A stretch of DNA of 64,000 nt from a virus. Position numbers and translations under genes: made by a program. The DNA is taken from the IMG/VR virus record IMGVR_UViG_3300009431_000004; one strand, given 5' to 3'. The notes under the pieces are model-generated. The model saw only the letters and a list, made by a program, of their open reading frames with translations, searched no databases and was not told where the DNA came from. Positions 1 to 64,000 of the stretch are shown here, piece by piece. How positions within the stretch are numbered: position 1 is the stretch's first letter; every line of letters begins with the position of its first letter.

Positions 1-3000
1 ATGACGTTCGAGGGGACGATGTAGGTGTGGTCGCCCGTCCCCTGTGTCAGGTCTTGCGCTCCGTCTTGCAAGATGAAGAGAGTCTGCTGCGTGGCGTCGT
101 CCCTCAACAGGTTCGGTGCCGGGTCGTCCTCCACCTCGTAGCGGTTGGTCTTCCACGTCCGTCCGCCCTTGGTTTCCCAGTCGCGGAGGTCATACACGCC
201 GTAGAGCCGGGCGATGCCGAGGTACGGAGGAAGCTGAATACCCTTCAGCCCCTTGCCCAAGTCGGCGGAGTTGACGGCTTCGAGGTCCGCGATGACGTTG
301 GGGGCCAGCGCGATGTTCTCGTCGATGTCCGTCGTCTTGCGGGCCTTGTACTGGGGATGGTTGTTCACGGTGCCGACCACCGTGGCGGACTCGCCGTAGT
401 GGGTTGGGTCGTCAGTCGTGAAGAACAGCGGGTTGACCTCGGGGCCGGAGCCGAGGTTCGACCAGCCGCCGATGATGTTGAACACGCCCCTCGTGAGGGT
501 GGCGGAGTCGATGAACAGGTGGTTGATTCCGGGCAAGAACGGGTCGGTCGCGCCGAGCCTGTTGAAATAGGGGATGTCCTGCCTGCCGAAGCGGGGCATG
601 AACTCCCTCGGGACCACGAAGCCCATCTGCTTCCCGGAGGTGTCGCTGCCGGTGAAGATTTGCAGGCCGTCCTTGGCGGCCATCGCCCCCGTCGGGTAGT
701 TGTAGCCGCCCAACAGGCACTCGGTCCCGCCCATCACGTCGTCGAAGGAGAAGGTGTGGAGAGTCATCTCCATGTCCCTGAAGGGGCGGAAGACGACCGT
801 CTTGCTGCCTCGGTCGATGAACAGCTCATGTTCGCGGGTTGTCTCGGTGAAGCTCGCCAGCCCACCGCCCATGTCCGCGCCATCCGGGGCGTGCCAGCCG
901 TCGGCGGGGAGCCGGTTCCACGTCTGGATGTGGACGGCATCCCAGAATGTCTCGTCCGACGGGATGCCGGAGAAGGCCGAGAAGGTGGTGTCGAGTGCTG
1001 CCCGGTTCTGGCGCAGGTATCCGTTGACCGTCTGGGTGGTGCTGCCGCCCTTCATGGCAAAGCGGACGAACTCGTCAGCGACGCGGGCCGTGCCTCCCCT
1101 GCCCGGATGGTAGAGGAGGGTCATGTTCAGGACCATCTTGTTCTCGATGATGGGAACGCCCGAGCCGTCCAGCGGCATCTCAAGGTCATAGGCTTCGCCG
1201 TGACCGAGGTGCGCCGCCTTCCACGGGTGGTCGGGGTCGAGTCCGGCCAATGCGGAGGTCAACTGGCCACCGAGGTCGGTCATCACGATGCAGAGGTCGG
1301 AAGAACCCCCGACATGGGAGGAAGCCGTGTCGGCGTTGTGTTCCTGCGACCGGAATTCGCATTCGAGGGTTTCGCCGGTCGTGTTGTCGATGGCCGTGAA
1401 GTCCGCGCTCAAGGGGGCGAGGACGAGGGAGGTCGCGTTGCTGGCCCGGTACTCGGTGTACCCGGAGGCGGCTGTGCCTGCCCCCACGACACGGAACGCG
1501 CCGTTGTTGTTCCTGTCCACAGTGTCGCCGTAAAGGACGAGGTAGACTTCGGAGGAGTAACCGGAGCGGTCTTTCCCGTCGGCTGTCAGCATCCCGAACA
1601 GAGTCCGGCTGTCCCGCAGTAGGGGAGCCGAGACGTTGGCGGGGGTGTTCTCGAAGTTCCCGGCGGCGTCCTTGGAGTAGTAGACCCCAGCCGCGTCGAA
1701 GTCGATGCCGGTGTCCAGCTCGACGAAAGCCGGGTTGGCATGGACTGAGAGGTCGGCGGCGGCCACGGAGAGCTTGAGTCCGGGCCGCAGGAGTCCGCCG
1801 AGGACCACGTAGGGGTACTCGAACCACAGGTGCCGCCACGGGTACATGGGTCCGACGTGCCGGGCTGCCTCGGCGGCGGAGAGGCCGGGAGGAGCTGGCT
1901 CGAAGGCCCGCATGGTGGTCGCCGGGGCCAGAGCGCCGTCATCGACGAAGCGCATGGACCACGGGTACTGGTCGCCGTTGTCCGGTGCCAGAGTGGGGTA
2001 TCCCGACTTCCAGTATTCCCGAGGGGTCAGGAACCGGACAGCTCGCTCGGAACCGTCCCTGAAGGTGCCACGAGCGCCCGAGGAGCCATCCTCGCCCCCG
2101 ATGTAGAGGAAGATGCTCGTGCCGTTGGTCCAGACGTTGGAGGATGCCAGTCCGGCCACGTTCATGAAGCCGCTGGGTCGGAAGTCCGGCCCCACGTCCC
2201 ACTGGCAGGTGGCGTCGAAGGTGTTGTTGGTGAAGCCGACCGTGTTCTGGTCCTGCGTCGCGTCGTTGTCGAGCATCAGCGTCAGGTCGCGCTGAATGGC
2301 CGCCCCGTCGGACCAGACCTGCCGGATGCCGTCCGGCCCGTCGAGTGCCTCGGTGTGGTTCGGTACGGCGGTCGAGCCGTCCGCGAACAGGTAGTCCACC
2401 TCGTGGACCACCGGGCCTTGGGTATCGCCCGGTCCCGAGCGTTTCCATGCGGTGTGCAGGTCCCCGCGCAGGATGGCTGCCACGTTGTGCGACAGCAGGC
2501 GGGTGTAGTCCCAGTCGTTGGCGTTCGCACCACGCCGGAGGTCGAGAACGTCCGTCTCGGCAATCTGGTCGGCGTACAGGCCGTCCGGGCGCGGCTGGTA
2601 GAAGAGGATGGGAGTACCGGCGGCATGACCCCCCACGGCAGAAGCGTACCGACCACGACCCCCGGCGGGGATGGTGACGGTGTTGGCGATGAGGTCCACC
2701 GCCCCGATGCCGATGATTTCGTCGTCGAGGACCATGAAGCAGGACGTGAGGACGTGCTTGTCGTCCTCCCAGCCGGAGCCGTTCAGGTTGGTCACGTCGA
2801 TGGTCGCAAGGGCCGCCACGCCGTCGGTGTCGTTCAGGTCCGAGGTCAGCGTCGCGGTCAGGAGCGTCCGGCACCCGGTGAGCGGGTCCGGCAGGTACTT
2901 GGTGCCGGGGGAGCGGTCGAAGGCTCCGTTCTGGTTCGGGTTGCCGCTCTGGGTCACGGCCACGTAGACGTTCGAGTTGCGGCGGAACACGGCGGCAATG

Positions 3001-3836
3001 GGGGTCGCGTAGGTGTAACCGTCGTAGGTGCCGAGAGAGTTGTTCGGGTCGCCGTCACCGGCACGCCACAGCGCCGGGTCGCCCAGCTCCTTGCCCATGT
3101 TCGTGTAGTAGAGGCCAGCCACCGGAAGAGTCGCGGTCCCCTGCCCGAGGACGTTGGGGTCGCCCAGTCCGTCGGGATAGATGTCGAGGGCCACACTCGC
3201 GCCCAGCCCAGCGCCGGACCCGAAGACCCGGATTCTGTATTGGAGCTGAAGGCGCTCGGTCGTCTCGAACCCGATGGTCGGGTCTTCAAGGTCATCCGCC
3301 AGATTCGTCCCGCCGTACTGGACGTTGCCGTACTTCCACAGCTTGTCCACGGCGGGCTTGTTCACGGTCGAAGGGTTCGGTGCGACGTTCGTGAGCCATG
3401 CTTCGAGGAACACGAGGTCGATACGGGCATCCGACTCCGGGGGCGGGTACAGCTTGACGAGGTTGCGGAGGTCGCCCTCGTGGTCCACGTCGGTCCCGAC
3501 GATGGGGAACACCCAGCCGTTGACGTTCGCCCAGACCACCGGGAACTCCCGGTCGCCCTCGTGAACTCCCACGGGGGTCTTGGGGTTGCCGAGGGTGAAG
3601 TAATTGGACCACGCCTGCGCGAACTGGTAGTCCTGCATGGGGCGCGTTGGGTCGAGGAAGAACCCGGACGGCATCATGGACTGGACCGCCTGCCGCTGGT
3701 TCTCCCAGTCCACCTGCCCTGCGAGGTTCAGCTCGGCGTCGAGAGGAGGCTTTCCCTTCTGGAACACCATCCCTGCGAACTGCCGATGAACGGCATCGAG
3801 GGTACGGGAGACGCCGTTTCCAAGGTCTTTGCTCAT
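1..3836 (-). CDS. Large baseplate/fibre-attachment structural protein (>1278 aa, runs off window start); paralog of 15828..19439
   Basis: Not in the ORF track because there is no stop in the window. Ends translated by hand: MSKDLGNGVSRTLDAVHRQFAGMVFQKGKPPLDAELN...GDHTYIVPSNV, both in the same frame. RBS GGAGG 5 nt before ATG 3836. N-terminus resembles DUF6519/DUF4815-type phage/CIS wedge-fibre proteins. Confidence 0.8.
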   Translation of the reverse strand, partial: MSKDLGNGVSRTLDAVHRQFAGMVFQKGKPPLDAELNLAGQVDWENQRQAVQSMMPSGFFLDPTRPMQDYQFAQAWSNYFTLGNPKTPVGVHEGDREFPVVWANVNGWVFPIVGTDVDHEGDLRNLVKLYPPPESDARIDLVFLEAWLTNVAPNPSTVNKPAVDKLWKYGNVQYGGTNLADDLEDPTIGFETTERLQLQYRIRVFGSGAGLGASVALDIYPDGLGDPNVLGQGTATLPVAGLYYTNMGKELGDPALWRAGDGDPNNSLGTYDGYTYATPIAAVFRRNSNVYVAVTQSGNPNQNGAFDRSPGTKYLPDPLTGCRTLLTATLTSDLNDTDGVAALATIDVTNLNGSGWEDDKHVLTSCFMVLDDEIIGIGAVDLIANTVTIPAGGRGRYASAVGGHAAGTPILFYQPRPDGLYADQIAETDVLDLRRGANANDWDYTRLLSHNVAAILRGDLHTAWKRSGPGDTQGPVVHEVDYLFADGSTAVPNHTEALDGPDGIRQVWSDGAAIQRDLTLMLDNDATQDQNTVGFTNNTFDATCQWDVGPDFRPSGFMNVAGLASSNVWTNGTSIFLYIGGEDGSSGARGTFRDGSERAVRFLTPREYWKSGYPTLAPDNGDQYPWSMRFVDDGALAPATTMRAFEPAPPGLSAAEAARHVGPMYPWRHLWFEYPYVVLGGLLRPGLKLSVAAADLSVHANPAFVELDTGIDFDAAGVYYSKDAAGNFENTPANVSAPLLRDSRTLFGMLTADGKDRSGYSSEVYLVLYGDTVDRNNNGAFRVVGAGTAASGYTEYRASNATSLVLAPLSADFTAIDNTTGETLECEFRSQEHNADTASSHVGGSSDLCIVMTDLGGQLTSALAGLDPDHPWKAAHLGHGEAYDLEMPLDGSGVPIIENKMVLNMTLLYHPGRGGTARVADEFVRFAMKGGSTTQTVNGYLRQNRAALDTTFSAFSGIPSDETFWDAVHIQTWNRLPADGWHAPDGADMGGGLASFTETTREHELFIDRGSKTVVFRPFRDMEMTLHTFSFDDVMGGTECLLGGYNYPTGAMAAKDGLQIFTGSDTSGKQMGFVVPREFMPRFGRQDIPYFNRLGATDPFLPGINHLFIDSATLTRGVFNIIGGWSNLGSGPEVNPLFFTTDDPTHYGESATVVGTVNNHPQYKARKTTDIDENIALAPNVIADLEAVNSADLGKGLKGIQLPPYLGIARLYGVYDLRDWETKGGRTWKTNRYEVEDDPAPNLLRDDATQQTLFILQDGAQDLTQGTGDHTYIVPSNV

Positions 3837-3837
3837 G

Positions 3838-4578
3838 TCAGCCTCCACCTGCCAAACACTGTACCCCTTCAGGGTTGGCGCGGGCTAGGGGTCCTGTACC
3901 AAGAATAAAGGGAAGACCCGTAGGCCACCTCACTGGCAGCTTGCCGTTCTTTTTCTGGTTCTCCTGTCGGGGAATCCACCTCAGATTCGCAGGGGACCAG
4001 CAAATCGCAATTTGGTCTGAATCCTCATGGTCGAAGTATCCCGCAGGTACGATGTGGTCCAGCCAATGCTCTGAAGAAGGACGAGGACCTAATTCGTTAA
4101 AGATTGCTTCGTAATCTACCCCGTATTCTTTGGCGGGGCGGCGTTTCCCCGATTTCGACAGGATTTTCATCCTGTTATGGAATGCGACACGCAATAGGGT
4201 TCGGGTCCGCTTTTCGGGGTTCCCTTTTATTTTTTCCCAAGCTCTGCGTTGCGAAGCGGCTACTGTTTCAGGATGCTTGTCCCTCCAAGCCTTTTTCGTG
4301 GCGCGGTATTTCTCCGATTTGAGGTATCGGGCAGTACCCTCTTTTCGCAACTCTCTGCCCCTTGCTGTGGCAGCGTACTTCTTATTGTAGGCGGTGCATT
4401 GCAACTTATATTTGTCCGTTTGCCTGTACCTTCTGTCCGTAAGTGCTTTGCATTCCAAGCATTCCGTGGGAGTTCCGGCTTTGGCTCCTGTGAGTACAAG
4501 TCTGCGCCAACTTTTCCCGCTGCCGGGGGCTGACTCATGCCCTCTTTTACAGAGGGTTCCTAGAATACGGGCAGTCAT
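3838..4578 (-). CDS. Free-standing HNH homing-endonuclease-like protein (246 aa)
   Basis: ATG 4578 overlaps upstream stop (TGATG). CKRGH...CLEC Zn motif, Lys/Arg-rich linker, and WLDHIVP...ANLRWIPRQENQKK HNH core. Visibly AT-richer than neighbours. Confidence 0.8.
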   Translation of the reverse strand: MTARILGTLCKRGHESAPGSGKSWRRLVLTGAKAGTPTECLECKALTDRRYRQTDKYKLQCTAYNKKYAATARGRELRKEGTARYLKSEKYRATKKAWRDKHPETVAASQRRAWEKIKGNPEKRTRTLLRVAFHNRMKILSKSGKRRPAKEYGVDYEAIFNELGPRPSSEHWLDHIVPAGYFDHEDSDQIAICWSPANLRWIPRQENQKKNGKLPVRWPTGLPFILGTGPLARANPEGVQCLAGGG

Positions 4579-5408
4579 CAAAAAAGTACCGCGAAGGCCG
4601 CGATGTAAATCTTGTCGCTGGTCGTGTTCTTGAACGCCAGCCTGAAGGCCGTGGTGCCGGAGGTGAAGGCGATGCCTTCCAGAAGCCCCACTTCGCACCA
4701 GTGGCCACCGTCATCGGGAGAAATCCAGACGGTGAACCCGTCCGGCTCTTGGTCCGTCTCGTACAGGTTGCGGTATGCCGGGGTGTTCTCCCCCGCGTGC
4801 GCCCCGTAATTGGCCTGTCGGTCATCCGTCACATCGAAAGCGTAGAGCTTCCAATAGACCATGAACTCGTCGGCCCCAGCCGCACCCGTGTAGGCGGAGA
4901 TGTCGATGTTGTCGGTGATGAGCATCCCCGGATTGGGAGGTTGCGTGGACGGCACCGCCTCGTTGGCCGGAAGGAGGGCCGTCAGCATCGGGAAGGTGCC
5001 GTGGTCCTCCGGGTACGAGGCCGGGCGGCCTACCTGACATCTGCATGGGTACAGAACCGGCGCGTTGGGCGGGGACGGTCCCCAAGGAGCCGGGGCGTCG
5101 TAGTCCGCGAACTCTGCGTCCACGTCCAGCTCATCGACGTGCGCCTCGGTCAGCAGCGGGTTGAAGTAGATGTACTCGAACATCGGGTACATGGCGACGA
5201 GCTGGGCATACGCCTTGCTCGAAATATCGCCGCCATCGATGGGCAGCACGTAGTCGGTGTCCTCGACCTCGAAGTCCACGCCGTGAACGATGGGGAGGGC
5301 GTACTTCCCATTGATGGGAATCGGGGTGTCTTCGGACGGGACTTTCTCGACCTGTGTGACGCTGGGAGCGCCTGCCGCGTGCGTTCTCCAATCAACAAGG
5401 ACTCGCAT
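4578..5408 (-). CDS. Hypothetical virion structural protein (276 aa, acidic)
   Basis: GGGAGG RBS, high GC3 codon usage, preceded by the conserved promoter motif. C-terminal VWISPDDGGHW...FRLAF resembles beta-sandwich baseplate modules. Confidence 0.7.
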   Translation of the reverse strand: MRVLVDWRTHAAGAPSVTQVEKVPSEDTPIPINGKYALPIVHGVDFEVEDTDYVLPIDGGDISSKAYAQLVAMYPMFEYIYFNPLLTEAHVDELDVDAEFADYDAPAPWGPSPPNAPVLYPCRCQVGRPASYPEDHGTFPMLTALLPANEAVPSTQPPNPGMLITDNIDISAYTGAAGADEFMVYWKLYAFDVTDDRQANYGAHAGENTPAYRNLYETDQEPDGFTVWISPDDGGHWCEVGLLEGIAFTSGTTAFRLAFKNTTSDKIYIAAFAVLF

Positions 5409-5457
5409 CCTGAGCCTCCCGTCGTGCGTTTCGATAGCCTCTTTTTAGAACAGGCTT

Positions 5458-5488
5458 TCACCTTTGTCCTAAAATAGAGGAAAAACCG
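5458..5488 (-). promoter_or_regulatory. Putative late promoter motif, site A
   Basis: Minus strand CGGTT-TTTCCT-CTAT-TTTAGGACAAAGG-TGA. Confidence 0.6.
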
Positions 5489-5514
5489 ACCTAACTGACC
5501 GCCCCTTGATTCGT

Positions 5515-5560
5515 CAGTGGTTTTGCCTTCCAAACTTCTTGGAAGAACCAGCAACCACTG
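5515..5560. repeat. Nested inverted repeat/hairpin in the divergent intergenic region
   Basis: CAGTGGTT(5515-5522)...AACCACTG(5553-5560) enclosing CTTCCAA(5527-5533)-ACTTC-TTGGAAG(5539-5545). Confidence 0.6.
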
Positions 5561-5692
5561 GTTTTCAAAGAACGTATTAGACATCATACCGCTGCCCTAG
5601 ACGACCTTGCGAATATTTCCCTATTCAGGGGGCTTAGAGCCGAAACTGGCGAGTTGAGTACATGAGAGGAGAATTTCCAAGGAGGCCAAACG

Positions 5693-6571
5693 ATGAAGAC
5701 CTTGAAGCTGATGCTCATTTTGGCCATCACGGCCATGGCGCTGGGATGCGGAGCCGACGGCCCGAATCCCGAGCTGATTACGTGGAATCCTGACCAGTTC
5801 TCGACGCTGGACTACGTGGACTCGCAGGTACGGTGCTGCGTCCACCCCGAGGGGGATGAGCAGCTCTACTGCCTCTACCCGTCAGACACCCCGGCAAGCG
5901 GGTTCACGGAGCTGCGTACAATCCATTTCGACGCCGAGGGCAACGGGTATTCGGGTGCGAATGACTTGAAGGAGGTCTGTCCCGAAATCTGCAACCCCGG
6001 AAGTGCCGGTGGGGCCAAGTGCGAGAAGTTCCCCATCATCGGCCCGGACGGCACCATCGTACCGCCGAGGCTGGAAGTGGTGGAATGCCCCGGAGTCGCG
6101 GCAGGGAAGACCCTCATCGGTGAACCGTGGCCGGAAGACAGGCTGTGCTATTGGGATACGGAACTCGAATTTACATGCGCCTTCGATTCCCCGCTGAATG
6201 TGGCTGACCCTGACCTGTGCCTCCCCTTGATGTGCGCGGGCGACCCGGACAGCCCGAATCTCAAGTGCCAGATGGCGGGGTGTGTCCCGCCCGAAACGAC
6301 TTATGAGGACTGCGACAAAACACTATTCGCCGTGTACTACGCTGGCCCCTTTGAAGGTGGCGTGATTCTCACGGCACCCCAATATGGTTACTGCGAAGGG
6401 AAGGTCTACAGTGACTTCTTCATCCCGGCGGAAGGAAGTGAACCCGGATGCCCCGTTCTTGGGACATGCAATGCCCTCGGTACGGTGTGTCAGGGGACCG
6501 GAACCGAACGGCCCGACCTGACTTTCGCAGACCGGACGGACCAAGAACAGGCCGCGCCCCTTGCCAATTAG
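5693..6571 (+). CDS. Cys-rich lipoprotein (292 aa), moron-like
   Basis: AAGGAGG RBS at 5679-5685. Signal peptide MKTLKLMLILAITAMALG-C with lipobox; 18 further Cys. Only plus-strand gene; its stop overlaps the stop of the convergent tailspike gene. Confidence 0.85.
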   Translation: MKTLKLMLILAITAMALGCGADGPNPELITWNPDQFSTLDYVDSQVRCCVHPEGDEQLYCLYPSDTPASGFTELRTIHFDAEGNGYSGANDLKEVCPEICNPGSAGGAKCEKFPIIGPDGTIVPPRLEVVECPGVAAGKTLIGEPWPEDRLCYWDTELEFTCAFDSPLNVADPDLCLPLMCAGDPDSPNLKCQMAGCVPPETTYEDCDKTLFAVYYAGPFEGGVILTAPQYGYCEGKVYSDFFIPAEGSEPGCPVLGTCNALGTVCQGTGTERPDLTFADRTDQEQAAPLAN

Positions 6572-9500
6572 TTGTCATTGCCCGGATATGCCGCCCCACC
6601 ACCTGCCGGTACAAGGCCGCCCCAGATATTGGCACACCTGTTACCAATAACAGGAGTGACAAGCGGCCCCAGCTCCGGGTCGGCTGGCGTGCCAGCGCCC
6701 GTATTGGTGATGTTGGCACACCTGTTGCCCATCACCGTGCAGCCTGTAGCTCCGGGGAGGTCAATGTCATCGTCCGCCGCGTTCCCATTGACCGTCGTGT
6801 TGGGGCCAACCGTGATTTTTCCGCCAGTTCCGCCGCTCGCCCGCACTTTGTTGTCTCCGACCGTACAGCCGGTGCCAGTGGTGAGGTCCCCCTCCAAGAT
6901 GTTGTTCCCGACAACCGTGTTGAAGTTCCCGAGAGTCATGTTGCCCGTGGTCAGGGTGTTGCCAGAGACAGTCCCCGCGTCGCCTTCGGTGATGTTGCCG
7001 CCTGTGACCTCATTCCCCGTAATCGTATTGAAGTCACCAGCCGTGATGGCCCCGGCCTTGACCTTGTTCCCCGTAACGGTGGTGTAGTTGTTCGTGGTGA
7101 TATTTCCCACAGTCACTTCGTTATCGGACACCTTGCAGTTGGCACCATTCGCCGTAATGTCCTTGCCGACCCGGTTGCCGGTGACTGAGGTGTCAGCGGC
7201 CACTATCACTTCCTCGGTCACGTTGTTGCCCACGACCGTACAAGTGTCCCCGGCAAGCTGGATGCCGTTTTCGGCCCCTATGCCCCACTCCCCGCGAATC
7301 CGGTTCCCAGTGACGGCCAGTAGGTCTGCCGTGGCGTAGCCCTGCAAACCTTCGACCACGTTGTTGTCCGCGATGACGGAGTTGATCCCGTTGCGACCTT
7401 GCGCCAAAGTCACATCCCCGATGGTCATCTTGCCGCCAACATAGTTCCCTGACACCACGCAGGCTTCCGTCGCAATGGTGTTACTCGTGCAAATCGAGAA
7501 ATCGCTGGTGCTGTGGTTATCCGAAGCCGTGCAACCCCCGCCGAGGATGTTGATATTCTCCGCTCGGTTCCCGTTGACGGTGGTAAAGCTGTCGTTGACG
7601 GTGATGTCGCCGCCCCCGACCGGCAGGGAGTTCCCCAGCACCTTGTTGTAGTGGAGGGTGCTGACGTTGACGGTCAGATTGCCGCTGACGGTGTTGTTGG
7701 CGAGGATGTTCTGCCCGCCAGTCACGGCTACGTTCCCACCGACGGCATTGTCCACAACACGGCAATCGTCGATTTCGGTCCCGCCCACCCCGATGGTGAG
7801 GTCCGTGGTGATGAAATTCCCTTCAACCGTGCATTCACTCCCCCTGATGGCCATGGTGGTCAGGCACGAGTTCCCACTGACAAGGACCCCCGTCTCGTTG
7901 ACCTGAAGCACCCCAAGGTCGTTGTCCCGGCATTCAGTACCCGCAGAACCCGAGACACCAGTGGCAATCATCAAGCCCGTAGGAGCGTTGTTTCGGTGGA
8001 CCCGTGCGTCGAGTGATTCCACCATCATGGTATTGCCCGAGTTGGCGATGATTTGGTCCGTGTCCCCAGTCACGACCATGATTTCCCGGTCGCCTACCCC
8101 TCCTCCACTTATTGTGATGGTGTTTCCTTCGGCTCGGCATCTCGTGGTGTTGATGAAGTTCAGGCCGCGCTTTTCGGGGTAGATGGCAGCGACCCCTGTG
8201 TGGACCAAGAGAAGGTTATTGTCCAGAACCGAACAGTCCTCACAATCAATGAGGTTCACCCCGAGGTCTTGTGTGGACTGGATGGCGTTCCCAGAGAAGA
8301 CATTGTGCTGGGCTTCCACCCGGATTCCGTTCCTGAATCGGAGGATGGAGTTGTCTGATACCACATTGTCCGGGTTAAAAGTCGGCTGCGTTGCGGCCAT
8401 GCCCCAAACAATGCCGCCGGTTTCCGGGTGGCCCGCCTGCATCCCGCCGGGGGTCGAGTCCTGTACAAACCTGTTACCGGAGATGACACACCGGACAAAC
8501 ATACTGTACGGGTTCTGTGGGAAGCCATACAACCCGAAGTCCAGCAAAGCCTCCCCGTGGTTGTTCGTGATGCGGGAGTCCACGAGGCTGCCTGTGGTGA
8601 CATAGACCGCAGAGTCCACGGAGAAGAATCCTTGAGCTGGACCCGTGACCCTGTTGTCGTCCAGAATGACCCGGTTACAGGTAGGCCCGGTGTTGGTGAA
8701 CACTGGCCTGACTGGCGTTGCCTTGTCCCTGTCCGGGCCGGGGTCTGCGACAGTACACTCGAAATTAACCCCTCGGAAAACGATGTCGTCATGCCCATTG
8801 AGGTCGATGAGTGCGCTATCCGGTTCACCCCACCGAACCTTGCACGCAGTCGTCCAATTTACCCGAGGATTGCTCGTCACCATGATGCCGTCAGACTGAA
8901 TCTGGATGGGGACACGGGTATCGTCCTCGTCCGTGTACCCGACGACTTTTATGTGGACGTGACGACCGGGGTTGCCCGATTCGGGGGTCTGAATCTCACT
9001 CGCGTAGGCAATAGCGTCTGCGAGGTTGTCGAAATGTGGTGTGTGAGGTTCCAGCCCTTCGACCATGCCCACGTAGATGTCCACCCGCTGGTCGATGTCT
9101 TCGAGCGGGTAGCGCATGTCGATGACGGTCCCGAAGGCCGTCCCGACTCCCGTAATGTCCACCCGGTACATGAGGATGGTGCCGGGGGTCACGACAGGAA
9201 TGACGGGAGAGATGGCCCATTCGTGGCAGTCCCCCGGCAGGTCGTTCTCTTCCAGATAGAGGTAGTAGGTGTCATCCACCGCCGGGAGGGACACGACGCC
9301 CGCCGGGAGCGTGATGCGTTTCCCCTCGAAGATGATGGTGTACTCGGAGTAGGGGATGTCCACGGTCGCGCCGAAGACAGCCGAGCCGAGGTCCAGCTCG
9401 CCGCCTTCGAGGAGCCACGAGGAGAACAGGTCGTCGAGCAGCTCCGTCTGGGAGTTGCCCAGCGTGTTCCGGGGCGTGACCAAGACGGACCCGTCGAGCT

Positions 9501-12039
9501 GGTCCGTGACGTGCGCGTCCGCGAAGCGAAGGGCCGCGCCGCGCTTTGCTTGTCCGTAGGTCGTGTCCTGCTGGTAGTCGGTGCCGAATCGACCATTCGT
9601 CGCATGGACCGGGAGCTGAACGCTGCGCCGCAGGACCGCGACGTGCGTGCCAGCGGTGATGGCCAGAGAAGCCCCGTCCAGCCCTCCGCCCCAGATGTTG
9701 CGGAGGCGGGTCGTTCCGGCATCGTTCACGGCCCCGTAGTAGCCCCACGTCGTGGCGCGAACCACGGTGTCCTCGTAGACCGCCTCCCCGTTGGGCGTCG
9801 TTCCTTCCAGAATCTCGATGAAGCCGGTCTGCGGAAGCTGGTCCGCGACCTCCCCGGTGAGGACGATTTCGAGAGGGGCAATCGTCGGGTCAGGGACGCT
9901 GACGGATTCGAGGGTCTGGGCTTCCAGCGGAACGTAGCAGCGTTCACCGTAGACATCCTGCCCGTCTGTCTGCGTATCCCCCGTGGCACAGGCCGCTTCC
10001 CCTCCGGTGTAGTTATCGACGCCGGTCGCTCGCGGTGCGGTCCCGAGCTGGCCCTCCTCCCTCGAATAGGGGACGCACGAGCAGAAGATGACCAGTTCAC
10101 CACGGGGGTTGTCGGAGGCCGTGAACACACCCGCGACCGTCGGCCACAGGTCACTGCCTTCCTTGGGGGCTTCCGAGCAACGAATGAGGCCGTTGGCGTA
10201 GTCGATTTCAACCCATTGCTCGGACAGGCTGTAGGTACTGGGGTTCAGGACCACCTCGTTGGAGTCCACCGGGCGGTCGAAGTCCGGGATGATGGCCCCG
10301 GAAATGGGGTGCAGCTTGGCCGGGAACAGGACCATGCGGAACCCGAGGTCGTACAGGTTTCCGGGGTCCGCGTTGCTGTTCGATGCCCCCTCGTCAGAGG
10401 AGCCGGTGTCGAAGATGGCCCGGTCGGGAAGGTTCGGCCCGAGGCCGGGGAGGTCGTTCTTGAGGCTGGCCTTGACCCAGTTGGGGTCGATGAGGACGGT
10501 CAGCCGGGCAGAGTCCACCTTGTCGTAGTCGAAGTGGTCCCCGGTCCAGAGCGACGAGATGGAGTCGTGGACCGTTATCTTGAGGTTGATTCCGTCGCCC
10601 GCCGCGATGCCGATTTGTTCCAGATTGAACGCAAGGGACGGTCCCCAGAAGGCCCGCCCCGACACCGGGTCGTACTCGTCGATGCGCCGGACCACGTAGA
10701 GGTCAATCCCAAAAACCTTGTCAACGACCTCGAACCACCCGAGGAGGGACTCCAACGGAGCCTGCCAGCCCGAAGCCACATCGACGTTCAGTTGGCCGTC
10801 CTGCTTCACATCCACTTGGGTAATGTGGACGATGCTGCCAATCCATCGGCCTGCCGTGCCACCAAGCTCGTCAATCCTGATGCCCATCCGGGCCGGACCC
10901 CAATCCACAACGGCGGGGTCGCCCACTTCGCCACAGAGACGGCCCGTGGTGGTGAACGAGGGCTTCGGAACCGGGAGCTGCGGCATCTGGATGTAGTCGT
11001 CGTCGGCAGCCTTGGTGCCGTCGGCGGGGACGGGGATGCCATCCTCGAAGAAGGGATTGGCCGTCCACTCGTGGTAGGGGTACTGGTTGTCCGCGTTGAG
11101 CGACCGCTCCGGCGGGATGACCACGAAGGTCTTGGACTCCGTGGGGTTGCCCGAGTCCGGCACTGCGAGGCACCGGGTGGCCTTCGGCTCAAGGAACATG
11201 ATTTGCCGACAACAATGCTCTTGTCCGGGGACGAGTGCAGGGAACTCGAAGTAGTCACGGGGTGGTTTGGCGGGGTCGAGCGTGACGGTGTTGCCCGTGA
11301 TGTCGGTGACGCGGAAGATTTCCTGCTTCGAGTGGTCCGTGAGAGGAACGATGTTGACGAATCCACCTGCGCTGGGGTTGACATACCCGTCACCCAACCC
11401 GCCGTCACCAGCGATGGCAGGACCGGCCAGTGCGCCTTCCTCGCCCGTCTGGGTGAACACGACGTACAGTCCGCAGGGGAAGCGAGCCTCCCAGTCGGAA
11501 CCGTCGAACCCGTAGTAATCGGGGAAAACGTAAGGGATGACAGGCAGCGGCGGACCCGGAGGGGAGGCAATGCTGTACGCCTCCGAGGGGCAGATAATCA
11601 TGCGTAGCCCGGTGGCCGGGACGTTATCGAAAAGCACCCATTGGATATTCGTGTGCCAGTTCTTGAGGGTCGGGCCGACGACAGCGAAGGAGATGGGATG
11701 GCCCAGCAGGGAGCCGCCCTTGGAGCCGAAGCGGTTGGTCCCGTGCGCGTAAGGGGCGAAGTTGATTTCCTGCATCCCGAGACGCCCGAGCATGTACGGG
11801 ACCGTCTGGACTGCGTTGGGGCCGAGGGACTGCTGGTCATCCTCGGTGGCGATGGGGAAACCACCCCACTGTCCAGCCCATGAGCCACCGAGGCCCTGCG
11901 TCACGAGGGCCGCCTGAGCCACCTTCCCGGTGGGGACGGTCGTGAGCCGGGACAACTTCTCTTGCCATGGCTCGCGGCCTGATTGCGTCGTGCTGGTCAG
12001 CCGGTTGGCTCCCAACGTCTCGTTCGGGTCTTCAGGCAT
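6568..12039 (-). CDS. Tailspike/receptor-binding protein with C-terminal right-handed beta-helix (1823 aa)
   Basis: After FDNLADAIAY the C-terminal ~800 aa carry many (C/T)xVxGNx beta-helix turns (pectin-lyase-like/NosD-type). GGAG RBS. Confidence 0.8.
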   Translation of the reverse strand: MPEDPNETLGANRLTSTTQSGREPWQEKLSRLTTVPTGKVAQAALVTQGLGGSWAGQWGGFPIATEDDQQSLGPNAVQTVPYMLGRLGMQEINFAPYAHGTNRFGSKGGSLLGHPISFAVVGPTLKNWHTNIQWVLFDNVPATGLRMIICPSEAYSIASPPGPPLPVIPYVFPDYYGFDGSDWEARFPCGLYVVFTQTGEEGALAGPAIAGDGGLGDGYVNPSAGGFVNIVPLTDHSKQEIFRVTDITGNTVTLDPAKPPRDYFEFPALVPGQEHCCRQIMFLEPKATRCLAVPDSGNPTESKTFVVIPPERSLNADNQYPYHEWTANPFFEDGIPVPADGTKAADDDYIQMPQLPVPKPSFTTTGRLCGEVGDPAVVDWGPARMGIRIDELGGTAGRWIGSIVHITQVDVKQDGQLNVDVASGWQAPLESLLGWFEVVDKVFGIDLYVVRRIDEYDPVSGRAFWGPSLAFNLEQIGIAAGDGINLKITVHDSISSLWTGDHFDYDKVDSARLTVLIDPNWVKASLKNDLPGLGPNLPDRAIFDTGSSDEGASNSNADPGNLYDLGFRMVLFPAKLHPISGAIIPDFDRPVDSNEVVLNPSTYSLSEQWVEIDYANGLIRCSEAPKEGSDLWPTVAGVFTASDNPRGELVIFCSCVPYSREEGQLGTAPRATGVDNYTGGEAACATGDTQTDGQDVYGERCYVPLEAQTLESVSVPDPTIAPLEIVLTGEVADQLPQTGFIEILEGTTPNGEAVYEDTVVRATTWGYYGAVNDAGTTRLRNIWGGGLDGASLAITAGTHVAVLRRSVQLPVHATNGRFGTDYQQDTTYGQAKRGAALRFADAHVTDQLDGSVLVTPRNTLGNSQTELLDDLFSSWLLEGGELDLGSAVFGATVDIPYSEYTIIFEGKRITLPAGVVSLPAVDDTYYLYLEENDLPGDCHEWAISPVIPVVTPGTILMYRVDITGVGTAFGTVIDMRYPLEDIDQRVDIYVGMVEGLEPHTPHFDNLADAIAYASEIQTPESGNPGRHVHIKVVGYTDEDDTRVPIQIQSDGIMVTSNPRVNWTTACKVRWGEPDSALIDLNGHDDIVFRGVNFECTVADPGPDRDKATPVRPVFTNTGPTCNRVILDDNRVTGPAQGFFSVDSAVYVTTGSLVDSRITNNHGEALLDFGLYGFPQNPYSMFVRCVISGNRFVQDSTPGGMQAGHPETGGIVWGMAATQPTFNPDNVVSDNSILRFRNGIRVEAQHNVFSGNAIQSTQDLGVNLIDCEDCSVLDNNLLLVHTGVAAIYPEKRGLNFINTTRCRAEGNTITISGGGVGDREIMVVTGDTDQIIANSGNTMMVESLDARVHRNNAPTGLMIATGVSGSAGTECRDNDLGVLQVNETGVLVSGNSCLTTMAIRGSECTVEGNFITTDLTIGVGGTEIDDCRVVDNAVGGNVAVTGGQNILANNTVSGNLTVNVSTLHYNKVLGNSLPVGGGDITVNDSFTTVNGNRAENINILGGGCTASDNHSTSDFSICTSNTIATEACVVSGNYVGGKMTIGDVTLAQGRNGINSVIADNNVVEGLQGYATADLLAVTGNRIRGEWGIGAENGIQLAGDTCTVVGNNVTEEVIVAADTSVTGNRVGKDITANGANCKVSDNEVTVGNITTNNYTTVTGNKVKAGAITAGDFNTITGNEVTGGNITEGDAGTVSGNTLTTGNMTLGNFNTVVGNNILEGDLTTGTGCTVGDNKVRASGGTGGKITVGPNTTVNGNAADDDIDLPGATGCTVMGNRCANITNTGAGTPADPELGPLVTPVIGNRCANIWGGLVPAGGGAAYPGNDN

Positions 12040-12055
12040 CTTTCTCTCCTGCCGT

Positions 12056-12086
12056 CTAATTCAGCAGATTTATAGTCTCTCCACCG
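12056..12086 (-). promoter_or_regulatory. Putative late promoter motif, site B
   Basis: CGGTG-GAGAGA-CTAT-AAATCTGCTGAAT-TAG. Confidence 0.65.
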
Positions 12087-12087
12087 A

Positions 12088-15000
12088 CTACGTGGTCACT
12101 GGCGGGGTCGGCAATGCCGCCTTCTCGCTCTCCCGGATGATTTGGATTCCCGAAATGCCCCGCACATTGTACGGACTGATACCGGGGCCGGTTGTCCCGG
12201 TCCAAGCGGGGTCGATGCGCTCGTGCCAGAAGTCGAAGTTCGTGGACTGCGAGGTAGCCCCGTCCTTCATGATGACCTTCACCAGAATCGGGACCGTTCC
12301 GTCGGCACTGGCTTGAAGGGTCGCCGCAGGTCCGACGTTCGCCCGGACCTGACAGTAGACTTGACCCGTGTGTTGGTCGTAGTAGTCGTAGGTGTACTCG
12401 CCCAACACCCTGCATCCCGCGCCGTCTCGCACCGGGTCTTGCTTGCTCGGGCCGCCGCCATCGTTGCGCCCGAGGTCCATCCACGTCGTCAGCCCCGGCA
12501 CCTTGACCATGATGGCGATGCCGTGAGTTGGATGGCCCGGACCCGGAGCTGCGTAGCCGAACTCGTTGTACTTCAGGCCGTCGATGCGGAAGGTCACGAG
12601 GGCGGACCCCACCACGTCCTCGTCTTCAGTGGCGTTCGAGAAGGCCACGTCGAAGCAGCGGACGTATTCCTTGTCCCCGGTCGTGGTGGAGTAATCCGAT
12701 TGCGTGATGCCCTCACCGGCACCGGGCGCGTACCCGGCGGTGTAGTCCTCCTTGGGGTACATCAGGCGGCCAGCCGAGGGGGCCGCGTAGATAGCCCAGT
12801 CGGAAAGCGGCGGATTCCTGTCGGGCATCCCCGCCACTTGAAGCTCGTCAAAGGTGTCCAGCACATCAACGGTTTCATGACGGTCCAGTTGCACCCACGA
12901 AGCCGTGTCCCATGGGGCAACCACGGTATGCCCGGCCCGCACGGGGACCTCGATGAGGCCCGCAGCCCAAGCCGCCATGCCCGGTCCACGGAGCTGGTCG
13001 CCACCTGCGGCGGCGTTTACCCCGGCGAAGTCCCTCGTGTAGCGGTACACCTCGTCGAGGAATCTCTCCTCTGTGTCCTTGCCCGCCGTCGCCAGCGAAG
13101 CGTAGGCCGGAGACACAGCGCCCGTGGTGAAGTTACCGTAAGGAGCCGTTCCACCACCTGCGGTGGTGAAAGCGGTCGAGTGGAACAGAACCTCGCGTCC
13201 GTCGGTGGCGTCGAGCGCCTGCCCCGCCCCCGCTCCGCCTGCGGCCCAAGTGGGCTGGACCGTCTCCTGCCACGTCGCATGGGCCAGAGGGCGGCGCACG
13301 AAGGCACGGGGCCGTGCATTGATGGTGAAGGCCGGGTAGCCGTCGTCCCCGTCCGGGACGATGGTTTCCCCACCTGCGAGCTGGATGGTCAGGTTGTCCC
13401 CGAACAGCGGCCCGACGACTTCGCTGAAAGCTCCCAGATGCGTGTAGGGGAACTCAATGCGCTGGGGTCGCACACCTCGGGCGTCCGTGAAGCCGGGCGT
13501 CACCGTCATGGTGGGGACTCCGGCCACGTCGTCGTAAGAGAAATGACCGAGGTACAGGAGTGCCGGGTCCGGGCTGCTCACCTGCGCGGGTGGCACGTCC
13601 CCCGTGGACATGGGGTTGTCGTCCGTCCTGTAAACCTCGGTCCATGGGTCTGCTACCCCGCCACCTGTCACAACAGCAGTCAGGGTGTCGATACTGAAGG
13701 CGGGGGCAGCGGTGACAGCATCGTTCGGGATGAAGTAAGTCACGCCGGAGCAGGCCATGAACTCGCCGCCCGTCCCCGCGTCTGCCCACATCCATGTGTG
13801 GGTCGTGAAAACGATGTCGTCCTGATGGTCCTCGTCGGCCACGTAGATGGACGACCTGTTCAGGAAGTACCCGAGAGACTTGTAGCCGTACTGGGGAGCC
13901 ATGTGGGGGTTGACCCCGGTGCCGTCGTCCTCGTTGACGAGGTTCCCGTAGTCCTCGATGGCACCCGCGTTCGGGTAGGCCCCGTACAGTTCGTATCCGT
14001 CGGTCGCGTCCCACGGCATGATGCCGTCACGGACGAACTTCTCGAAGTCCTCTTCCTGCTTGAAGTGGAAGAACCAGTAGGTCCCCTTGGCCCCCTTGGT
14101 GTCCGAGTCCAGCACGTAGAACGAGTGCCGGTACTTGGCCAGTTGCCAGAGCCATGCGTCCTGAAGGAAGGGCATGTTGAAGGGTGCTTCGTCCACCCCT
14201 TCCTGAACTGTCCCTCCTGCGTCTGCCGGACCTTCGACGTTGATGTCCGTCCCCCATGTGTAGCCGCCTGCATTTCGCAGCACCCAGACTCCGGGTTCGA
14301 TTTCTTCCACCATGGAGTCATCGCCGTTATCGAACGGCTCCTCTACGAAGAAGTACCGGGCCGTCTCCTTGGTCGTCAGGGGGTCGATGCCCCTCGGGGT
14401 GAACCGGATGCCGGTCCGCCGGGAGTAAGAGGCCATGACCGGGAGCCGGTACGAGAAGAAGTTGCTCGTTTCGAGGAAGGTCAACCCGATGGCGTAAACG
14501 CCGTCCACCATGCCAGCGTGGATGGTGTAGTCCTCGTAGGCGTTCGGCCCTGCCCCCAGAATCGGGATGCCGTAGGGCAGCTTGGGGGGTTCCCCACAGA
14601 TGGCTTCTGCCACGGTCCCCAGCCGGACTTGGCCCGGTGCCGGGATTTCCGAGTTGGGGTGGCGGGGAGCGCCCACGTTGCCGTCGCCGTCAAAGTCGTT
14701 CCACGGAGGAGGGAGTTGCTCCGGCGCGATAGTGGAGACTCCCGTGAAGATTTCATCGAGGTTGTACTGACCCGTTGCCTGACCGGGATAGGCCATGGGG
14801 TCGTAGTTGCCGTTCTCGTCCGTCCCTACCGCGAAAATACCTCCGGGGTCGCCGTCACAGACGAGGGGAGCGCCGATGGACTCATCCCAGCGAATACAGT
14901 CACCACCCGTGATGCCTTGGCCCAGCAGGATGGCGGCCACCACGCGGTCCAGCAGGTCCTCTGCGAGAAAGTCCGCCACGTCGCCATTGTGAGGCCAGCG

Positions 15001-15816
15001 GATGAGGGCCAGCACACCCCGGTCCGCCGGGAAGATGTTGCCAACCATGCAGGCGGGGAAGTGGTCCGGTCCCGGTCCGACGCTGCCCGGAGGCTGAAGA
15101 GGGAGCGCCGCAGTCGTCCGCCGCACAGCGTCGCCTACATCGGTGAAAGCTCCGGCGTAGGCTTCGCCTTGGCCTCCACCCCGAACCGTGCTGACATTCC
15201 AGACTTCGAGGTCCCTGCTCTCAAGGCTGCCGCCTCGCAAGTCCTCCCCGGCAGCCGGTTCGGTATCCAGAGTGTCGTACTCCGGCTCCTCTTGCCAGAT
15301 GCCGTTGAAGTTGAGAGTCGGGGCAGTCGCCGCGAAGAAGTAGGGGTACACATCGTCCGGGTTGTTCATGGCGGGAGGGTACTCGTAGGGGTCCTCCGAA
15401 ACTCCGGGGACCAAGTTACGCTCTACGAGGTTCGAGTCCCCCAAGTCCAGCATCCCCCAGACTGGGACGGTACTCCACAGCCGGTCAAGCCGCAGGATGC
15501 CGTTCATGGTCGGCTGAGGAGGCATCCCCGAGGTCAGCCCGTCAAGGCTCTGCTCCACGTTCCGGGAGCCGAGCAGGAGGTCCGGGAAAGGAGAGACACT
15601 GATGGCCGAGGCCGGGTGAGCGCCCGACGGGTCGTGGATGTGAGCGTCCAGTCCGGCCAGCCCACCGGCCCCGCCTTCGGGCTTGGGGCCGTCGTACTCG
15701 GGATACCCGATGGTCGGGCTGCCGGGGACTACGCCACCGAGGCTGTAAGGGCTTTCTGCCGGGACCGTCTTACCGGAGCCGGTTCTGATGCTACCGGGGT
15801 CTACCTTACGAGGCAT
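12088..15816 (-). CDS. Large acidic virion structural protein (1242 aa)
   Basis: Long high-GC3 ORF with GGGAG RBS. AHIHDPSGAHPASAI motif seen in phage fibre proteins; DFDGDG Ca-binding-like motif. Confidence 0.7.
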   Translation of the reverse strand: MPRKVDPGSIRTGSGKTVPAESPYSLGGVVPGSPTIGYPEYDGPKPEGGAGGLAGLDAHIHDPSGAHPASAISVSPFPDLLLGSRNVEQSLDGLTSGMPPQPTMNGILRLDRLWSTVPVWGMLDLGDSNLVERNLVPGVSEDPYEYPPAMNNPDDVYPYFFAATAPTLNFNGIWQEEPEYDTLDTEPAAGEDLRGGSLESRDLEVWNVSTVRGGGQGEAYAGAFTDVGDAVRRTTAALPLQPPGSVGPGPDHFPACMVGNIFPADRGVLALIRWPHNGDVADFLAEDLLDRVVAAILLGQGITGGDCIRWDESIGAPLVCDGDPGGIFAVGTDENGNYDPMAYPGQATGQYNLDEIFTGVSTIAPEQLPPPWNDFDGDGNVGAPRHPNSEIPAPGQVRLGTVAEAICGEPPKLPYGIPILGAGPNAYEDYTIHAGMVDGVYAIGLTFLETSNFFSYRLPVMASYSRRTGIRFTPRGIDPLTTKETARYFFVEEPFDNGDDSMVEEIEPGVWVLRNAGGYTWGTDINVEGPADAGGTVQEGVDEAPFNMPFLQDAWLWQLAKYRHSFYVLDSDTKGAKGTYWFFHFKQEEDFEKFVRDGIMPWDATDGYELYGAYPNAGAIEDYGNLVNEDDGTGVNPHMAPQYGYKSLGYFLNRSSIYVADEDHQDDIVFTTHTWMWADAGTGGEFMACSGVTYFIPNDAVTAAPAFSIDTLTAVVTGGGVADPWTEVYRTDDNPMSTGDVPPAQVSSPDPALLYLGHFSYDDVAGVPTMTVTPGFTDARGVRPQRIEFPYTHLGAFSEVVGPLFGDNLTIQLAGGETIVPDGDDGYPAFTINARPRAFVRRPLAHATWQETVQPTWAAGGAGAGQALDATDGREVLFHSTAFTTAGGGTAPYGNFTTGAVSPAYASLATAGKDTEERFLDEVYRYTRDFAGVNAAAGGDQLRGPGMAAWAAGLIEVPVRAGHTVVAPWDTASWVQLDRHETVDVLDTFDELQVAGMPDRNPPLSDWAIYAAPSAGRLMYPKEDYTAGYAPGAGEGITQSDYSTTTGDKEYVRCFDVAFSNATEDEDVVGSALVTFRIDGLKYNEFGYAAPGPGHPTHGIAIMVKVPGLTTWMDLGRNDGGGPSKQDPVRDGAGCRVLGEYTYDYYDQHTGQVYCQVRANVGPAATLQASADGTVPILVKVIMKDGATSQSTNFDFWHERIDPAWTGTTGPGISPYNVRGISGIQIIRESEKAALPTPPVTT

Positions 15817-15827
15817 CTCAGTCTCCC

Positions 15828-18800
15828 TCAGTCACACTGTCTATCACCCACAACACACAGGAGGTTGCGGGTCCGGTACACGGCAGCGGCGGTCCGGTTG
15901 TCCGTGTCGGTGAACCGGACGTTGTTCTCGTCGTCCAGCTCTGCGTGACGGCTCAGAACGATGAGCAGCAGCTCGTTCTTGCGGAACAGCAACCCTCCCG
16001 TGATGCCGGGGAGGTCTTCCACGGCCCTTGCGAGGAACGGGAAGAACACCTTGTGCCTTGTTGACCCGAAGAGAGGCTGGGACATGATGGTCGGGCGGTA
16101 TGCCTCATCGTCCACGAACGGGTAGTAGGCACGGAACTCCGCGTCTTTCCTCGGCTTCTGCTCGTTGGTCGTCCCACCGATTGAAAGAACATCCTGCCCG
16201 TCCGCCTGCACGAATGGGTGCAACGCGAGCAGGCCGGTCTGTGCGTCAAAGTCGTCGATGGTGATGTCGGCGGTGGCACAGTAGAACCACTCCTGCGTGG
16301 TTCCTGCCACTTGGTCCACGATGTTCAGGGGAGAGCCGTCGTTGATGGCAATCTGGTCCAGCGGCCCGGTGTAGGGGTAGCCCATGTCCACGGACCCCAT
16401 ACCTACCTGCCCGGTCCAGAGGTTCGGGCTGCCGTAGAGGGGTTCGACCGGCAGGGTCGTCGGCAGCACACCGTCATCCGTCGTCCCGATGGCCCCTTCC
16501 TTCACGCCCGCCGTCTGCGGGACGTTCGAGCGGAAGTAGATGGAGAGCTGGTAGCCTCCGCCCATCGCCCCGTAGTTGGGGATGGCGTCCTGCGGGAAAT
16601 ACTGGACCCTCGTCAAGCACTGCTGCGCCGAGAGTGTCTGCGCGAGGACGAGCTTGCGTGTGCTGCACCCGTACTCGGTCAAGGTGTCGTCCACCGTGCG
16701 TCCCACTGCCGCTACGAGGTCCGTCACCACTGGGGGAGTGCCTTCGAGGCCATAGAGCCTTCGGGGCGGGAACAGCTCGGTCGTGGCCCGGCTGACGATG
16801 GTTTCATCCACCGGGACTCCGGGCTGCTGGCCTGCGGGGTTGTGGACCTGCGTGTTGTTCGGGACGTACTCCAACGCGACTTCACGGTAGCCTTCCCGGA
16901 ATTCCGGTGCGAGCAAGTCCTCGAAGTCGTTGGGGCGCTGGGCCGGGGCATCCTCGATGACCGGGCCGGGGCCAGCAGGCCCGACTCCCCCGTCGTAGAC
17001 CACAGAATCAGGAACGACCTCGTGGTCCGGGGTGTCCGTCGTGCCGTTGTCCCCGATGGGATAGGTCAGTTCGACCTCGACGAAGATACGGCGGTCGGAC
17101 CCGACATGAGGCCCGGCAGCCCGACCCACCATCTGGTAGTCCGGGTTGGCGGGGTCGCCCCCGTTCACCACCCGGTCGTTGAGGTCCAGCTCCATGTAGA
17201 GGTGCCGCGTGCCGAGTCCCTCGATGAGGAGCGGCTCGACCTGCTGGGGGACCGGGGTGCCGTAGTGGCCGTCGTCATGCCACACGGACAGCACGTCCGA
17301 GATGACCGTCCCCAACGGCGCGAAATGGGAGACGGCTGGGTCGGGAAGACCCACACCCGAGGTGCCTCCTCCGTCCTGACCCTGAAAGACTCCCCCGAGG
17401 GTCGTCGCGTCGAAGTGTTCGAGGTCGATGTGAAGGGCGTCCTCGAAGTACCACGAGTCAGCGGGGGAACCTCCGGCTTTCTCGACGTACTTCCCTGTGT
17501 TGACCGTGCCGGGAGCCACAACCGGGCCGACTTCGCGGTCGCCGGGATAGAAGGAGAACACCACCCGTTCACAGACACCCTGCGAGCCGAAGCGACGGCA
17601 GCAGTGGTCGAAGTTGCGGATGAACTCCCCACGTTCGGTATCCCCGGAGATGGGCGGAGCGCCGTCGGCTCCGCGCCCCACCTCGTTGCACACGAGATAG
17701 CGGGTCGAGACATCCCCGGAGTCGCCTCCCATGACCTGCTTCGAGGCGATGTCCACCTGCCACGTCCGCAGGCTGCCATCGAGGAGGGACTGCATCTGGT
17801 ACTGAAGCTGCCCGGCGAAGTCGTGGCCGGGGAAGGCGATGTGTCGCCGGAGGTCCAGCAGGTTGTTCTGGGTGATGACATCCGCGAACTCGCCGTCAGG
17901 CCGGTCCGACCTCCCCGCCGGGATGGGGCCGAGGGGTCCGTTATAGCCCGTGTGCTGGTAGAGCGGCGCTCCGTTGGTGTTGGCCAGCGGGTCAAAGCCC
18001 TTGAAGCCCAAGGGGGGACTCGAAACATCGTTGTGCCGGAACACGAAGCCCAGCGGGATGGCGTAGACGTAACCGTCCAGCGTCCCGAGGTCTGCCGTGG
18101 ACTGGTCGGAACCATCTCCGGCGACCCAGAGGCCAGTGTCTTCCAGCCCATAGGTCGCGGCAGAGGAGTTGCCCCAAACCGAAGCCTCGTCCGCCGGGAC
18201 GAAAGGATAGAAGCGCCCACCACCGACATTGGCTGCCGAAGCCGGGTTGGACCGGGCGGCCTGTGCGTACACGGTCGGGGTGCTGGGCGGCCCCAGATTC
18301 AGGTTCGAGAACCCGTCGGGATGCTTCTTGTAGTTGACGGCCTCGTCGGTCCCCGTATGCCGGATGCGGTACTGGACCTGCACCCGCTGGGAGGACTCGG
18401 TGTTGACCACCGGGTCCATGAGGGTGTCCGGGAGAGCCGCGATGAGGGGGGAATCGACGTTGCCGTGACGGTAGATGTGAGTCTGGTCCGGCTTGTTGGG
18501 CCGGTCCTCGCCTCCCGTGAAAGTCGCGCCGGATGCGGCCAGAGAGCCAATAACCGCCGTGGCCACTGCGAGCGTAATGAGGTTGCCCGCCACTCCGGGG
18601 GTGACGGCCTCGATAGTCACGATGTCGGTGTTGGCCCGCGCCGCCACAAAGGTATGGAAGGAGTTGGCCGCGTCGTTGAGGGCGTCCGCGATGTTGACCG
18701 CCGTCGCGGACTCGCTGGCCCCGATGGCGAACTCATCCACACCCGGAACGCCGACCACTGCTGTCAGGACGACTCCGTTGATGGTGATGGTATCGCCAGC

Positions 18801-19439
18801 CGCGAGGTCGGCGTTCGACGCCACCTGCACGGCCCCGGTTGCTTTCACGCTTGGGGCGACGAGCGTGACCCAGACTTCGAGGAACAGAAAGTCCGTGCGC
18901 TTGATGGAGGCTTCGGTCCCGTCGTACAACCGGGGTGGGTCGAGGACGACAAGATTCCAGCCCGTCGTCCGGGTGTTGGTGTATTCCACGACCACGGGCC
19001 ATCCGGCCACCATGGCTTCCAGACGAGGGAGCAGAACTGCGTCGATGATGGTGCGGTCCGACAGGATATGGTCGCCACCGCCGATGGAGCCGGGGCCAAG
19101 CGAGCCGATGGAACCGACCGACCCTCCCCCGCCGCTGTCGTCCACCACCTCAACCGGCGCTGATTCCAATGTGTAGTCGCAATACACATCGTACCGGCTC
19201 TGGCCCCGGAGCCACCCAGACGGGGCTTGCCAGCGGCGCAGCAGATAGTTCTGCCACCACGCGGCATCCTGCCCGAGCTGAAGCTCAGAATCGAGGACCG
19301 GCTTGCCCGACTGCCAGACGACATCGGTGTAAGCCCTGTCCCCGGTTTTGAGGTTCCGGGACACAGTGTTCGGAGTGTAGCCGACGCTGGTAGCGTCGCC
19401 CAACTCGTCATAATTCCTGTCGCGGTCCTTTACAGCCAT
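15828..19439 (-). CDS. Baseplate/fibre-attachment protein (1203 aa); paralog of 1..3836
   Basis: VVWQSGKPVLDSELQ, ESSQRVQVQYRIR, DGYVYAIP and RPDGEFADVI...LLDLRR are all matched in the paralog. Confidence 0.75.
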   Translation of the reverse strand: MAVKDRDRNYDELGDATSVGYTPNTVSRNLKTGDRAYTDVVWQSGKPVLDSELQLGQDAAWWQNYLLRRWQAPSGWLRGQSRYDVYCDYTLESAPVEVVDDSGGGGSVGSIGSLGPGSIGGGDHILSDRTIIDAVLLPRLEAMVAGWPVVVEYTNTRTTGWNLVVLDPPRLYDGTEASIKRTDFLFLEVWVTLVAPSVKATGAVQVASNADLAAGDTITINGVVLTAVVGVPGVDEFAIGASESATAVNIADALNDAANSFHTFVAARANTDIVTIEAVTPGVAGNLITLAVATAVIGSLAASGATFTGGEDRPNKPDQTHIYRHGNVDSPLIAALPDTLMDPVVNTESSQRVQVQYRIRHTGTDEAVNYKKHPDGFSNLNLGPPSTPTVYAQAARSNPASAANVGGGRFYPFVPADEASVWGNSSAATYGLEDTGLWVAGDGSDQSTADLGTLDGYVYAIPLGFVFRHNDVSSPPLGFKGFDPLANTNGAPLYQHTGYNGPLGPIPAGRSDRPDGEFADVITQNNLLDLRRHIAFPGHDFAGQLQYQMQSLLDGSLRTWQVDIASKQVMGGDSGDVSTRYLVCNEVGRGADGAPPISGDTERGEFIRNFDHCCRRFGSQGVCERVVFSFYPGDREVGPVVAPGTVNTGKYVEKAGGSPADSWYFEDALHIDLEHFDATTLGGVFQGQDGGGTSGVGLPDPAVSHFAPLGTVISDVLSVWHDDGHYGTPVPQQVEPLLIEGLGTRHLYMELDLNDRVVNGGDPANPDYQMVGRAAGPHVGSDRRIFVEVELTYPIGDNGTTDTPDHEVVPDSVVYDGGVGPAGPGPVIEDAPAQRPNDFEDLLAPEFREGYREVALEYVPNNTQVHNPAGQQPGVPVDETIVSRATTELFPPRRLYGLEGTPPVVTDLVAAVGRTVDDTLTEYGCSTRKLVLAQTLSAQQCLTRVQYFPQDAIPNYGAMGGGYQLSIYFRSNVPQTAGVKEGAIGTTDDGVLPTTLPVEPLYGSPNLWTGQVGMGSVDMGYPYTGPLDQIAINDGSPLNIVDQVAGTTQEWFYCATADITIDDFDAQTGLLALHPFVQADGQDVLSIGGTTNEQKPRKDAEFRAYYPFVDDEAYRPTIMSQPLFGSTRHKVFFPFLARAVEDLPGITGGLLFRKNELLLIVLSRHAELDDENNVRFTDTDNRTAAAVYRTRNLLCVVGDRQCD

Positions 19440-19464
19440 GCGTCGCGTCCTCGTAGCCTTGCCG

Positions 19465-20289
19465 TCATGTGCGCCTCACGTCCGGGTCCACCCCTCTCCG
19501 CTCCCACTGGGGGATGAGCGGAGAATAGATGCCCTCCATGGCCCTCCACAGAGTGCTGTTCAGGCACACCGTGGAAACCTTGGTCCCGGTTTGGCCCTCG
19601 AATTGGGCCAGCCGAGTGGCCAGAGACTTCGGCAAGAAGCCTGTGCGCCTGCTCCATCCGACCACTTCCACCCATCCCGAGGGGACCAGTTCCCACAGCG
19701 GTCTGAGCAACCGAAACGACGGCACCCAGTCGAGTCCGACCACACTGGGGCGGTACTCGTATGGGACGCCCTCCCGAAGAAGGACTCGGGCGAAGTTCGC
19801 CTCCATCAAGGAACGGCAAGCGTGCGGTATGTCCGGTCGCCTGCCTCCTCTGGCACGCCCACCGTGCGTCCGGTAGCGTCTGGGGGAGAACCCGTCCGTC
19901 GATTCCCTCCGCACCTTGGTCTTTCCCGTACAACCCCGGCTGATGGCGTCCCGATGTTCATCCGTCAGGGACTTGCCCGTCCACGGGGCGGACAGCTTCA
20001 TTCTCTCCGACTGGGCCTTCCTCTCTTGGGCGGACCCCCACCGCTTGCTCGCGGCTGCGGCTTGCTTCCTCCGGCAATCCTGTGAACGGCTCCTGCTGGC
20101 CGGTGCATCCGTCAAGGCTCCGGGGAACCGAGCAAGGTAGTTGGCCGGAGAGATGTCGTGTGCGGCTCTCAGGTGCCTCCCAAGCTGCTTCCTCTCGGCC
20201 CCGCAGATGCGGCAGGACACCACGGACGGAGCCTGACCAACCACGTTACTGCCGATACCCTCTCGGGCGTTGGACGCGGAAGCCTGCAT
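19465..20289 (-). CDS. Zn-finger + NUMOD3-like + degenerate PD-(D/E)xK endonuclease (274 aa)
   Basis: ATG 20289 in TGATG overlap. CRICG...LGRHLRAAH Ros/MucR-like finger; GKSLTDEHRDAIS; RSLMEANFARVL...YEYRP...VPSFRL...EVVGW. Confidence 0.65.
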   Translation of the reverse strand: MQASASNAREGIGSNVVGQAPSVVSCRICGAERKQLGRHLRAAHDISPANYLARFPGALTDAPASRSRSQDCRRKQAAAASKRWGSAQERKAQSERMKLSAPWTGKSLTDEHRDAISRGCTGKTKVRRESTDGFSPRRYRTHGGRARGGRRPDIPHACRSLMEANFARVLLREGVPYEYRPSVVGLDWVPSFRLLRPLWELVPSGWVEVVGWSRRTGFLPKSLATRLAQFEGQTGTKVSTVCLNSTLWRAMEGIYSPLIPQWERRGVDPDVRRT

Positions 20290-20963
20290 CAGAAGGTGAG
20301 CCTCCACGTTATGCTGAGGACAGCGGTTGACGGTTTCGTGATGACCGAGAAAGTCAGGTAGTTGGCCAGAATGTCGTGTCCGGTCACGTCGATGGTCGGG
20401 TCGTAGGTGGGAGTGGGGGTTCCCGGCCCGTTGTCGATGGGATTCCGGGTGGCCGGGGAGAGGGAGTAGGTGTTCATCAGGCCCATCTCATTGAGCGGCC
20501 CGACTGCTTCGCCTTCCCCGAAGGTGGTGGTGAAGTCCACGATGTTCGTGGGGTACGCCACGGCCACGCCATCGGCGTTGCGGAACTGCGTGGAGGAGAA
20601 CGCCTTGCGGCCAATCTCCACTACGAGGCGACGCTGCTCCCGCTGCGGGGCATCCGGGGAGAGCAGGTTGCCCGGCGCTCCGGTCCCGACCCCGAGCATG
20701 ATGAGGCCGTTGTTGCGGCCCGCCGTGGGCGTCTCGCTGTCCTTGAACAGCCGGGCAGCCAAGATGCCCGCATCGAGAGTGATGATGTTGTCCAGCTCGC
20801 GCTCGTCCAGCACTTCGCCGGTCCGGGCGTCAATCATCTCGATGAACAGTTGCCCCTTCTTGGGTCCGCAGAGGAAGCTCTCAGGGAACACCCCAAGGTC
20901 GAGACAGGCCGCCTGCATGGCATCCCCGCCCATCTTTACACGGTCACGGAAGACTTGGGACAT
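20289..20963 (-). CDS. Tail-collar/baseplate fibre-base protein (224 aa)
   Basis: NIITLDAG, LGVGTG, EIGRK, FTTTFGEGEAVG, EMGL and K...LSITWRLTF match the common myovirus fibre-collar family. ATG 20963 follows GGAGAGG. Confidence 0.75.
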   Translation of the reverse strand: MSQVFRDRVKMGGDAMQAACLDLGVFPESFLCGPKKGQLFIEMIDARTGEVLDERELDNIITLDAGILAARLFKDSETPTAGRNNGLIMLGVGTGAPGNLLSPDAPQREQRRLVVEIGRKAFSSTQFRNADGVAVAYPTNIVDFTTTFGEGEAVGPLNEMGLMNTYSLSPATRNPIDNGPGTPTPTYDPTIDVTGHDILANYLTFSVITKPSTAVLSITWRLTF

Positions 20964-20989
20964 ATCCCTCTCCAAATAAACCGCAGTTC

Positions 20990-21020
20990 CTACTTGTGCG
21001 CCGAGATAGGCGCTCTATTG
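20990..21020 (-). promoter_or_regulatory. Putative late promoter motif, site C
   Basis: CAATA-GAGCGC-CTAT-CTCGGCGCACAAG-TAG. Confidence 0.6.
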
Positions 21021-21022
21021 AC

Positions 21023-24000
21023 TCAAGGGTTAGCCGCCCGAATTATTCGGGTGGACACAACACCCGGCGGCAACGAGTGTCCCCCTTCACACACAATACC
21101 GAGCCAAGGGTCGTGAACACCGCCCACGACAGTCGAAAAGCCGCCCGCGAGGAGTGAGCTTTGCCGAATTCCAGCTCCTCCGGTCAACACCCCGGACTCC
21201 CCGACTGGGGGAGGCGTGATGTCCGGGGCGACCCCGGCCAGTACGATGAGGCTTGGCATGATGGTGGTGATGACGGGCAAGTAGGACGTACTGACTGGCA
21301 TGATGGATTCCACCATCACAGTGGGCCGTCCAGCCAATGTAACGCCTGCAAAGGCGATGAGGGTAGGCACACTGGTTTGCCGGTTGATGGCTTCCGCGAG
21401 CTGCACATGCGGCTGGACCATCACCCCGAAGTCTGTTGAAACCAAGGGGACTTTGCGGCCAGTGAGGGTCACTCCCCCACCGACGAATTCGTCTTCGAGC
21501 CGGACCTGCACGCCATCGAGGGCGTCGGGGTCCGTGGTGAGGAACTCGAAGAAGCCGTGGTCCCTTTCCGGGGTCAGCGTGTCGAGGCCACCCCATGGCC
21601 CGATGTGCGAGTAGTCCCCGGCCCCGGTCATCTCTGCAAAGGCCGCCCCCATCCCGTTCGAGGGAGCCGGGCCGGACGGGTTACGGGTCCAGTTGTGGGG
21701 CCGGGACGGGGGCGTGTTGTCCACAGCGGCCCAATCCCAGTCTTCTTCCAGAGGAGTCTCCACCGCAGGGCCGGGGCCGACCGACCCGACGCTCCCGGCA
21801 GGAACGGACATGACCGACCACAGTTGCAGGTGCCAGTCGGTCCGCTGGTAGATTCTGCCCTCGCCGCGACCAGCGCGGCCCTCCTTGGAGGGGTAGTTCG
21901 GCCACAGGACAGCAGTCCCCGGACCCAGAGTCCCACCGAGAGGTTGCTGGCCGATGGGGTTGCCGTCGCCGTCCACAACGGGACCGAGGTAGCCGCCCCC
22001 CGAGGCAAACAGGACATGGCCGGGCATCCCGCCGCCCTGCTCGAAGTCGGGCTGCTTGGGGAACTCCGCCTTGTCCCAGAGCATCGTGCCGCTGAGTTCG
22101 AGGACATGAGCGCCAACTGGGCAGCCCACCTTGTCCCCGGTTGTCTGCAAGTCCGCGCTGGCCCCTGCGCCATCGAGGGGGTCGCCTCCGGTGCTACCGA
22201 CGGATGCCCCATCGTTCGTGTAGATGTCGTCGCCGCAGTCCGGGTCGAGGCCCGAGAAGCCCTGCGGGAGTGTCCCTTCACAGATGGACGAGATGAGGTC
22301 TTCCGACCCATCGTTGTCCACCTCGATGAAGTCCAGCGACTCGTAGCGAGCGCCCTCGGGGTCGCGGTGGGTCAGGATTCGATACGGGTCGTTCAGTGCC
22401 ACGCCGGGGTCGTTCAGCGTGTCGTCCGGGTCGTTGAGCCGCGTCCCGTTGACCTCTTCCCACTCCGAGTCCCCGGTCTGACTCTTGGGGACCGGCGGCG
22501 TCCCCTCGTTCAGGAGGGTCACACCGTCAAGGAGCGGCTGGTTCTGAAGGTACGTCACCGTGGCTTGGCCGGGGATGAAGATGACCTCGACGGAGACTGT
22601 CTCGCCGGAGAACTCGTAATCGTTGCCGTCCGAGTCCCTCCCCAGCGTCAGGACTTGAGAGTCCTCGTCGAAGGTGTACTGCATGTAGGTGTAGATGGTC
22701 GTCCCGTCGATGACCTTGTAGACACTGCTCGCGTACATCTGGGTCGGGCGCAGGGAGAGCCGCCTCTTGTCGAGGGTCTGCACCGCGATACGTTCGTAGG
22801 TCACGTCCTGCGTGCGCTCGCCGCTGTTGATGATGTTGGCCCGGTTGAGGACCATGCCCTGCGGCTGCATGAAGTCCACCGTGGCCACCTTGAACAAGCG
22901 GTAGCGCACGAAGTCCCATCGCTGCTGGGTGACAGAGCGTGGGTCGAAGGAACCGAAGCCCACGAACCCAAAGGTGGACGGCACGCGAGGCAGCACCGGG
23001 TATTCGAGGTTAATCCAGCCCGCCGACGGTTCTGTCGTCTCGTTGGTGAAGCCGCTGCCGGGAACACCGGGCGTCTCCGGCTGGTAGTAAGGAGGCAGAG
23101 GCATGTCCGGGCGGAAGACCGTCACACCCCACGTCGGGGTGCGGAGGATGCGGACCTCGGTCCACTCCCGCCAGTCCATGTCCTCCACGACCGGGCCTGT
23201 CTCTGCCGAGTTCTTGGTGTCCGTCGCGTCGGTCCGGGGAATCTCCCAGTTGTCGATGTCGCTCTTGTCCCCGCCTTTCCACACGCCCAGCGTGCGGTAA
23301 GACAGAGGAGGCGGCAGCATCGAGTACGACAACGAGCGCCAGCGAACTGAGCTAGCCGTCAGTCCAGCCGCGTCGTGGACGCCCCACAAGCAGGTGTCGT
23401 TGCCCGTCCCGCCGGGGAACTGGGTGTCCACGAGTGTCGGGGTCACGGCCTCATCATCGAGGAACAGGGTCACGACGCCCTGAGAGGCCACGAGCCTGTA
23501 GGTGTGGAACTCGCCGTCGTCCCAGTCGAAGGTGTAATCCTGCACGGTGACGCCGTTGGCGTCCAGCAGGCGCACCCCTCCATCGATGAGCCGAATCTCG
23601 CCGTAGTAATTGGCTTGGCCGAAATCCCCACCGATGAAGATGCCGGAGTCGTCCCCGTTGAACGTCACGGAGTCCACGGCGAACCGAGCTTCCAGTACCC
23701 GGTCGCCTTCCTCCGAGAAGCACAGCCCAGCCGTGTCGAGGTTGCCGGTGTAACGGAGGCTCTCACCCACCGACTGGGACGTGATGAAGTCCGAGATGTG
23801 AGATGCCCCAGTCCCAGAGGACCCGGCCACTTCCGTCCAGTCCTGCGCCGTCGGCGCGAGCAGGCCAGCCACGCTGATGACGGGGAGGTCGATGAGCCGT
23901 CGGTAGCAGAGCTGCCCCGGACATTTCACGTAGAGGAGGGTTGCGAGCCGTATCTCCCGGTTGCCGTCGTTCAGGACAATTTCGGTGTCCCCGGCCCCTA

Positions 24001-27000
24001 ACGTGCCTGTGTCCATCCGAAAGTTTGCCCGAAGGTCCAAGTTTGAATCAGGAGCGAAGAAGGGTTCGATTCGCTTGTACCCAAACAGAAACTTCAAACT
24101 TTCCGAGGCACTCGTAGCCTTGAGAAGCACGTCGTCATCGTTACTTAGCGCCTTCGAGTAACCGAAAGTTTGCTGGGTGTACCACTCGAAATTCGGGTCA
24201 TGCTCCGGCACCACCCCCATCTCGGTTGCCACCGCCTTCGAGTGGCTGCGGAAGTAGGACTGGTCCGGCGTGATGCCGTAACGAACGAAGGACCATGTGC
24301 TGGTGTTCGTGGCCATCCGGCTCAGGGAACCCCAGAACACCTGCCCCTCACCCGTCTGGGTCAAGATGAGGGAAGTCTCGGCGGGCATTGGGAGGACCGG
24401 GACGTTACCGTCGAGGGTAACGATGTCCGAGGTGGTCGTCCCGGACATGGCCAAGGTTGCGACCTTCTGGTCCGGGTCCGCCACGAGCCTGTAGGTCGAG
24501 AGGCCGTTCCACGGAGTCTCGAAGATGGCGGTCGGGTAGTTGTTCCCGTACTTGGTCGGGTCCGCCGGGAAGGCCGGGCTGACGGTGCAGGTCGATGTCC
24601 CGTCGCACTGGGCGACGACGTGGGTCGCCGTGTGGACCCCTGCCTGCGGGCCTTCGAGAATCTGGAAGCGGTCGCCATCCTTGAAGTCGGTCGGCACCTC
24701 CGCCGACGGCACGCTCATGGTCGTCGTGCTGGTGATGGTCGCAGTCGTCTCGGGGCCAATCTCCCACGCGCCGACCTGCTGGACCTTGCGGGGGTCGATG
24801 AGCATCCCCACATGCTGAAGGCCGTTCACGAGCAGCGCCCCCACGAGGTACAGCTCGTGGTTGTTGTGGAACCCGAAGCCGACCCCGGTGAACACACCGT
24901 CCGGGTTGATGGCCGAGGTGTCCGGGATGGTGAACCGCGTGTTGAGCGTGATGGCCGACGGGAATGTGAGGTCCAGCTCACGCCAATACATGGCTGTCTG
25001 GGCGTCGTCCGGGTCGTAGGAGCCACTCTGGGCGTCGATGAGGGTCCACGTCCCCTGCCCAGTGTTGTACGCGCCCGTGTCGGTCCCCTGAAGCGTCCAA
25101 GGAGGCGTGGCCGCCCGAGGGCTGCCTGTAGCCTCGTAAGCCACTGTAGACCCACCCACGGCCTCCTCGAAGGCATCTGTGGAGGTCTGGTGCGGGTTCG
25201 TGTTCAGGAGCAGCGTCGTGGGGCTGTTCAGGAGCGCCGAGTATTCCCGCTCGAAGCCGAGGTATCGGTGGCCGATGAGCATGGGCGACGGGCGCGTCAT
25301 GGGACCAAGGACAACCGCCATGGGGAACCGCGCCGTGTCGGGCCTCCCCTTGGGATGGTCCGGCAAGTCTTGATTCTGTTCCCCGTGGGCCGCCGGGTCA
25401 TGGTGTCCAATGCCCCGGTCCCACTTGTTGAGGACGAGGCCCAGCGTATTCAGCCCGGCCAGTTCCATCGTCGGCGTGGCAAACCACTTGTAGTCCACCT
25501 TCACGTCGATGTCGCCCGGCGGCATGAATGGAATCGGTGTGGTGAGCTGGATGCGCCCGATGTACGGGTTCACGTCCTCGACACCGACCTCGACCCCGTT
25601 GACCAAGACGGTCACGTCCTGCTTGGTTGCCGGGGTCGCGTCGCCCCAACCCTTGACCAGCGGACCGCGTTGGGTCTGAAGCCAGTCCCTCGTATCCGCG
25701 TAGGCACCCTCGAACTCGGATTCGTGGTTGTGAAGGAAGTTCCACGCCTCCGAAAAGACCGTATAGGTGGAGGTTGCCTCGACGCCGAGAATCTGGAAGC
25801 CCGTCACGCTGGTCGGGGCGTCCAAGAACAGCCACGTCACACCCGGCCCAGCGTCATCTGTCACGGTGAGGTTCGTGAAAGGTGTGACCGCGACCGGCAA
25901 CCCATCGAGCAGAAGGGCCGCCGTCTCTGCCTTCTGGTTCCAGACAAGGGACAGCGTGTGGGTGCCGGTACTCCAATCCCCCAGAACATCGACCGTGAAG
26001 GCGTTGTTGGTGAAGCTGAGAAGGTCCGTCCCAGCCGCGTCGCGCTTCAGGCCCACCCGGACGCCAAGCCCCTGTGTCGCCGGGCCGTTCTGAAAGATGA
26101 CCTCCCCGAGCGTGAATTCAGGAAGGTCGTCGAGCGCCGGGCTGTAAAGGCCCTGCCCTGCGTTGAAGGTGAAGTCCATGCGCGTCGTGGAGTCCGGGGT
26201 GATGTGGGCGACGCTCGGGACCGTAGGCTCGAAGAAGCCCCAGCCATACGGACCCCAAGCGGGGCCGGGCCGGTTCAGCCGGAGCAGGCCGCCCGATACT
26301 TCGGAGGAGCCGTTCTGGGGGTTCTGCTCTTGCCCGTCACACCCGGTGGCCGCCGAGGGAAGAACGCTGCCGTCGTACTCCACGGCGGTCGAGTTGGTGG
26401 CGATGCAGGTGTAGTCGAGCCGGGTCATCCCAGTGGTGGTCAGACCCACCTTGGCGGCGCTCCCTTCAAAGGGGTGCGTGGCCGCCGACACCCTGATGGC
26501 TATGGGGTAGTCCGGGTCCGAGGTGAAGGAGTAGGAACTGGGATTGTCGATGCCAGAACCGGGGTGCGGTTCCAGCGCCGCTGTCAGCATCGGGTAGGCA
26601 AAGGTCAGCCGGAGCATCTCTTGGTCGATAGGGGTGACTGTGTAGGGCGGTGCTTCGCCACGGCACAGGAGGACAATCGGCCCCGTATCCAGCAGGGGGT
26701 TCCCGGACATATCGGTCGGGCCGACTACCACGATGCTGTAGGTGCCTCCCTGCGTCGTCCCCGTGTGCTTCAGGATGACGGACATGGCCCCGGCGGTCCC
26801 GAGGGTGCTGTCCACCTCACCCAGCGTTTCTATCCGCACGCTCTCGATGGTGACGGATGGAGCCGCCCCTGCCACCGGGGTCAGCGTGTAGGACGCCGGG
26901 TCAAGCAGAGCCGGATTGAGGGGGTCCATCGGTTCGGTGAAGAAGACCTCGATTTCCCAGCCGGAGATGCTCAGAGCGGACGCGACCTGCGGGGGTGTCT

Positions 27001-27277
27001 TGTCCACGGACCCGTAAGGACCGAGGCCGTAGGGGTCGCCGCCGAAGCCGCCGTCGATGGGAATCTTCGGGTCGGGGAAGCCGCCTGCACCACCGTAAGG
27101 GTAGAAGCCGTAGGCCGCTCCCGCCGGAGGTGGCGTGAGGGGACTCTCGGACCAGCCTACGCCGCCGTAGCCGGAAGCCTCCGGGTGCGGAGGGCAGACC
27201 AGCACGGATGGGCATGGAGGGAACGGGCCGAACCCGAAAGGCCCGGTGTCCCAACAATCAGGAGAGCCGTTGGCCAT
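21023..27277 (-). CDS. Large wedge/appendage protein with Ig-like and LamG/lectin-like domains (2084 aa)
   Basis: DKTPPQVASA...IEVFFTEPMD Ig-like start; DWDDGEFHTYRLV and WSTGTHTLSLVW ConA/LamG-like segments; Tyr/Gly/Pro-rich N-terminus. Confidence 0.7.
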   Translation of the reverse strand: MANGSPDCWDTGPFGFGPFPPCPSVLVCPPHPEASGYGGVGWSESPLTPPPAGAAYGFYPYGGAGGFPDPKIPIDGGFGGDPYGLGPYGSVDKTPPQVASALSISGWEIEVFFTEPMDPLNPALLDPASYTLTPVAGAAPSVTIESVRIETLGEVDSTLGTAGAMSVILKHTGTTQGGTYSIVVVGPTDMSGNPLLDTGPIVLLCRGEAPPYTVTPIDQEMLRLTFAYPMLTAALEPHPGSGIDNPSSYSFTSDPDYPIAIRVSAATHPFEGSAAKVGLTTTGMTRLDYTCIATNSTAVEYDGSVLPSAATGCDGQEQNPQNGSSEVSGGLLRLNRPGPAWGPYGWGFFEPTVPSVAHITPDSTTRMDFTFNAGQGLYSPALDDLPEFTLGEVIFQNGPATQGLGVRVGLKRDAAGTDLLSFTNNAFTVDVLGDWSTGTHTLSLVWNQKAETAALLLDGLPVAVTPFTNLTVTDDAGPGVTWLFLDAPTSVTGFQILGVEATSTYTVFSEAWNFLHNHESEFEGAYADTRDWLQTQRGPLVKGWGDATPATKQDVTVLVNGVEVGVEDVNPYIGRIQLTTPIPFMPPGDIDVKVDYKWFATPTMELAGLNTLGLVLNKWDRGIGHHDPAAHGEQNQDLPDHPKGRPDTARFPMAVVLGPMTRPSPMLIGHRYLGFEREYSALLNSPTTLLLNTNPHQTSTDAFEEAVGGSTVAYEATGSPRAATPPWTLQGTDTGAYNTGQGTWTLIDAQSGSYDPDDAQTAMYWRELDLTFPSAITLNTRFTIPDTSAINPDGVFTGVGFGFHNNHELYLVGALLVNGLQHVGMLIDPRKVQQVGAWEIGPETTATITSTTTMSVPSAEVPTDFKDGDRFQILEGPQAGVHTATHVVAQCDGTSTCTVSPAFPADPTKYGNNYPTAIFETPWNGLSTYRLVADPDQKVATLAMSGTTTSDIVTLDGNVPVLPMPAETSLILTQTGEGQVFWGSLSRMATNTSTWSFVRYGITPDQSYFRSHSKAVATEMGVVPEHDPNFEWYTQQTFGYSKALSNDDDVLLKATSASESLKFLFGYKRIEPFFAPDSNLDLRANFRMDTGTLGAGDTEIVLNDGNREIRLATLLYVKCPGQLCYRRLIDLPVISVAGLLAPTAQDWTEVAGSSGTGASHISDFITSQSVGESLRYTGNLDTAGLCFSEEGDRVLEARFAVDSVTFNGDDSGIFIGGDFGQANYYGEIRLIDGGVRLLDANGVTVQDYTFDWDDGEFHTYRLVASQGVVTLFLDDEAVTPTLVDTQFPGGTGNDTCLWGVHDAAGLTASSVRWRSLSYSMLPPPLSYRTLGVWKGGDKSDIDNWEIPRTDATDTKNSAETGPVVEDMDWREWTEVRILRTPTWGVTVFRPDMPLPPYYQPETPGVPGSGFTNETTEPSAGWINLEYPVLPRVPSTFGFVGFGSFDPRSVTQQRWDFVRYRLFKVATVDFMQPQGMVLNRANIINSGERTQDVTYERIAVQTLDKRRLSLRPTQMYASSVYKVIDGTTIYTYMQYTFDEDSQVLTLGRDSDGNDYEFSGETVSVEVIFIPGQATVTYLQNQPLLDGVTLLNEGTPPVPKSQTGDSEWEEVNGTRLNDPDDTLNDPGVALNDPYRILTHRDPEGARYESLDFIEVDNDGSEDLISSICEGTLPQGFSGLDPDCGDDIYTNDGASVGSTGGDPLDGAGASADLQTTGDKVGCPVGAHVLELSGTMLWDKAEFPKQPDFEQGGGMPGHVLFASGGGYLGPVVDGDGNPIGQQPLGGTLGPGTAVLWPNYPSKEGRAGRGEGRIYQRTDWHLQLWSVMSVPAGSVGSVGPGPAVETPLEEDWDWAAVDNTPPSRPHNWTRNPSGPAPSNGMGAAFAEMTGAGDYSHIGPWGGLDTLTPERDHGFFEFLTTDPDALDGVQVRLEDEFVGGGVTLTGRKVPLVSTDFGVMVQPHVQLAEAINRQTSVPTLIAFAGVTLAGRPTVMVESIMPVSTSYLPVITTIMPSLIVLAGVAPDITPPPVGESGVLTGGAGIRQSSLLAGGFSTVVGGVHDPWLGIVCEGGHSLPPGVVSTRIIRAANP

Positions 27278-27289
27278 TCTTCCATCTCA

Positions 27290-29230
27290 CTAAATCGCGG
27301 ACCATACACCGTCGTAGTAGAAGAACGTCATCGCCGCCCCGTTGGTGTTGATGATGTACGTCGCCAACCCGCCCAGTGCGGCGTTGAACAGGTCCGTTCC
27401 CTGACAGGTCACGGTGATGTTGTTAATCGCGGCATTGCCCTGCTGGTCCTTGACCACGATGAGACGCCCGTCAGTGGGAGTATCGGGCAACACGACTTCG
27501 ACTGCGGAGGCGGTCGTCATGCAGACCGCGATGACCTCACCGGACTGCATCGAGTACGGGGTGTTGCCCGCATTTACTTCGGCTGGTTCCCATACGTCGG
27601 AGCTGCCGCCACTGCCCCCGATGATGGGGAGAACGGTGTGCGTGATATTGCCGCCCACGAGGTCGAGGTCGCTCAGGTCATCCAGCGTGACCGCACCGGA
27701 AGTCACACCGACGGTGCCTGTCGTGGCGGCCCCGAGTACCCGGTAGACACCGGAGAAGTCGCTGTGGCGGACCATCACCTCCATGTTTTCGGTAGATGCC
27801 CCCGCCGCCGCACCAACGCCGACGCCCACGGAACCCCCGCCTGCCCCGGTGCCGTGGCCCAAATGGCAGTAGTCCATGACCAAGCTCTTGGCGATTCCCT
27901 TGTAGCACCAGTTGTCCGCTTTCCCGCAATGGGCGGACGAATAGTTCAGGGTGAGTTCCGCCGAGGGGCTGGGACTCAAAATCGCGTCAGCCCCGGTGAC
28001 AGTTGTCTCGGCCAGAACCGCGAAGCACATCCCCCCTCCGGCCAGTAGAAGACCGCAGGGTTCTTCGCCCGGAGCGACGACAGTCGGGTCCGGCCCCTGA
28101 ATCATGCTTCGGCCTGCACTCAAGAAGGCCCAGTCGGTGGTGTCCCCGAGGGTCAGGGCGGTCCCCAAGTCCGCATTCTTGATGACAGAGGACTCAAGCA
28201 GGAAGGCCGAGCCACCGTCCACGAGCAGAGCGGGGCTGTCGGTCGCCACGGTGCTTTCCAGCGTGATGCCCCGCAGAATCATGGGGTTCGTTGAGGACGG
28301 CGGCGAGGTCGGAACCCCTATCATGGAGTGATAGCCCGTGACTGCCCGGACAAGGACTGACCCCGCTGGGAAAGTGGTGTCGTCGGCAGCGAACGTCATC
28401 CCGGCTTCACCCGCGTTGACGAGGAAGACGTGCGGCACGATGGCCAGTGCTTCCTCGTAGTAACCGGGGGCGACCATGATGACGTAGGGGTTCTCGTCTT
28501 CCAGCGGTGCTTCCCCGCGAGCTGCACATGCGCTCGCGTAGGTGATGGCCGCATTGATGGAGGAGAAGTCCGCAAAGCCCTGAGCTGCGATGCGAATCCC
28601 CGTCTCGTCCAGAGCCGCCGAGTCCGGGCCGGGCATCTTGATGACGTTGCTCGGGTCGTTCTGGGTTTCGGCGTTGTCCCGGCCCCTGTTGGCGTCCACG
28701 TAGAGGACTCGCCCGGACATGGCTGCCCGTCGGGTGAGCGCGAGCAGGCGCAGGATGTTCGAGTTCTGGTCGTCCGCCCAGCCCTCTGCTGAAGCGTCCA
28801 CGGGAACGATGCCGTTCGAGTCGCGCCTTTCGCCCGCTGCCACGAGCTTGAGGTTGGCGAAGGTGGTCAGGATGCGGAACCGAAGGAACATGGTGTCTTC
28901 GGTCGGCAGTCCGGCGTCCACCACGAGCCGGAGCAGGTACGAACCGTTCCAGTCCGCGTTGAACCGGCATGTCTTGGAGGTCGTGCCTTCAGGGGCGAGC
29001 AACTGGGCGTCCGAGGGGTCGCCCTCGTAGTCGTCGCCTGAAGACGCCGACGGCCCTGCCGAGTCCGGCTTGAACGCCAAGGTCCAAGCGTAGGTCGAGG
29101 CGTCGTGGACGGACGTGCTGACGACCTGATAACCCTTGAGCAGGTCGTCCCGGCTCGCGTCAACCGTTACCGGCCCGACGGGAGTCCCGCCGGGATGGTT
29201 CAGGAAAGTCGTTGTGATGCTGGCAGGCAT
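27290..29230 (-). CDS. Tail fibre/spike-like protein (646 aa)
   Basis: FSSINAAI...VIMVAPGYYEE beta-helix cap; C-terminal VVLPDTPTDGRLIVVKDQQGNAAINNITV...YDGVW repeat of the T4 gp34/gp9-gp10 type. Confidence 0.7.
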   Translation of the reverse strand: MPASITTTFLNHPGGTPVGPVTVDASRDDLLKGYQVVSTSVHDASTYAWTLAFKPDSAGPSASSGDDYEGDPSDAQLLAPEGTTSKTCRFNADWNGSYLLRLVVDAGLPTEDTMFLRFRILTTFANLKLVAAGERRDSNGIVPVDASAEGWADDQNSNILRLLALTRRAAMSGRVLYVDANRGRDNAETQNDPSNVIKMPGPDSAALDETGIRIAAQGFADFSSINAAITYASACAARGEAPLEDENPYVIMVAPGYYEEALAIVPHVFLVNAGEAGMTFAADDTTFPAGSVLVRAVTGYHSMIGVPTSPPSSTNPMILRGITLESTVATDSPALLVDGGSAFLLESSVIKNADLGTALTLGDTTDWAFLSAGRSMIQGPDPTVVAPGEEPCGLLLAGGGMCFAVLAETTVTGADAILSPSPSAELTLNYSSAHCGKADNWCYKGIAKSLVMDYCHLGHGTGAGGGSVGVGVGAAAGASTENMEVMVRHSDFSGVYRVLGAATTGTVGVTSGAVTLDDLSDLDLVGGNITHTVLPIIGGSGGSSDVWEPAEVNAGNTPYSMQSGEVIAVCMTTASAVEVVLPDTPTDGRLIVVKDQQGNAAINNITVTCQGTDLFNAALGGLATYIINTNGAAMTFFYYDGVWSAI

Positions 29231-29262
29231 GTTATCTCCCTCAGACCGTCAAAGCAGGGCCT

Positions 29263-29293
29263 CCATAGAACCGGACATATAGGCCAATCATCG
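29263..29293 (-). promoter_or_regulatory. Putative late promoter motif, site D
   Basis: CGATG-ATTGGC-CTAT-ATGTCCGGTTCTA-TGG, overlapping the upstream stop codon. Confidence 0.65.
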
Positions 29294-30652
29294 GAAGAAG
29301 AACTCGGAAGCATCTTCCCCAACCACGGGCCTTGGCACCTGCACGCCGAGTCTGTCCACAGTCACCATGTAATCCTGACCCGTGACTGCTTGGGCCATTC
29401 GGTTGCGAATTCTCAGGAGACTGGGGGCGGCCCGCACCTGAGTCGCCACATGCGCCGGGTCCACGAATCCGACCGGGCCGCCGTTGCTCCCCAGAACTGT
29501 CTTGAGGCGGTAATTGCCCGCGTTCGGCCCGGTCGTGAAGGTCAGGATGTCCCCCTCGGGGGCCAGCGCCCAGTTCTGGGACGGGTCCGTGATGACATCC
29601 CCGGACACCGTAGCGGTCCCTGAGAGGCCGCTAACGGTCGTGTACGCCCTCGCAGTAGTGTCGTCCCCTACTGGGAAGACCCGGATTTCCTCGACCCTGT
29701 AGCGGCCTACCCAGCCCTCATCCGTGGAGCTGGCATCCGTGGCGTTCGGCCCGGACAGAATCGTGAGGACGGCTCCGGGTGCAATCGAGGTGAAGTCCCG
29801 ATTGGCATCGCTGAACAGGGAACGGTCTGTCAGGGTGATTCCGTCGGTCCCCGTGACCCGCTCCGCTCCGAGGCAGAACTTCCGTAAGTCGTCGTAATGA
29901 TAGATGTCGTAGTCGAACGCCATCGTGTCGGAGAACAGCGTCCCGAAGGACTCCCGGAACAAGTGCCGGTAGTCGTAAAGGGTGTGGGCCGCCTTCAAGG
30001 CCCGCATCACGATGGAGACATTACTCAGGAGGACGAAGGGGTCGTCCGGGAAGTCTTCGAGCGTGATGGTTTCTTCACCGACTACGAGGGTCCGCGAGCC
30101 GGTGACGTTCACCTCGAAGGTGAACTGGTCCGCAGGCCCCCATGCTGAGTTCGGTGTCGTGCGGGCGGCCACGGACTTCTCGATGACTTCGACGAGGGCG
30201 TCGGTGAGCAGCTCGACCCCTTCCTTCACCGTCGCGGCTGTCGCTCCTTGCAGAAGCAGGATGACCATCCTCTTGAGGAACTGCCGATAGGTGAGGTCGC
30301 CTTCCAGCTCGGGCCAGCCATCTGACTCGGCATCCGGGAACACGAGCGCCCCGAGAATCTGATAGAGGACCTCGGACCGGGTGTAGTCGTACACCGAGTC
30401 GGCCCAGACCTCCTGCGCGGAAATCTGGAACGAGGCAATCTGTTCGGCAGCCGCCTGATACTGAAGGGTGTAGTTCGGCCCCGTCACCTGCGAGACGTAG
30501 TTGCTCGGCAGGAGCTTGAGGAACACCTCCATGATGCGGTCCACCTGTGAACCCACCGCGTTCTTGCGGCCCTGACTGTCCTCGTCGAAGGGTGCAGGGT
30601 TCTGGGGGACCAGACCCGGAAGCGTCGTTTTGTCTTCTGGCCTGTCTGCCAT
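29288..30652 (-). CDS. Baseplate wedge protein, P2 gpI-like (454 aa)
   Basis: Follows the J-like gene; LLPSNY...YRQFL...QGAT...LKAAHT corresponds to the gpI K-P-A-H-T pattern. Confidence 0.7.
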   Translation of the reverse strand: MADRPEDKTTLPGLVPQNPAPFDEDSQGRKNAVGSQVDRIMEVFLKLLPSNYVSQVTGPNYTLQYQAAAEQIASFQISAQEVWADSVYDYTRSEVLYQILGALVFPDAESDGWPELEGDLTYRQFLKRMVILLLQGATAATVKEGVELLTDALVEVIEKSVAARTTPNSAWGPADQFTFEVNVTGSRTLVVGEETITLEDFPDDPFVLLSNVSIVMRALKAAHTLYDYRHLFRESFGTLFSDTMAFDYDIYHYDDLRKFCLGAERVTGTDGITLTDRSLFSDANRDFTSIAPGAVLTILSGPNATDASSTDEGWVGRYRVEEIRVFPVGDDTTARAYTTVSGLSGTATVSGDVITDPSQNWALAPEGDILTFTTGPNAGNYRLKTVLGSNGGPVGFVDPAHVATQVRAAPSLLRIRNRMAQAVTGQDYMVTVDRLGVQVPRPVVGEDASEFFFR

Positions 30653-30654
30653 CT

Positions 30655-30912
30655 CTACTCGTATGCCCCGGCCAATTCACCGAAGCAGCCATGCTGCCAA
30701 CCCACCCAGTCCTTGTATCGCCAACGCAACGCCTCCCCGGCAGAGGCCACGATGCCCCACAGGGTATGGAACTCCCAGTAGGAGGGGGTGTTGTTCAGGA
30801 CCATCTCCCTCACCGTCAATCCGGCGGGGACTGAAGCTCCGAGAATCCACGGCAGCTCGGTTCGTTGCCCGGCTGCATCGGCCAGAACTAAAATTGCCAT
30901 CGGGGCAGCCAT
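30655..30912 (-). CDS. Small Trp-rich hypothetical protein (85 aa)
   Basis: Exactly fills the gap between J-like and I-like genes (TGATG overlap upstream, 2-nt gap downstream). Confidence 0.55.
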   Translation of the reverse strand: MAAPMAILVLADAAGQRTELPWILGASVPAGLTVREMVLNNTPSYWEFHTLWGIVASAGEALRWRYKDWVGWQHGCFGELAGAYE

Positions 30913-33900
30913 CAGTTACCGCGCCTCCCCTTCACCAGCGCCGAGAAGTCCGTGTCCTCGTCGTAGCTGAAGTCCAAGTCCCCGAGTTGCAGGTACTCCG
31001 TCGGCCCCGGTTCGATGTTCTTGACCCCGGTGTCCCCGTAGACCATGTAGGTCACGGTCCACTCGTTCGTCGTGGGGTCATCCCCCGTGACCACTGTGAC
31101 CAGCACACGCCGGGCCGTAATCTGCTGTCGCAGGGTGTCCAGCTCGTCCCCGCTGGCCAGCGGGTATTCGGCGGCCAGCGTCGCGTCGTCGCTGAAGCCG
31201 GGAATGTTCAAGCCGTCGTTGCCGATGATGTAGGCACCCATGGCTGCGTACTTGAGCGGCACCCCGTTGTAGTTCGGGGGCGTGTCGAACAGGGTGAACG
31301 CCACCTCGTCGCGGAACACGCCGCGAGGCTCATTGAAGGAACCCCCGCCGTCGATGGTGCCGCTCTCCAAGGCCACGTCCACTCCGAGCAGGTAGACCTT
31401 CACGAGGTCGCTGGACCACGCCGTGATGAGTTCAACGTCGGTGTCCTCTCCGGTCCGCATGACCTCCCGGACCACCATGGAGCCGTCCGTCTTGGCCATC
31501 TTGACCAGCGGCGTCACCACGTAGGACACATCGGTCGCCTGTTCGATGACCCCGATAATGTCCGACTGGCGGAGGGGCTGCCCGAGGGAGACGGCCCCGA
31601 ACAGGCGTGAGAGGTTCGTCCGTACCGCGCTGTCCACGACATCCTTGGACTTGCCCTTCACCATGACGATGGTGCCGGAGATGTCCACGCCCGTCGGGAG
31701 GGCGTCCTTCACGAGGACATCCGCCGTGACGTGCCTCATGGACCGGATGGCGTTCTGGGCCACGGCCACGAGGGCGTTGGACTGGTACGTGACCACGAAG
31801 TTCTCATCGTGCTGGTAGTCCACGATGACGGTGGTCCCCTCCTCGATACGGGAGTCGTCGGTCAGGACGAACGCGAGCGGGTTCTCGCCCTCCTCGTCGA
31901 GGAAGGTGAAGTCCTGCACGTCTCCCGGATGGAAGGGGCCGTAATACTCCGTAACACGGTCCACGGTGTAGATTCTGACCGTGGTCTTGTTGGCCCCGAG
32001 GCTGTTCAGGTACTCCGGGCCTTCGAGGATGACATGCTCCTCTCCCGTGACCACGATGGGGTCGCCCGAGGGAACTTCGATGGGTTCGGTCCCGTCCGTG
32101 GGGACGACGACCTGCACGTAGTCCCCAGCCTCGGAGGACCTTCCCATGAGCAGGGGAAGCCCTGTGAACAGCCGGTAGGCGCTGGGGTCAATGACCCCCG
32201 AGCGGGTTGGGTCGCCCGCAAACGTGACAATTTCCCGGACCGGCTGCCGGGTGAAGATGTGCTTGTTGCTCGTGCGGTAGCGGTACGACCCCCGGAACAC
32301 ATCCGTCAAGGAGATGTTCACCGGGTCGTTGTTGGCCTGCGAGAGCTGGATGCCGTCCGGCGCGATGACCTGCACGTCGGTCAGGTCGAACACGAAGCCC
32401 GTGGTGTGGTCCTCGAACACGAAATCCCAGTCAGGGTTGTCCAGCATCTCAATGAGCGGGTTGTCGTCCGACAAGGCATCGTCGATGGCCCGGAATTGGA
32501 GGTTCTGGATGTCCCCGACCGGCTCGAACTGCTGGTTGAACCTGAAGTCGAACCTGAAGGCGAAGCCGTCCGTGAGCGTCGCAAGGCTCTCGCCCCGGCA
32601 CCACACATCCACCTTGCCGCCCGTGTGCTTCTCGTAGTCGGAGTCCCAGTCACGCATCATCAGGGCATGGCCCGCGTCCACCACGTTGACCTGCCGAACG
32701 CCCGGCACGTCGATGGTGGTCTGCACGTAGCCCCGGTAGGTGCCGGAGTCCACGGCGGACAGAAGCCCGTCGGCACGGGTGGCCAGCTCCCGGTTCGTCT
32801 CCGCGTTGCGCCCGCCGAAGGTGTAGCCCTCGTTGACGACCTGAACTCCCGGAGGCCCGTTCAGCAGCGACTTGATTTGGCCCGGAGCAAGGTTCCCCGC
32901 CTCTCCGGCGTCTTCGGCTTGGATAAACACCCGCGTCGAGTAGCGGCCCGTCTGGGGGTTGTACGTCGTCCCGGCACCCGTGGCTGCGATGGCCCCTGCC
33001 GAGGTGAGCCGGAAGTTGATGCCCCCGCCGGTCGCCTGCATCCCGATGACGAGCTGCTGTGTCGTCGTCGGCTGGGTGGTCATGTAGGCCGTCACCTCGC
33101 CGCGAGCGCGGTAGCCGGTCCGGCGGACGGCCCCTCTCCGGGCGGCCAGAGCGTCGAAGGCGTTGTCGATGACGAGCTGGGTGTCGGCGTCGGACTGAAG
33201 GAAGAACGCCTGCTTCAGGGCCACCTTGTAAGGAGACTGGTTCACCGGCAACGAAGTCCCGGAGTTGCCGGGGTCGTCGATGGCCAGCAACGAGGAGAAG
33301 CTCTGGGCAGCCTGCACGAACCCCAGAACGAATCGGATACGCTCCGCCTCGGTTGCGAACGGGTCGATGAAGGTATCCCGCAGGGGTGCGCCCGGCTTGA
33401 TGTCCAGCTCGGGCTGCGAACGGAAGATGGCCAGAGCGGTGTCCCGGACCACCTGCTGGTGGGTGACAGGGGGCAGCAACGCCAACGTCGGGGTGATGAT
33501 GAGCGGCGCGGCTGCCAGTTCCGGGCTGAAGACCGACTCGTACTCGTCTCCACCAATGAGGTAGACCGCCGTGACGACGTAGTACAGGGGGTCTTGGTCC
33601 GGGAGCGCAAGGAACGCCGAATTCGGGATGGCCGGATTGTCCGACGAGGTTGTGGTGGACCGCCGGTCGTGGGTGAATGAGAACATCTGCACCCGGCGCA
33701 CGGACTCCACGGTCACGGTGGTCTTGAGGTGTGTCACCACCTCGGGAATCGGGAAGGCTTGGTTGTAGTCGGTCTGGAAGACAGTCCCGATGCGGTCCAC
33801 CTGCTGGCCGATGACGTTCAGGTACAGCGGGTCCGCTGCGGGTTCCCCGTCGGCGTTGGTGGCCACGGTGGCGTCCACCGTGAGGTCCCCCAGCTCGTCT

Positions 33901-34430
33901 GTTTCCTCGGTGGTGTTGCTGGAAACGACCATCTCCGGGTTGATGCGGAAGTACCCGGCGGTCCCTCCTCCGGGGTCGGTAGAGGCGTAGAAGTGATACC
34001 CGACGACGTTGGAATCGACCAGTCCCTCGCACATGATTTGGACCGTGTGGTCCCGCTTCTCGATGGACACCCCGGACGGGGCCAGAATCCCGGCCTTCAC
34101 GTCCCGGTCGAGGGCCAGCCGGGCGTTGACCGTGCCGACCGCAGTTGTCTCACCGTTCGAGAGGACAGCCCGCACCTCGATGATGTTGTCGCCGGGGTAC
34201 AGCTCCAAGCCAGCCGGGAAGGCCGACGGGTTGGGGATGGTGAACTCCGTCCCCTCGAAGATGATGGAGTCGGGGTCCGAGGTGAAGCCGCCGCTCCGGA
34301 TGGACACCTGTATGTCTACCGTGTCGGGGTCAGTTGTCCCCCGGAAGAATCGCGTCGAGATGTCCGTGGAGAAGATGTACTCACTTCTCAGCACTCCATC
34401 CGGCCCGTAGAACTGGGGCGTGTTCGCCAT
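30912..34430 (-). CDS. Baseplate J-like wedge protein (T4 gp6/P2 gpJ family, 1172 aa) with N-terminal Ig/FN3-like extension
   Basis: DIKPGAPLRD, GEAGNLAPGQI, GGRNAETNRELATRA, VPGVRQVNVV, GGKVDVW, LGQPLRQSDII. Confidence 0.9.
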   Translation of the reverse strand: MANTPQFYGPDGVLRSEYIFSTDISTRFFRGTTDPDTVDIQVSIRSGGFTSDPDSIIFEGTEFTIPNPSAFPAGLELYPGDNIIEVRAVLSNGETTAVGTVNARLALDRDVKAGILAPSGVSIEKRDHTVQIMCEGLVDSNVVGYHFYASTDPGGGTAGYFRINPEMVVSSNTTEETDELGDLTVDATVATNADGEPAADPLYLNVIGQQVDRIGTVFQTDYNQAFPIPEVVTHLKTTVTVESVRRVQMFSFTHDRRSTTTSSDNPAIPNSAFLALPDQDPLYYVVTAVYLIGGDEYESVFSPELAAAPLIITPTLALLPPVTHQQVVRDTALAIFRSQPELDIKPGAPLRDTFIDPFATEAERIRFVLGFVQAAQSFSSLLAIDDPGNSGTSLPVNQSPYKVALKQAFFLQSDADTQLVIDNAFDALAARRGAVRRTGYRARGEVTAYMTTQPTTTQQLVIGMQATGGGINFRLTSAGAIAATGAGTTYNPQTGRYSTRVFIQAEDAGEAGNLAPGQIKSLLNGPPGVQVVNEGYTFGGRNAETNRELATRADGLLSAVDSGTYRGYVQTTIDVPGVRQVNVVDAGHALMMRDWDSDYEKHTGGKVDVWCRGESLATLTDGFAFRFDFRFNQQFEPVGDIQNLQFRAIDDALSDDNPLIEMLDNPDWDFVFEDHTTGFVFDLTDVQVIAPDGIQLSQANNDPVNISLTDVFRGSYRYRTSNKHIFTRQPVREIVTFAGDPTRSGVIDPSAYRLFTGLPLLMGRSSEAGDYVQVVVPTDGTEPIEVPSGDPIVVTGEEHVILEGPEYLNSLGANKTTVRIYTVDRVTEYYGPFHPGDVQDFTFLDEEGENPLAFVLTDDSRIEEGTTVIVDYQHDENFVVTYQSNALVAVAQNAIRSMRHVTADVLVKDALPTGVDISGTIVMVKGKSKDVVDSAVRTNLSRLFGAVSLGQPLRQSDIIGVIEQATDVSYVVTPLVKMAKTDGSMVVREVMRTGEDTDVELITAWSSDLVKVYLLGVDVALESGTIDGGGSFNEPRGVFRDEVAFTLFDTPPNYNGVPLKYAAMGAYIIGNDGLNIPGFSDDATLAAEYPLASGDELDTLRQQITARRVLVTVVTGDDPTTNEWTVTYMVYGDTGVKNIEPGPTEYLQLGDLDFSYDEDTDFSALVKGRRGN

Positions 34431-34431
34431 G

Positions 34432-35634
34432 CTATCTCCCGCTGTTCAACTGAAGGCGACTGCCACCGGGAACGTAAATCGTCCGTGCTTCTTCGGCACT
34501 CAGGCCCGCCTGCTCGGTCCCCAACATCAGGCCATTGCTCCCCATGAGCGCCACCACGTCCGGGACTGTGAACACGATGTTCAGGTTGACCGGCTGCCCC
34601 GAAGCGTTCTGCACCGCGACCCCAATCATGAAGGTGGTCGGGTCTTGCTCGTGCGGCAACACCTCCACGTTCAGGACCGAGTAGAGACGCTCCTTGTAGG
34701 TGACGGTCTGGTACTTGGCCTGCTCCTCCTGAAGGGACTCCAACCGGGAAAGCGCCCGCCGGACATCCTCGCTGATGACAGAGGACACCCCGGACAGCGA
34801 CTTGCTGCCGATACGCGAGCGGAGCTGGGTGCCGTACCACGGATGGTACGGGTTGCTCCCACGGTCGGTCAGGAGAATCTTGAGGACGGCCTGATACAGC
34901 AGGTCTTCGTTCTCGATGAGGACGGACAGCCCGCTCGTGTCGTACCGGAAGTCGTTTTCGATGTAGCCCCCGCCACACCGGAGACACCGCTGGGGAGGCG
35001 TCGTGTACGTGACCTTGAATCGGGGGTTGTTGCGAATGACCCCCCTGAACTGGGGATAGCGGTTGGTGATTTCGTCCGGGCGGATTACGAGTTCCCAGCC
35101 GGGATAGAGCTGCTGGCCGGTGGCACGCCACTGGTAGTTGACGCCTCCGCAGTTGCCCACTCCCGTCGGCGCACCGAACCCCAACGAGACTGCGGCGGTT
35201 CCGCTGACCTTGATGAAGGAGTCGATGCCGACCTTATTGGTGTCCGAGAACAGGAGATGCCCGTTCACGTCTTCCGGGAGAATCGAGCTGATAAGCCCCT
35301 GCTTGAGAATCTCCTTGATGACCTGCTCGGCGGTCCAACGCTGGGTGCCTCGAACGCCGAAGGTGATGGTCGAGCTGCCCCCGGAGGACTCGATGGTCAG
35401 GGTGTCCTCGTTCTCCACGAGGTCGTAGGGACCGGAGATTGCACCGTAGAGCTGGGCGACGGAGAACAGGCCACCTTGCGGGATGAACAGCTCATTGTTG
35501 ACGAGGATACGCACCAGCCCGGAAGCAGCCACAGGCTGCCGGGTATCAAGAGAACGTCTGTCGCTCCCTAGAGCCACCACCTCCTCCACTGTGAAGTGGG
35601 GACATGGCCAAGCAAGCGCGAAATCCCGACTCAT
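34432..35634 (-). CDS. gp25-like sheath initiator/baseplate protein (400 aa) with N-terminal extension
   Basis: LYQAVLKILLTDRGSNPYHPWYGTQLRSRIG gp25/gpW signature; directly upstream of the J-like gene. Confidence 0.85.
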   Translation of the reverse strand: MSRDFALAWPCPHFTVEEVVALGSDRRSLDTRQPVAASGLVRILVNNELFIPQGGLFSVAQLYGAISGPYDLVENEDTLTIESSGGSSTITFGVRGTQRWTAEQVIKEILKQGLISSILPEDVNGHLLFSDTNKVGIDSFIKVSGTAAVSLGFGAPTGVGNCGGVNYQWRATGQQLYPGWELVIRPDEITNRYPQFRGVIRNNPRFKVTYTTPPQRCLRCGGGYIENDFRYDTSGLSVLIENEDLLYQAVLKILLTDRGSNPYHPWYGTQLRSRIGSKSLSGVSSVISEDVRRALSRLESLQEEQAKYQTVTYKERLYSVLNVEVLPHEQDPTTFMIGVAVQNASGQPVNLNIVFTVPDVVALMGSNGLMLGTEQAGLSAEEARTIYVPGGSRLQLNSGR

Positions 35635-36422
35635 GCCTTGACCTTCCTACGCTGTGCCGCTCGCCGGGCTTCGGTCCAAGGAATCCCCTTACGGGCGGCG
35701 CTCATCCTCCGGCAAGTGGCTTCACTGCGCTTGAGGCCCGTTATCTTTTGACGCTGTTCCTCTGACCAACGTCGCCCACGATTGGCCTCCCCAATCTTGC
35801 GTTTCGTCTCGGGGCTTTGGGTCGAACCCGTCCTCGCTGCAATCGCGGCCAAGGGGGGCTGACCTTTCTTTGCATCCGAAATCGCCTGTTTATGGGCCGC
35901 TGACATTGACCCTTTTGGCACCCCTCTCTGGGCTTCAGCAACTCTCTCCCGATGTCTTTGAGTCGGGACATACCCCGAGTCTAGTGCCGCCTTCACCATC
36001 TTTGGTTGGAAAGTCGGGTCCGCCACCAGCCTCCGACGAGTCGCATCCCCAATCTTTGCCCGAGCTTCAGCGTTTGGGGTATAGCCTTTGAAGCTGCCCG
36101 CAGTCGGGAGAGTATTCATGCCCTTCTGACCGCACGCATCGCAAGCATCCATATAGTGCTGTTCACGGACCGCCAACTGGTCCGGGTCGGGGACCTCCTC
36201 CAATATCCGAAATGTAAAGGAATCCCCGCCGTAAAGGTCCCACGCCTTCTGAAGTCTGGGGCATCCTCTCCCCGCCCTTAGCTCCTTCACATGGTCCCGC
36301 CAGCGCCCTCGGATTCGACGGGATTGCCCAACGTACACCTGCCCGGAAGCAGCACAGGTAATCTGGTAGACCCCCATCTCGGGGAGGTCATAGGGCCAAG
36401 CCAGTTGAAAATCCTTCGCCAT
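35631..36422 (-). CDS. GIY-YIG homing endonuclease with NUMOD3 repeats (263 aa)
   Basis: GVYQI...YVGQS...RW...REQ...GMN catalytic pattern; SPETKRKIG and SAAHKQAIS repeats; ATGA overlap with the gp25-like start. Confidence 0.9.
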   Translation of the reverse strand: MAKDFQLAWPYDLPEMGVYQITCAASGQVYVGQSRRIRGRWRDHVKELRAGRGCPRLQKAWDLYGGDSFTFRILEEVPDPDQLAVREQHYMDACDACGQKGMNTLPTAGSFKGYTPNAEARAKIGDATRRRLVADPTFQPKMVKAALDSGYVPTQRHRERVAEAQRGVPKGSMSAAHKQAISDAKKGQPPLAAIAARTGSTQSPETKRKIGEANRGRRWSEEQRQKITGLKRSEATCRRMSAARKGIPWTEARRAAQRRKVKA

Positions 36423-36440
36423 CTTCGCGCCTACGTTTCC

Positions 36441-36471
36441 TCATTGAATGGACCATATAGGCTAGACACCG
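36441..36471 (-). promoter_or_regulatory. Putative late promoter motif, site E
   Basis: CGGTG-TCTAGC-CTAT-ATGGTCCATTCAA-TGA. Confidence 0.65.
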
Positions 36472-36477
36472 CCCGGC

Positions 36478-37368
36478 CTATCCGCCCATCGGGTCACGGT
36501 TCTCCGACGACACATCGGGGAACGTGAATTCGAGGAACGGCACCTTGCCCTGATTGGCCCGGAAAGCAATCACCTCTCCGTCGTTGTCCGTCTCGTAGAG
36601 CATCTCGTACATATCCTGAATCAGCACTTGCATCCGAAGGTCAGGGGAGAACCTATTGGAATCGAACTCGCTGACCCCAGAGAGCGCCCCGCCAAAAGCC
36701 TGCACCAGAACCTCATCCCGCTCCTTTTCCAGTTGCTCCCGAAGGTCACAGAGCTTGATGATTTGCCACTCGATGTCCTGCAAGCGTTCCTTGATTTCCT
36801 GATTCGCCCAGCTCCGAATCTGGTGCATGTACCGGACGACCGAGTTGGAGTCGAAGTTGCCCCGGTCCTGCCGCCCGCCCTGTCGAGCTGGGTAGTAGCT
36901 GTCCGCATCGACCCATCCGCCCCTGTAGGAGCCGTAGCCCGTCTCTTTGCCCTCAACGGCAATCGGGTCGTTGTAGTCTGTCGAGATGGGAGCCACGATG
37001 CCCCCGTGAGGATAGACCCGGTGGACCTTGACCCCGCCGTCGGCATCCTCTGAAACGATTTCGGTGCTGTCCGGGTGCATGAAGGGGGAGATGTCCAGCG
37101 GGTTGCCCCCATTGGCCACGTAGGCTTGGCAGAGCCTCCCCAGTGAAGACCCTTCCGTGACGGAGAAGCCGATGCGCTCCTCCGTGGCTTTCGTCTCACC
37201 GTCCTCCGTGGTCAGCTTGTAGGCCACGGTCACGAACCCAATGCGTTCGACCTCGGCGTCAATCGCCCCGACACGAGCGGACACAGCCTTCCGGTTCCGC
37301 AGGAGCCAGCTCGTGGTGGCCCTGAAGTAACCGACCGGCCAGACGCTCATTTTCGAGAAGGACGCCAC
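36478..37368 (-). CDS. Hypothetical tail-module protein (296 aa) with coiled-coil segment
   Basis: GTG start after GGAGG; in-operon position. Confidence 0.7.
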   Translation of the reverse strand: MASFSKMSVWPVGYFRATTSWLLRNRKAVSARVGAIDAEVERIGFVTVAYKLTTEDGETKATEERIGFSVTEGSSLGRLCQAYVANGGNPLDISPFMHPDSTEIVSEDADGGVKVHRVYPHGGIVAPISTDYNDPIAVEGKETGYGSYRGGWVDADSYYPARQGGRQDRGNFDSNSVVRYMHQIRSWANQEIKERLQDIEWQIIKLCDLREQLEKERDEVLVQAFGGALSGVSEFDSNRFSPDLRMQVLIQDMYEMLYETDNDGEVIAFRANQGKVPFLEFTFPDVSSENRDPMGG

Positions 37369-37376
37369 ACTACCTC

Positions 37377-40268
37377 CTACAGCACATCCGGTTCGGGGTC
37401 AGGCGGGACCGGGGGTTCCTCGGGGATTCCCTCGATGCCCACAACGGGGGCCAGTTGTCCCTCCTCGGACAGGAAACCCTCCGACTCCCCCTGCGTGACA
37501 CTCATGATGAGCTTGATGATGTCCATAATGAACGCCGGGCCGACCGGGATGACCACCGCGATACCTGCCCCGAAGGCCAGCGGCTTGTCGTTGGGCTTGT
37601 TCTGGGCTGCCACCAAGTCTGCCATGACTCCGCCCGTCCCGTTCGAGTAGAGCATGAGGGCGCTGCACTTCGGAATCTGGAAGGTGTAGCCCAGCATCGA
37701 CTGGACGAGAGCGTTGATGCGCCGGATGAGCTGCTGCAACTCGATGATTCGAGCCTCGATGAACTCGATGTACTTCTGGATGGTGTCCGTCACCGATTCG
37801 AGAGTCTTGGCGATAGCCTCCACCCAGTTGAGGAACTGAGCCATGACTTCCTCGATGGCAGGAAACTGGTCGAGGAAGCGGATGGCAATCCACTCTCCGT
37901 CATCTGGGGAACGGTTCAAGGCAGCCCCAGCCACCCCGAGGGCGAGCGCCGCCTCTTGGAGGAGCTGCCCGCCTTGGTACTTGGCGAACGCACCCCGGCA
38001 GAATATGACACCCGCACCCGGCACGTTTGCCGGAGGTGGATTGGCCGACCGGACCTTTATCAGCTCGCGCTGCCCGACGTAGAACACCGGGGACAGGTCC
38101 GCCGACCCGACCGTCTGCTGTGTGGCAACCAGCGTATTCATGGAGGCCCGGTCCTCGTCCGGCACCACGTAGGAGCCATCCTCCTGCCTGTACTTCTCGT
38201 AGAAGATTCGGAGCGACGGGGGCAACGCCCTCATAAAGGTTTCGGCCCCCTCCGCCGCAACTGTCGGTGTGACCTTGAACTTGTCGTCCGTACCCCCGAC
38301 CTTGCCCTCCTGCATCTGGGGACGCCGTTCCTGAAATACTCCGTCGATGAAGAAGAACTGCTGGACCGTACTCGGGGCGACACCCATGCAGTACGGGTTC
38401 AGGGCGACACCGGCATCCAAGATGTTGCCCGATACGTCGGTGTCCATGGATTCCAAGATGGTTGATGCAACCGTGGCCTCCGGGAGGTAGTGGAACAAGT
38501 CCGGGCTGACCTCTTTGATGATATTTCCCCACAACACCGAGCGCAGGGCTTCGGTAGCATCCACCACTGCGGCCTCGGCTTCAGGTAGCGGGCCGGTCTT
38601 GCTGTAGAGGTCGTGAGCCGTCGCCCGGACCCACGTCAGAATGTGGTCGCGCATCTTCGTCGGGTCTTCTTCCCGTGTGTCCCGGAGCTTCTTGGCGAAG
38701 TCCTTGTAGATGAAACCGACGAGGTGCTGGAACTTTTCCAGCCCACTCCGCTCCAACGCCAGACCGGGGACGATGAGCTGATTGGCCTGCATGAGCTTGA
38801 GTTTCTCTGCGTCGATGACGTTTTCCAGCGTGTCGATGGGCGTCAGGTCGGGCCTGCTCAGGACCAGAACCACCAACGCCACCTGCACGGCTTCAAGGTA
38901 CTGCTGGGTGTTCACGTTCGGGAACACCACGGGCCAAGGCTGGGAGAACTCGCTGATGGAGCTGTAGGGGCCGTCCGCGTCCTTGGTTGTGACCATCGGT
39001 GGCCGGGTCGTGTCGTCCTTGAGGGGCAGGTACTTCGAGAAATCGTACTGGAACTCGACTTCCTTGCTCCCGATGGCCTCCGACGTGGAAGCCACGCGCA
39101 CGTAGAGAGTGTGCGCCGGTCCGTCGTCCTCGATGGTCACTTCCCCTGTGGACGAGTCCATGGATACCGAGGCATCGTGAGGCATGTCCTCGGTCTTGAG
39201 CAGGTACGAAAGGGCGTCGCCCACCCACTTCTCACCAATGTTGACGGACATGAAGAAGGTCCGCTGGAAGAAATAGGTGTCGCCATCCTTGAGCGATTCC
39301 AACGGGATGGGGATGCCTGTCGGGGTGCGCCCGTAGATGCGGGTACGCCCGTCCTCGATTTTTACGTCCCCCTTGAGCGAGTTGTTGTACTGAAGGTCGG
39401 CCGGGAAGCCTGCGAGCATCTCCGCCCCACCATAGAGGACGAAGTTGTCGTTGCCCTCGTCCTTTACAGGGCCGAAATCTCGGGGCTGCTGGCCGCCCAC
39501 GGTGCCTGCATTGGACTGGCCCCGGTCCCACACGACGGGGATACCGTTCTCGAAGGTGGAGACGGTCACGATGTAGCCGCCCGGAGGCATCGGCGGGAAC
39601 GGGTCAAAGGGGTTCTTCTTGGTGGGGACCGTGGCCACCCACTTGACCTGTGCCACGTTCGGGGGCGTCCCGTCCCCTTTCTTGAAGAAGGCACCCAAGT
39701 CCTCGATTTGCCAGACACTCAAGGCATCGTTGCCGTACTTGATTTCGGTGATAGTCGGCACGGGGAAGCCGCCCGGTGTCTTGTACTCCTGCTTGAAGAA
39801 CTGGATGAGCTTCAGGATGAAGGCAATGAGCCGTTGGATGTCCGAGATGTCTACCGACAAGTAGAAGAACAGACTCAGGATGGCTGTCCGGCTCGACAGG
39901 TTCGGGCGCGTCGGGTCGGTTCTGTCGGTCAGTCGGGCAATCATCCGGCGCTCGTACTCTGCGAAACCTCCCCGCAACTCCTTGAAGGGGTATTTCATGA
40001 GAGGCCAGTCACCCGTGATGTAGATGCCCATCTGGCGCAGGTCTTTCAGGAGGCCCTTTATCTCGTCGATGAGTGCCTTCACGATGGCCGCAATGGGGTC
40101 GATGTAGCCGATGAGGTATGCCTTGGCGATGTTCAACGCCACCAGCATGATGTCCAGCACCGTGATGAGAAACTCCGCCACCGAGTTGATGGCGTTCCGG
40201 GTGTCCTCCAAGAAGTCCGGGACTTCGAGGGTCAGAGTTCCCCATTGGTCGGTGGCGGTGTCGGCCAC
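37377..40268 (-). CDS. Hypothetical protein (963 aa) with long amphipathic/hydrophobic terminal helices
   Basis: GTG start overlapping upstream TAG, GGAGGA RBS; high GC3. Confidence 0.75.
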   Translation of the reverse strand: MADTATDQWGTLTLEVPDFLEDTRNAINSVAEFLITVLDIMLVALNIAKAYLIGYIDPIAAIVKALIDEIKGLLKDLRQMGIYITGDWPLMKYPFKELRGGFAEYERRMIARLTDRTDPTRPNLSSRTAILSLFFYLSVDISDIQRLIAFILKLIQFFKQEYKTPGGFPVPTITEIKYGNDALSVWQIEDLGAFFKKGDGTPPNVAQVKWVATVPTKKNPFDPFPPMPPGGYIVTVSTFENGIPVVWDRGQSNAGTVGGQQPRDFGPVKDEGNDNFVLYGGAEMLAGFPADLQYNNSLKGDVKIEDGRTRIYGRTPTGIPIPLESLKDGDTYFFQRTFFMSVNIGEKWVGDALSYLLKTEDMPHDASVSMDSSTGEVTIEDDGPAHTLYVRVASTSEAIGSKEVEFQYDFSKYLPLKDDTTRPPMVTTKDADGPYSSISEFSQPWPVVFPNVNTQQYLEAVQVALVVLVLSRPDLTPIDTLENVIDAEKLKLMQANQLIVPGLALERSGLEKFQHLVGFIYKDFAKKLRDTREEDPTKMRDHILTWVRATAHDLYSKTGPLPEAEAAVVDATEALRSVLWGNIIKEVSPDLFHYLPEATVASTILESMDTDVSGNILDAGVALNPYCMGVAPSTVQQFFFIDGVFQERRPQMQEGKVGGTDDKFKVTPTVAAEGAETFMRALPPSLRIFYEKYRQEDGSYVVPDEDRASMNTLVATQQTVGSADLSPVFYVGQRELIKVRSANPPPANVPGAGVIFCRGAFAKYQGGQLLQEAALALGVAGAALNRSPDDGEWIAIRFLDQFPAIEEVMAQFLNWVEAIAKTLESVTDTIQKYIEFIEARIIELQQLIRRINALVQSMLGYTFQIPKCSALMLYSNGTGGVMADLVAAQNKPNDKPLAFGAGIAVVIPVGPAFIMDIIKLIMSVTQGESEGFLSEEGQLAPVVGIEGIPEEPPVPPDPEPDVL

Positions 40269-40510
40269 TAGATTCCTCCTCCGAACTTGAGCCGGGCCAA
40301 CTGCTCCTTCAGGGCCACAAGCGATTTCTCATCCTGCTCCACCAACCCCTGAAAGAGGTCGCGCAGGTGCAGGAGCTTCTCCCTCTGGTCGCCCACCATG
40401 GCGGGCATCACGCGACGGGCTTCCTTCTCGTCCCACTTACCGGGTTCGATGCCCAGCTCATCGAGGAGAGCTTTCAGCTCCTCTATCGTCTGTGGTGCCT
40501 GCTCACTCAA
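40268..40510 (-). CDS. Small coiled-coil protein (~80 aa)
   Basis: TTG start at 40510 overlapping the end of the giant gene; SEQAPQTIEELKALL...LKEQLARLKFGGGI. Confidence 0.65.
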   Translation of the reverse strand: MSEQAPQTIEELKALLDELGIEPGKWDEKEARRVMPAMVGDQREKLLHLRDLFQGLVEQDEKSLVALKEQLARLKFGGGI

Positions 40511-43500
40511 CGATGCTCTCCGTGGCTTCCTCCAACAACAGGAGCCGTTCTCTCTCCGCCAGCCGCTCCGGCAGCTCCTCGTCGAACCGCTTGATGCCCG
40601 CCAGCGTCCCCAGAATCTTGTGAACCCTGTAGGCCAGCCAGACGTACCGGATGGGCCGGAAACGGTCCGACTCGTCCAGCACGAGGTCAATGCGCTCGGG
40701 CAGCACCGGGCGAACGTCACTGCCCCCACCTATGTCATCGGTATAGGCCGTGTAGGGCGTGCCCCCCGGCGCTGAGAGCTTCATCGCTACGTTCTGGTAG
40801 GGCGGGTCGGCGTGGGTCAGGCGGTCGAGCCGCAGGTCGAAAATCCAGAAGCGCCGGTCCAGCAGGGAGAGGCAACTCCGGTTATTCATGAACGGGACAG
40901 TCCCCAGCTCCCCAATGATTTCCTCGATGAAAGCGTTGCTCAGGACGCCCATGCCGGACTCCGGGTCCGTGACGATGCCGAGGTCCGAGATGTGTTCCTT
41001 GTCTTGGAACTCGTAGTAGGAGCCGTACTTCCAGCCCCGCAACAGCGCCCGCAGCATCTCGACGAGGGACAGCATCCGCTCGCGCATGGTCAGCACAAGG
41101 TCGATGGCCTCGTCCGAGAACAGGCCGGACGGGCGGATGACTTTGTAGGAGAAGGGGCGGATGGAGTAGTCATTGCCCTTGTAGGTCTGTGTCACCGGGT
41201 CACGCTTGGCCGTCGGGCGCAGGTCCATCTGGCCCTCGAAGGGGGCTATTGCACCAGTAAGGCCCGAATCCGAGATGGTTGGGTAGATGGCGTACTCCCG
41301 GTTCGGGGTCGTCCCGCTTGCAAACGTCACCCAGTTGGTGTCGTTGATGCCACCCGCGTAGGTCGAGATGGGGTCCACCTCCAAGTGCGGAGTCGCACCT
41401 CCGATGACCTTCAGGACGCGATAGAAGCCCCGGTTGTCGTCCAGCTCGCTGGGCTTGCCCGCCCAGTCGTGCGGAGGTGCAGGCCACCTGCTTGTGACGC
41501 CGAGGTCCCCCAGAGGACGCGCCCCTCTGTCCGGGACAGCGGGCAGGCCGCCATGCTGGGGCAGAGTGCCTGCGGGGTCGATGACCACGATGTCCCCGAC
41601 CCGGACGCCCACGGTCCCGAAGGTCTGGCTCCCGGAGGTCAGTTGGTCGTCGTACATCTTGTTGACCACGGTTTCGTAGTCCCCACCGGGTGGAATTTCC
41701 TCGACGTAGCCCCCCTCCTCGGTGTCCCAGTCGGCGTCGGAGCGGTAGACTTCCCGGTCGCTGATGAGTTCGAGGAGCTGCTCGTTGGACTGCTCGTGTG
41801 GGACTGGCGGCTGCCGGAGGTAAATCTCGAAGCGCATCCCGCCGAGAGCAGTCAGCTCGGCAGGTGTGCGCCGCGTGATGCCGGGCATGGCCAGCTTGAG
41901 GGTGACGGAATCCTCGACCCCCGTAATCTCGACTTCCTCGATGAGCGTTCCGTCATCGTCGAGGAGCCGGAAGCGGTCCCCCGCGTTGATGTTCACGTCC
42001 GGGTCATCGAAGGGGCCGAGGTTGGTCCCGTCGTAGCTGAATCCGTCGTTCCACACATCCGGGGCGAGCGGGGCCGCCGGATTGGAGACGTTCCAGTTCA
42101 TGACGAAGGAGGCCGTCACGACACCCCTCTGGCGGACGTTGGTCGAGTAGTCGTTGATGCGACCACGACGCATCTCGTAAGCGAACCGGAGGGCGCGAAA
42201 GTGGTCCCCGGCTTCTTCCATGATTTCGTGCCAGCGCCGGACGCTCCGCACGGTGTACTGGACCTCCTCTCGGGCGTCGAGGGTCGTGGCGGCCCCACCG
42301 GGGTACTGTGTCCCCGCGTACTCCAATTCGTTACGGAACCAGCTCTCTTTCTCCCAGTCGGGGACAGCAGCAAGGGGGTCCGCGATGGGGTGGGTTCTGT
42401 CCACCACCAGAGCGTCAAGGACCGACAAGTTGGCCACGGACCGGGGGAAGGACGGCTCGAAGAAGATGCCACCTTGCGCCCAGTAGCCGGGAACCACAGG
42501 CCCGGCGAGGTCGGCTACCGCGAGTTGCGTTCCCGGCAGAAGACAGTCCACCAAGGTCGGGCCGGGCGGTGCGGCGGTGTTGAGCGTCTCCCATTGGGGA
42601 TGGGGGACATTCATGATGTCCAATGTATCCACGACGTTGTGGTAGATGGGCGTCGTCAGGTCTGCCTCAAAATTGTTGCTCCCCACCGGGTTGTTCTCCC
42701 GGAGTCTCAGCGGGGTGCCTGCTCCTGTGCTAATGCCAGCAGGCCCCGTGAACAGGAGGTCTGCGCCGCCGGTCTGAATCGGCGGGCAGAGCGTGACGTG
42801 GCGGAACCCGCGTTCTGCGAGGGGGTCCTCGACCCCGACGCAGTTGTCGTCGGGGAGGCCGTACTCGGAGCCGCCCATGGCCACGGGAAGATAGGTCATC
42901 CCGGACACCTGCAACGCCCGGTTTCCGATAAGAGCGTCGAACTCGGCGTCAGTCGCAATCAGGGTGTTCAGTGCGTCCCTGTAGGTCGCGGGGTCGAGAG
43001 TGAATACTGCCTCCTCTCCCGGAGAGACGAACGAGGTGTAGGCCGCACTGATGAGTCCATAACGGAAATCAGCAACGACCCCCGAGGCCAAGGCGGAGAG
43101 GTCACGAATCAGATAAACACGCCCAGCCCCCACTGCCGGGAAGGCCGAATACTTGCCATTTACCAGCGGAGCGCCCGTGTACTTGGTCTGGGGCAGGAAC
43201 GTAATGGTCAACTCATGTGTCGCCGGGTCGAAGTCCACCACCCTCGGGAATTCCAGAGGGCACCAGCCATTACCCGCTCCGGCAACTGTGGTTGGGGACA
43301 CCTCACGACGGACCGGAGCGCCCGCGTTTGGTTCGACCACATGCCGGATGAGATACGTCCCCAGCTTGGTACTGGCCGGGTGCGCGGCATCCACCGAGGA
43401 GTTGACAACGCACAGGTCGCCCTTCTGGATGAGCGCCAATCCCCCGAGGGCGGGCGGAGTCTCTATCACGAGCCGGTTGTCCGAAGTTCGCCGTTCGTTG

Positions 43501-46500
43501 GGGGTCAAGTCCGTGTTGTGGAAACCAGCGGCGAGGCCGACTCCACCACAGATATTGGTGGTCCCTTCGGCGTTGTCATTCGAGGGCATGGCCGAGAAGG
43601 TCACGTTGTCGCCCGTGATAGGAGTGTTCCCGTGACCCTCGAAGCCCATGACCTTGATGGTGGCCAGCTCCGCCTCTGGGGCTGCCGTGGCTGGCTCCCA
43701 TGAGCCGACCTCTGTCTGCCCATGCCGGAGCAGGAAGGTGTACGGGATGGGGTCGTTTGGCGGCGCAGGGTCGAGGCCGTTGGTGTAGCTGTTGACCTCG
43801 GTCCAGTAGTGCGGGTCTGGCGCAGGGTTCGGGTTCGGTGCCAGAACCTCCGTGACGACGAGCTTGGATTCCAGTTCCAACTGGACGAAGGGAGGAAGTG
43901 GCACGATTGGGTGGACGTACCCCCGTTCCTTGGCCATGCGGAGGTCGTAGACCTCGTGGAAGGTCAGCCGGTCCTCCGCAATCCACCCGGTGGTGGACTC
44001 CCCACCAGCGGTGTTGATGTCGAAAGAGAACTCCTGCCCGTAGAGGGTCCGGTAAACCCCCGGAGCGGGGGTGACATACGGGAGGAACCATTCGTTCTCC
44101 TGACCCGGAGGTGGAGGAGGCGGCCCTCCAAGGTTGAACCACGGGAACCAGCCCGTCCCTTGGACGATGATTTGCTGGTTCGTTGGACTCGGGTAAGCCG
44201 GATGAGAGTCCCCGAAGGTGATGCCCGGCACGACGGCGGGGATAGCTAGTGGGTTGCCGTCCCAATCCACGGTCCAGACATTCGGGCCGATGATGAACAT
44301 CGTGATGCCAATCACCCCGCCGGACATATTCGGGAAGGGCGGCCCGGATGCGCCGAGGGGCCAGAACTGGACGGCAAAATCCTTCCGAAGGATGAACTTG
44401 ATGGCGATGACGTTAGTGGCCTTGGGGCCGACGAGTCCCCAGACATCGTTCAGGTTTCCCACGGCTGGCAGGAGGCCGTTGTTCAGCTCAAACTGACCGA
44501 TAGAACTGAAGTCGAGGATGGTCACGCCGAGGGCGGTGTCCTCGATGACTTCGACTCCCGGCAATCCCGGCGCGGGGAAGTCGGGGTAGGTCTGCGACGG
44601 GTCGAGCCAGACCATGGCGTCGTCGAAGGTGTAGCGCACGGGGTCGCCCGTGTCGCTGACACCTCCGCCCGGAGCCGGAGCCGTGTGGGCCACGAATCGC
44701 GGAGGCTCGAAGCCGTAGGGCGGACCCGGCGGGAGCGGGGACGGGGGCTGTGGGTCGTAGACAGCGCCGACCGTATGGATGCCCATCGGGCCTTCGGTGG
44801 CAAAGGGACCGGGCGGCTGCATGAGAATCACGTCGTAGGGGCGCACCGTCCCCTCACCCACCCCGGTCCTTGACGGGTCTTGGACGGTCTGAAGGGTGGC
44901 CGGAAGAAGCGCCGGGGCCGTCATAACCTCGCCGTCGTTCCCCAGAATCTCGTCCGGGTAGACTGCATTGCCCAGCCCGTCCACGGCCACCATGACCCTC
45001 GGGAAGCTCGCCCCAATCTCGTCGAAGCGGTCCAGCTCCGTGTCGCCAGCCCGCATGTAGGGAATCTGGTAGTCCCCGGAGTCGTCCGTGATGCCTCCGT
45101 CGAGCGCAGGCACACGGAGCGGGTTCTGCCCCATGTAGAGGAACTCGACCGGCCCTTCGATAGCAGTCATGGGGTCCGGGGGCTTCTGGCCGAACAGCTC
45201 CTTGAAGCCGAACCAGAAGGGGTCGTGGAACGACGGGTAGGTCTTGTCCACCAGTCGCCCGTCCGACTTGATGTCCAAGTCGAAGCCCGTCCGGTAGCTG
45301 TCCAGCGCGTTGGCCATCCGCTCGAAGTCCACGAATTCAGGCGGGTCTTGGAACTCGTTGGGGCCAACTCCGGTCATGGACCCGATGGGCGGCCCCACGA
45401 ACACCGTGTCGCCCTGCTCCGCCGGGAACTCGTGGAGCGGGATACCCGAGTCGGGGGTCAGCCCGATGAGTACGCGCCCGGAGTCCGCGATGGGGTTGTC
45501 GTCGGCGTCCTGAAGGAGGATGACGCAGCCGTACAGCACTTCCCGAACGAAGATGCCCGTGAAGGAAGGTTCCCCGTCCACGTCGATGGGGTTGTCCCTG
45601 TCGTACAGTTCGTAGGTCGTGCCGTCGGGCCGACCCCAACGGAGCTGCTGCCCCTGCCAGAAACCCGGCACCGCCAGCTCGTAGTCACCGCTCCCCGCAT
45701 CCGGGATTGAGCCGCCTTGCGAGAGGAGCTGTGCGTCATCCGGGTAGTTGGTGTCCGGGTCAAGCGGAACATCCCGGAGAAGCGCCGGGAAGGCGATGAT
45801 GGCTGGGTCGGGTATGGCCATCACAGGCTCCGTCCCGCCCGTGAAGACCGCTGCCGGGATGCCGTCCGGCTGGTAAGCCCAGACACGACCACGAGCAAAA
45901 CGCAGCCCAAGGTCCGCCGTAACGACCGTGGTGATGTCTTCGAGGACCGGGTTGTAGAGCTGCCCGATGGTTTCGCCATGCGTACTCTGCCGACTCCCGT
46001 CGATGCTTCGCCCGTAAGTGTAGACCCCGAAGTCATTTGCCTCGGGTTCAGCCCCCACGCCCGGATAGGTCATGAGGAAGGCCCGCGTCAGCGTCGGATA
46101 GAGCCGGGAGAAGCGGTGCTGGTCCGTCATCCGGGCGTAGATGCCCTTGGCCTTGTAATCGAAGAATGGGAAGGAGGTCGTCCGGGCGATGTGCCGCTTG
46201 CCGAGCTGGATGAACACCCGGTCGTCCACGTCATTCTGGACAAGCTGCCCTTGCCGGGCGGTCATATCTCGAAGTTGGGAGGGGTCCGGGAGGAACCCGT
46301 CGATGACTCCGCCGCTGATGGCCACGGTGCTGGGGGCCACAATCCAATCGGATTCGAGGTACGTGAGGTCGATGTCCGGGCGAGCCTCGTTGTAGACCTC
46401 GGACCAGACGTGGCGTGGCTGTACGAGGCCGGAGATGGCGTCCTCGTATCCCGGCGTCGGCCAGTCTTTGTCATGGCCTACGAAGAAACGGAACTTGCCG

Positions 46501-49500
46501 TCACGGTCCCCGATGAAGCCGCCGGAGATGGTTTCGTTGACCTGCTCGAACGCTTCGATGCTCTGGTTGTAGAAGTCAAGGAACGTCCGGGCGGCCCGGT
46601 CCTTGTCTTCGAGATTCGACCGCTCACCCAGAAGGCCGTTCCGACCCAGCTCCCAGTTCTCGTCTCCGCCTCCCGCCGTGGTCGGTGCGCCGCTCGCAGG
46701 CTGCTTTGAGGTAATCTCCTCGACAGCCTCACGGGCCGCCTCACCCAAGAAGGCAGGCAACCGGACGCACCGGAAGTAGAAGGAGTCCGGGTTATAGAAG
46801 GTGTAGGTCGCGGTCAGCAACGCCCCCAGAAGGCCGTTTGCTTCGGTCGGGATGGCCCCGTAGAGGAAGTTTGCCGCGTACCGAGGGGTCGCCACCACCC
46901 CGTCCTTCAGGAAGGGCTGTAGAGGCCGTATCCGTGTGAAGTACAGATGGAGGAACTGGCCCGGTTGCAGGGCGGCCTGCACGGGTTCGAGCAACTGGAA
47001 ATTACCCGTGCCGGGGTCGAGACTGTATTCGACGCCCTCCGCAAGGGTGCGTCCCGGCAACGGATTTCCGGCGGAGTCTGTCTCCCCGTCGAGGACCAGC
47101 TCATACGGCTCGTCGAGGAGAATCGGCCCCACCCCCAGAAAGTCGCGGCTCTCGGGCGGGTAGATGGGTCGGTACGAGAGCTTCACCAGCGGCGGGGTGT
47201 CCATGGAGAAACCGCTGCGGAAGCCGGACGTGACCGAAATCTTGGTCCGAGTGCCGTCGTCGTTCAGTGTCACCTCGGAAATGGTGAAGGGCGAACCGTC
47301 CAGCTCGAATACATGACCCGGTTGCGCGAACTCTGTCAGGTCGCCCGTGAAGGTGATGTGCTTCTGGCCCCGGCTCACCGGCTCGAAGGGGAAGACGCTG
47401 GTGTCCACCTCGGACATGAACCCCAGAGGAGCATTCGTCGGGGTCGGGCTGCCCCCATGCGGTGTGACCTCGGTGGCCACAGCTTCAGAGGTGACGACCG
47501 TGATGACATCGTTGCCCGGAGCGCGGGTGCCGACCTCGTTGGTGGTCGTGGGGAAGATGCCGATGCCGGTCACATCCCCCTTGTCCCGTCCTTCTGAGTC
47601 AGTGCGCGGCGGGTAGTAGGTCAGCTTCGTGACGTAGAAGCACTCCTCCCCGATGCGGAACATCTGGCCCAGCTCGAATTCCGCCGTCCGGTCGCCCCAG
47701 ACGCCAAACTCGCTGACGCCCGCTTTGATAAAGAAGGGTGGCCTGTAGACCGGCTTCTGAGAGGACTCGTAGGCTTGCTCCCCACCCTGAGCCTCGAACA
47801 CCGCGTAGGACACCGTGACCGGAATGTGCGCCTCGACCGTCCTGACGAAGGTGAGACGGCCCTTGCCGTTCAGCTCACGGGGGTAGTCCACGAGGTAATC
47901 GGTGGTCCCGAAGTTCTGCATCATCGGGCCGATGTAGACCGTCGGCTCGATACGCTGGTCGATGGTCGTGTCCTCAGACCCGAAGGTGTAGGTGTTCCGG
48001 GCCGTGCGGACTGCTGCCTCGGCCCTCACGAAGACCGGGAGGAATTCGGTAATCATCTCCCCCACTTTCCGGCCTTCGAGGTCCGCCCGCCAGTATTCGA
48101 CCTCGATGGAGGAGTCCTGCGGGATGGGGGTGGTGAACGCGAAGGCTCCCAGCAGAGGACTGAGAGACACATCGCGGCGCTGCTCGGTAATCATCTGCTC
48201 GACGAAATAGGCCGTGGTCCCCTCGAAGGCGGCCATGTCGGCAGCCGAGAAGTTCAGGTCCCCTGTCTGGGGTCGATACTCCACTTCGAGGGCTGCCATG
48301 TCGGCGGCGGGCAGGAATTCTTCGACGTACCAGACCGGGGCCGCCGCGTAAGAGGTCAGGACGTTGGACCCGAACTTGAGGCGGCCCACGGGGTCTGGCC
48401 CGGATACCGCTGTCAGGTACTCGATAGCGTCGCCGGGGTCCGGGCTGAAGGAAGCAACCGGGTTCAGCCCAGAACCGTGGCTGTAGAGGACCGTCCCGAC
48501 CCGGATGGAGAAAGACTCGGTGGTGAATCGGGTCGAGGTGACAGCGGGGACATCCAGCACGTTGTTGGCTATCGGCCCCAGCTCCGTCTGGGTGAGTTCA
48601 ACCAGAGTGGCCGTGTTCGCTGCTGTGGCCAACATGAGGCCGTACCTGATGTTGATGAGCCGACCACTGGACAGGGCCGCCTCCATGTTGGCCTGCAAGG
48701 GAGGTGCCGGAGTCGTGGCCGGAACTGCCCCCACCGGGGAGAGCATCAGAACCTTGAACGGCTCGGTTTGCAGGTGGTTGAAGTCCTTGTAGGTGATGTC
48801 CGCGATGACCGTGGGGTCGTACACATCACGGGTGAAGCCTTGGAACACCTCCCAGACGACCGGGTTGGGGGACGCAGCCGGGAACGGAGGCAGCACATCC
48901 AGCTCGGTCGGGCTGGTGATGGCCTGCACCGTGTAGGAACCTTCGGCGTCGCTGGACCCGACCTTGAGCCGGTAGCCCACCTGCACGGGGTTCGCCGGGT
49001 TCGTGTAGTCAGCAAAGGGGTCGGTGAAAGCTGTCCCGCCTTCTTGGAAGCTCCCCTGAGCGCCGGAGGCAACCCGCGAGCCGAACCGCTCGACGAGGAT
49101 GACCGTACCGGGCGTGCCGTTCTGGGGCAGCACGTAGTCGTTGTCCTGACTTTGGAGGACCCTCGGGCCGCCGTCGGGCGAGATGTAGAGGCCGCCTCCG
49201 ATGCCGGGCGCACCGAGCATCGACTCCGGGGACACGGCTGTCTCCCCGAGGTTCAGGGTCGTGGTCATGGTGTCCACGGTCCCCTCGATGGTGTCCCGCT
49301 CCACCCAGTCGAACTTCCGCTGGCCGAATCGGTGGATGATGTCCCTGTAATGCTGAAGGGGCTTGTTGACGACCTGCACATCGTCGCCGTCGGTGATGAT
49401 GGTCTGAAGGTTGAAGAAGACCCCTTCGTCGAAACCCGCGATGTCCTGCAAAGGCGGGTAGTTCAGGAAGTAGAAAGGTGTCGGCGGGACATCCTTGGTG

Positions 49501-51974
49501 AGGATTCCGTCTTCGATACGGTCACGGTCCCGAATGTCCGGGGTGGCATCGGCCCGGTCCAAGTTGATGGGGCTGCGGGCCATCCCCAGAGCTGCCCCCG
49601 AGTCCGGGAGCCAGTTCTCGACCCCGCCGTCCGCCCTCCAACCGGGCAGGAATCCCAGCACGGCGGCCCCGGACAAGTCCTTCACCGGGACGCCCCCGGA
49701 ACCCAGCGCACCCCAGCCAACTTCGATTGACCCCGTGTCCGGGTCGGCTGCTTCGAGGACCACGCGACCATTCTGGGCGTAGGCCGCCCCGGCGGGAAGT
49801 GGGGGAACCGAGTTGGCCATGAGGTCCGCCGCGACCTCCTCGGGCGTGTAGAAGCTCTGGGCTGTCGGAGCTGTCCATTCGTAGGGCGTCCCGTCGATGG
49901 CGAAGTAGAGGGTCTGGGCCTCCTCGAACCGGAAGATGTCACGGTTGCGGGAGATGAGCCGGGCCTGCGTCGTGTAGGTCGCCGGGGTCACGGTCGCCTG
50001 AAGGAAGTAGACCGGCTCGCCCGGCGTGCCTCCCTGCCAGTCGTCCAAGTCGTCCCTGCTCAACATGACGCGGGAACCGTGCGCCCCCATCTCGCGGGCC
50101 ACGTAGGCTTCGCCCTTCTGGACCTTGTAAGGCTGGGAGGGCAGGTCGTCTTCGCGGTCCACCACAAGGACTGCTGCGACCGCACCCTTCTTCGAGAAGA
50201 TGATGGTGTCGCCTACTCCATCCGTGACCTGCCGCAGGCGGCCCGTGTTCTGGCCCGTGGAATCATCTCCACCGGGTCGCACGCTCGCGTCGAGCAGCGG
50301 GTACTTGGGGACAGCTCCCGTGGCGTCCGGCGCATCCAACATCCCGGACTTGCCAAGTCCGCGATATGGGTCCGAACCCACGAAGTTCTCGGGCAACACC
50401 TCCTCACAGGGCAGGTAGTATTCCGTGGCAGTGCCGACGATGGCGACACCGCCAGACTCGTTCAGGAGCTTGGTTGGCTCCTTGGTCGGCTGCGAGATGG
50501 CATTGAGGGCCACCCCGTCGTACACCACGTCCTCGCCCAAGAAGTGCTTGTCGAAGTGAACCGAGTCCGGGTCGGACTTGGCCACGTCTTCCGGGCTGAG
50601 GCGCAGGCGGCCCGTGGACAGGGACAGAACGACCTGACCCACTGCGGGACTGGCCGCCGCTTCGAGCAGAGCGTCTGTCGCCACGAGGATGGGCTGAAGG
50701 TATCGCCGGTTGCCGAGCTTCAGAAGGGGCCGGTCCGTCGGGCCGGGGATGGGCGCGAGGAACAGCGGTTGGAAGTCCGCGTCCCGCAGTGGGCCAACAA
50801 TCCCGTCCGCCGTCTCGAAGAAGTGCTTGTAGCTGTACCAGATGGTCTTGCCAGCGTGCTGTGCCGCGTAGGCGGGGTTGAACTCCAACTTGCCGTTGGA
50901 GCGGCCCATGACCGCCTTGGCCGTGGGGTCGTTGGAAAAGTCGTAACCGTCCTCGACCTCGCTATCCGGGCGAATCCGAATCATGTCCACCGGGGTACTC
51001 GCCGCTCCGGGGTTCTCCCCGAGGCGAATCATGGCGTAGGCATCCGGTGTGGCCGAATCGCCCGGCAGGTAGGAGTTGACCGGCAGATTCGTGACCTTGG
51101 GGTCGAGCTGGTACATCTCGTCGAGGAGCAGCTTGCCCACATTGACGGAGCCGGTCCCCTTGTATGGCTCCCACTTCTGGGTCGTGCCGTTCCACCCGAA
51201 CCGAGTCTCGTAACGGTCGTTGCGCGTCCACCAGAACTTGGCCGGGGCCAGCGCGTACCGGACCTCCCGGATGCGGTCGCCCCGGTCGTTTGAGAGGCCG
51301 CCTTCAAGCACATCGAGAATCTGCCCGGTGTCGTAGGGCGGTTCCGGGATGAGGTCTTCGCGGGTCAGGCGCACGAGGCCCGCGTCTGCGTCTTGGTCCA
51401 GCGCCGTGAGCAGCACCGTGATGTAGGGCTTCGTCCCTTCCCGGATGGGGGTGGCCGACAGGTCGTCCTCGTCCGTCCAGCCCTCGTCGTCGTAGTCGTC
51501 CACGTCGCCACGGGAGATGACGAGGGCGATGATGTTCCCGATGGACCTGTCCCCGTTGTCCTGCACCACGACCCGGCTGGTCCCGTCCTCGAAGAAGCCG
51601 TAGTTCACGGGGGTCGGGTCGCCCGGAGGAATCACCGCAGGAGTGTCGTCGGTGACTTGAAGCTCACCGATGGGGATGGTCCCGAAGCCCTCCTCGGTCC
51701 ACCAGTCCGGGTCGAGCGCGACCGCGAGCTGGGCCGTGTTGGCCGCCCAGAGGAGGTACTCGACAGGCGTGGTGCCGGGAGCTTCGAGAACAGCGGTGCG
51801 GTACTGGTCGGCCCGAGCGTCCACGAACTCCGGGGACTGGGGTTCCAAGGCGTAGATTGGCGGGACTTCCCGAGCGTCCCGGAGGACTCCCGTCACCGGC
51901 TCGCCGGTTGATGCCGAGTTCGAGGGCGCGATTCGAGGCGGCCTCAGAACCCATCCGTCAAAGGAGAAACCCAT
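40503..51974 (-). CDS. Giant virion/baseplate structural protein (3823 aa)
   Basis: 11.5-kb uninterrupted high-GC3 ORF; acidic, Pro/Gly-rich, with repeated beta modules. Confidence 0.8.
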   Translation of the reverse strand: MGFSFDGWVLRPPRIAPSNSASTGEPVTGVLRDAREVPPIYALEPQSPEFVDARADQYRTAVLEAPGTTPVEYLLWAANTAQLAVALDPDWWTEEGFGTIPIGELQVTDDTPAVIPPGDPTPVNYGFFEDGTSRVVVQDNGDRSIGNIIALVISRGDVDDYDDEGWTDEDDLSATPIREGTKPYITVLLTALDQDADAGLVRLTREDLIPEPPYDTGQILDVLEGGLSNDRGDRIREVRYALAPAKFWWTRNDRYETRFGWNGTTQKWEPYKGTGSVNVGKLLLDEMYQLDPKVTNLPVNSYLPGDSATPDAYAMIRLGENPGAASTPVDMIRIRPDSEVEDGYDFSNDPTAKAVMGRSNGKLEFNPAYAAQHAGKTIWYSYKHFFETADGIVGPLRDADFQPLFLAPIPGPTDRPLLKLGNRRYLQPILVATDALLEAAASPAVGQVVLSLSTGRLRLSPEDVAKSDPDSVHFDKHFLGEDVVYDGVALNAISQPTKEPTKLLNESGGVAIVGTATEYYLPCEEVLPENFVGSDPYRGLGKSGMLDAPDATGAVPKYPLLDASVRPGGDDSTGQNTGRLRQVTDGVGDTIIFSKKGAVAAVLVVDREDDLPSQPYKVQKGEAYVAREMGAHGSRVMLSRDDLDDWQGGTPGEPVYFLQATVTPATYTTQARLISRNRDIFRFEEAQTLYFAIDGTPYEWTAPTAQSFYTPEEVAADLMANSVPPLPAGAAYAQNGRVVLEAADPDTGSIEVGWGALGSGGVPVKDLSGAAVLGFLPGWRADGGVENWLPDSGAALGMARSPINLDRADATPDIRDRDRIEDGILTKDVPPTPFYFLNYPPLQDIAGFDEGVFFNLQTIITDGDDVQVVNKPLQHYRDIIHRFGQRKFDWVERDTIEGTVDTMTTTLNLGETAVSPESMLGAPGIGGGLYISPDGGPRVLQSQDNDYVLPQNGTPGTVILVERFGSRVASGAQGSFQEGGTAFTDPFADYTNPANPVQVGYRLKVGSSDAEGSYTVQAITSPTELDVLPPFPAASPNPVVWEVFQGFTRDVYDPTVIADITYKDFNHLQTEPFKVLMLSPVGAVPATTPAPPLQANMEAALSSGRLINIRYGLMLATAANTATLVELTQTELGPIANNVLDVPAVTSTRFTTESFSIRVGTVLYSHGSGLNPVASFSPDPGDAIEYLTAVSGPDPVGRLKFGSNVLTSYAAAPVWYVEEFLPAADMAALEVEYRPQTGDLNFSAADMAAFEGTTAYFVEQMITEQRRDVSLSPLLGAFAFTTPIPQDSSIEVEYWRADLEGRKVGEMITEFLPVFVRAEAAVRTARNTYTFGSEDTTIDQRIEPTVYIGPMMQNFGTTDYLVDYPRELNGKGRLTFVRTVEAHIPVTVSYAVFEAQGGEQAYESSQKPVYRPPFFIKAGVSEFGVWGDRTAEFELGQMFRIGEECFYVTKLTYYPPRTDSEGRDKGDVTGIGIFPTTTNEVGTRAPGNDVITVVTSEAVATEVTPHGGSPTPTNAPLGFMSEVDTSVFPFEPVSRGQKHITFTGDLTEFAQPGHVFELDGSPFTISEVTLNDDGTRTKISVTSGFRSGFSMDTPPLVKLSYRPIYPPESRDFLGVGPILLDEPYELVLDGETDSAGNPLPGRTLAEGVEYSLDPGTGNFQLLEPVQAALQPGQFLHLYFTRIRPLQPFLKDGVVATPRYAANFLYGAIPTEANGLLGALLTATYTFYNPDSFYFRCVRLPAFLGEAAREAVEEITSKQPASGAPTTAGGGDENWELGRNGLLGERSNLEDKDRAARTFLDFYNQSIEAFEQVNETISGGFIGDRDGKFRFFVGHDKDWPTPGYEDAISGLVQPRHVWSEVYNEARPDIDLTYLESDWIVAPSTVAISGGVIDGFLPDPSQLRDMTARQGQLVQNDVDDRVFIQLGKRHIARTTSFPFFDYKAKGIYARMTDQHRFSRLYPTLTRAFLMTYPGVGAEPEANDFGVYTYGRSIDGSRQSTHGETIGQLYNPVLEDITTVVTADLGLRFARGRVWAYQPDGIPAAVFTGGTEPVMAIPDPAIIAFPALLRDVPLDPDTNYPDDAQLLSQGGSIPDAGSGDYELAVPGFWQGQQLRWGRPDGTTYELYDRDNPIDVDGEPSFTGIFVREVLYGCVILLQDADDNPIADSGRVLIGLTPDSGIPLHEFPAEQGDTVFVGPPIGSMTGVGPNEFQDPPEFVDFERMANALDSYRTGFDLDIKSDGRLVDKTYPSFHDPFWFGFKELFGQKPPDPMTAIEGPVEFLYMGQNPLRVPALDGGITDDSGDYQIPYMRAGDTELDRFDEIGASFPRVMVAVDGLGNAVYPDEILGNDGEVMTAPALLPATLQTVQDPSRTGVGEGTVRPYDVILMQPPGPFATEGPMGIHTVGAVYDPQPPSPLPPGPPYGFEPPRFVAHTAPAPGGGVSDTGDPVRYTFDDAMVWLDPSQTYPDFPAPGLPGVEVIEDTALGVTILDFSSIGQFELNNGLLPAVGNLNDVWGLVGPKATNVIAIKFILRKDFAVQFWPLGASGPPFPNMSGGVIGITMFIIGPNVWTVDWDGNPLAIPAVVPGITFGDSHPAYPSPTNQQIIVQGTGWFPWFNLGGPPPPPPGQENEWFLPYVTPAPGVYRTLYGQEFSFDINTAGGESTTGWIAEDRLTFHEVYDLRMAKERGYVHPIVPLPPFVQLELESKLVVTEVLAPNPNPAPDPHYWTEVNSYTNGLDPAPPNDPIPYTFLLRHGQTEVGSWEPATAAPEAELATIKVMGFEGHGNTPITGDNVTFSAMPSNDNAEGTTNICGGVGLAAGFHNTDLTPNERRTSDNRLVIETPPALGGLALIQKGDLCVVNSSVDAAHPASTKLGTYLIRHVVEPNAGAPVRREVSPTTVAGAGNGWCPLEFPRVVDFDPATHELTITFLPQTKYTGAPLVNGKYSAFPAVGAGRVYLIRDLSALASGVVADFRYGLISAAYTSFVSPGEEAVFTLDPATYRDALNTLIATDAEFDALIGNRALQVSGMTYLPVAMGGSEYGLPDDNCVGVEDPLAERGFRHVTLCPPIQTGGADLLFTGPAGISTGAGTPLRLRENNPVGSNNFEADLTTPIYHNVVDTLDIMNVPHPQWETLNTAAPPGPTLVDCLLPGTQLAVADLAGPVVPGYWAQGGIFFEPSFPRSVANLSVLDALVVDRTHPIADPLAAVPDWEKESWFRNELEYAGTQYPGGAATTLDAREEVQYTVRSVRRWHEIMEEAGDHFRALRFAYEMRRGRINDYSTNVRQRGVVTASFVMNWNVSNPAAPLAPDVWNDGFSYDGTNLGPFDDPDVNINAGDRFRLLDDDGTLIEEVEITGVEDSVTLKLAMPGITRRTPAELTALGGMRFEIYLRQPPVPHEQSNEQLLELISDREVYRSDADWDTEEGGYVEEIPPGGDYETVVNKMYDDQLTSGSQTFGTVGVRVGDIVVIDPAGTLPQHGGLPAVPDRGARPLGDLGVTSRWPAPPHDWAGKPSELDDNRGFYRVLKVIGGATPHLEVDPISTYAGGINDTNWVTFASGTTPNREYAIYPTISDSGLTGAIAPFEGQMDLRPTAKRDPVTQTYKGNDYSIRPFSYKVIRPSGLFSDEAIDLVLTMRERMLSLVEMLRALLRGWKYGSYYEFQDKEHISDLGIVTDPESGMGVLSNAFIEEIIGELGTVPFMNNRSCLSLLDRRFWIFDLRLDRLTHADPPYQNVAMKLSAPGGTPYTAYTDDIGGGSDVRPVLPERIDLVLDESDRFRPIRYVWLAYRVHKILGTLAGIKRFDEELPERLAERERLLLLEEATESIVE

Positions 51975-51977
51975 CCG

Positions 51978-52586
51978 TTACACCACCACGCAAACCGTCG
52001 GCCCGGACATCGGAACCGGCGGAACTGTCGGCACTCCTACAACTGCACCTGCCCCAGTACCCTGTAACAATAGGCTGGCTATTCCAATGCCCAGCCCGGT
52101 TGCCATCATGCTGAGGGCTGGCCCCGGCCCCAGAGTCGCGGTCAAGGTCTGCATTAACATACCGACGAGGGAGGCCGAATTGGCCACCGTAATCTTCGAG
52201 ACATCCGCCCCCACCCCGACGCCCGCCGCCGGTCCCACGTACTGGGCCGATGCGTTGAAGGCGGTCGAGATGCCGGTTGAGATGGCGAGGGCGAGGCTCT
52301 GCGCCAGAGGACCCACCATCCCGGCCCCGGCCAGCCCGGCCTGCACCAGTCCCGGATTGGGTGGCACGATGACCTTCGAGGCCACGGGGTTCACAGCTCC
52401 TCCGCCGGACACTCCGGTTGCCAACCCGGTCAAGCCGAGGTTCTGCGGCTGCATGATTCCCCACTGGGAGACTCCGTTTGCAACCCCGAGCGCCATCCGG
52501 TCGTAGTTCACCCCGCCGAAGGAGTGGATGCCCGAAGTCCGCGCCAAGGAGAGCGAGGAGTAGAGGATGCCGGGGTTCAGTGCCAT
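51978..52586 (-). CDS. Gly/Ala-rich protein with three internal repeats (202 aa); candidate spike-tip protein
   Basis: ATG 52586 after GAGGAG; repeats MALGVANGV / LALAISTGI / MATGLGIGI; first structural gene after the spike. Confidence 0.65.
   Translation of the reverse strand: MALNPGILYSSLSLARTSGIHSFGGVNYDRMALGVANGVSQWGIMQPQNLGLTGLATGVSGGGAVNPVASKVIVPPNPGLVQAGLAGAGMVGPLAQSLALAISTGISTAFNASAQYVGPAAGVGVGADVSKITVANSASLVGMLMQTLTATLGPGPALSMMATGLGIGIASLLLQGTGAGAVVGVPTVPPVPMSGPTVCVVV
52054..52084 (-). promoter_or_regulatory. Putative late promoter motif embedded in coding sequence, site G
   Basis: GAATA-GCCAGC-CTAT-TGTTACAGGGTAC-TGG, 80 nt upstream of the 3823-aa gene; coincides with rare codons ATA, CTA, TTG, TTA. 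Confidence 0.5.
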
Positions 52587-52593
52587 ATTCTCC

Positions 52594-53379
52594 TCAAGGC
52601 CCAACGATGTGGGACTCGACGACAAGTCGGCACAACCGGAAGAACTCTTGCTGGTCCATGTCCCATTTCATTTGCTGCACCCGCTTGTCCACCCACTGGA
52701 TGTTCCCTTCGACGTACCCCTTTCTGCTGTCGATTCGGTCTAAAGAAGCGGTCCCCTTCCGCGCCCCGACGGGCGGGAAGTGAATGGGAAGTCCGGTTAA
52801 GGCACACTTTCCGCCCTGCTTCTTGAACAAGTCCCACACCTCTCGTAAGGACACACCGACCTCCAACCCACGAGCTTGGGCGTTGTTCAGGATGTTGGAC
52901 CAGAAGGTCTTAGGTATCTTGCCCACACCCTGCCAATTATGCGCCCTCTGCCCCCTCCGGCGACGCCCCATGGCCGAGGCGGATTCTTTGGCGAGGCAGC
53001 CACAACTTCGAGTCGTCCCATTAGAGAGGTTGGATAAAGACACCACTTTCCGTTTCCCGCAATCACAACGACAGTCCCACCGAGTCCCCCCTGACTGCGT
53101 GCTTCTCTGATTACGACCCTCTACCACGAGCCGCCCGAATCTCTTTCCCACCATCTCTGCTTCAGGAAACGCTCTCCAAGAAGCCCCCCTCAGACACCCA
53201 CAGCTTTGCGTGTGGCCGGACCGGACCTTGGTGAGAACTTTGATGACCGAAGCCCCACAGGAGCATTGAAACGTCGCCTGTGTCCGGCCATTCTTGTGGG
53301 GCGGGGCGGCCCCCCGCAGAGTAAGCTCGCCAAACTGCTGCCCAATCAGCTCCTCAACGCTAATTTTCGGCGCACCCAT
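52594..53379 (-). CDS. HNH-type homing-endonuclease-like protein (261 aa)
   Basis: Two GxxFGxLxx...CxCG...SCGC domains, then KCALTG...SLDRIDSRKGYVEGNIQWV; AT-richer than neighbours. Confidence 0.8.
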   Translation of the reverse strand: MGAPKISVEELIGQQFGELTLRGAAPPHKNGRTQATFQCSCGASVIKVLTKVRSGHTQSCGCLRGASWRAFPEAEMVGKRFGRLVVEGRNQRSTQSGGTRWDCRCDCGKRKVVSLSNLSNGTTRSCGCLAKESASAMGRRRRGQRAHNWQGVGKIPKTFWSNILNNAQARGLEVGVSLREVWDLFKKQGGKCALTGLPIHFPPVGARKGTASLDRIDSRKGYVEGNIQWVDKRVQQMKWDMDQQEFFRLCRLVVESHIVGP

Positions 53380-53403
53380 TGTGACCCTTTCACTGTGTTG
53401 TCT

Positions 53404-53434
53404 TGTTAGAGGGCGTCCCATAAACTAACTACCG
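53404..53434 (-). promoter_or_regulatory. Putative late promoter motif, site F (variant)
   Basis: CGGTA-GTTAGT-TTAT-GGGACGCCCTCTA-ACA; the downstream triplet deviates. Confidence 0.5.
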
Positions 53435-55851
53435 ACGATATGGGACTTGGCTCCCATGCCAAAAGTAGAGAAAGGCAAATTCGTGAAGGGGTCGAGCGAC
53501 CCGGCACAGATGATTGGCCCTTGGTCCGGCCCAGAGATGGGGCCACCGAGATAGACCCCGGAACCTCCCTTGAGCGTGGCTGTCCCTGCGGCAGAGGAAA
53601 CCGTGGCCGCCGCCTGACCTTCCATCGTGGCCGTCCCGGCGGATGCCTTCAACGAGACGTTCCCCGCCTTGGCCGCCCCGGTGATGCCCGATGAACTCAG
53701 CTCCATGCTGCTTGTGACTGCCTTGGCCTTCCACACACCGAGCTTCAGGTCGAAGGTCATGTTGCCGACGAGAATCTCCGTCTTGTGGTTTCCGAGGGTG
53801 AACTTTTCTCGCCGGTCCCCCGAGGTATAGGTGACTTTTTCTGCAACCATTCCGGGGAACGCGGGCGAGTAATTCCGCTCATGGAGCGGCCCCGAGGTCG
53901 GGAGAAGCCCTTTCGGCCCGGCGTAACTTTCTTGGGCCTTCCCGTTGACAGTCTTGTGAAAAGCGTCCGTCGTGAGGGACATCGACTTGGTGGCATTCAG
54001 GTCCATATTCTGGTGGGCCGTGACCTGCACCGAGGTCGCGTTGCCGTCGATGATGTTGCCCTTCAGGAACACGGTCTTCTCGGCCTTCACCCGGACATTG
54101 GTGCGCCCTTGGATGTCCACCGACGGCAGGTTGCCGGAGCCTTGGCCCGAACCCGAGACGGACTCCACCTTGTCCGAGGCGTCCTTCGGCCCTCCGCCCC
54201 CGAAAATCTTGACCTGCCCGGCCTCGGACGAGAGGTCGAGACTGTTTTGGCTCCGGGTGCCGAGACTCACATGGCCGTTGAGCAGCAGTTCGAGTTTCCC
54301 GCCCATGCCGAGCTTCAGGCCGCCGTGGAGGTATGCCTCGATGGACGACTCTCCCGGAGGACCCCCGATGGATGCCTTGAGCTGCCCCTTCTTGTTGAGG
54401 GACCAGAACGTCTCCGGGCCGCCGGGTCCGATGGGCGGTGTCAGCTTCATCAGCGTGGCAGCCTGTTCTTCCAGCGGGGTCGGCTGAACCCCGGACCCCG
54501 GAAGAGGGATGTTGGCCGCTTCGAGCCGTGGGGAAGGAGTCGTTCCATCGAAGATAATGGCTTGGAGGGGCAGGCCGTACATGGTCCGGCCCTGCTGGGA
54601 GAACGGGTCGTTCCCGACCACCGACCCCATCACGCACTCGATGAAAGGCATGTTCGGCGGCAGCCCCTCGGGAGCTGAGGACGGGTCAGTCGAGGGAAGC
54701 CGCTCCGCGTCGAACCCGTCCGTCTGCTCGGTGACAGGGAGGCGGCCATCCGAGGTGTGTGTCACGTCGATGCGGTACTCGGTCAGGGTCGGTTTGTCCG
54801 GGTCGAGGTGCGCGTTATCCCGAGACTGGGAGGACACACGGTAGATAATTTTCCCACCGTAGATAGCGTCCGGCTCTTGTGTGCCGGGGGCCACGAAGCC
54901 CGTCTCGTCGATGAATCCGCCGAGACGCATGAACTCGTAGGGGTCGAGGTACGGGTTGTCCCCGAGGAAGCTGCGCCCGAGATAGCCGCCTTCCGCATCC
55001 TTGAGGCCCTTCCGCAGGATACGGGCAGGAGTCAGGAAACCTTCAGGAGACTGCTGGTCTGTCGGCAGGCCAAGGTCACTGACCGGCTCCTTCGCGGATG
55101 CTTGGCGGCTGCCATCCCAAAGATTGTCATCCCCCACCATGGAAGGGTGAAGGGCCAGTGCGTCCCGTTGCACCATCCCGGCGTAGACTCGCGCCCCAGC
55201 AAGAGCTTGGAAACTCTGCAAGGCCCGAAGAATGGCCGCTTGGTCTTGGTCCCGCAGGCGGAACTCATTACCACGCCTGTTGGCGAGCCGGACGCTTTCG
55301 TCCAGAATGAAATCCGCCCCCTGAGACGAGCTGGCCACCACGTTACCGGGCTGGGCGTGCCGGAGTTTGTGTCGGACGCGGTTGTAGGCACCTTCCGCGA
55401 ACTGCCGGTCCACAGGGGACTCTTGGTCGAACTCGTCCACTCCGAATTCGCCAGTCGTCAGCCACTCACGACCGGGCCAGACTCCGGGGATAATCCACGT
55501 CAGAATCACGGGGGAGCGGGTGCCTTGGGAGTTGCTGCTCTCCTGTGGCAGCCAGCCGATGATGCAAGTGTCCCCCACCTCGGGCATTGCGCCGAAGAAG
55601 TGCCTCGCCCCTGCTCCGGGGAAGGTCAACGGGATGGGCACACGCTCGAAGGTGTCGGACGCCCCTGTGAGCGTCTGTAGAGTGACGTAGAACTCCTCGT
55701 AGTCGATGGTGACGACCTTGGCGACCCCCAGACCCCAACCCGTCTCCGGGCGCATCTTCTTGAGGTCGGTCTTCGCCTTGGTCGTGGTGGAACGCATCGC
55801 CCCGCGAGAAACGGTATCCAGCACTCCTACAGGTCTGCGGGTTTCCGGCAT
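53425..55851 (-). CDS. Central spike protein, gp5/gpV/VgrG-like (808 aa)
   Basis: OB-fold signature GARHFFGAMPEVGDTCIIGW; C-terminal short beta-strand repeats; follows the hub gene. Confidence 0.8.
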   Translation of the reverse strand: MPETRRPVGVLDTVSRGAMRSTTTKAKTDLKKMRPETGWGLGVAKVVTIDYEEFYVTLQTLTGASDTFERVPIPLTFPGAGARHFFGAMPEVGDTCIIGWLPQESSNSQGTRSPVILTWIIPGVWPGREWLTTGEFGVDEFDQESPVDRQFAEGAYNRVRHKLRHAQPGNVVASSSQGADFILDESVRLANRRGNEFRLRDQDQAAILRALQSFQALAGARVYAGMVQRDALALHPSMVGDDNLWDGSRQASAKEPVSDLGLPTDQQSPEGFLTPARILRKGLKDAEGGYLGRSFLGDNPYLDPYEFMRLGGFIDETGFVAPGTQEPDAIYGGKIIYRVSSQSRDNAHLDPDKPTLTEYRIDVTHTSDGRLPVTEQTDGFDAERLPSTDPSSAPEGLPPNMPFIECVMGSVVGNDPFSQQGRTMYGLPLQAIIFDGTTPSPRLEAANIPLPGSGVQPTPLEEQAATLMKLTPPIGPGGPETFWSLNKKGQLKASIGGPPGESSIEAYLHGGLKLGMGGKLELLLNGHVSLGTRSQNSLDLSSEAGQVKIFGGGGPKDASDKVESVSGSGQGSGNLPSVDIQGRTNVRVKAEKTVFLKGNIIDGNATSVQVTAHQNMDLNATKSMSLTTDAFHKTVNGKAQESYAGPKGLLPTSGPLHERNYSPAFPGMVAEKVTYTSGDRREKFTLGNHKTEILVGNMTFDLKLGVWKAKAVTSSMELSSSGITGAAKAGNVSLKASAGTATMEGQAAATVSSAAGTATLKGGSGVYLGGPISGPDQGPIICAGSLDPFTNLPFSTFGMGAKSHIVGS

Positions 55852-58800
55852 CAGTCTTCCTCGGCTCCTTGCGTAAACGCGCTCTGAAGATTACCGGAGG
55901 CATCCACGATATTCGTCACCGCAGGCCCGAGCGCGGCCACTGCTGCGCCGGTCTTTGCCCCTGCTGCGTCAAACGCTTCCTTCGACCCCTTAATCGTGTC
56001 CACGATGGAGGTAGGTCGCTGGTCCGGCAGGCTGCCCGCGAGGGCGTCCCGTGACATCTGCCAGCCCACCGCCCGCTCTGCCGACGTGGACATGAGCCAT
56101 GAAGTCACCCGGTCCTGCGTGCCATCGCCGTAGTCTGTCGGAACGGTGGTCGCGGGGGCCACGAACTTCACGAAGTCCTCCTGCCCCGCCGCTTCGAGGA
56201 GGGTGTTCGCCTCGGCCATCTTGCACTGACAGACGTTCTTGCCGACGGCCAAGGTCATGTCTGCCAGAGAGTAGGCCGCGTTGTTAATAGGCACCTTCTG
56301 GATACCGTCCTTGCCCTTCTCCGCGAACCAGTTGGACAGTCCGAACTGAAGGACATTCGGGTCGTCCGTCTCCACGGCCAGCCCGAGGTCGAGAATCTGC
56401 TTGTCGGTCAACCGGGTTTGGAGCTTCTCTAAGACGATTTTCTCCAAGGCGGTCCGGGCCTCGGGGGCGGCTAGTGTCTTCTTGACCGTCTTCGTCTTCC
56501 CGTCCAGCCCCGTTTCGGTCGTCGTAATCGTGATGGGTTGGCCCTTGATGAAAGCCCGCACAACTTGGTCGATGGTGTGCTTGTCGAGGAGCTGAAGAGG
56601 GTCTTGAGCGTGCATCACGGCGAAGACCCCTTCCGGGTCGATGTCCACGTCCCGGCCATACCGGAAAGCACCGATGACCTCGTAGCCGCCTGCATCGGAC
56701 ACCGGGAACACGGGACTCTGCACGTTGCCCTTGTAGGTCTTGAGCTTCCGCGTCTTCACCTTCGACCGGCGCTGGCTCGTTCCCGCCCCCGCCAACCCGT
56801 TGAAGGTACTCAAGGCCAGCTTGGCATCTTCTTCGCTCAACTGGGAGATTTTCATGACCTTGAACCACGACTTCCGGGCGCTCTCCATATCTCGAAACAG
56901 ACGGTATCCGAGGCCCTTTGAAGCGGCTTTATAGAATTGCTCAACGGTGTAGCCGCCGCCTCCTGAAAAAGCCGTGTCCCCTCCCGCCGTGGCCCCGATG
57001 AAGTCGTACTCCCCCATCACGGCGCTCATCGGGATGGATGTATTGCGGAAGGTTATCCCCGAGGGAAAGGCAAGTGCAGGGAACGCTGGCACTTTGTTCT
57101 GCTGTGCCGCTGGCAGCGCGGCCTTAGCAGCCACCGCTGCATCCACAAACTTCTGGGCCAGTTCCTCCCACGGGCCTTTAGTGATGGCCCCAAGGGTGGA
57201 GGTCAATCGGGTTTCCTCGTCCGAGGAGGCCAGCACCTTCTGATAGAAGGCCGTCCCCAGTGACTTCTGGGAACCCTTGGTCAAGTCCGGGTGGGAGGAC
57301 TTGGGCGAAGTCGTCGTAAGCGGCTTCTTCAGGGACACCTTGTGAGAGGCGAACATCAACTCCCGAATCTCACTGGTGGGCAACACCTCGCCGCTGGGTG
57401 CTTCCGGGTTGTTGGTGAAGACCTTGATGCCCCACTCCGGCTCCATCTCCCCGAGGGTCGCCGCAGGCACCTTGTCCCCAGCAGCGACCGTCTTCTTGGA
57501 GTCCTCCACGAAACCTATGACCTTCGGACCCTTCCAGACGGCCTCCAAGAATGGGTTGGATGTCTCGACGGCCTTGTCATCCACCGACTTCTTCACCTTG
57601 AAGTTGGGCTGTAGTTGTCCCTGATGTTCCTTGCTCGGGTGGGAAGCCGAGTAATACCGATAGGTTCCGGGCAGCGTCCCGTTGGTCATGATGGACTTCT
57701 TGTCCGAGAGCATGTCGAGGAGGCTCGACGGGGAGTTGATGTCCCCGAACGTCTCCCCCTCGGTCTGCTGCTTCGTCTTGTACGACTCCCCCACAACCGA
57801 GATGAGCTGGTTGAGGTACGAGATGTCCGTCTGCTGGCCCGGTTCCAGTGTTTCCCAGAAAGCCAGCTCCTCCGCACGAATATGACTGTTGGCATCCTTT
57901 ATCTGCTTTTCCAGCTTCTCCCAGTCCTTGGCAATCTTGTCGAGCGCCACTTTGTGGTCCGCCGCAGGCTTCAGGTTCCGCACTTGGGAATCGAGGGTTA
58001 CGAGGTCGGACTCCCATTTCCTGATATTGACCAGTTGCTCGTCCCGCTTCTGGACGTAGGCCGCCTTGTGGGCGTTGTAGGCCCCAGCGAGCTTTCTGAT
58101 GTCCTTGGCACCCGACGGAGCCGACCCCCCGCTTTCCGAGAAGTAGAACGAGATGTTCCCCATCTCCGATACCGCCGACTTGTAGACAGGGCCGGGGTTA
58201 CTGGGGTCCTCGGTCGTCAGGACTTTGAGTTGGACGGCCTGCTTCAGGAAATTGTTGATGGTGTCCTCATTGTCGAGGACAGCAACATCAGACCCCACGA
58301 TAAAGAACAGCGGGTTTAGCTGCTCAGGGTCGAGCGCCATGACCACGTTAGGGAAGCCTGCCAGCCGGGGACGGTCTGCCATGTCCAACACCTCCAACGG
58401 CCTCTGGGGGAGCCGGGTATTGGAGAGGTCGATGGCGTCGATGCCGGTCTTGTCCACCCTGCCGGGCGCGTAGAACTTGGACCGCTTCCCGACGAGCTGG
58501 ATGGTGGTGGTGCATTGACCACCCACAGAGAAGCTGTGCGCGAAGGAGTTGTTGTAGTAGAAGCAATCGAGGTACGCAATATAGACCGGGTAGCCGGGCC
58601 GAATCTCGGGCCGCAACGGGATGGTTAGCGACGCCGAAGTCGTAGGGACGTTCATCACATCCATGCGGTTCACGGCAGCGAAAAACATGCTCTTGGGGTC
58701 GTTGAAGTAGGCTGTCTCGTAGTCGCCGGGCCGCCAGCCAAATTGGGCCACCAGCCGGTAGTCGATGTACTGGCCCTTGACGCCCCACTCATTCTCCATC

Positions 58801-60908
58801 CCGTGGCCCGCCAAATTCTTGATTTGGGAACCCTTCACGGTCATGTACGTGACCTGCGGCTCCTTCTCGTCGAAGTTGATGGAGATGATGTCGATGTCCT
58901 CGATGCGGTAGACCCGCGAGGACGAGGTGTCCATGTTATACATCGGCGGCTTGAACACGAAATCGCCATCCACGTCTTGGTAGAACTCGAACCCCGTGAC
59001 CTCACAGACTCTCTGGATGATGTCGAGCTTCGATTCGTAGGTGGCCTCGAACAGTTGAACCTGCCCGAAGTTACCGATGTTGGCCACGAACGCCTGCATC
59101 TCCACCATGTTCATCTCGAACTGCGGGGTCTTGGCGTTGGTGCCACCGGGCTGGGAACGCCGAAGCCATTGAAGTGCCTCCAACTTCCTGTTGTTGAACA
59201 TCCCGAGGGAAAGTGCCTGTTGCAGGATGCTCCCCGTGTCCGCCTGACCGGACTTGTCGAACCGCTCCCGCATCAGTCTGGTCAGTTGAGAACTCTTGGT
59301 CTGGGAGAGCCACGCGGCCTGCGCGGAGTTGAACAGCTCCCCCGTCGCCCCGTGCATCCTGAGCTTGATGTCCCGTGTCTGGAATCGACGTTCCCAGTAG
59401 CGCAGGTTCAGGGAGAACAGGGACTCCCCTGTCACCGGGCTGCGGGCGTCCTGATTCGTCTTATGGGACAGCGCCCATTCCACGCCTGCGGCGGACCCGG
59501 CCACGTCGTGGTGCATCTTGTAGATGATTTCGTAGGGGTGCATCCCCGTGAAGTTGTGGCCCACGAGGGACATCTTGAGCTTCGAGTTGTGCGGGCGTGC
59601 GCCGAACAGCGACGCATTGGTCGAGACACGCTGGTACTCCCAGAAATGGAGCATCGAGGCACACTGGATGGAGACAGTCTGGACCCCACCGCTATAGGAA
59701 TGCGAAACCTGCGTGATAACCCCGTGGAAGACGTGGTAGTAGGGGTACGCGAGGATATTCTCGATGTCCTTGCCGGACAGGCCAGCCTCATCCAACGCCG
59801 ATTCCCCGAAATCAGGGGGCTTCGTGACAGGTGAGATGTCTGTCTCTTCCGGGGTGTCCTGCCCGAGAACCTGATTGAGATTTGGCACTTCGTCCCCGAC
59901 GGCAGGTGGGTTCAGGGACGCACCCTCGGAATTGTACGCATCGACGAGATGCTGGCCGCCATGTTCCTTGGCCCACGCCAGAGAATCGGCGGTGTTGAGT
60001 TCCGTGCCGTCCGCCAGCGTGATGTGGAACCATTGGTCGCCACCTTGTTTGGGGTAAGGGAACCCGTAGTGGCCCCGAAAGTCGTAGTGAGTTGATGATG
60101 TCTTCCCTGTCTCGGGATTCTTGTAGAAGCCGTTGCCCCCGGTTGGTAGCCGCCCGGCATTCTCCAACGCCCACGTCCCGGCCCAGACCTCCTCTACTGG
60201 AACTTGCTTCTTGTCCCCGTTCTCGTCCCAGTAGAACACGCGGTAGTCAGTGGCAGCCCCTTGACCGTGGTTGGCTGAGTCGCTGCGCCCATCGACATGG
60301 CTGCCTATCCAGACCTTGGCGTTCGGGTACTTCTGCTGCCAATATCGCTCGACGACTTCCACGACCCCGGCGGAGATGGTAGACCACGGATACCCGTCTT
60401 TGGCCATGCCTTGCGTCTTCCACTTGTTCTTCAGGTCGTCTGGCACCTTGCTGAAGTCGATGTCCCCGAATTCATCAGTGGAATGGCCACCTTCCAGACC
60501 TGCGAGAGGCGCTCCCGACACCGTGAACTCGTCGTGGTCTTCCAAGTCCTTCAAGTTCTGGGGCTGGTCGAGGTTCGAGTACATCCCCTTCACCGGGAAG
60601 TACCCACGCTCGTAGATGTGGACTTCGAGGCCGGGTCGCAGGATGAACTTCGCGTCGCGGGCGAACGCCTCGTTGTGGTGGATGGGGATGGACAGCGTGA
60701 AGCTGGCCGACGCCCCGCCGGGTTCCACCCCGGCGTCCACCGACACCTCGGTTATAAACTGCTGAATGTCGATTTTGCCGTTGCACTTCGGGCAGCCGGG
60801 GATGGCCAAGTCGCCGTTCAGGTAGACCAGCGCATCCGGGGTGTGCTGGACCACCTGCTTGCCAGCCAGTTGCCAGCTACCGACGTATGGCCGATGTTCG
60901 ACACCCAT
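55851..60908 (-). CDS. Baseplate hub protein (gp27/gpD-like, 1685 aa) with inserted M15-family peptidase domain
   Basis: VFHGVITQV, FEFYQDVDGDFVFKPPMYN and SLTIPLRPEIRPGYPV hub motifs; insert contains HGQGAATD...GGNGFY...HYDFRG. Confidence 0.8.
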   Translation of the reverse strand: MGVEHRPYVGSWQLAGKQVVQHTPDALVYLNGDLAIPGCPKCNGKIDIQQFITEVSVDAGVEPGGASASFTLSIPIHHNEAFARDAKFILRPGLEVHIYERGYFPVKGMYSNLDQPQNLKDLEDHDEFTVSGAPLAGLEGGHSTDEFGDIDFSKVPDDLKNKWKTQGMAKDGYPWSTISAGVVEVVERYWQQKYPNAKVWIGSHVDGRSDSANHGQGAATDYRVFYWDENGDKKQVPVEEVWAGTWALENAGRLPTGGNGFYKNPETGKTSSTHYDFRGHYGFPYPKQGGDQWFHITLADGTELNTADSLAWAKEHGGQHLVDAYNSEGASLNPPAVGDEVPNLNQVLGQDTPEETDISPVTKPPDFGESALDEAGLSGKDIENILAYPYYHVFHGVITQVSHSYSGGVQTVSIQCASMLHFWEYQRVSTNASLFGARPHNSKLKMSLVGHNFTGMHPYEIIYKMHHDVAGSAAGVEWALSHKTNQDARSPVTGESLFSLNLRYWERRFQTRDIKLRMHGATGELFNSAQAAWLSQTKSSQLTRLMRERFDKSGQADTGSILQQALSLGMFNNRKLEALQWLRRSQPGGTNAKTPQFEMNMVEMQAFVANIGNFGQVQLFEATYESKLDIIQRVCEVTGFEFYQDVDGDFVFKPPMYNMDTSSSRVYRIEDIDIISINFDEKEPQVTYMTVKGSQIKNLAGHGMENEWGVKGQYIDYRLVAQFGWRPGDYETAYFNDPKSMFFAAVNRMDVMNVPTTSASLTIPLRPEIRPGYPVYIAYLDCFYYNNSFAHSFSVGGQCTTTIQLVGKRSKFYAPGRVDKTGIDAIDLSNTRLPQRPLEVLDMADRPRLAGFPNVVMALDPEQLNPLFFIVGSDVAVLDNEDTINNFLKQAVQLKVLTTEDPSNPGPVYKSAVSEMGNISFYFSESGGSAPSGAKDIRKLAGAYNAHKAAYVQKRDEQLVNIRKWESDLVTLDSQVRNLKPAADHKVALDKIAKDWEKLEKQIKDANSHIRAEELAFWETLEPGQQTDISYLNQLISVVGESYKTKQQTEGETFGDINSPSSLLDMLSDKKSIMTNGTLPGTYRYYSASHPSKEHQGQLQPNFKVKKSVDDKAVETSNPFLEAVWKGPKVIGFVEDSKKTVAAGDKVPAATLGEMEPEWGIKVFTNNPEAPSGEVLPTSEIRELMFASHKVSLKKPLTTTSPKSSHPDLTKGSQKSLGTAFYQKVLASSDEETRLTSTLGAITKGPWEELAQKFVDAAVAAKAALPAAQQNKVPAFPALAFPSGITFRNTSIPMSAVMGEYDFIGATAGGDTAFSGGGGYTVEQFYKAASKGLGYRLFRDMESARKSWFKVMKISQLSEEDAKLALSTFNGLAGAGTSQRRSKVKTRKLKTYKGNVQSPVFPVSDAGGYEVIGAFRYGRDVDIDPEGVFAVMHAQDPLQLLDKHTIDQVVRAFIKGQPITITTTETGLDGKTKTVKKTLAAPEARTALEKIVLEKLQTRLTDKQILDLGLAVETDDPNVLQFGLSNWFAEKGKDGIQKVPINNAAYSLADMTLAVGKNVCQCKMAEANTLLEAAGQEDFVKFVAPATTVPTDYGDGTQDRVTSWLMSTSAERAVGWQMSRDALAGSLPDQRPTSIVDTIKGSKEAFDAAGAKTGAAVAALGPAVTNIVDASGNLQSAFTQGAEED

Positions 60909-60909
60909 C

Positions 60910-62352
60910 CTATCTCCTGAAAGGCTGCGCTCGGCCCGGCGCAGCCTGTGTGACGGTCAGAGGTGAGGACACCGAGGAACTCTGGAACCCGTCTGTCCCC
61001 ATACTCTGCTGGGCGACCCCCTTGGGCTGCCCTATCTCCGAGGCTCGCGGCGTCTGATAGTCAGGGTTGCCCGTCACGAGCTGCGTGGCATCCTGCGGGA
61101 GGAGTGTCCCGAAAGCCTCCGACGGACTGACTTCGCGCCCCTGCGTCGTCAAGGTGAGTCCGTCCGTGCCAGCCCCCACCGCGTATTCCCCGGACTTGTT
61201 CTGGGACTTGCCGGTGTACCGCATGTCAAGGAGACTCGGCATGGGTGCCTTCATCGGCAGGACCGCCATGGACGGGGAGGAGGTGTCCGCCATCATGGAG
61301 ACGACGAACTCCATCGAGAACTCGATGCCGCCGTTGGGCTGGGAGTCCTGATAGGCGTAGGAGAACGACCCCATGTGACCGTAGTAGACCCAGCCGTCGT
61401 AGTGGATGGAGAGCATCCCGACGAAGTGGTGGGCGTTGGACCGACCCCGCGTGTCGTAGATGTACCCGTTGCTCCGGTACAGGGTAAAGGCGTTCATGAG
61501 GTTCTGCCACGCGACGGAATCGTTCTTCGAGGCGAAACTCACCCCGCGCCCGCCGGAGACAAAAGCACCGCACTTGGCCGTGATGGTCAGCTTGGGCTGG
61601 TCCTCGCCCCATGCGTGGAAGATGTACCCGAAGCGGGAACGGTCTTGGAACTGCTGAATCTTCGAGATGGAGATTTGCAGGTTCGAGGGATTGATGAGCA
61701 GCACCAACGGAGGCGTGTTCATGGCCGCCGAGAGCTGCATCGAGATGTCCACCGCCGTCAGCAGGTCCGCGATGGCGGGCTTCCCCAGACGGGCGGTGCT
61801 GGTAGAGTTCCCTGCGCCGTCGGACAGCGTGCCGTCGCCCTTCGGGTTCTTGGCCGTCCCTGCCGAGGAATTCTGAACGACGTACTCTTCAGTGGACCCC
61901 GTGGTGTAGTCGATGCCGGAGATACCGGACACAGCCAGATTGGCTCGGGCCTTTTGTACCAGCGACACCGAAGACGCCCCCGCCGTCCTGTAAATCTCCG
62001 GGGAGATACCGGGGGACTCGTCCCCGTTCAAGCGACCCCCGTCCTCCCCGAACGCAAGGGGTGGTTCCACCTGAATCATGAAGGGGGACAGGTTCCGCAG
62101 GAGGGCGTTGGACATCTCGATGGGGACAGCCTGCTGGGCGTCGTACTCGATTTGGATGTCCGGGCCGGTCCGTAGCCCCTTGAAGGCTTCCGGGGGCGGA
62201 GGTGTGACAACCGCCGCCTCGACCTGCTTGGCACGGGCCGACTCGTAGTCGTTCAACGCCCCAACGTCCGCCAGCAATCCTCCACCGGAGGGGGTGCCGT
62301 CTGCGGTCGTGGGCGGAGACGTGAGTGTCTCCATGGAAGTGAACCCTGCCAT
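60910..62352 (-). CDS. Tube-initiator-like protein 2 (480 aa)
   Basis: LLINPSNLQISISK...WGED...YYGHMGSFSY...FSMEFVV tube-fold pattern; paralog of the next gene. Confidence 0.65.
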   Translation of the reverse strand: MAGFTSMETLTSPPTTADGTPSGGGLLADVGALNDYESARAKQVEAAVVTPPPPEAFKGLRTGPDIQIEYDAQQAVPIEMSNALLRNLSPFMIQVEPPLAFGEDGGRLNGDESPGISPEIYRTAGASSVSLVQKARANLAVSGISGIDYTTGSTEEYVVQNSSAGTAKNPKGDGTLSDGAGNSTSTARLGKPAIADLLTAVDISMQLSAAMNTPPLVLLINPSNLQISISKIQQFQDRSRFGYIFHAWGEDQPKLTITAKCGAFVSGGRGVSFASKNDSVAWQNLMNAFTLYRSNGYIYDTRGRSNAHHFVGMLSIHYDGWVYYGHMGSFSYAYQDSQPNGGIEFSMEFVVSMMADTSSPSMAVLPMKAPMPSLLDMRYTGKSQNKSGEYAVGAGTDGLTLTTQGREVSPSEAFGTLLPQDATQLVTGNPDYQTPRASEIGQPKGVAQQSMGTDGFQSSSVSSPLTVTQAAPGRAQPFRR

Positions 62353-63113
62353 CAGACCCCTCCTCCGCGCCCATCAGGCAGCAAGAACGGAGCGGCCTCC
62401 CCGAGGCCACCTTCCCCGACCGGGGTGTTCTGGGCGAAGTCCAAGAGGCTGTCCGGGGAAGTCCCCGTCCCCAGCCCCGGTGTGTACCCGAGCTGGTAGG
62501 GCAGCGTGCGGAACCGCTGTGCCTCGAAGCTGACCGTAAAGGTAGCCGTCAGGGCGAACTGGTAAGGCTTATCCGCCGCCTCCGTAATGTTGAAATCGGA
62601 GAACCACCCGATGTAGACGCCACCGTCGAAGGTGATTTTGATGGCCCCGTTGAACACAATCTGGCCCGTGAGGTCGTAGACACAGCCGTTGTTGTGGAAC
62701 AGGGCCAGCAGGTCGAGGTACTTGTCGTAGGCCAACGTCTCGCGGCGGGTGCCTCCTGCCGGGTAAGCCCCCGGCCCGCCTGTGGTGTTCGAGAGGCCCG
62801 AGTAGAGCCGCATGAAACCACCCGTCACCATGTCGAAGCTGATGGACCGTGCGCCCTCGCCCCAGTGCTGCTCGACGTAGCCGCCCTTGGTCTGGATGCG
62901 CTCGATGACCTTCGCGTAGGTGAGGGACATGGAAGTCGGGTTGACGTGGAGGACCATCTTGAGGCCCTCGGGGAGGATGCTCGTCTCCATGTCCGGGGCG
63001 AGGATGTCGAACACGACCGGCTTGATGCCCTTGTTGCGGTCGAACTCGTCCTGCGGCGAGTTGAAGGCCCCCTTGAAAACAGGGAGGACACTGGCTGAAA
63101 GGTTCGCAGGCAT
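62352..63113 (-). CDS. Tube-initiator-like protein 1 (253 aa)
   Basis: LHVNPTSMSLTYAK...HWGEG...YIGWFSDFNITE...FTV; lies between tape measure and hub. Confidence 0.7.
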   Translation of the reverse strand: MPANLSASVLPVFKGAFNSPQDEFDRNKGIKPVVFDILAPDMETSILPEGLKMVLHVNPTSMSLTYAKVIERIQTKGGYVEQHWGEGARSISFDMVTGGFMRLYSGLSNTTGGPGAYPAGGTRRETLAYDKYLDLLALFHNNGCVYDLTGQIVFNGAIKITFDGGVYIGWFSDFNITEAADKPYQFALTATFTVSFEAQRFRTLPYQLGYTPGLGTGTSPDSLLDFAQNTPVGEGGLGEAAPFLLPDGRGGGV

Positions 63114-63121
63114 CAGTTATC

Positions 63122-64000
63122 TCATCCCGGCAACACGCCAGCCGACTGCGCTTTCTCGATGGTTCTGAGCGAGCCGGGGCCGTCGTTGTAGAGGTGGAAG
63201 ATATTGGTGGCCCCGCCCCCTGCACCAGCACCCGCGAGAGCGCCTCCGGGCTTGGCGAACACACCCACGTCTCCGGGGTCCACCCGCTGGGCGAACTTCA
63301 CTCCCCGGCTCCCAATCTGCATCACAATGTCGTGGGCGACACCCGACACAATCCCTTTCTCCCCCAACTTTTTGTAGAACTCGCTTCCCTTCTCCCCCAG
63401 CATCTCTTCGGTCGAGAGGTAGTCCCCTTGCAAGAACTTCTTGGCCTGCACCTGCATCTGCGGCATATCCCGGTAGGACTTGCCGGTTAGCGACATGAGC
63501 AGTCCCGCAACTGCCGCCTCATCCTGTTCTCTCTGCTCCTTGGACAACTCTTTCTTCCTCAACTTCTCCCACTCTTGGAAGAACTCTTTGCGCCCCCGCT
63601 TGTCCGCCGTCCTGTCCTTCTGTTCCTTGGCTACAACGTCGTCATGAGCGCGTTTCTCCGCAGCAGCGATGGCTTGGGCCACCGACGCCATCTCGGTGGT
63701 CTGCAACATCGCCTGCTTCAAGTCTTCGGCGGCGTAGTGCTCCCAGTCCCCGGTAAGGGACTGCACCGCACCACCTCTACGAACCGCCTCTACTTGCCCA
63801 TAAGCATGAGCGGGGACATGCGTGCCGGACGGGGCTTTGGCATATTTCTCCACTATCACCCTAGACATGCTTTCCTTGTACTTGGCAAATTCCTCGGGGC
63901 CGAGCTTGGCCTCAATGGCGGCATACGCTTTCCTGTACCCGGCGTCTTCATCGCCTTCAAGTACACCTTCCCGTTGACCCCGCTTGATTTCCAACATGGC
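63122..64000 (-). CDS. Probable tape-measure protein, C-terminal fragment
   Basis: Frame is open to the window edge; helical Lys/Glu/Ala-rich sequence ending GGGATNIFHLYN; canonical position before tube initiators. Confidence 0.55.
   Translation of the reverse strand, partial: AMLEIKRGQREGVLEGDEDAGYRKAYAAIEAKLGPEEFAKYKESMSRVIVEKYAKAPSGTHVPAHAYGQVEAVRRGGAVQSLTGDWEHYAAEDLKQAMLQTTEMASVAQAIAAAEKRAHDDVVAKEQKDRTADKRGRKEFFQEWEKLRKKELSKEQREQDEAAVAGLLMSLTGKSYRDMPQMQVQAKKFLQGDYLSTEEMLGEKGSEFYKKLGEKGIVSGVAHDIVMQIGSRGVKFAQRVDPGDVGVFAKPGGALAGAGAGGGATNIFHLYNDGPGSLRTIEKAQSAGVLPG

Follow-up and report, generated by a model that had tools for sequence, protein, structure and literature searches.

Which signal drives expression of the particle genes in this uncultured huge phage, and what reads it? 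The 64,000-nucleotide stretch analysed here (hereafter the window; IMG/VR record IMGVR_UViG_3300009431_000004) is a contractile-tail and baseplate module of high GC content, and it is marked as such by its baseplate J-like and sheath-initiator genes (Table 1). It is syntenic with positions 324.7-380 kb of a complete 436-kb sister genome (G001); G002-G005 are more distant related genomes. All genes of the window lie on the minus strand, and intergenic DNA amounts to roughly 1.3 kb, with six real, short gaps between tail and baseplate genes. A preliminary description, made from the letters alone, placed one motif, CRRTR-N6-YTAT-N13-TRR, in all six minus-strand gaps longer than 40 nt and ascribed it to a dedicated late-transcription system with sigma-54-like geometry. 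All six sites are present on the minus strand, ahead of baseplate and tail genes, and the statement about the gaps is correct for the gene layout, with the qualification that the site at 53404 requires a start at the second ATG.

Table 1. Promoter-like sites and module-defining genes of the window.
Feature	Position	Strand	Core	Score
Weak variant site CGGTTT-ttcct-CTATT-N12-TGAAAGC	5458..5488	(-)		16.3 bits (32-site matrix); 8.7 bits (G001-only matrix)
Promoter-like site CGGTGG-agaga-CTATA-N12-TAG	12056..12086	(-)	CTATA 12071-12075	17.2 bits (32-site matrix, no window sites); 18.4 bits (G001-only matrix)
Promoter-like site CAATAG-agcgc-CTATC-N12-TAGGAAC	20990..21020	(-)	21005-21009	23.7 bits (32-site matrix)
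Promoter-like site CGATGA-ttggc-CTATA-N12-TGGAGG	29263..29293	(-)	29278-29282	23.1 bits (32-site matrix)
Promoter-like site CGGTGT-ctagc-CTATA-N12-TGAGG	36441..36471	(-)	36456-36460	20.9 bits (32-site matrix)
Variant site CGGTAG-ttagt-TTATG-N10-TAACAAG	53404..53434	(-)		13.7 bits (32-site matrix)
Extra candidate (beyond the six) CCCTAC-acggc-CTATA-N9-TAGGTG	40723..40759	(-)		14.7-15.2 bits
Baseplate J-like gene	30912-34430	(-)		Pfam Baseplate_J 6.7e-15
Sheath-initiator (gp25-like) gene	34432-35634	(-)		Sheath_initiator 2.8e-06, 27.8 bits (under the 32.9-bit curated cut-off)

Read literally, the original pattern recovers four sites (12056, 20990, 29263, and 36441) against 0.04 expected from shuffles; 5458 departs from it at position 5 of the first box (CGGTT), and 53404 carries ACA where TRR was specified. 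Because the pattern was fitted to these same six sites, its count is circular, and the case is carried by matrices built elsewhere. A matrix trained on the intergenic CTATA sites of G001 alone ranks 12056, 29263, 36441, and 20990 as the top four of the window's roughly 128,000 strand positions. A second matrix of 32 sites was drawn from relatives and sister phages, with none from the window; its training set includes orthologues of three window sites and none for 12056, 5458, or 53404. With it the six sites take ranks 1-5 and 7, and all fall within intergenic DNA on the minus strand. The only other matches of at least 12 bits (40746, 3113, and 33984) fall in minus-strand coding sequence, and the plus strand yields one match at 8.0 bits. 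Mononucleotide block shuffles were dropped as a null for the matrix tests, since they produce words rich in TA that are avoided in the actual genome; the null was taken instead from real coding sequence and from strand.

Likewise, the sister genome supports the motif in its own right. It contains about 25 promoter-context copies, 24 of 25 on the gene strand, and CTATA occurs 26 times in its upstream regions against 2.5 expected. The form CNNTRRN5CTATA is found 12 times in reverse and once in forward orientation (controls, 3 and 3); this enrichment is absent in G002-G005. The 381-kb relative G010 lacks the CTATA form and shows no enrichment of a TTATG form, and its late signal may differ. Features derived from the window recur in G001: the pair C(-11) and T(-8) accompanies 16 of 25 promoter-context CTATA sites and 7 of 83 others (Fisher 5e-8), and a TAG, TGA, or TAA triplet at N11-13 follows 13 of 25 and 7 of 83, respectively (8e-6). 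The signal is therefore real, gene-oriented, and intergenic. Coincidence, or a side effect of the stop codons and ribosome-binding sites that short gaps contain, might have been suspected of a pattern derived from six short sequences, where stop-like triplets and purine runs are expected. That reading is already refuted: matrices from other genomes recover all six sites, the C(-11)/T(-8) association is register-specific in an independent genome, the motif is kept at orthologous gaps, and in four of the six window sites the box 1 triplet is not the stop codon of the upstream gene. A related idea, that three TA boxes serve as stop codons in three frames, was dropped given the presence of TGG and an exact spacing and C/G positions for which it has no need.

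Three of the sites (20990, 29263, and 36441) are retained at the orthologous gaps of relatives, where the boxes are conserved and the spacers variable; identity among those relatives is 45-78% for the baseplate J protein and 52-69% for a 296-aa protein of extra loci. The gap at 36441 is the broadest example: some dozen relatives carry the motif there (among them G001 at 353419, L001, L003, L007, L009, L055, L058, L061, L062, L066, and L051), again with constant boxes and varying spacers. In the phage of the window, downstream of the site lie an inserted GIY-YIG endonuclease gene (35631-36422) and then the sheath-initiator and baseplate J genes. Site 29263 precedes a 646-aa gene (27290-29230), and the TGA of its first box is the stop codon of the preceding 454-aa gene; its orthologues are at 14892 in L001, 14208 in L003, and about 347.29 kb in G001 (GTATA core). 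Site 20990 lies upstream of a 228-aa ORF, whose true start is likely the ATG at 20963, and a MucR-like gene (19465-20307); orthologous sites are found in L001 at 23158 (CAATAG..CTATC..TAGAAC) and in G001 at about 338.55 kb (CGGTAA..CTATG..TAGGGAAC).

The remaining sites are less widely shared. Site 12056, a match to the literal pattern, lies 16 nt upstream of the ATG of an 1823-aa gene (6568-12039); its orthologue is absent in G001, where the neighboring genes are different. The variant at 53404 overlaps the 3' end of an 808-aa gene, 24 nt upstream of the second ATG (53379) of ORF 52594-53421, for which no homologue was found in G001. The orthologous gp25 gap of L059 carries a similar CGGTCA-N5-TTATG, a form for which genome-wide enrichment was not seen in that phage's genome. 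Site 5458, in the 284-nt divergent gap upstream of a 276-aa gene (4578-5408), is the weakest under the G001-only matrix and is embedded in a long, strong hairpin (z = -3.5); no counterpart precedes the orthologous gene of G001. Finally, the extra candidate at 40723 sits within the 3' end of a 3823-aa gene, about 240 nt ahead of the next small ORF. It is kept in L002 at 4432, but protein constraint can account for this conservation, as the site is coding sequence (YTAYTD).

In the 64-kb structural module, the motif is the sole promoter-like signal found; a scan of the window returned neither a class ii motif nor a canonical sigma-70 promoter. G001 has three or more promoter-like classes, and this motif is distinct from two others among them. 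Canonical TTGAC-N17-TAT is not enriched there (10 versus 13 in the control), although a few such sites with a common GTGCTTGACAA context look real, and one of the few TTGAC-N16/17-TATnnT promoters stands ahead of the genome's sigma-like gene. Since sister phages carry the signal at the same places, it is almost certain, as judged from sequence, that the motif is a promoter specific to phage and serving the particle genes, and the proposal of a dedicated signal for virion genes stands on both its exclusivity in the module and its conservation at orthologous gaps. Some G001 copies precede non-structural genes, such as a unit with an exonuclease V/Dda-like helicase, so the term "late" is drawn mainly from the virion module. 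PHROG annotation of the genes behind the G001 sites gave almost no matches, and a literature search returned nothing relevant on an equivalent motif in huge phages.

Alignment of 38 sites refines the consensus to yCGnTAG-N5-CTATA-N12-TAG(G/A)R, with a mostly C-rich N12 spacer. Within box 1, conservation falls on C, T, A, and G; it is somewhat inflated by overlap with stop codons, as in 7 of 25 G001 sites the triplet terminates the upstream gene. Box 3 lies at a constant N12 from CTATA and at 9 to 35 nt from the start codon, and it often abuts or overlaps the Shine-Dalgarno sequence. Positions following CTATA are unconserved: roughly half of the sites have C or T as the next base, and the T equivalent to -7 is present in 14 of 38.

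Alternatively, the motif could act at the RNA level in long polycistronic late transcripts, where it would direct processing or be bound as an operator by a regulator of translation. The genes that flank most copies run in the same direction and are only 47-60 nt apart, and such a reading would also draw on the contacts of box 3 with the Shine-Dalgarno sequence and of box 1 with stop codons. We nevertheless consider an RNA signal improbable. No fold is shared across the six sites (five have z between -2.2 and +1.3), and no Rfam family was matched. Box 3 keeps its distance to CTATA rather than to the start codon, several G001 copies head minus-strand units located behind a plus-strand gene, and TA-rich boxes held at constant distances, against a background of 62% GC, are typical of a signal recognized and melted as DNA.

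The sigma-54 analogy of the preliminary description fares worse, whether the factor is imagined as the host's or as a phage protein acting at a -24/-12 promoter with its start near the TAG box. Sigma-54 promoters read TGGCAC-N5-TTGCW at -24/-12. The two boxes here share with them an invariant spacing of about one helical turn, the GG-N10-AT register does reproduce the sigma-54 inter-element distance, and the purine run that follows the T of box 3 would fit initiation 12-14 nt beyond the core. The likeness ends with that inter-box distance: the doublets are not conserved, with G in 26 of 38 and then 16 of 38 sites at the supposed GG, which accordingly drops out as a feature of the motif, and TA/AT, with invariant A and T, at the supposed GC. 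With a start at box 3, the boxes would lie 3-5 bp too far upstream, so that the predicted start distance differs as well, and gaps of 47-57 nt leave no room for enhancer-like repeats unless these fall inside coding sequence. Nor did a candidate for the suggested phage sigma-54-like factor emerge: Sigma54_DBD (PF04552) has no match in G001-G005 and TIGR02395 none in G001, with positive controls for both. On these sequence comparisons, the sigma-54 reading appears close to refuted.

Other known systems offer resemblances too. T4 late promoters consist of TATAAATA, which gp55 recognizes together with gp33 and the gp45 clamp. As in T4, the core is a short element that contains TATA, is related to the host -10, and occurs without a -35; many copies lie within very short gaps ahead of the virion genes of a large lytic myovirus, and homing-endonuclease genes are found behind such promoters. 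The octamer is not conserved and does not stand as a sole element at these sites; only 12056 comes near, with CTATAAAT matching seven of its eight positions. The two systems differ in the two further boxes at fixed distance, CGnTAG 5 bp upstream and TAGR 12 bp downstream. T4 middle promoters combine a MotA box with a sigma-70 -10 and depend on sigma appropriation by AsiA and MotA. They share with our motif a host-type -10-like core and a phage-specific upstream box in place of the -35, but the MotA box is centered near -30, whereas the box here would lie at about -23 to -18. By this analogy, plausible readers would be small proteins of the phage that act on sigma region 4 or are related to it.

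The core also recalls alpha-proteobacterial promoters, in that CTATA(T) is the -10 hexamer of the S. meliloti sigma-70 consensus, CTTGAC-N17-CTATAT (PMC2873474), which may not be that of the host. It differs from them in lacking a -35 at 17 bp in the window sites and in the unconserved last T of the hexamer among the 38 aligned sites. No TTGAC-like hexamer lies 16-18 bp upstream at the window sites, and the boxes are spaced by 5 bp rather than in the two-hexamer, sigma-70-type layout (16-18 bp).

An unrecognized phage-encoded RNA polymerase is another conceivable reader, in one of two forms. The first is a single-subunit enzyme of T7-like geometry, for which CTATA would occupy -5 to -1 and the upstream box roughly -16 to -11. 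In T7, SP6, and K11 promoters (..CACTATAG..), CTATA immediately precedes the start and the upstream edge is some 17 nt away, and the motif shares both the CTATA block and conserved positions reaching about that far; the 11-bp box spacing is also unlike sigma-70. The second is a divergent two-barrel enzyme concealed in a giant virion protein, for which an invariant DVDGD (DbDGD-like) motif in a 1685-aa virion protein of the window and its G001 orthologue could speak, as could the 55-79% identity that the surrounding region keeps among over 600 huge-phage proteins; no other DFDGD-type motif was found. However, there is no conserved +1 G, an additional box lies 12 bp downstream, and C or T after CTATA at about half of the sites makes a poor polymerase start. 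PF00940 has no match in five related genomes, although its control set was likewise silent, and PF00562 and PF00623 (beta/beta' subunits) have none either, beta' having been searched in G001 only; these searches weigh neither for nor against a phage polymerase. Homologues of the DVDGD protein bear amidase, lysozyme, M23, or SLT domains, cell-wall hydrolases that resemble those of tail lysin/hub proteins. A PDB sequence search with the protein gave no match, and an AlphaFold model of residues 480-900 had a pLDDT of 52, too low to be of use. Virion RNA polymerases, moreover, normally serve early rather than late genes. Taken with its points in favor, we regard a phage polymerase as unlikely, if somewhat less so than an RNA-level signal.

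We return to the host enzyme. G001 encodes a divergent sigma-like protein of 390 aa (63738-64910) and two proteins that consist of sigma region 4 only, one of 201 aa with the region in tandem (31416-32021) and one of 172 aa (241411-241929); these sigma-related genes and the failure to detect a phage RNA polymerase both fit use of the host polymerase. The two-domain build of the sigma-like protein better suits the -35/-10-spaced class, which it more probably reads. Candidates for the factor acting on this motif are the small region-4-only proteins or an unrecognizable mini-sigma. Two families picked from T4 gp55 (phrog_234 and phrog_12791) had no match in G001-G005, a result to be read with the silence of the phrog_12791 control and the divergence of mini-sigmas past detection. 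A 503-aa G001 ORF with a weak Sigma70_r2 match proved, on reading, unlike a sigma.

The reading that we favor as probable is a clade-specific promoter of virion (late) genes in a huge-phage lineage, read by host RNA polymerase together with a phage factor. The multisubunit enzyme would act at the DNA level, redirected by a phage-encoded specificity factor in a logic like that of middle or late transcription in T4. The core, CTATA, would serve as a -10-like melting element, resembling the alpha-proteobacterial hexamer CTATAT; the box 5 bp upstream would take the place of the -35 element; and the switch from pyrimidine to purine at the TAG box may mark the start site or a contact made early in transcription. 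Some features sit uneasily with this scheme. The core may not be a true -10, because the usual sigma-70-type -7 T is unconserved; an upstream box just 5 bp away cannot be reached by ordinary sigma region 4; and box 3 is without counterpart in known sigma-70-type promoters. We entertain, more tentatively, that an undescribed kind of initiation factor or polymerase reads the signal and drives all virion genes of the clade. The boxes would then lie at about -29 to -24 and -18 to -14, with the start at the TAG box, a geometry neither sigma-70-like nor sigma-54-like in a clade without a recognizable late sigma or RNA polymerase.

Overall, nearly all knowledge of huge phages comes from metagenomes, and their expression programs are uncharted. 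A validated, clade-conserved promoter class offers a handle to divide 400-kb genomes into temporal units, aids the calling of gene starts and the detection of inserted mobile genes, and supports the hunt for the missing regulator, because some factor must read this layout, which matches no known sigma. If that reader is an ordinary mini-sigma, the motif is a useful yet unsurprising annotation. Should it prove to be a sigma substitute of a new kind, the few known ways in which phages re-program bacterial RNA polymerase would gain another.

All six sites that the preliminary description had placed on the minus strand of the window (5458, 12056, 20990, 29263, 36441 and 53404) are present, and all lie in minus-strand intergenic sequence, which makes up roughly 1% of positions. 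The literal pattern proposed for them, CRRTR-N6-YTAT-N13-TRR, fits four of the six, against 0.04 expected, with 5458 and 53404 each off by one position. That count is circular, as the pattern came from the same six sites; we therefore turned to matrices trained on other genomes. With a matrix from 25 intergenic CTATA sites of G001, a complete sister genome (435,804 bp with direct terminal repeats; source of locus L002), the top four matches in the window were four of the reported sites. With a second matrix of 32 sites from G001 and five other relatives (L001, L003, L005, L007 and L009), all six scored 13.7-23.7 bits and ranked 1-5 and 7; the three other matches of at least 12 bits were each coding and on the minus strand, and the best plus-strand score was just 8.0 bits. 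The upstream register derived from the window holds in G001 too: counted from the C of CTATA, a C at -11 is paired with a T at -8 in 16 of 25 promoter-context sites versus 7 of 83 other CTATA sites (P = 5e-8), and a stop-like triplet 11-13 nt downstream at 13/25 versus 7/83 (P = 8e-6). The observation is confirmed and extends to a clade.

About a dozen relatives carry an orthologue of site 36441 in the corresponding gap, between a 296-aa gene and the gp25-like gene. CTATA is invariant among these copies and the spacing is the same, with unrelated spacer sequences; box 1 varies (CGGTGT, CGTTGT, CGGTTC, CAGTTA), as does box 3 (TGAGG, TAGGAGG, TGGGAG). Sites 29263 and 20990 are retained in L001, L003 and G001, including variant cores GTATA and CTAT(C/G). 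No counterparts of 12056, 53404 and 5458 were found in G001, the sole relative compared at these three gaps, which adjoin genes differing from or missing in that genome. The more distant genomes (baseplate identity 41% or less) showed no motif enrichment; the motif is a property of one subclade.

The consensus of 38 aligned sites reads y-C-G-n-T-A-G, five bases (often ending GC), CTATA, 12 mostly C-rich bases, T-A-G, then two to three purines. A sigma-54-like geometry had been suggested from a GG in box 1. That GG is not conserved, the informative bases being C, T, A and G, and no sigma-54 protein was found in G001; this reading is almost certainly wrong. A signal acting in RNA is very unlikely. 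The box 1 triplet is the stop codon of the upstream gene at 7 of 25 G001 sites and at least one window site, and is something else at four to five of the six window sites. Box 3 overlaps the ribosome-binding site in the most compact sites, but it keeps a constant distance to CTATA while its start-codon distance ranges over 9-35 nt, and is therefore part of the signal rather than of the ribosome-binding site. The sites share no common RNA fold and have no Rfam match. The weakest copy, 5458, is overlapped in a low-GC divergent gap by a 40-nt hairpin (CCTCTATTTTAGGACA...TGTTCTAAAAAGAGG; -24 kcal/mol, z = -3.5), which is no classic terminator on either strand.

The window (57-65% GC in 2-kb windows, ~63% overall) carries about 25 genes in a single direction on the minus strand, with giant products of 3823, 2084, 1823 and 1685 aa. 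Among database records, the baseplate protein is closest to those of a 485-kb uncultured phage, at 38% identity, and of a 309-kb Tunturiibacter jumbo phage, at 25%; IMG/VR relatives, several on contigs of 360-436 kb, share 34-78%. From this gene content and these relatives, the window is the contractile-tail module of an uncultured huge phage, and it is syntenic with 324.7-380 kb of G001. Four genes lacked a tblastn match in that region and the 1823-aa gene matched in its C-terminal part only; together they resemble a variable region of the tail-fibre or host-range type.

Coordinates of features in the window and, where marked, in G001
Feature	Position	Strand	Basis
Genes without G001 match	3838-4698; 12088-15816; 30655-30912; 63122-63997	-	tblastn
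Hairpin	5420-5495	-	
1823-aa gene	6568-12039		weak beta-helix match
Ros/MucR zinc-finger protein	19465-20307	-	Pfam 2.5e-06, barely above cut-off
Baseplate J protein	30912-34430	-	Pfam
Sheath-initiator / gp25-like protein	34432-35634	-	Pfam, under curated cut-off
GIY-YIG endonuclease (NUMOD3, homing)	35631-36422	-	Pfam
ORF behind variant motif 53404	52594-53421	-	no Pfam match
1685-aa virion protein	55851-60908	-	
201-aa protein	G001 31416-32021 (L026:11416-12021)	-	Pfam Sigma70_r4_2 1.7e-12, two stretches
390-aa protein	G001 63738-64910 (L028:3738-4910)	+	weak TIGR02937 match
Class ii promoter examples	G001 98022; 191821; 230347; 318683		
Ros/MucR-type protein	G001 337048-337857		56% identity

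Several genes behind the sites merit description. The endonuclease gene, of atypical codon usage, lies downstream of the conserved promoter 36441 and ahead of the gp25-like gene; its stop and the start of the latter overlap (ATGA). The endonuclease gene is missing from G001, L001, L003 and L007, where the promoter stands 29-31 nt ahead of the gp25-like gene; the endonuclease therefore took over the promoter and ribosome-binding site. The ORF behind 53404 has no G001 homologue and sits between 808-aa and 215-aa genes that are directly adjacent there. The Ros/MucR-type protein, kept in G001, is encoded within the virion module downstream of 20990 and is possibly a regulator or a DNA-coating protein favouring TA-rich DNA.

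Three promoter classes emerged from k-mers enriched in the upstream regions of G001. Class i is the canonical TTGAC(A)-N16/17-TATnnT, in few copies. Class ii, GG[GT]CTTAYYT-N13-AGAGTAGTCTAGG (also written GG[GT]CTTAYYT-N13-AGAGTAGTCTAGGTG), has ~50 copies on both strands, strictly bipartite, 20-30 nt ahead of small genes and often in back-to-back divergent pairs. Its spacing is that of the sigma-70 family. It is probably the clade's middle or early class. Class iii is the present motif, with ~25 copies, of which 24 are on the minus strand; it is the sole class within the giant-gene structural regions. Classes i and ii are both absent from the window.

The search for a reader had been framed around RpoN, sigma factors and RNA polymerase; in G001 it returned no T7-type RNA polymerase, beta or beta' subunit or gp55-family protein, but did return a sigma-like protein. 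This 390-aa protein, with 32 metagenomic homologues and no database name, has a canonical class i promoter (TTGACT-N16-TATTGT) ahead of its gene. In its AlphaFold model (pLDDT 83.5) an N-terminal winged-helix-like domain is followed by a C-terminal portion whose fold resembles sigma regions 2-4. Sigma factors within holoenzyme structures are the only structural alignments of residues ~140-382, and nearly all of the top 50 Foldseek rows are chains of this kind (prob up to 0.90, E 0.02-0.5), with VIA-align Z of 8-9.6, middling for a helical protein. The model suggests that it is likely a divergent sigma; with separate sigma-2 and sigma-4 domains it is a better fit for class ii than for the present motif, in which 5 bp separate the boxes. 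The 201-aa protein, with two tandem sigma-70 region-4 domains and no region 2, is by its domains a candidate region-4 mimic or two-box DNA binder, and a 172-aa protein has sigma region 4 only. For the present motif, all three are candidate readers at most.

A hidden phage polymerase is an unlikely reader. DbDGD is the signature of two-barrel polymerases, and the 1685-aa virion protein has an invariant, DbDGD-like QDVDGDFVFKPP block within a stretch (residues 480-900) that is 55-79% identical across >600 huge-phage proteins and modelled at low confidence (pLDDT 52). Some homologues, however, also bear amidase, lysozyme, M23 or SLT domains, and such cell-wall hydrolase domains are swapped among them, which points to a putative tail lysin or hub protein.

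Judged from sequence, the motif is very likely a promoter. CTATA is close to the opening five bases of many -10 elements; if it acts as one, transcription would start ~7 nt downstream, which would place box 1 at -23 to -18 and leave box 3 within the early transcript. The core is like the alpha-proteobacterial -10 hexamer CTATAT (PMC2873474), whereas the -7 T is not conserved in the motif. A start at the purine after the T of box 3 would instead put the boxes at about -29 to -24 and -18 to -14, a layout that to our knowledge matches no known sigma. Transcription starts follow a pyrimidine(-1)/purine(+1) rule, and a box 3 start would agree with this rule and with the purine run. With either start, the host enzyme would act with a phage-specified recognition factor, as in the late or middle transcription of T4; taken together, promoter function and use of the host polymerase are somewhat probable. 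The proposal of a dedicated, phage-specific late transcription signal gains support from conservation in sister phages and from the matrices of other genomes, and the motif is a new sequence form of this already known kind of element.
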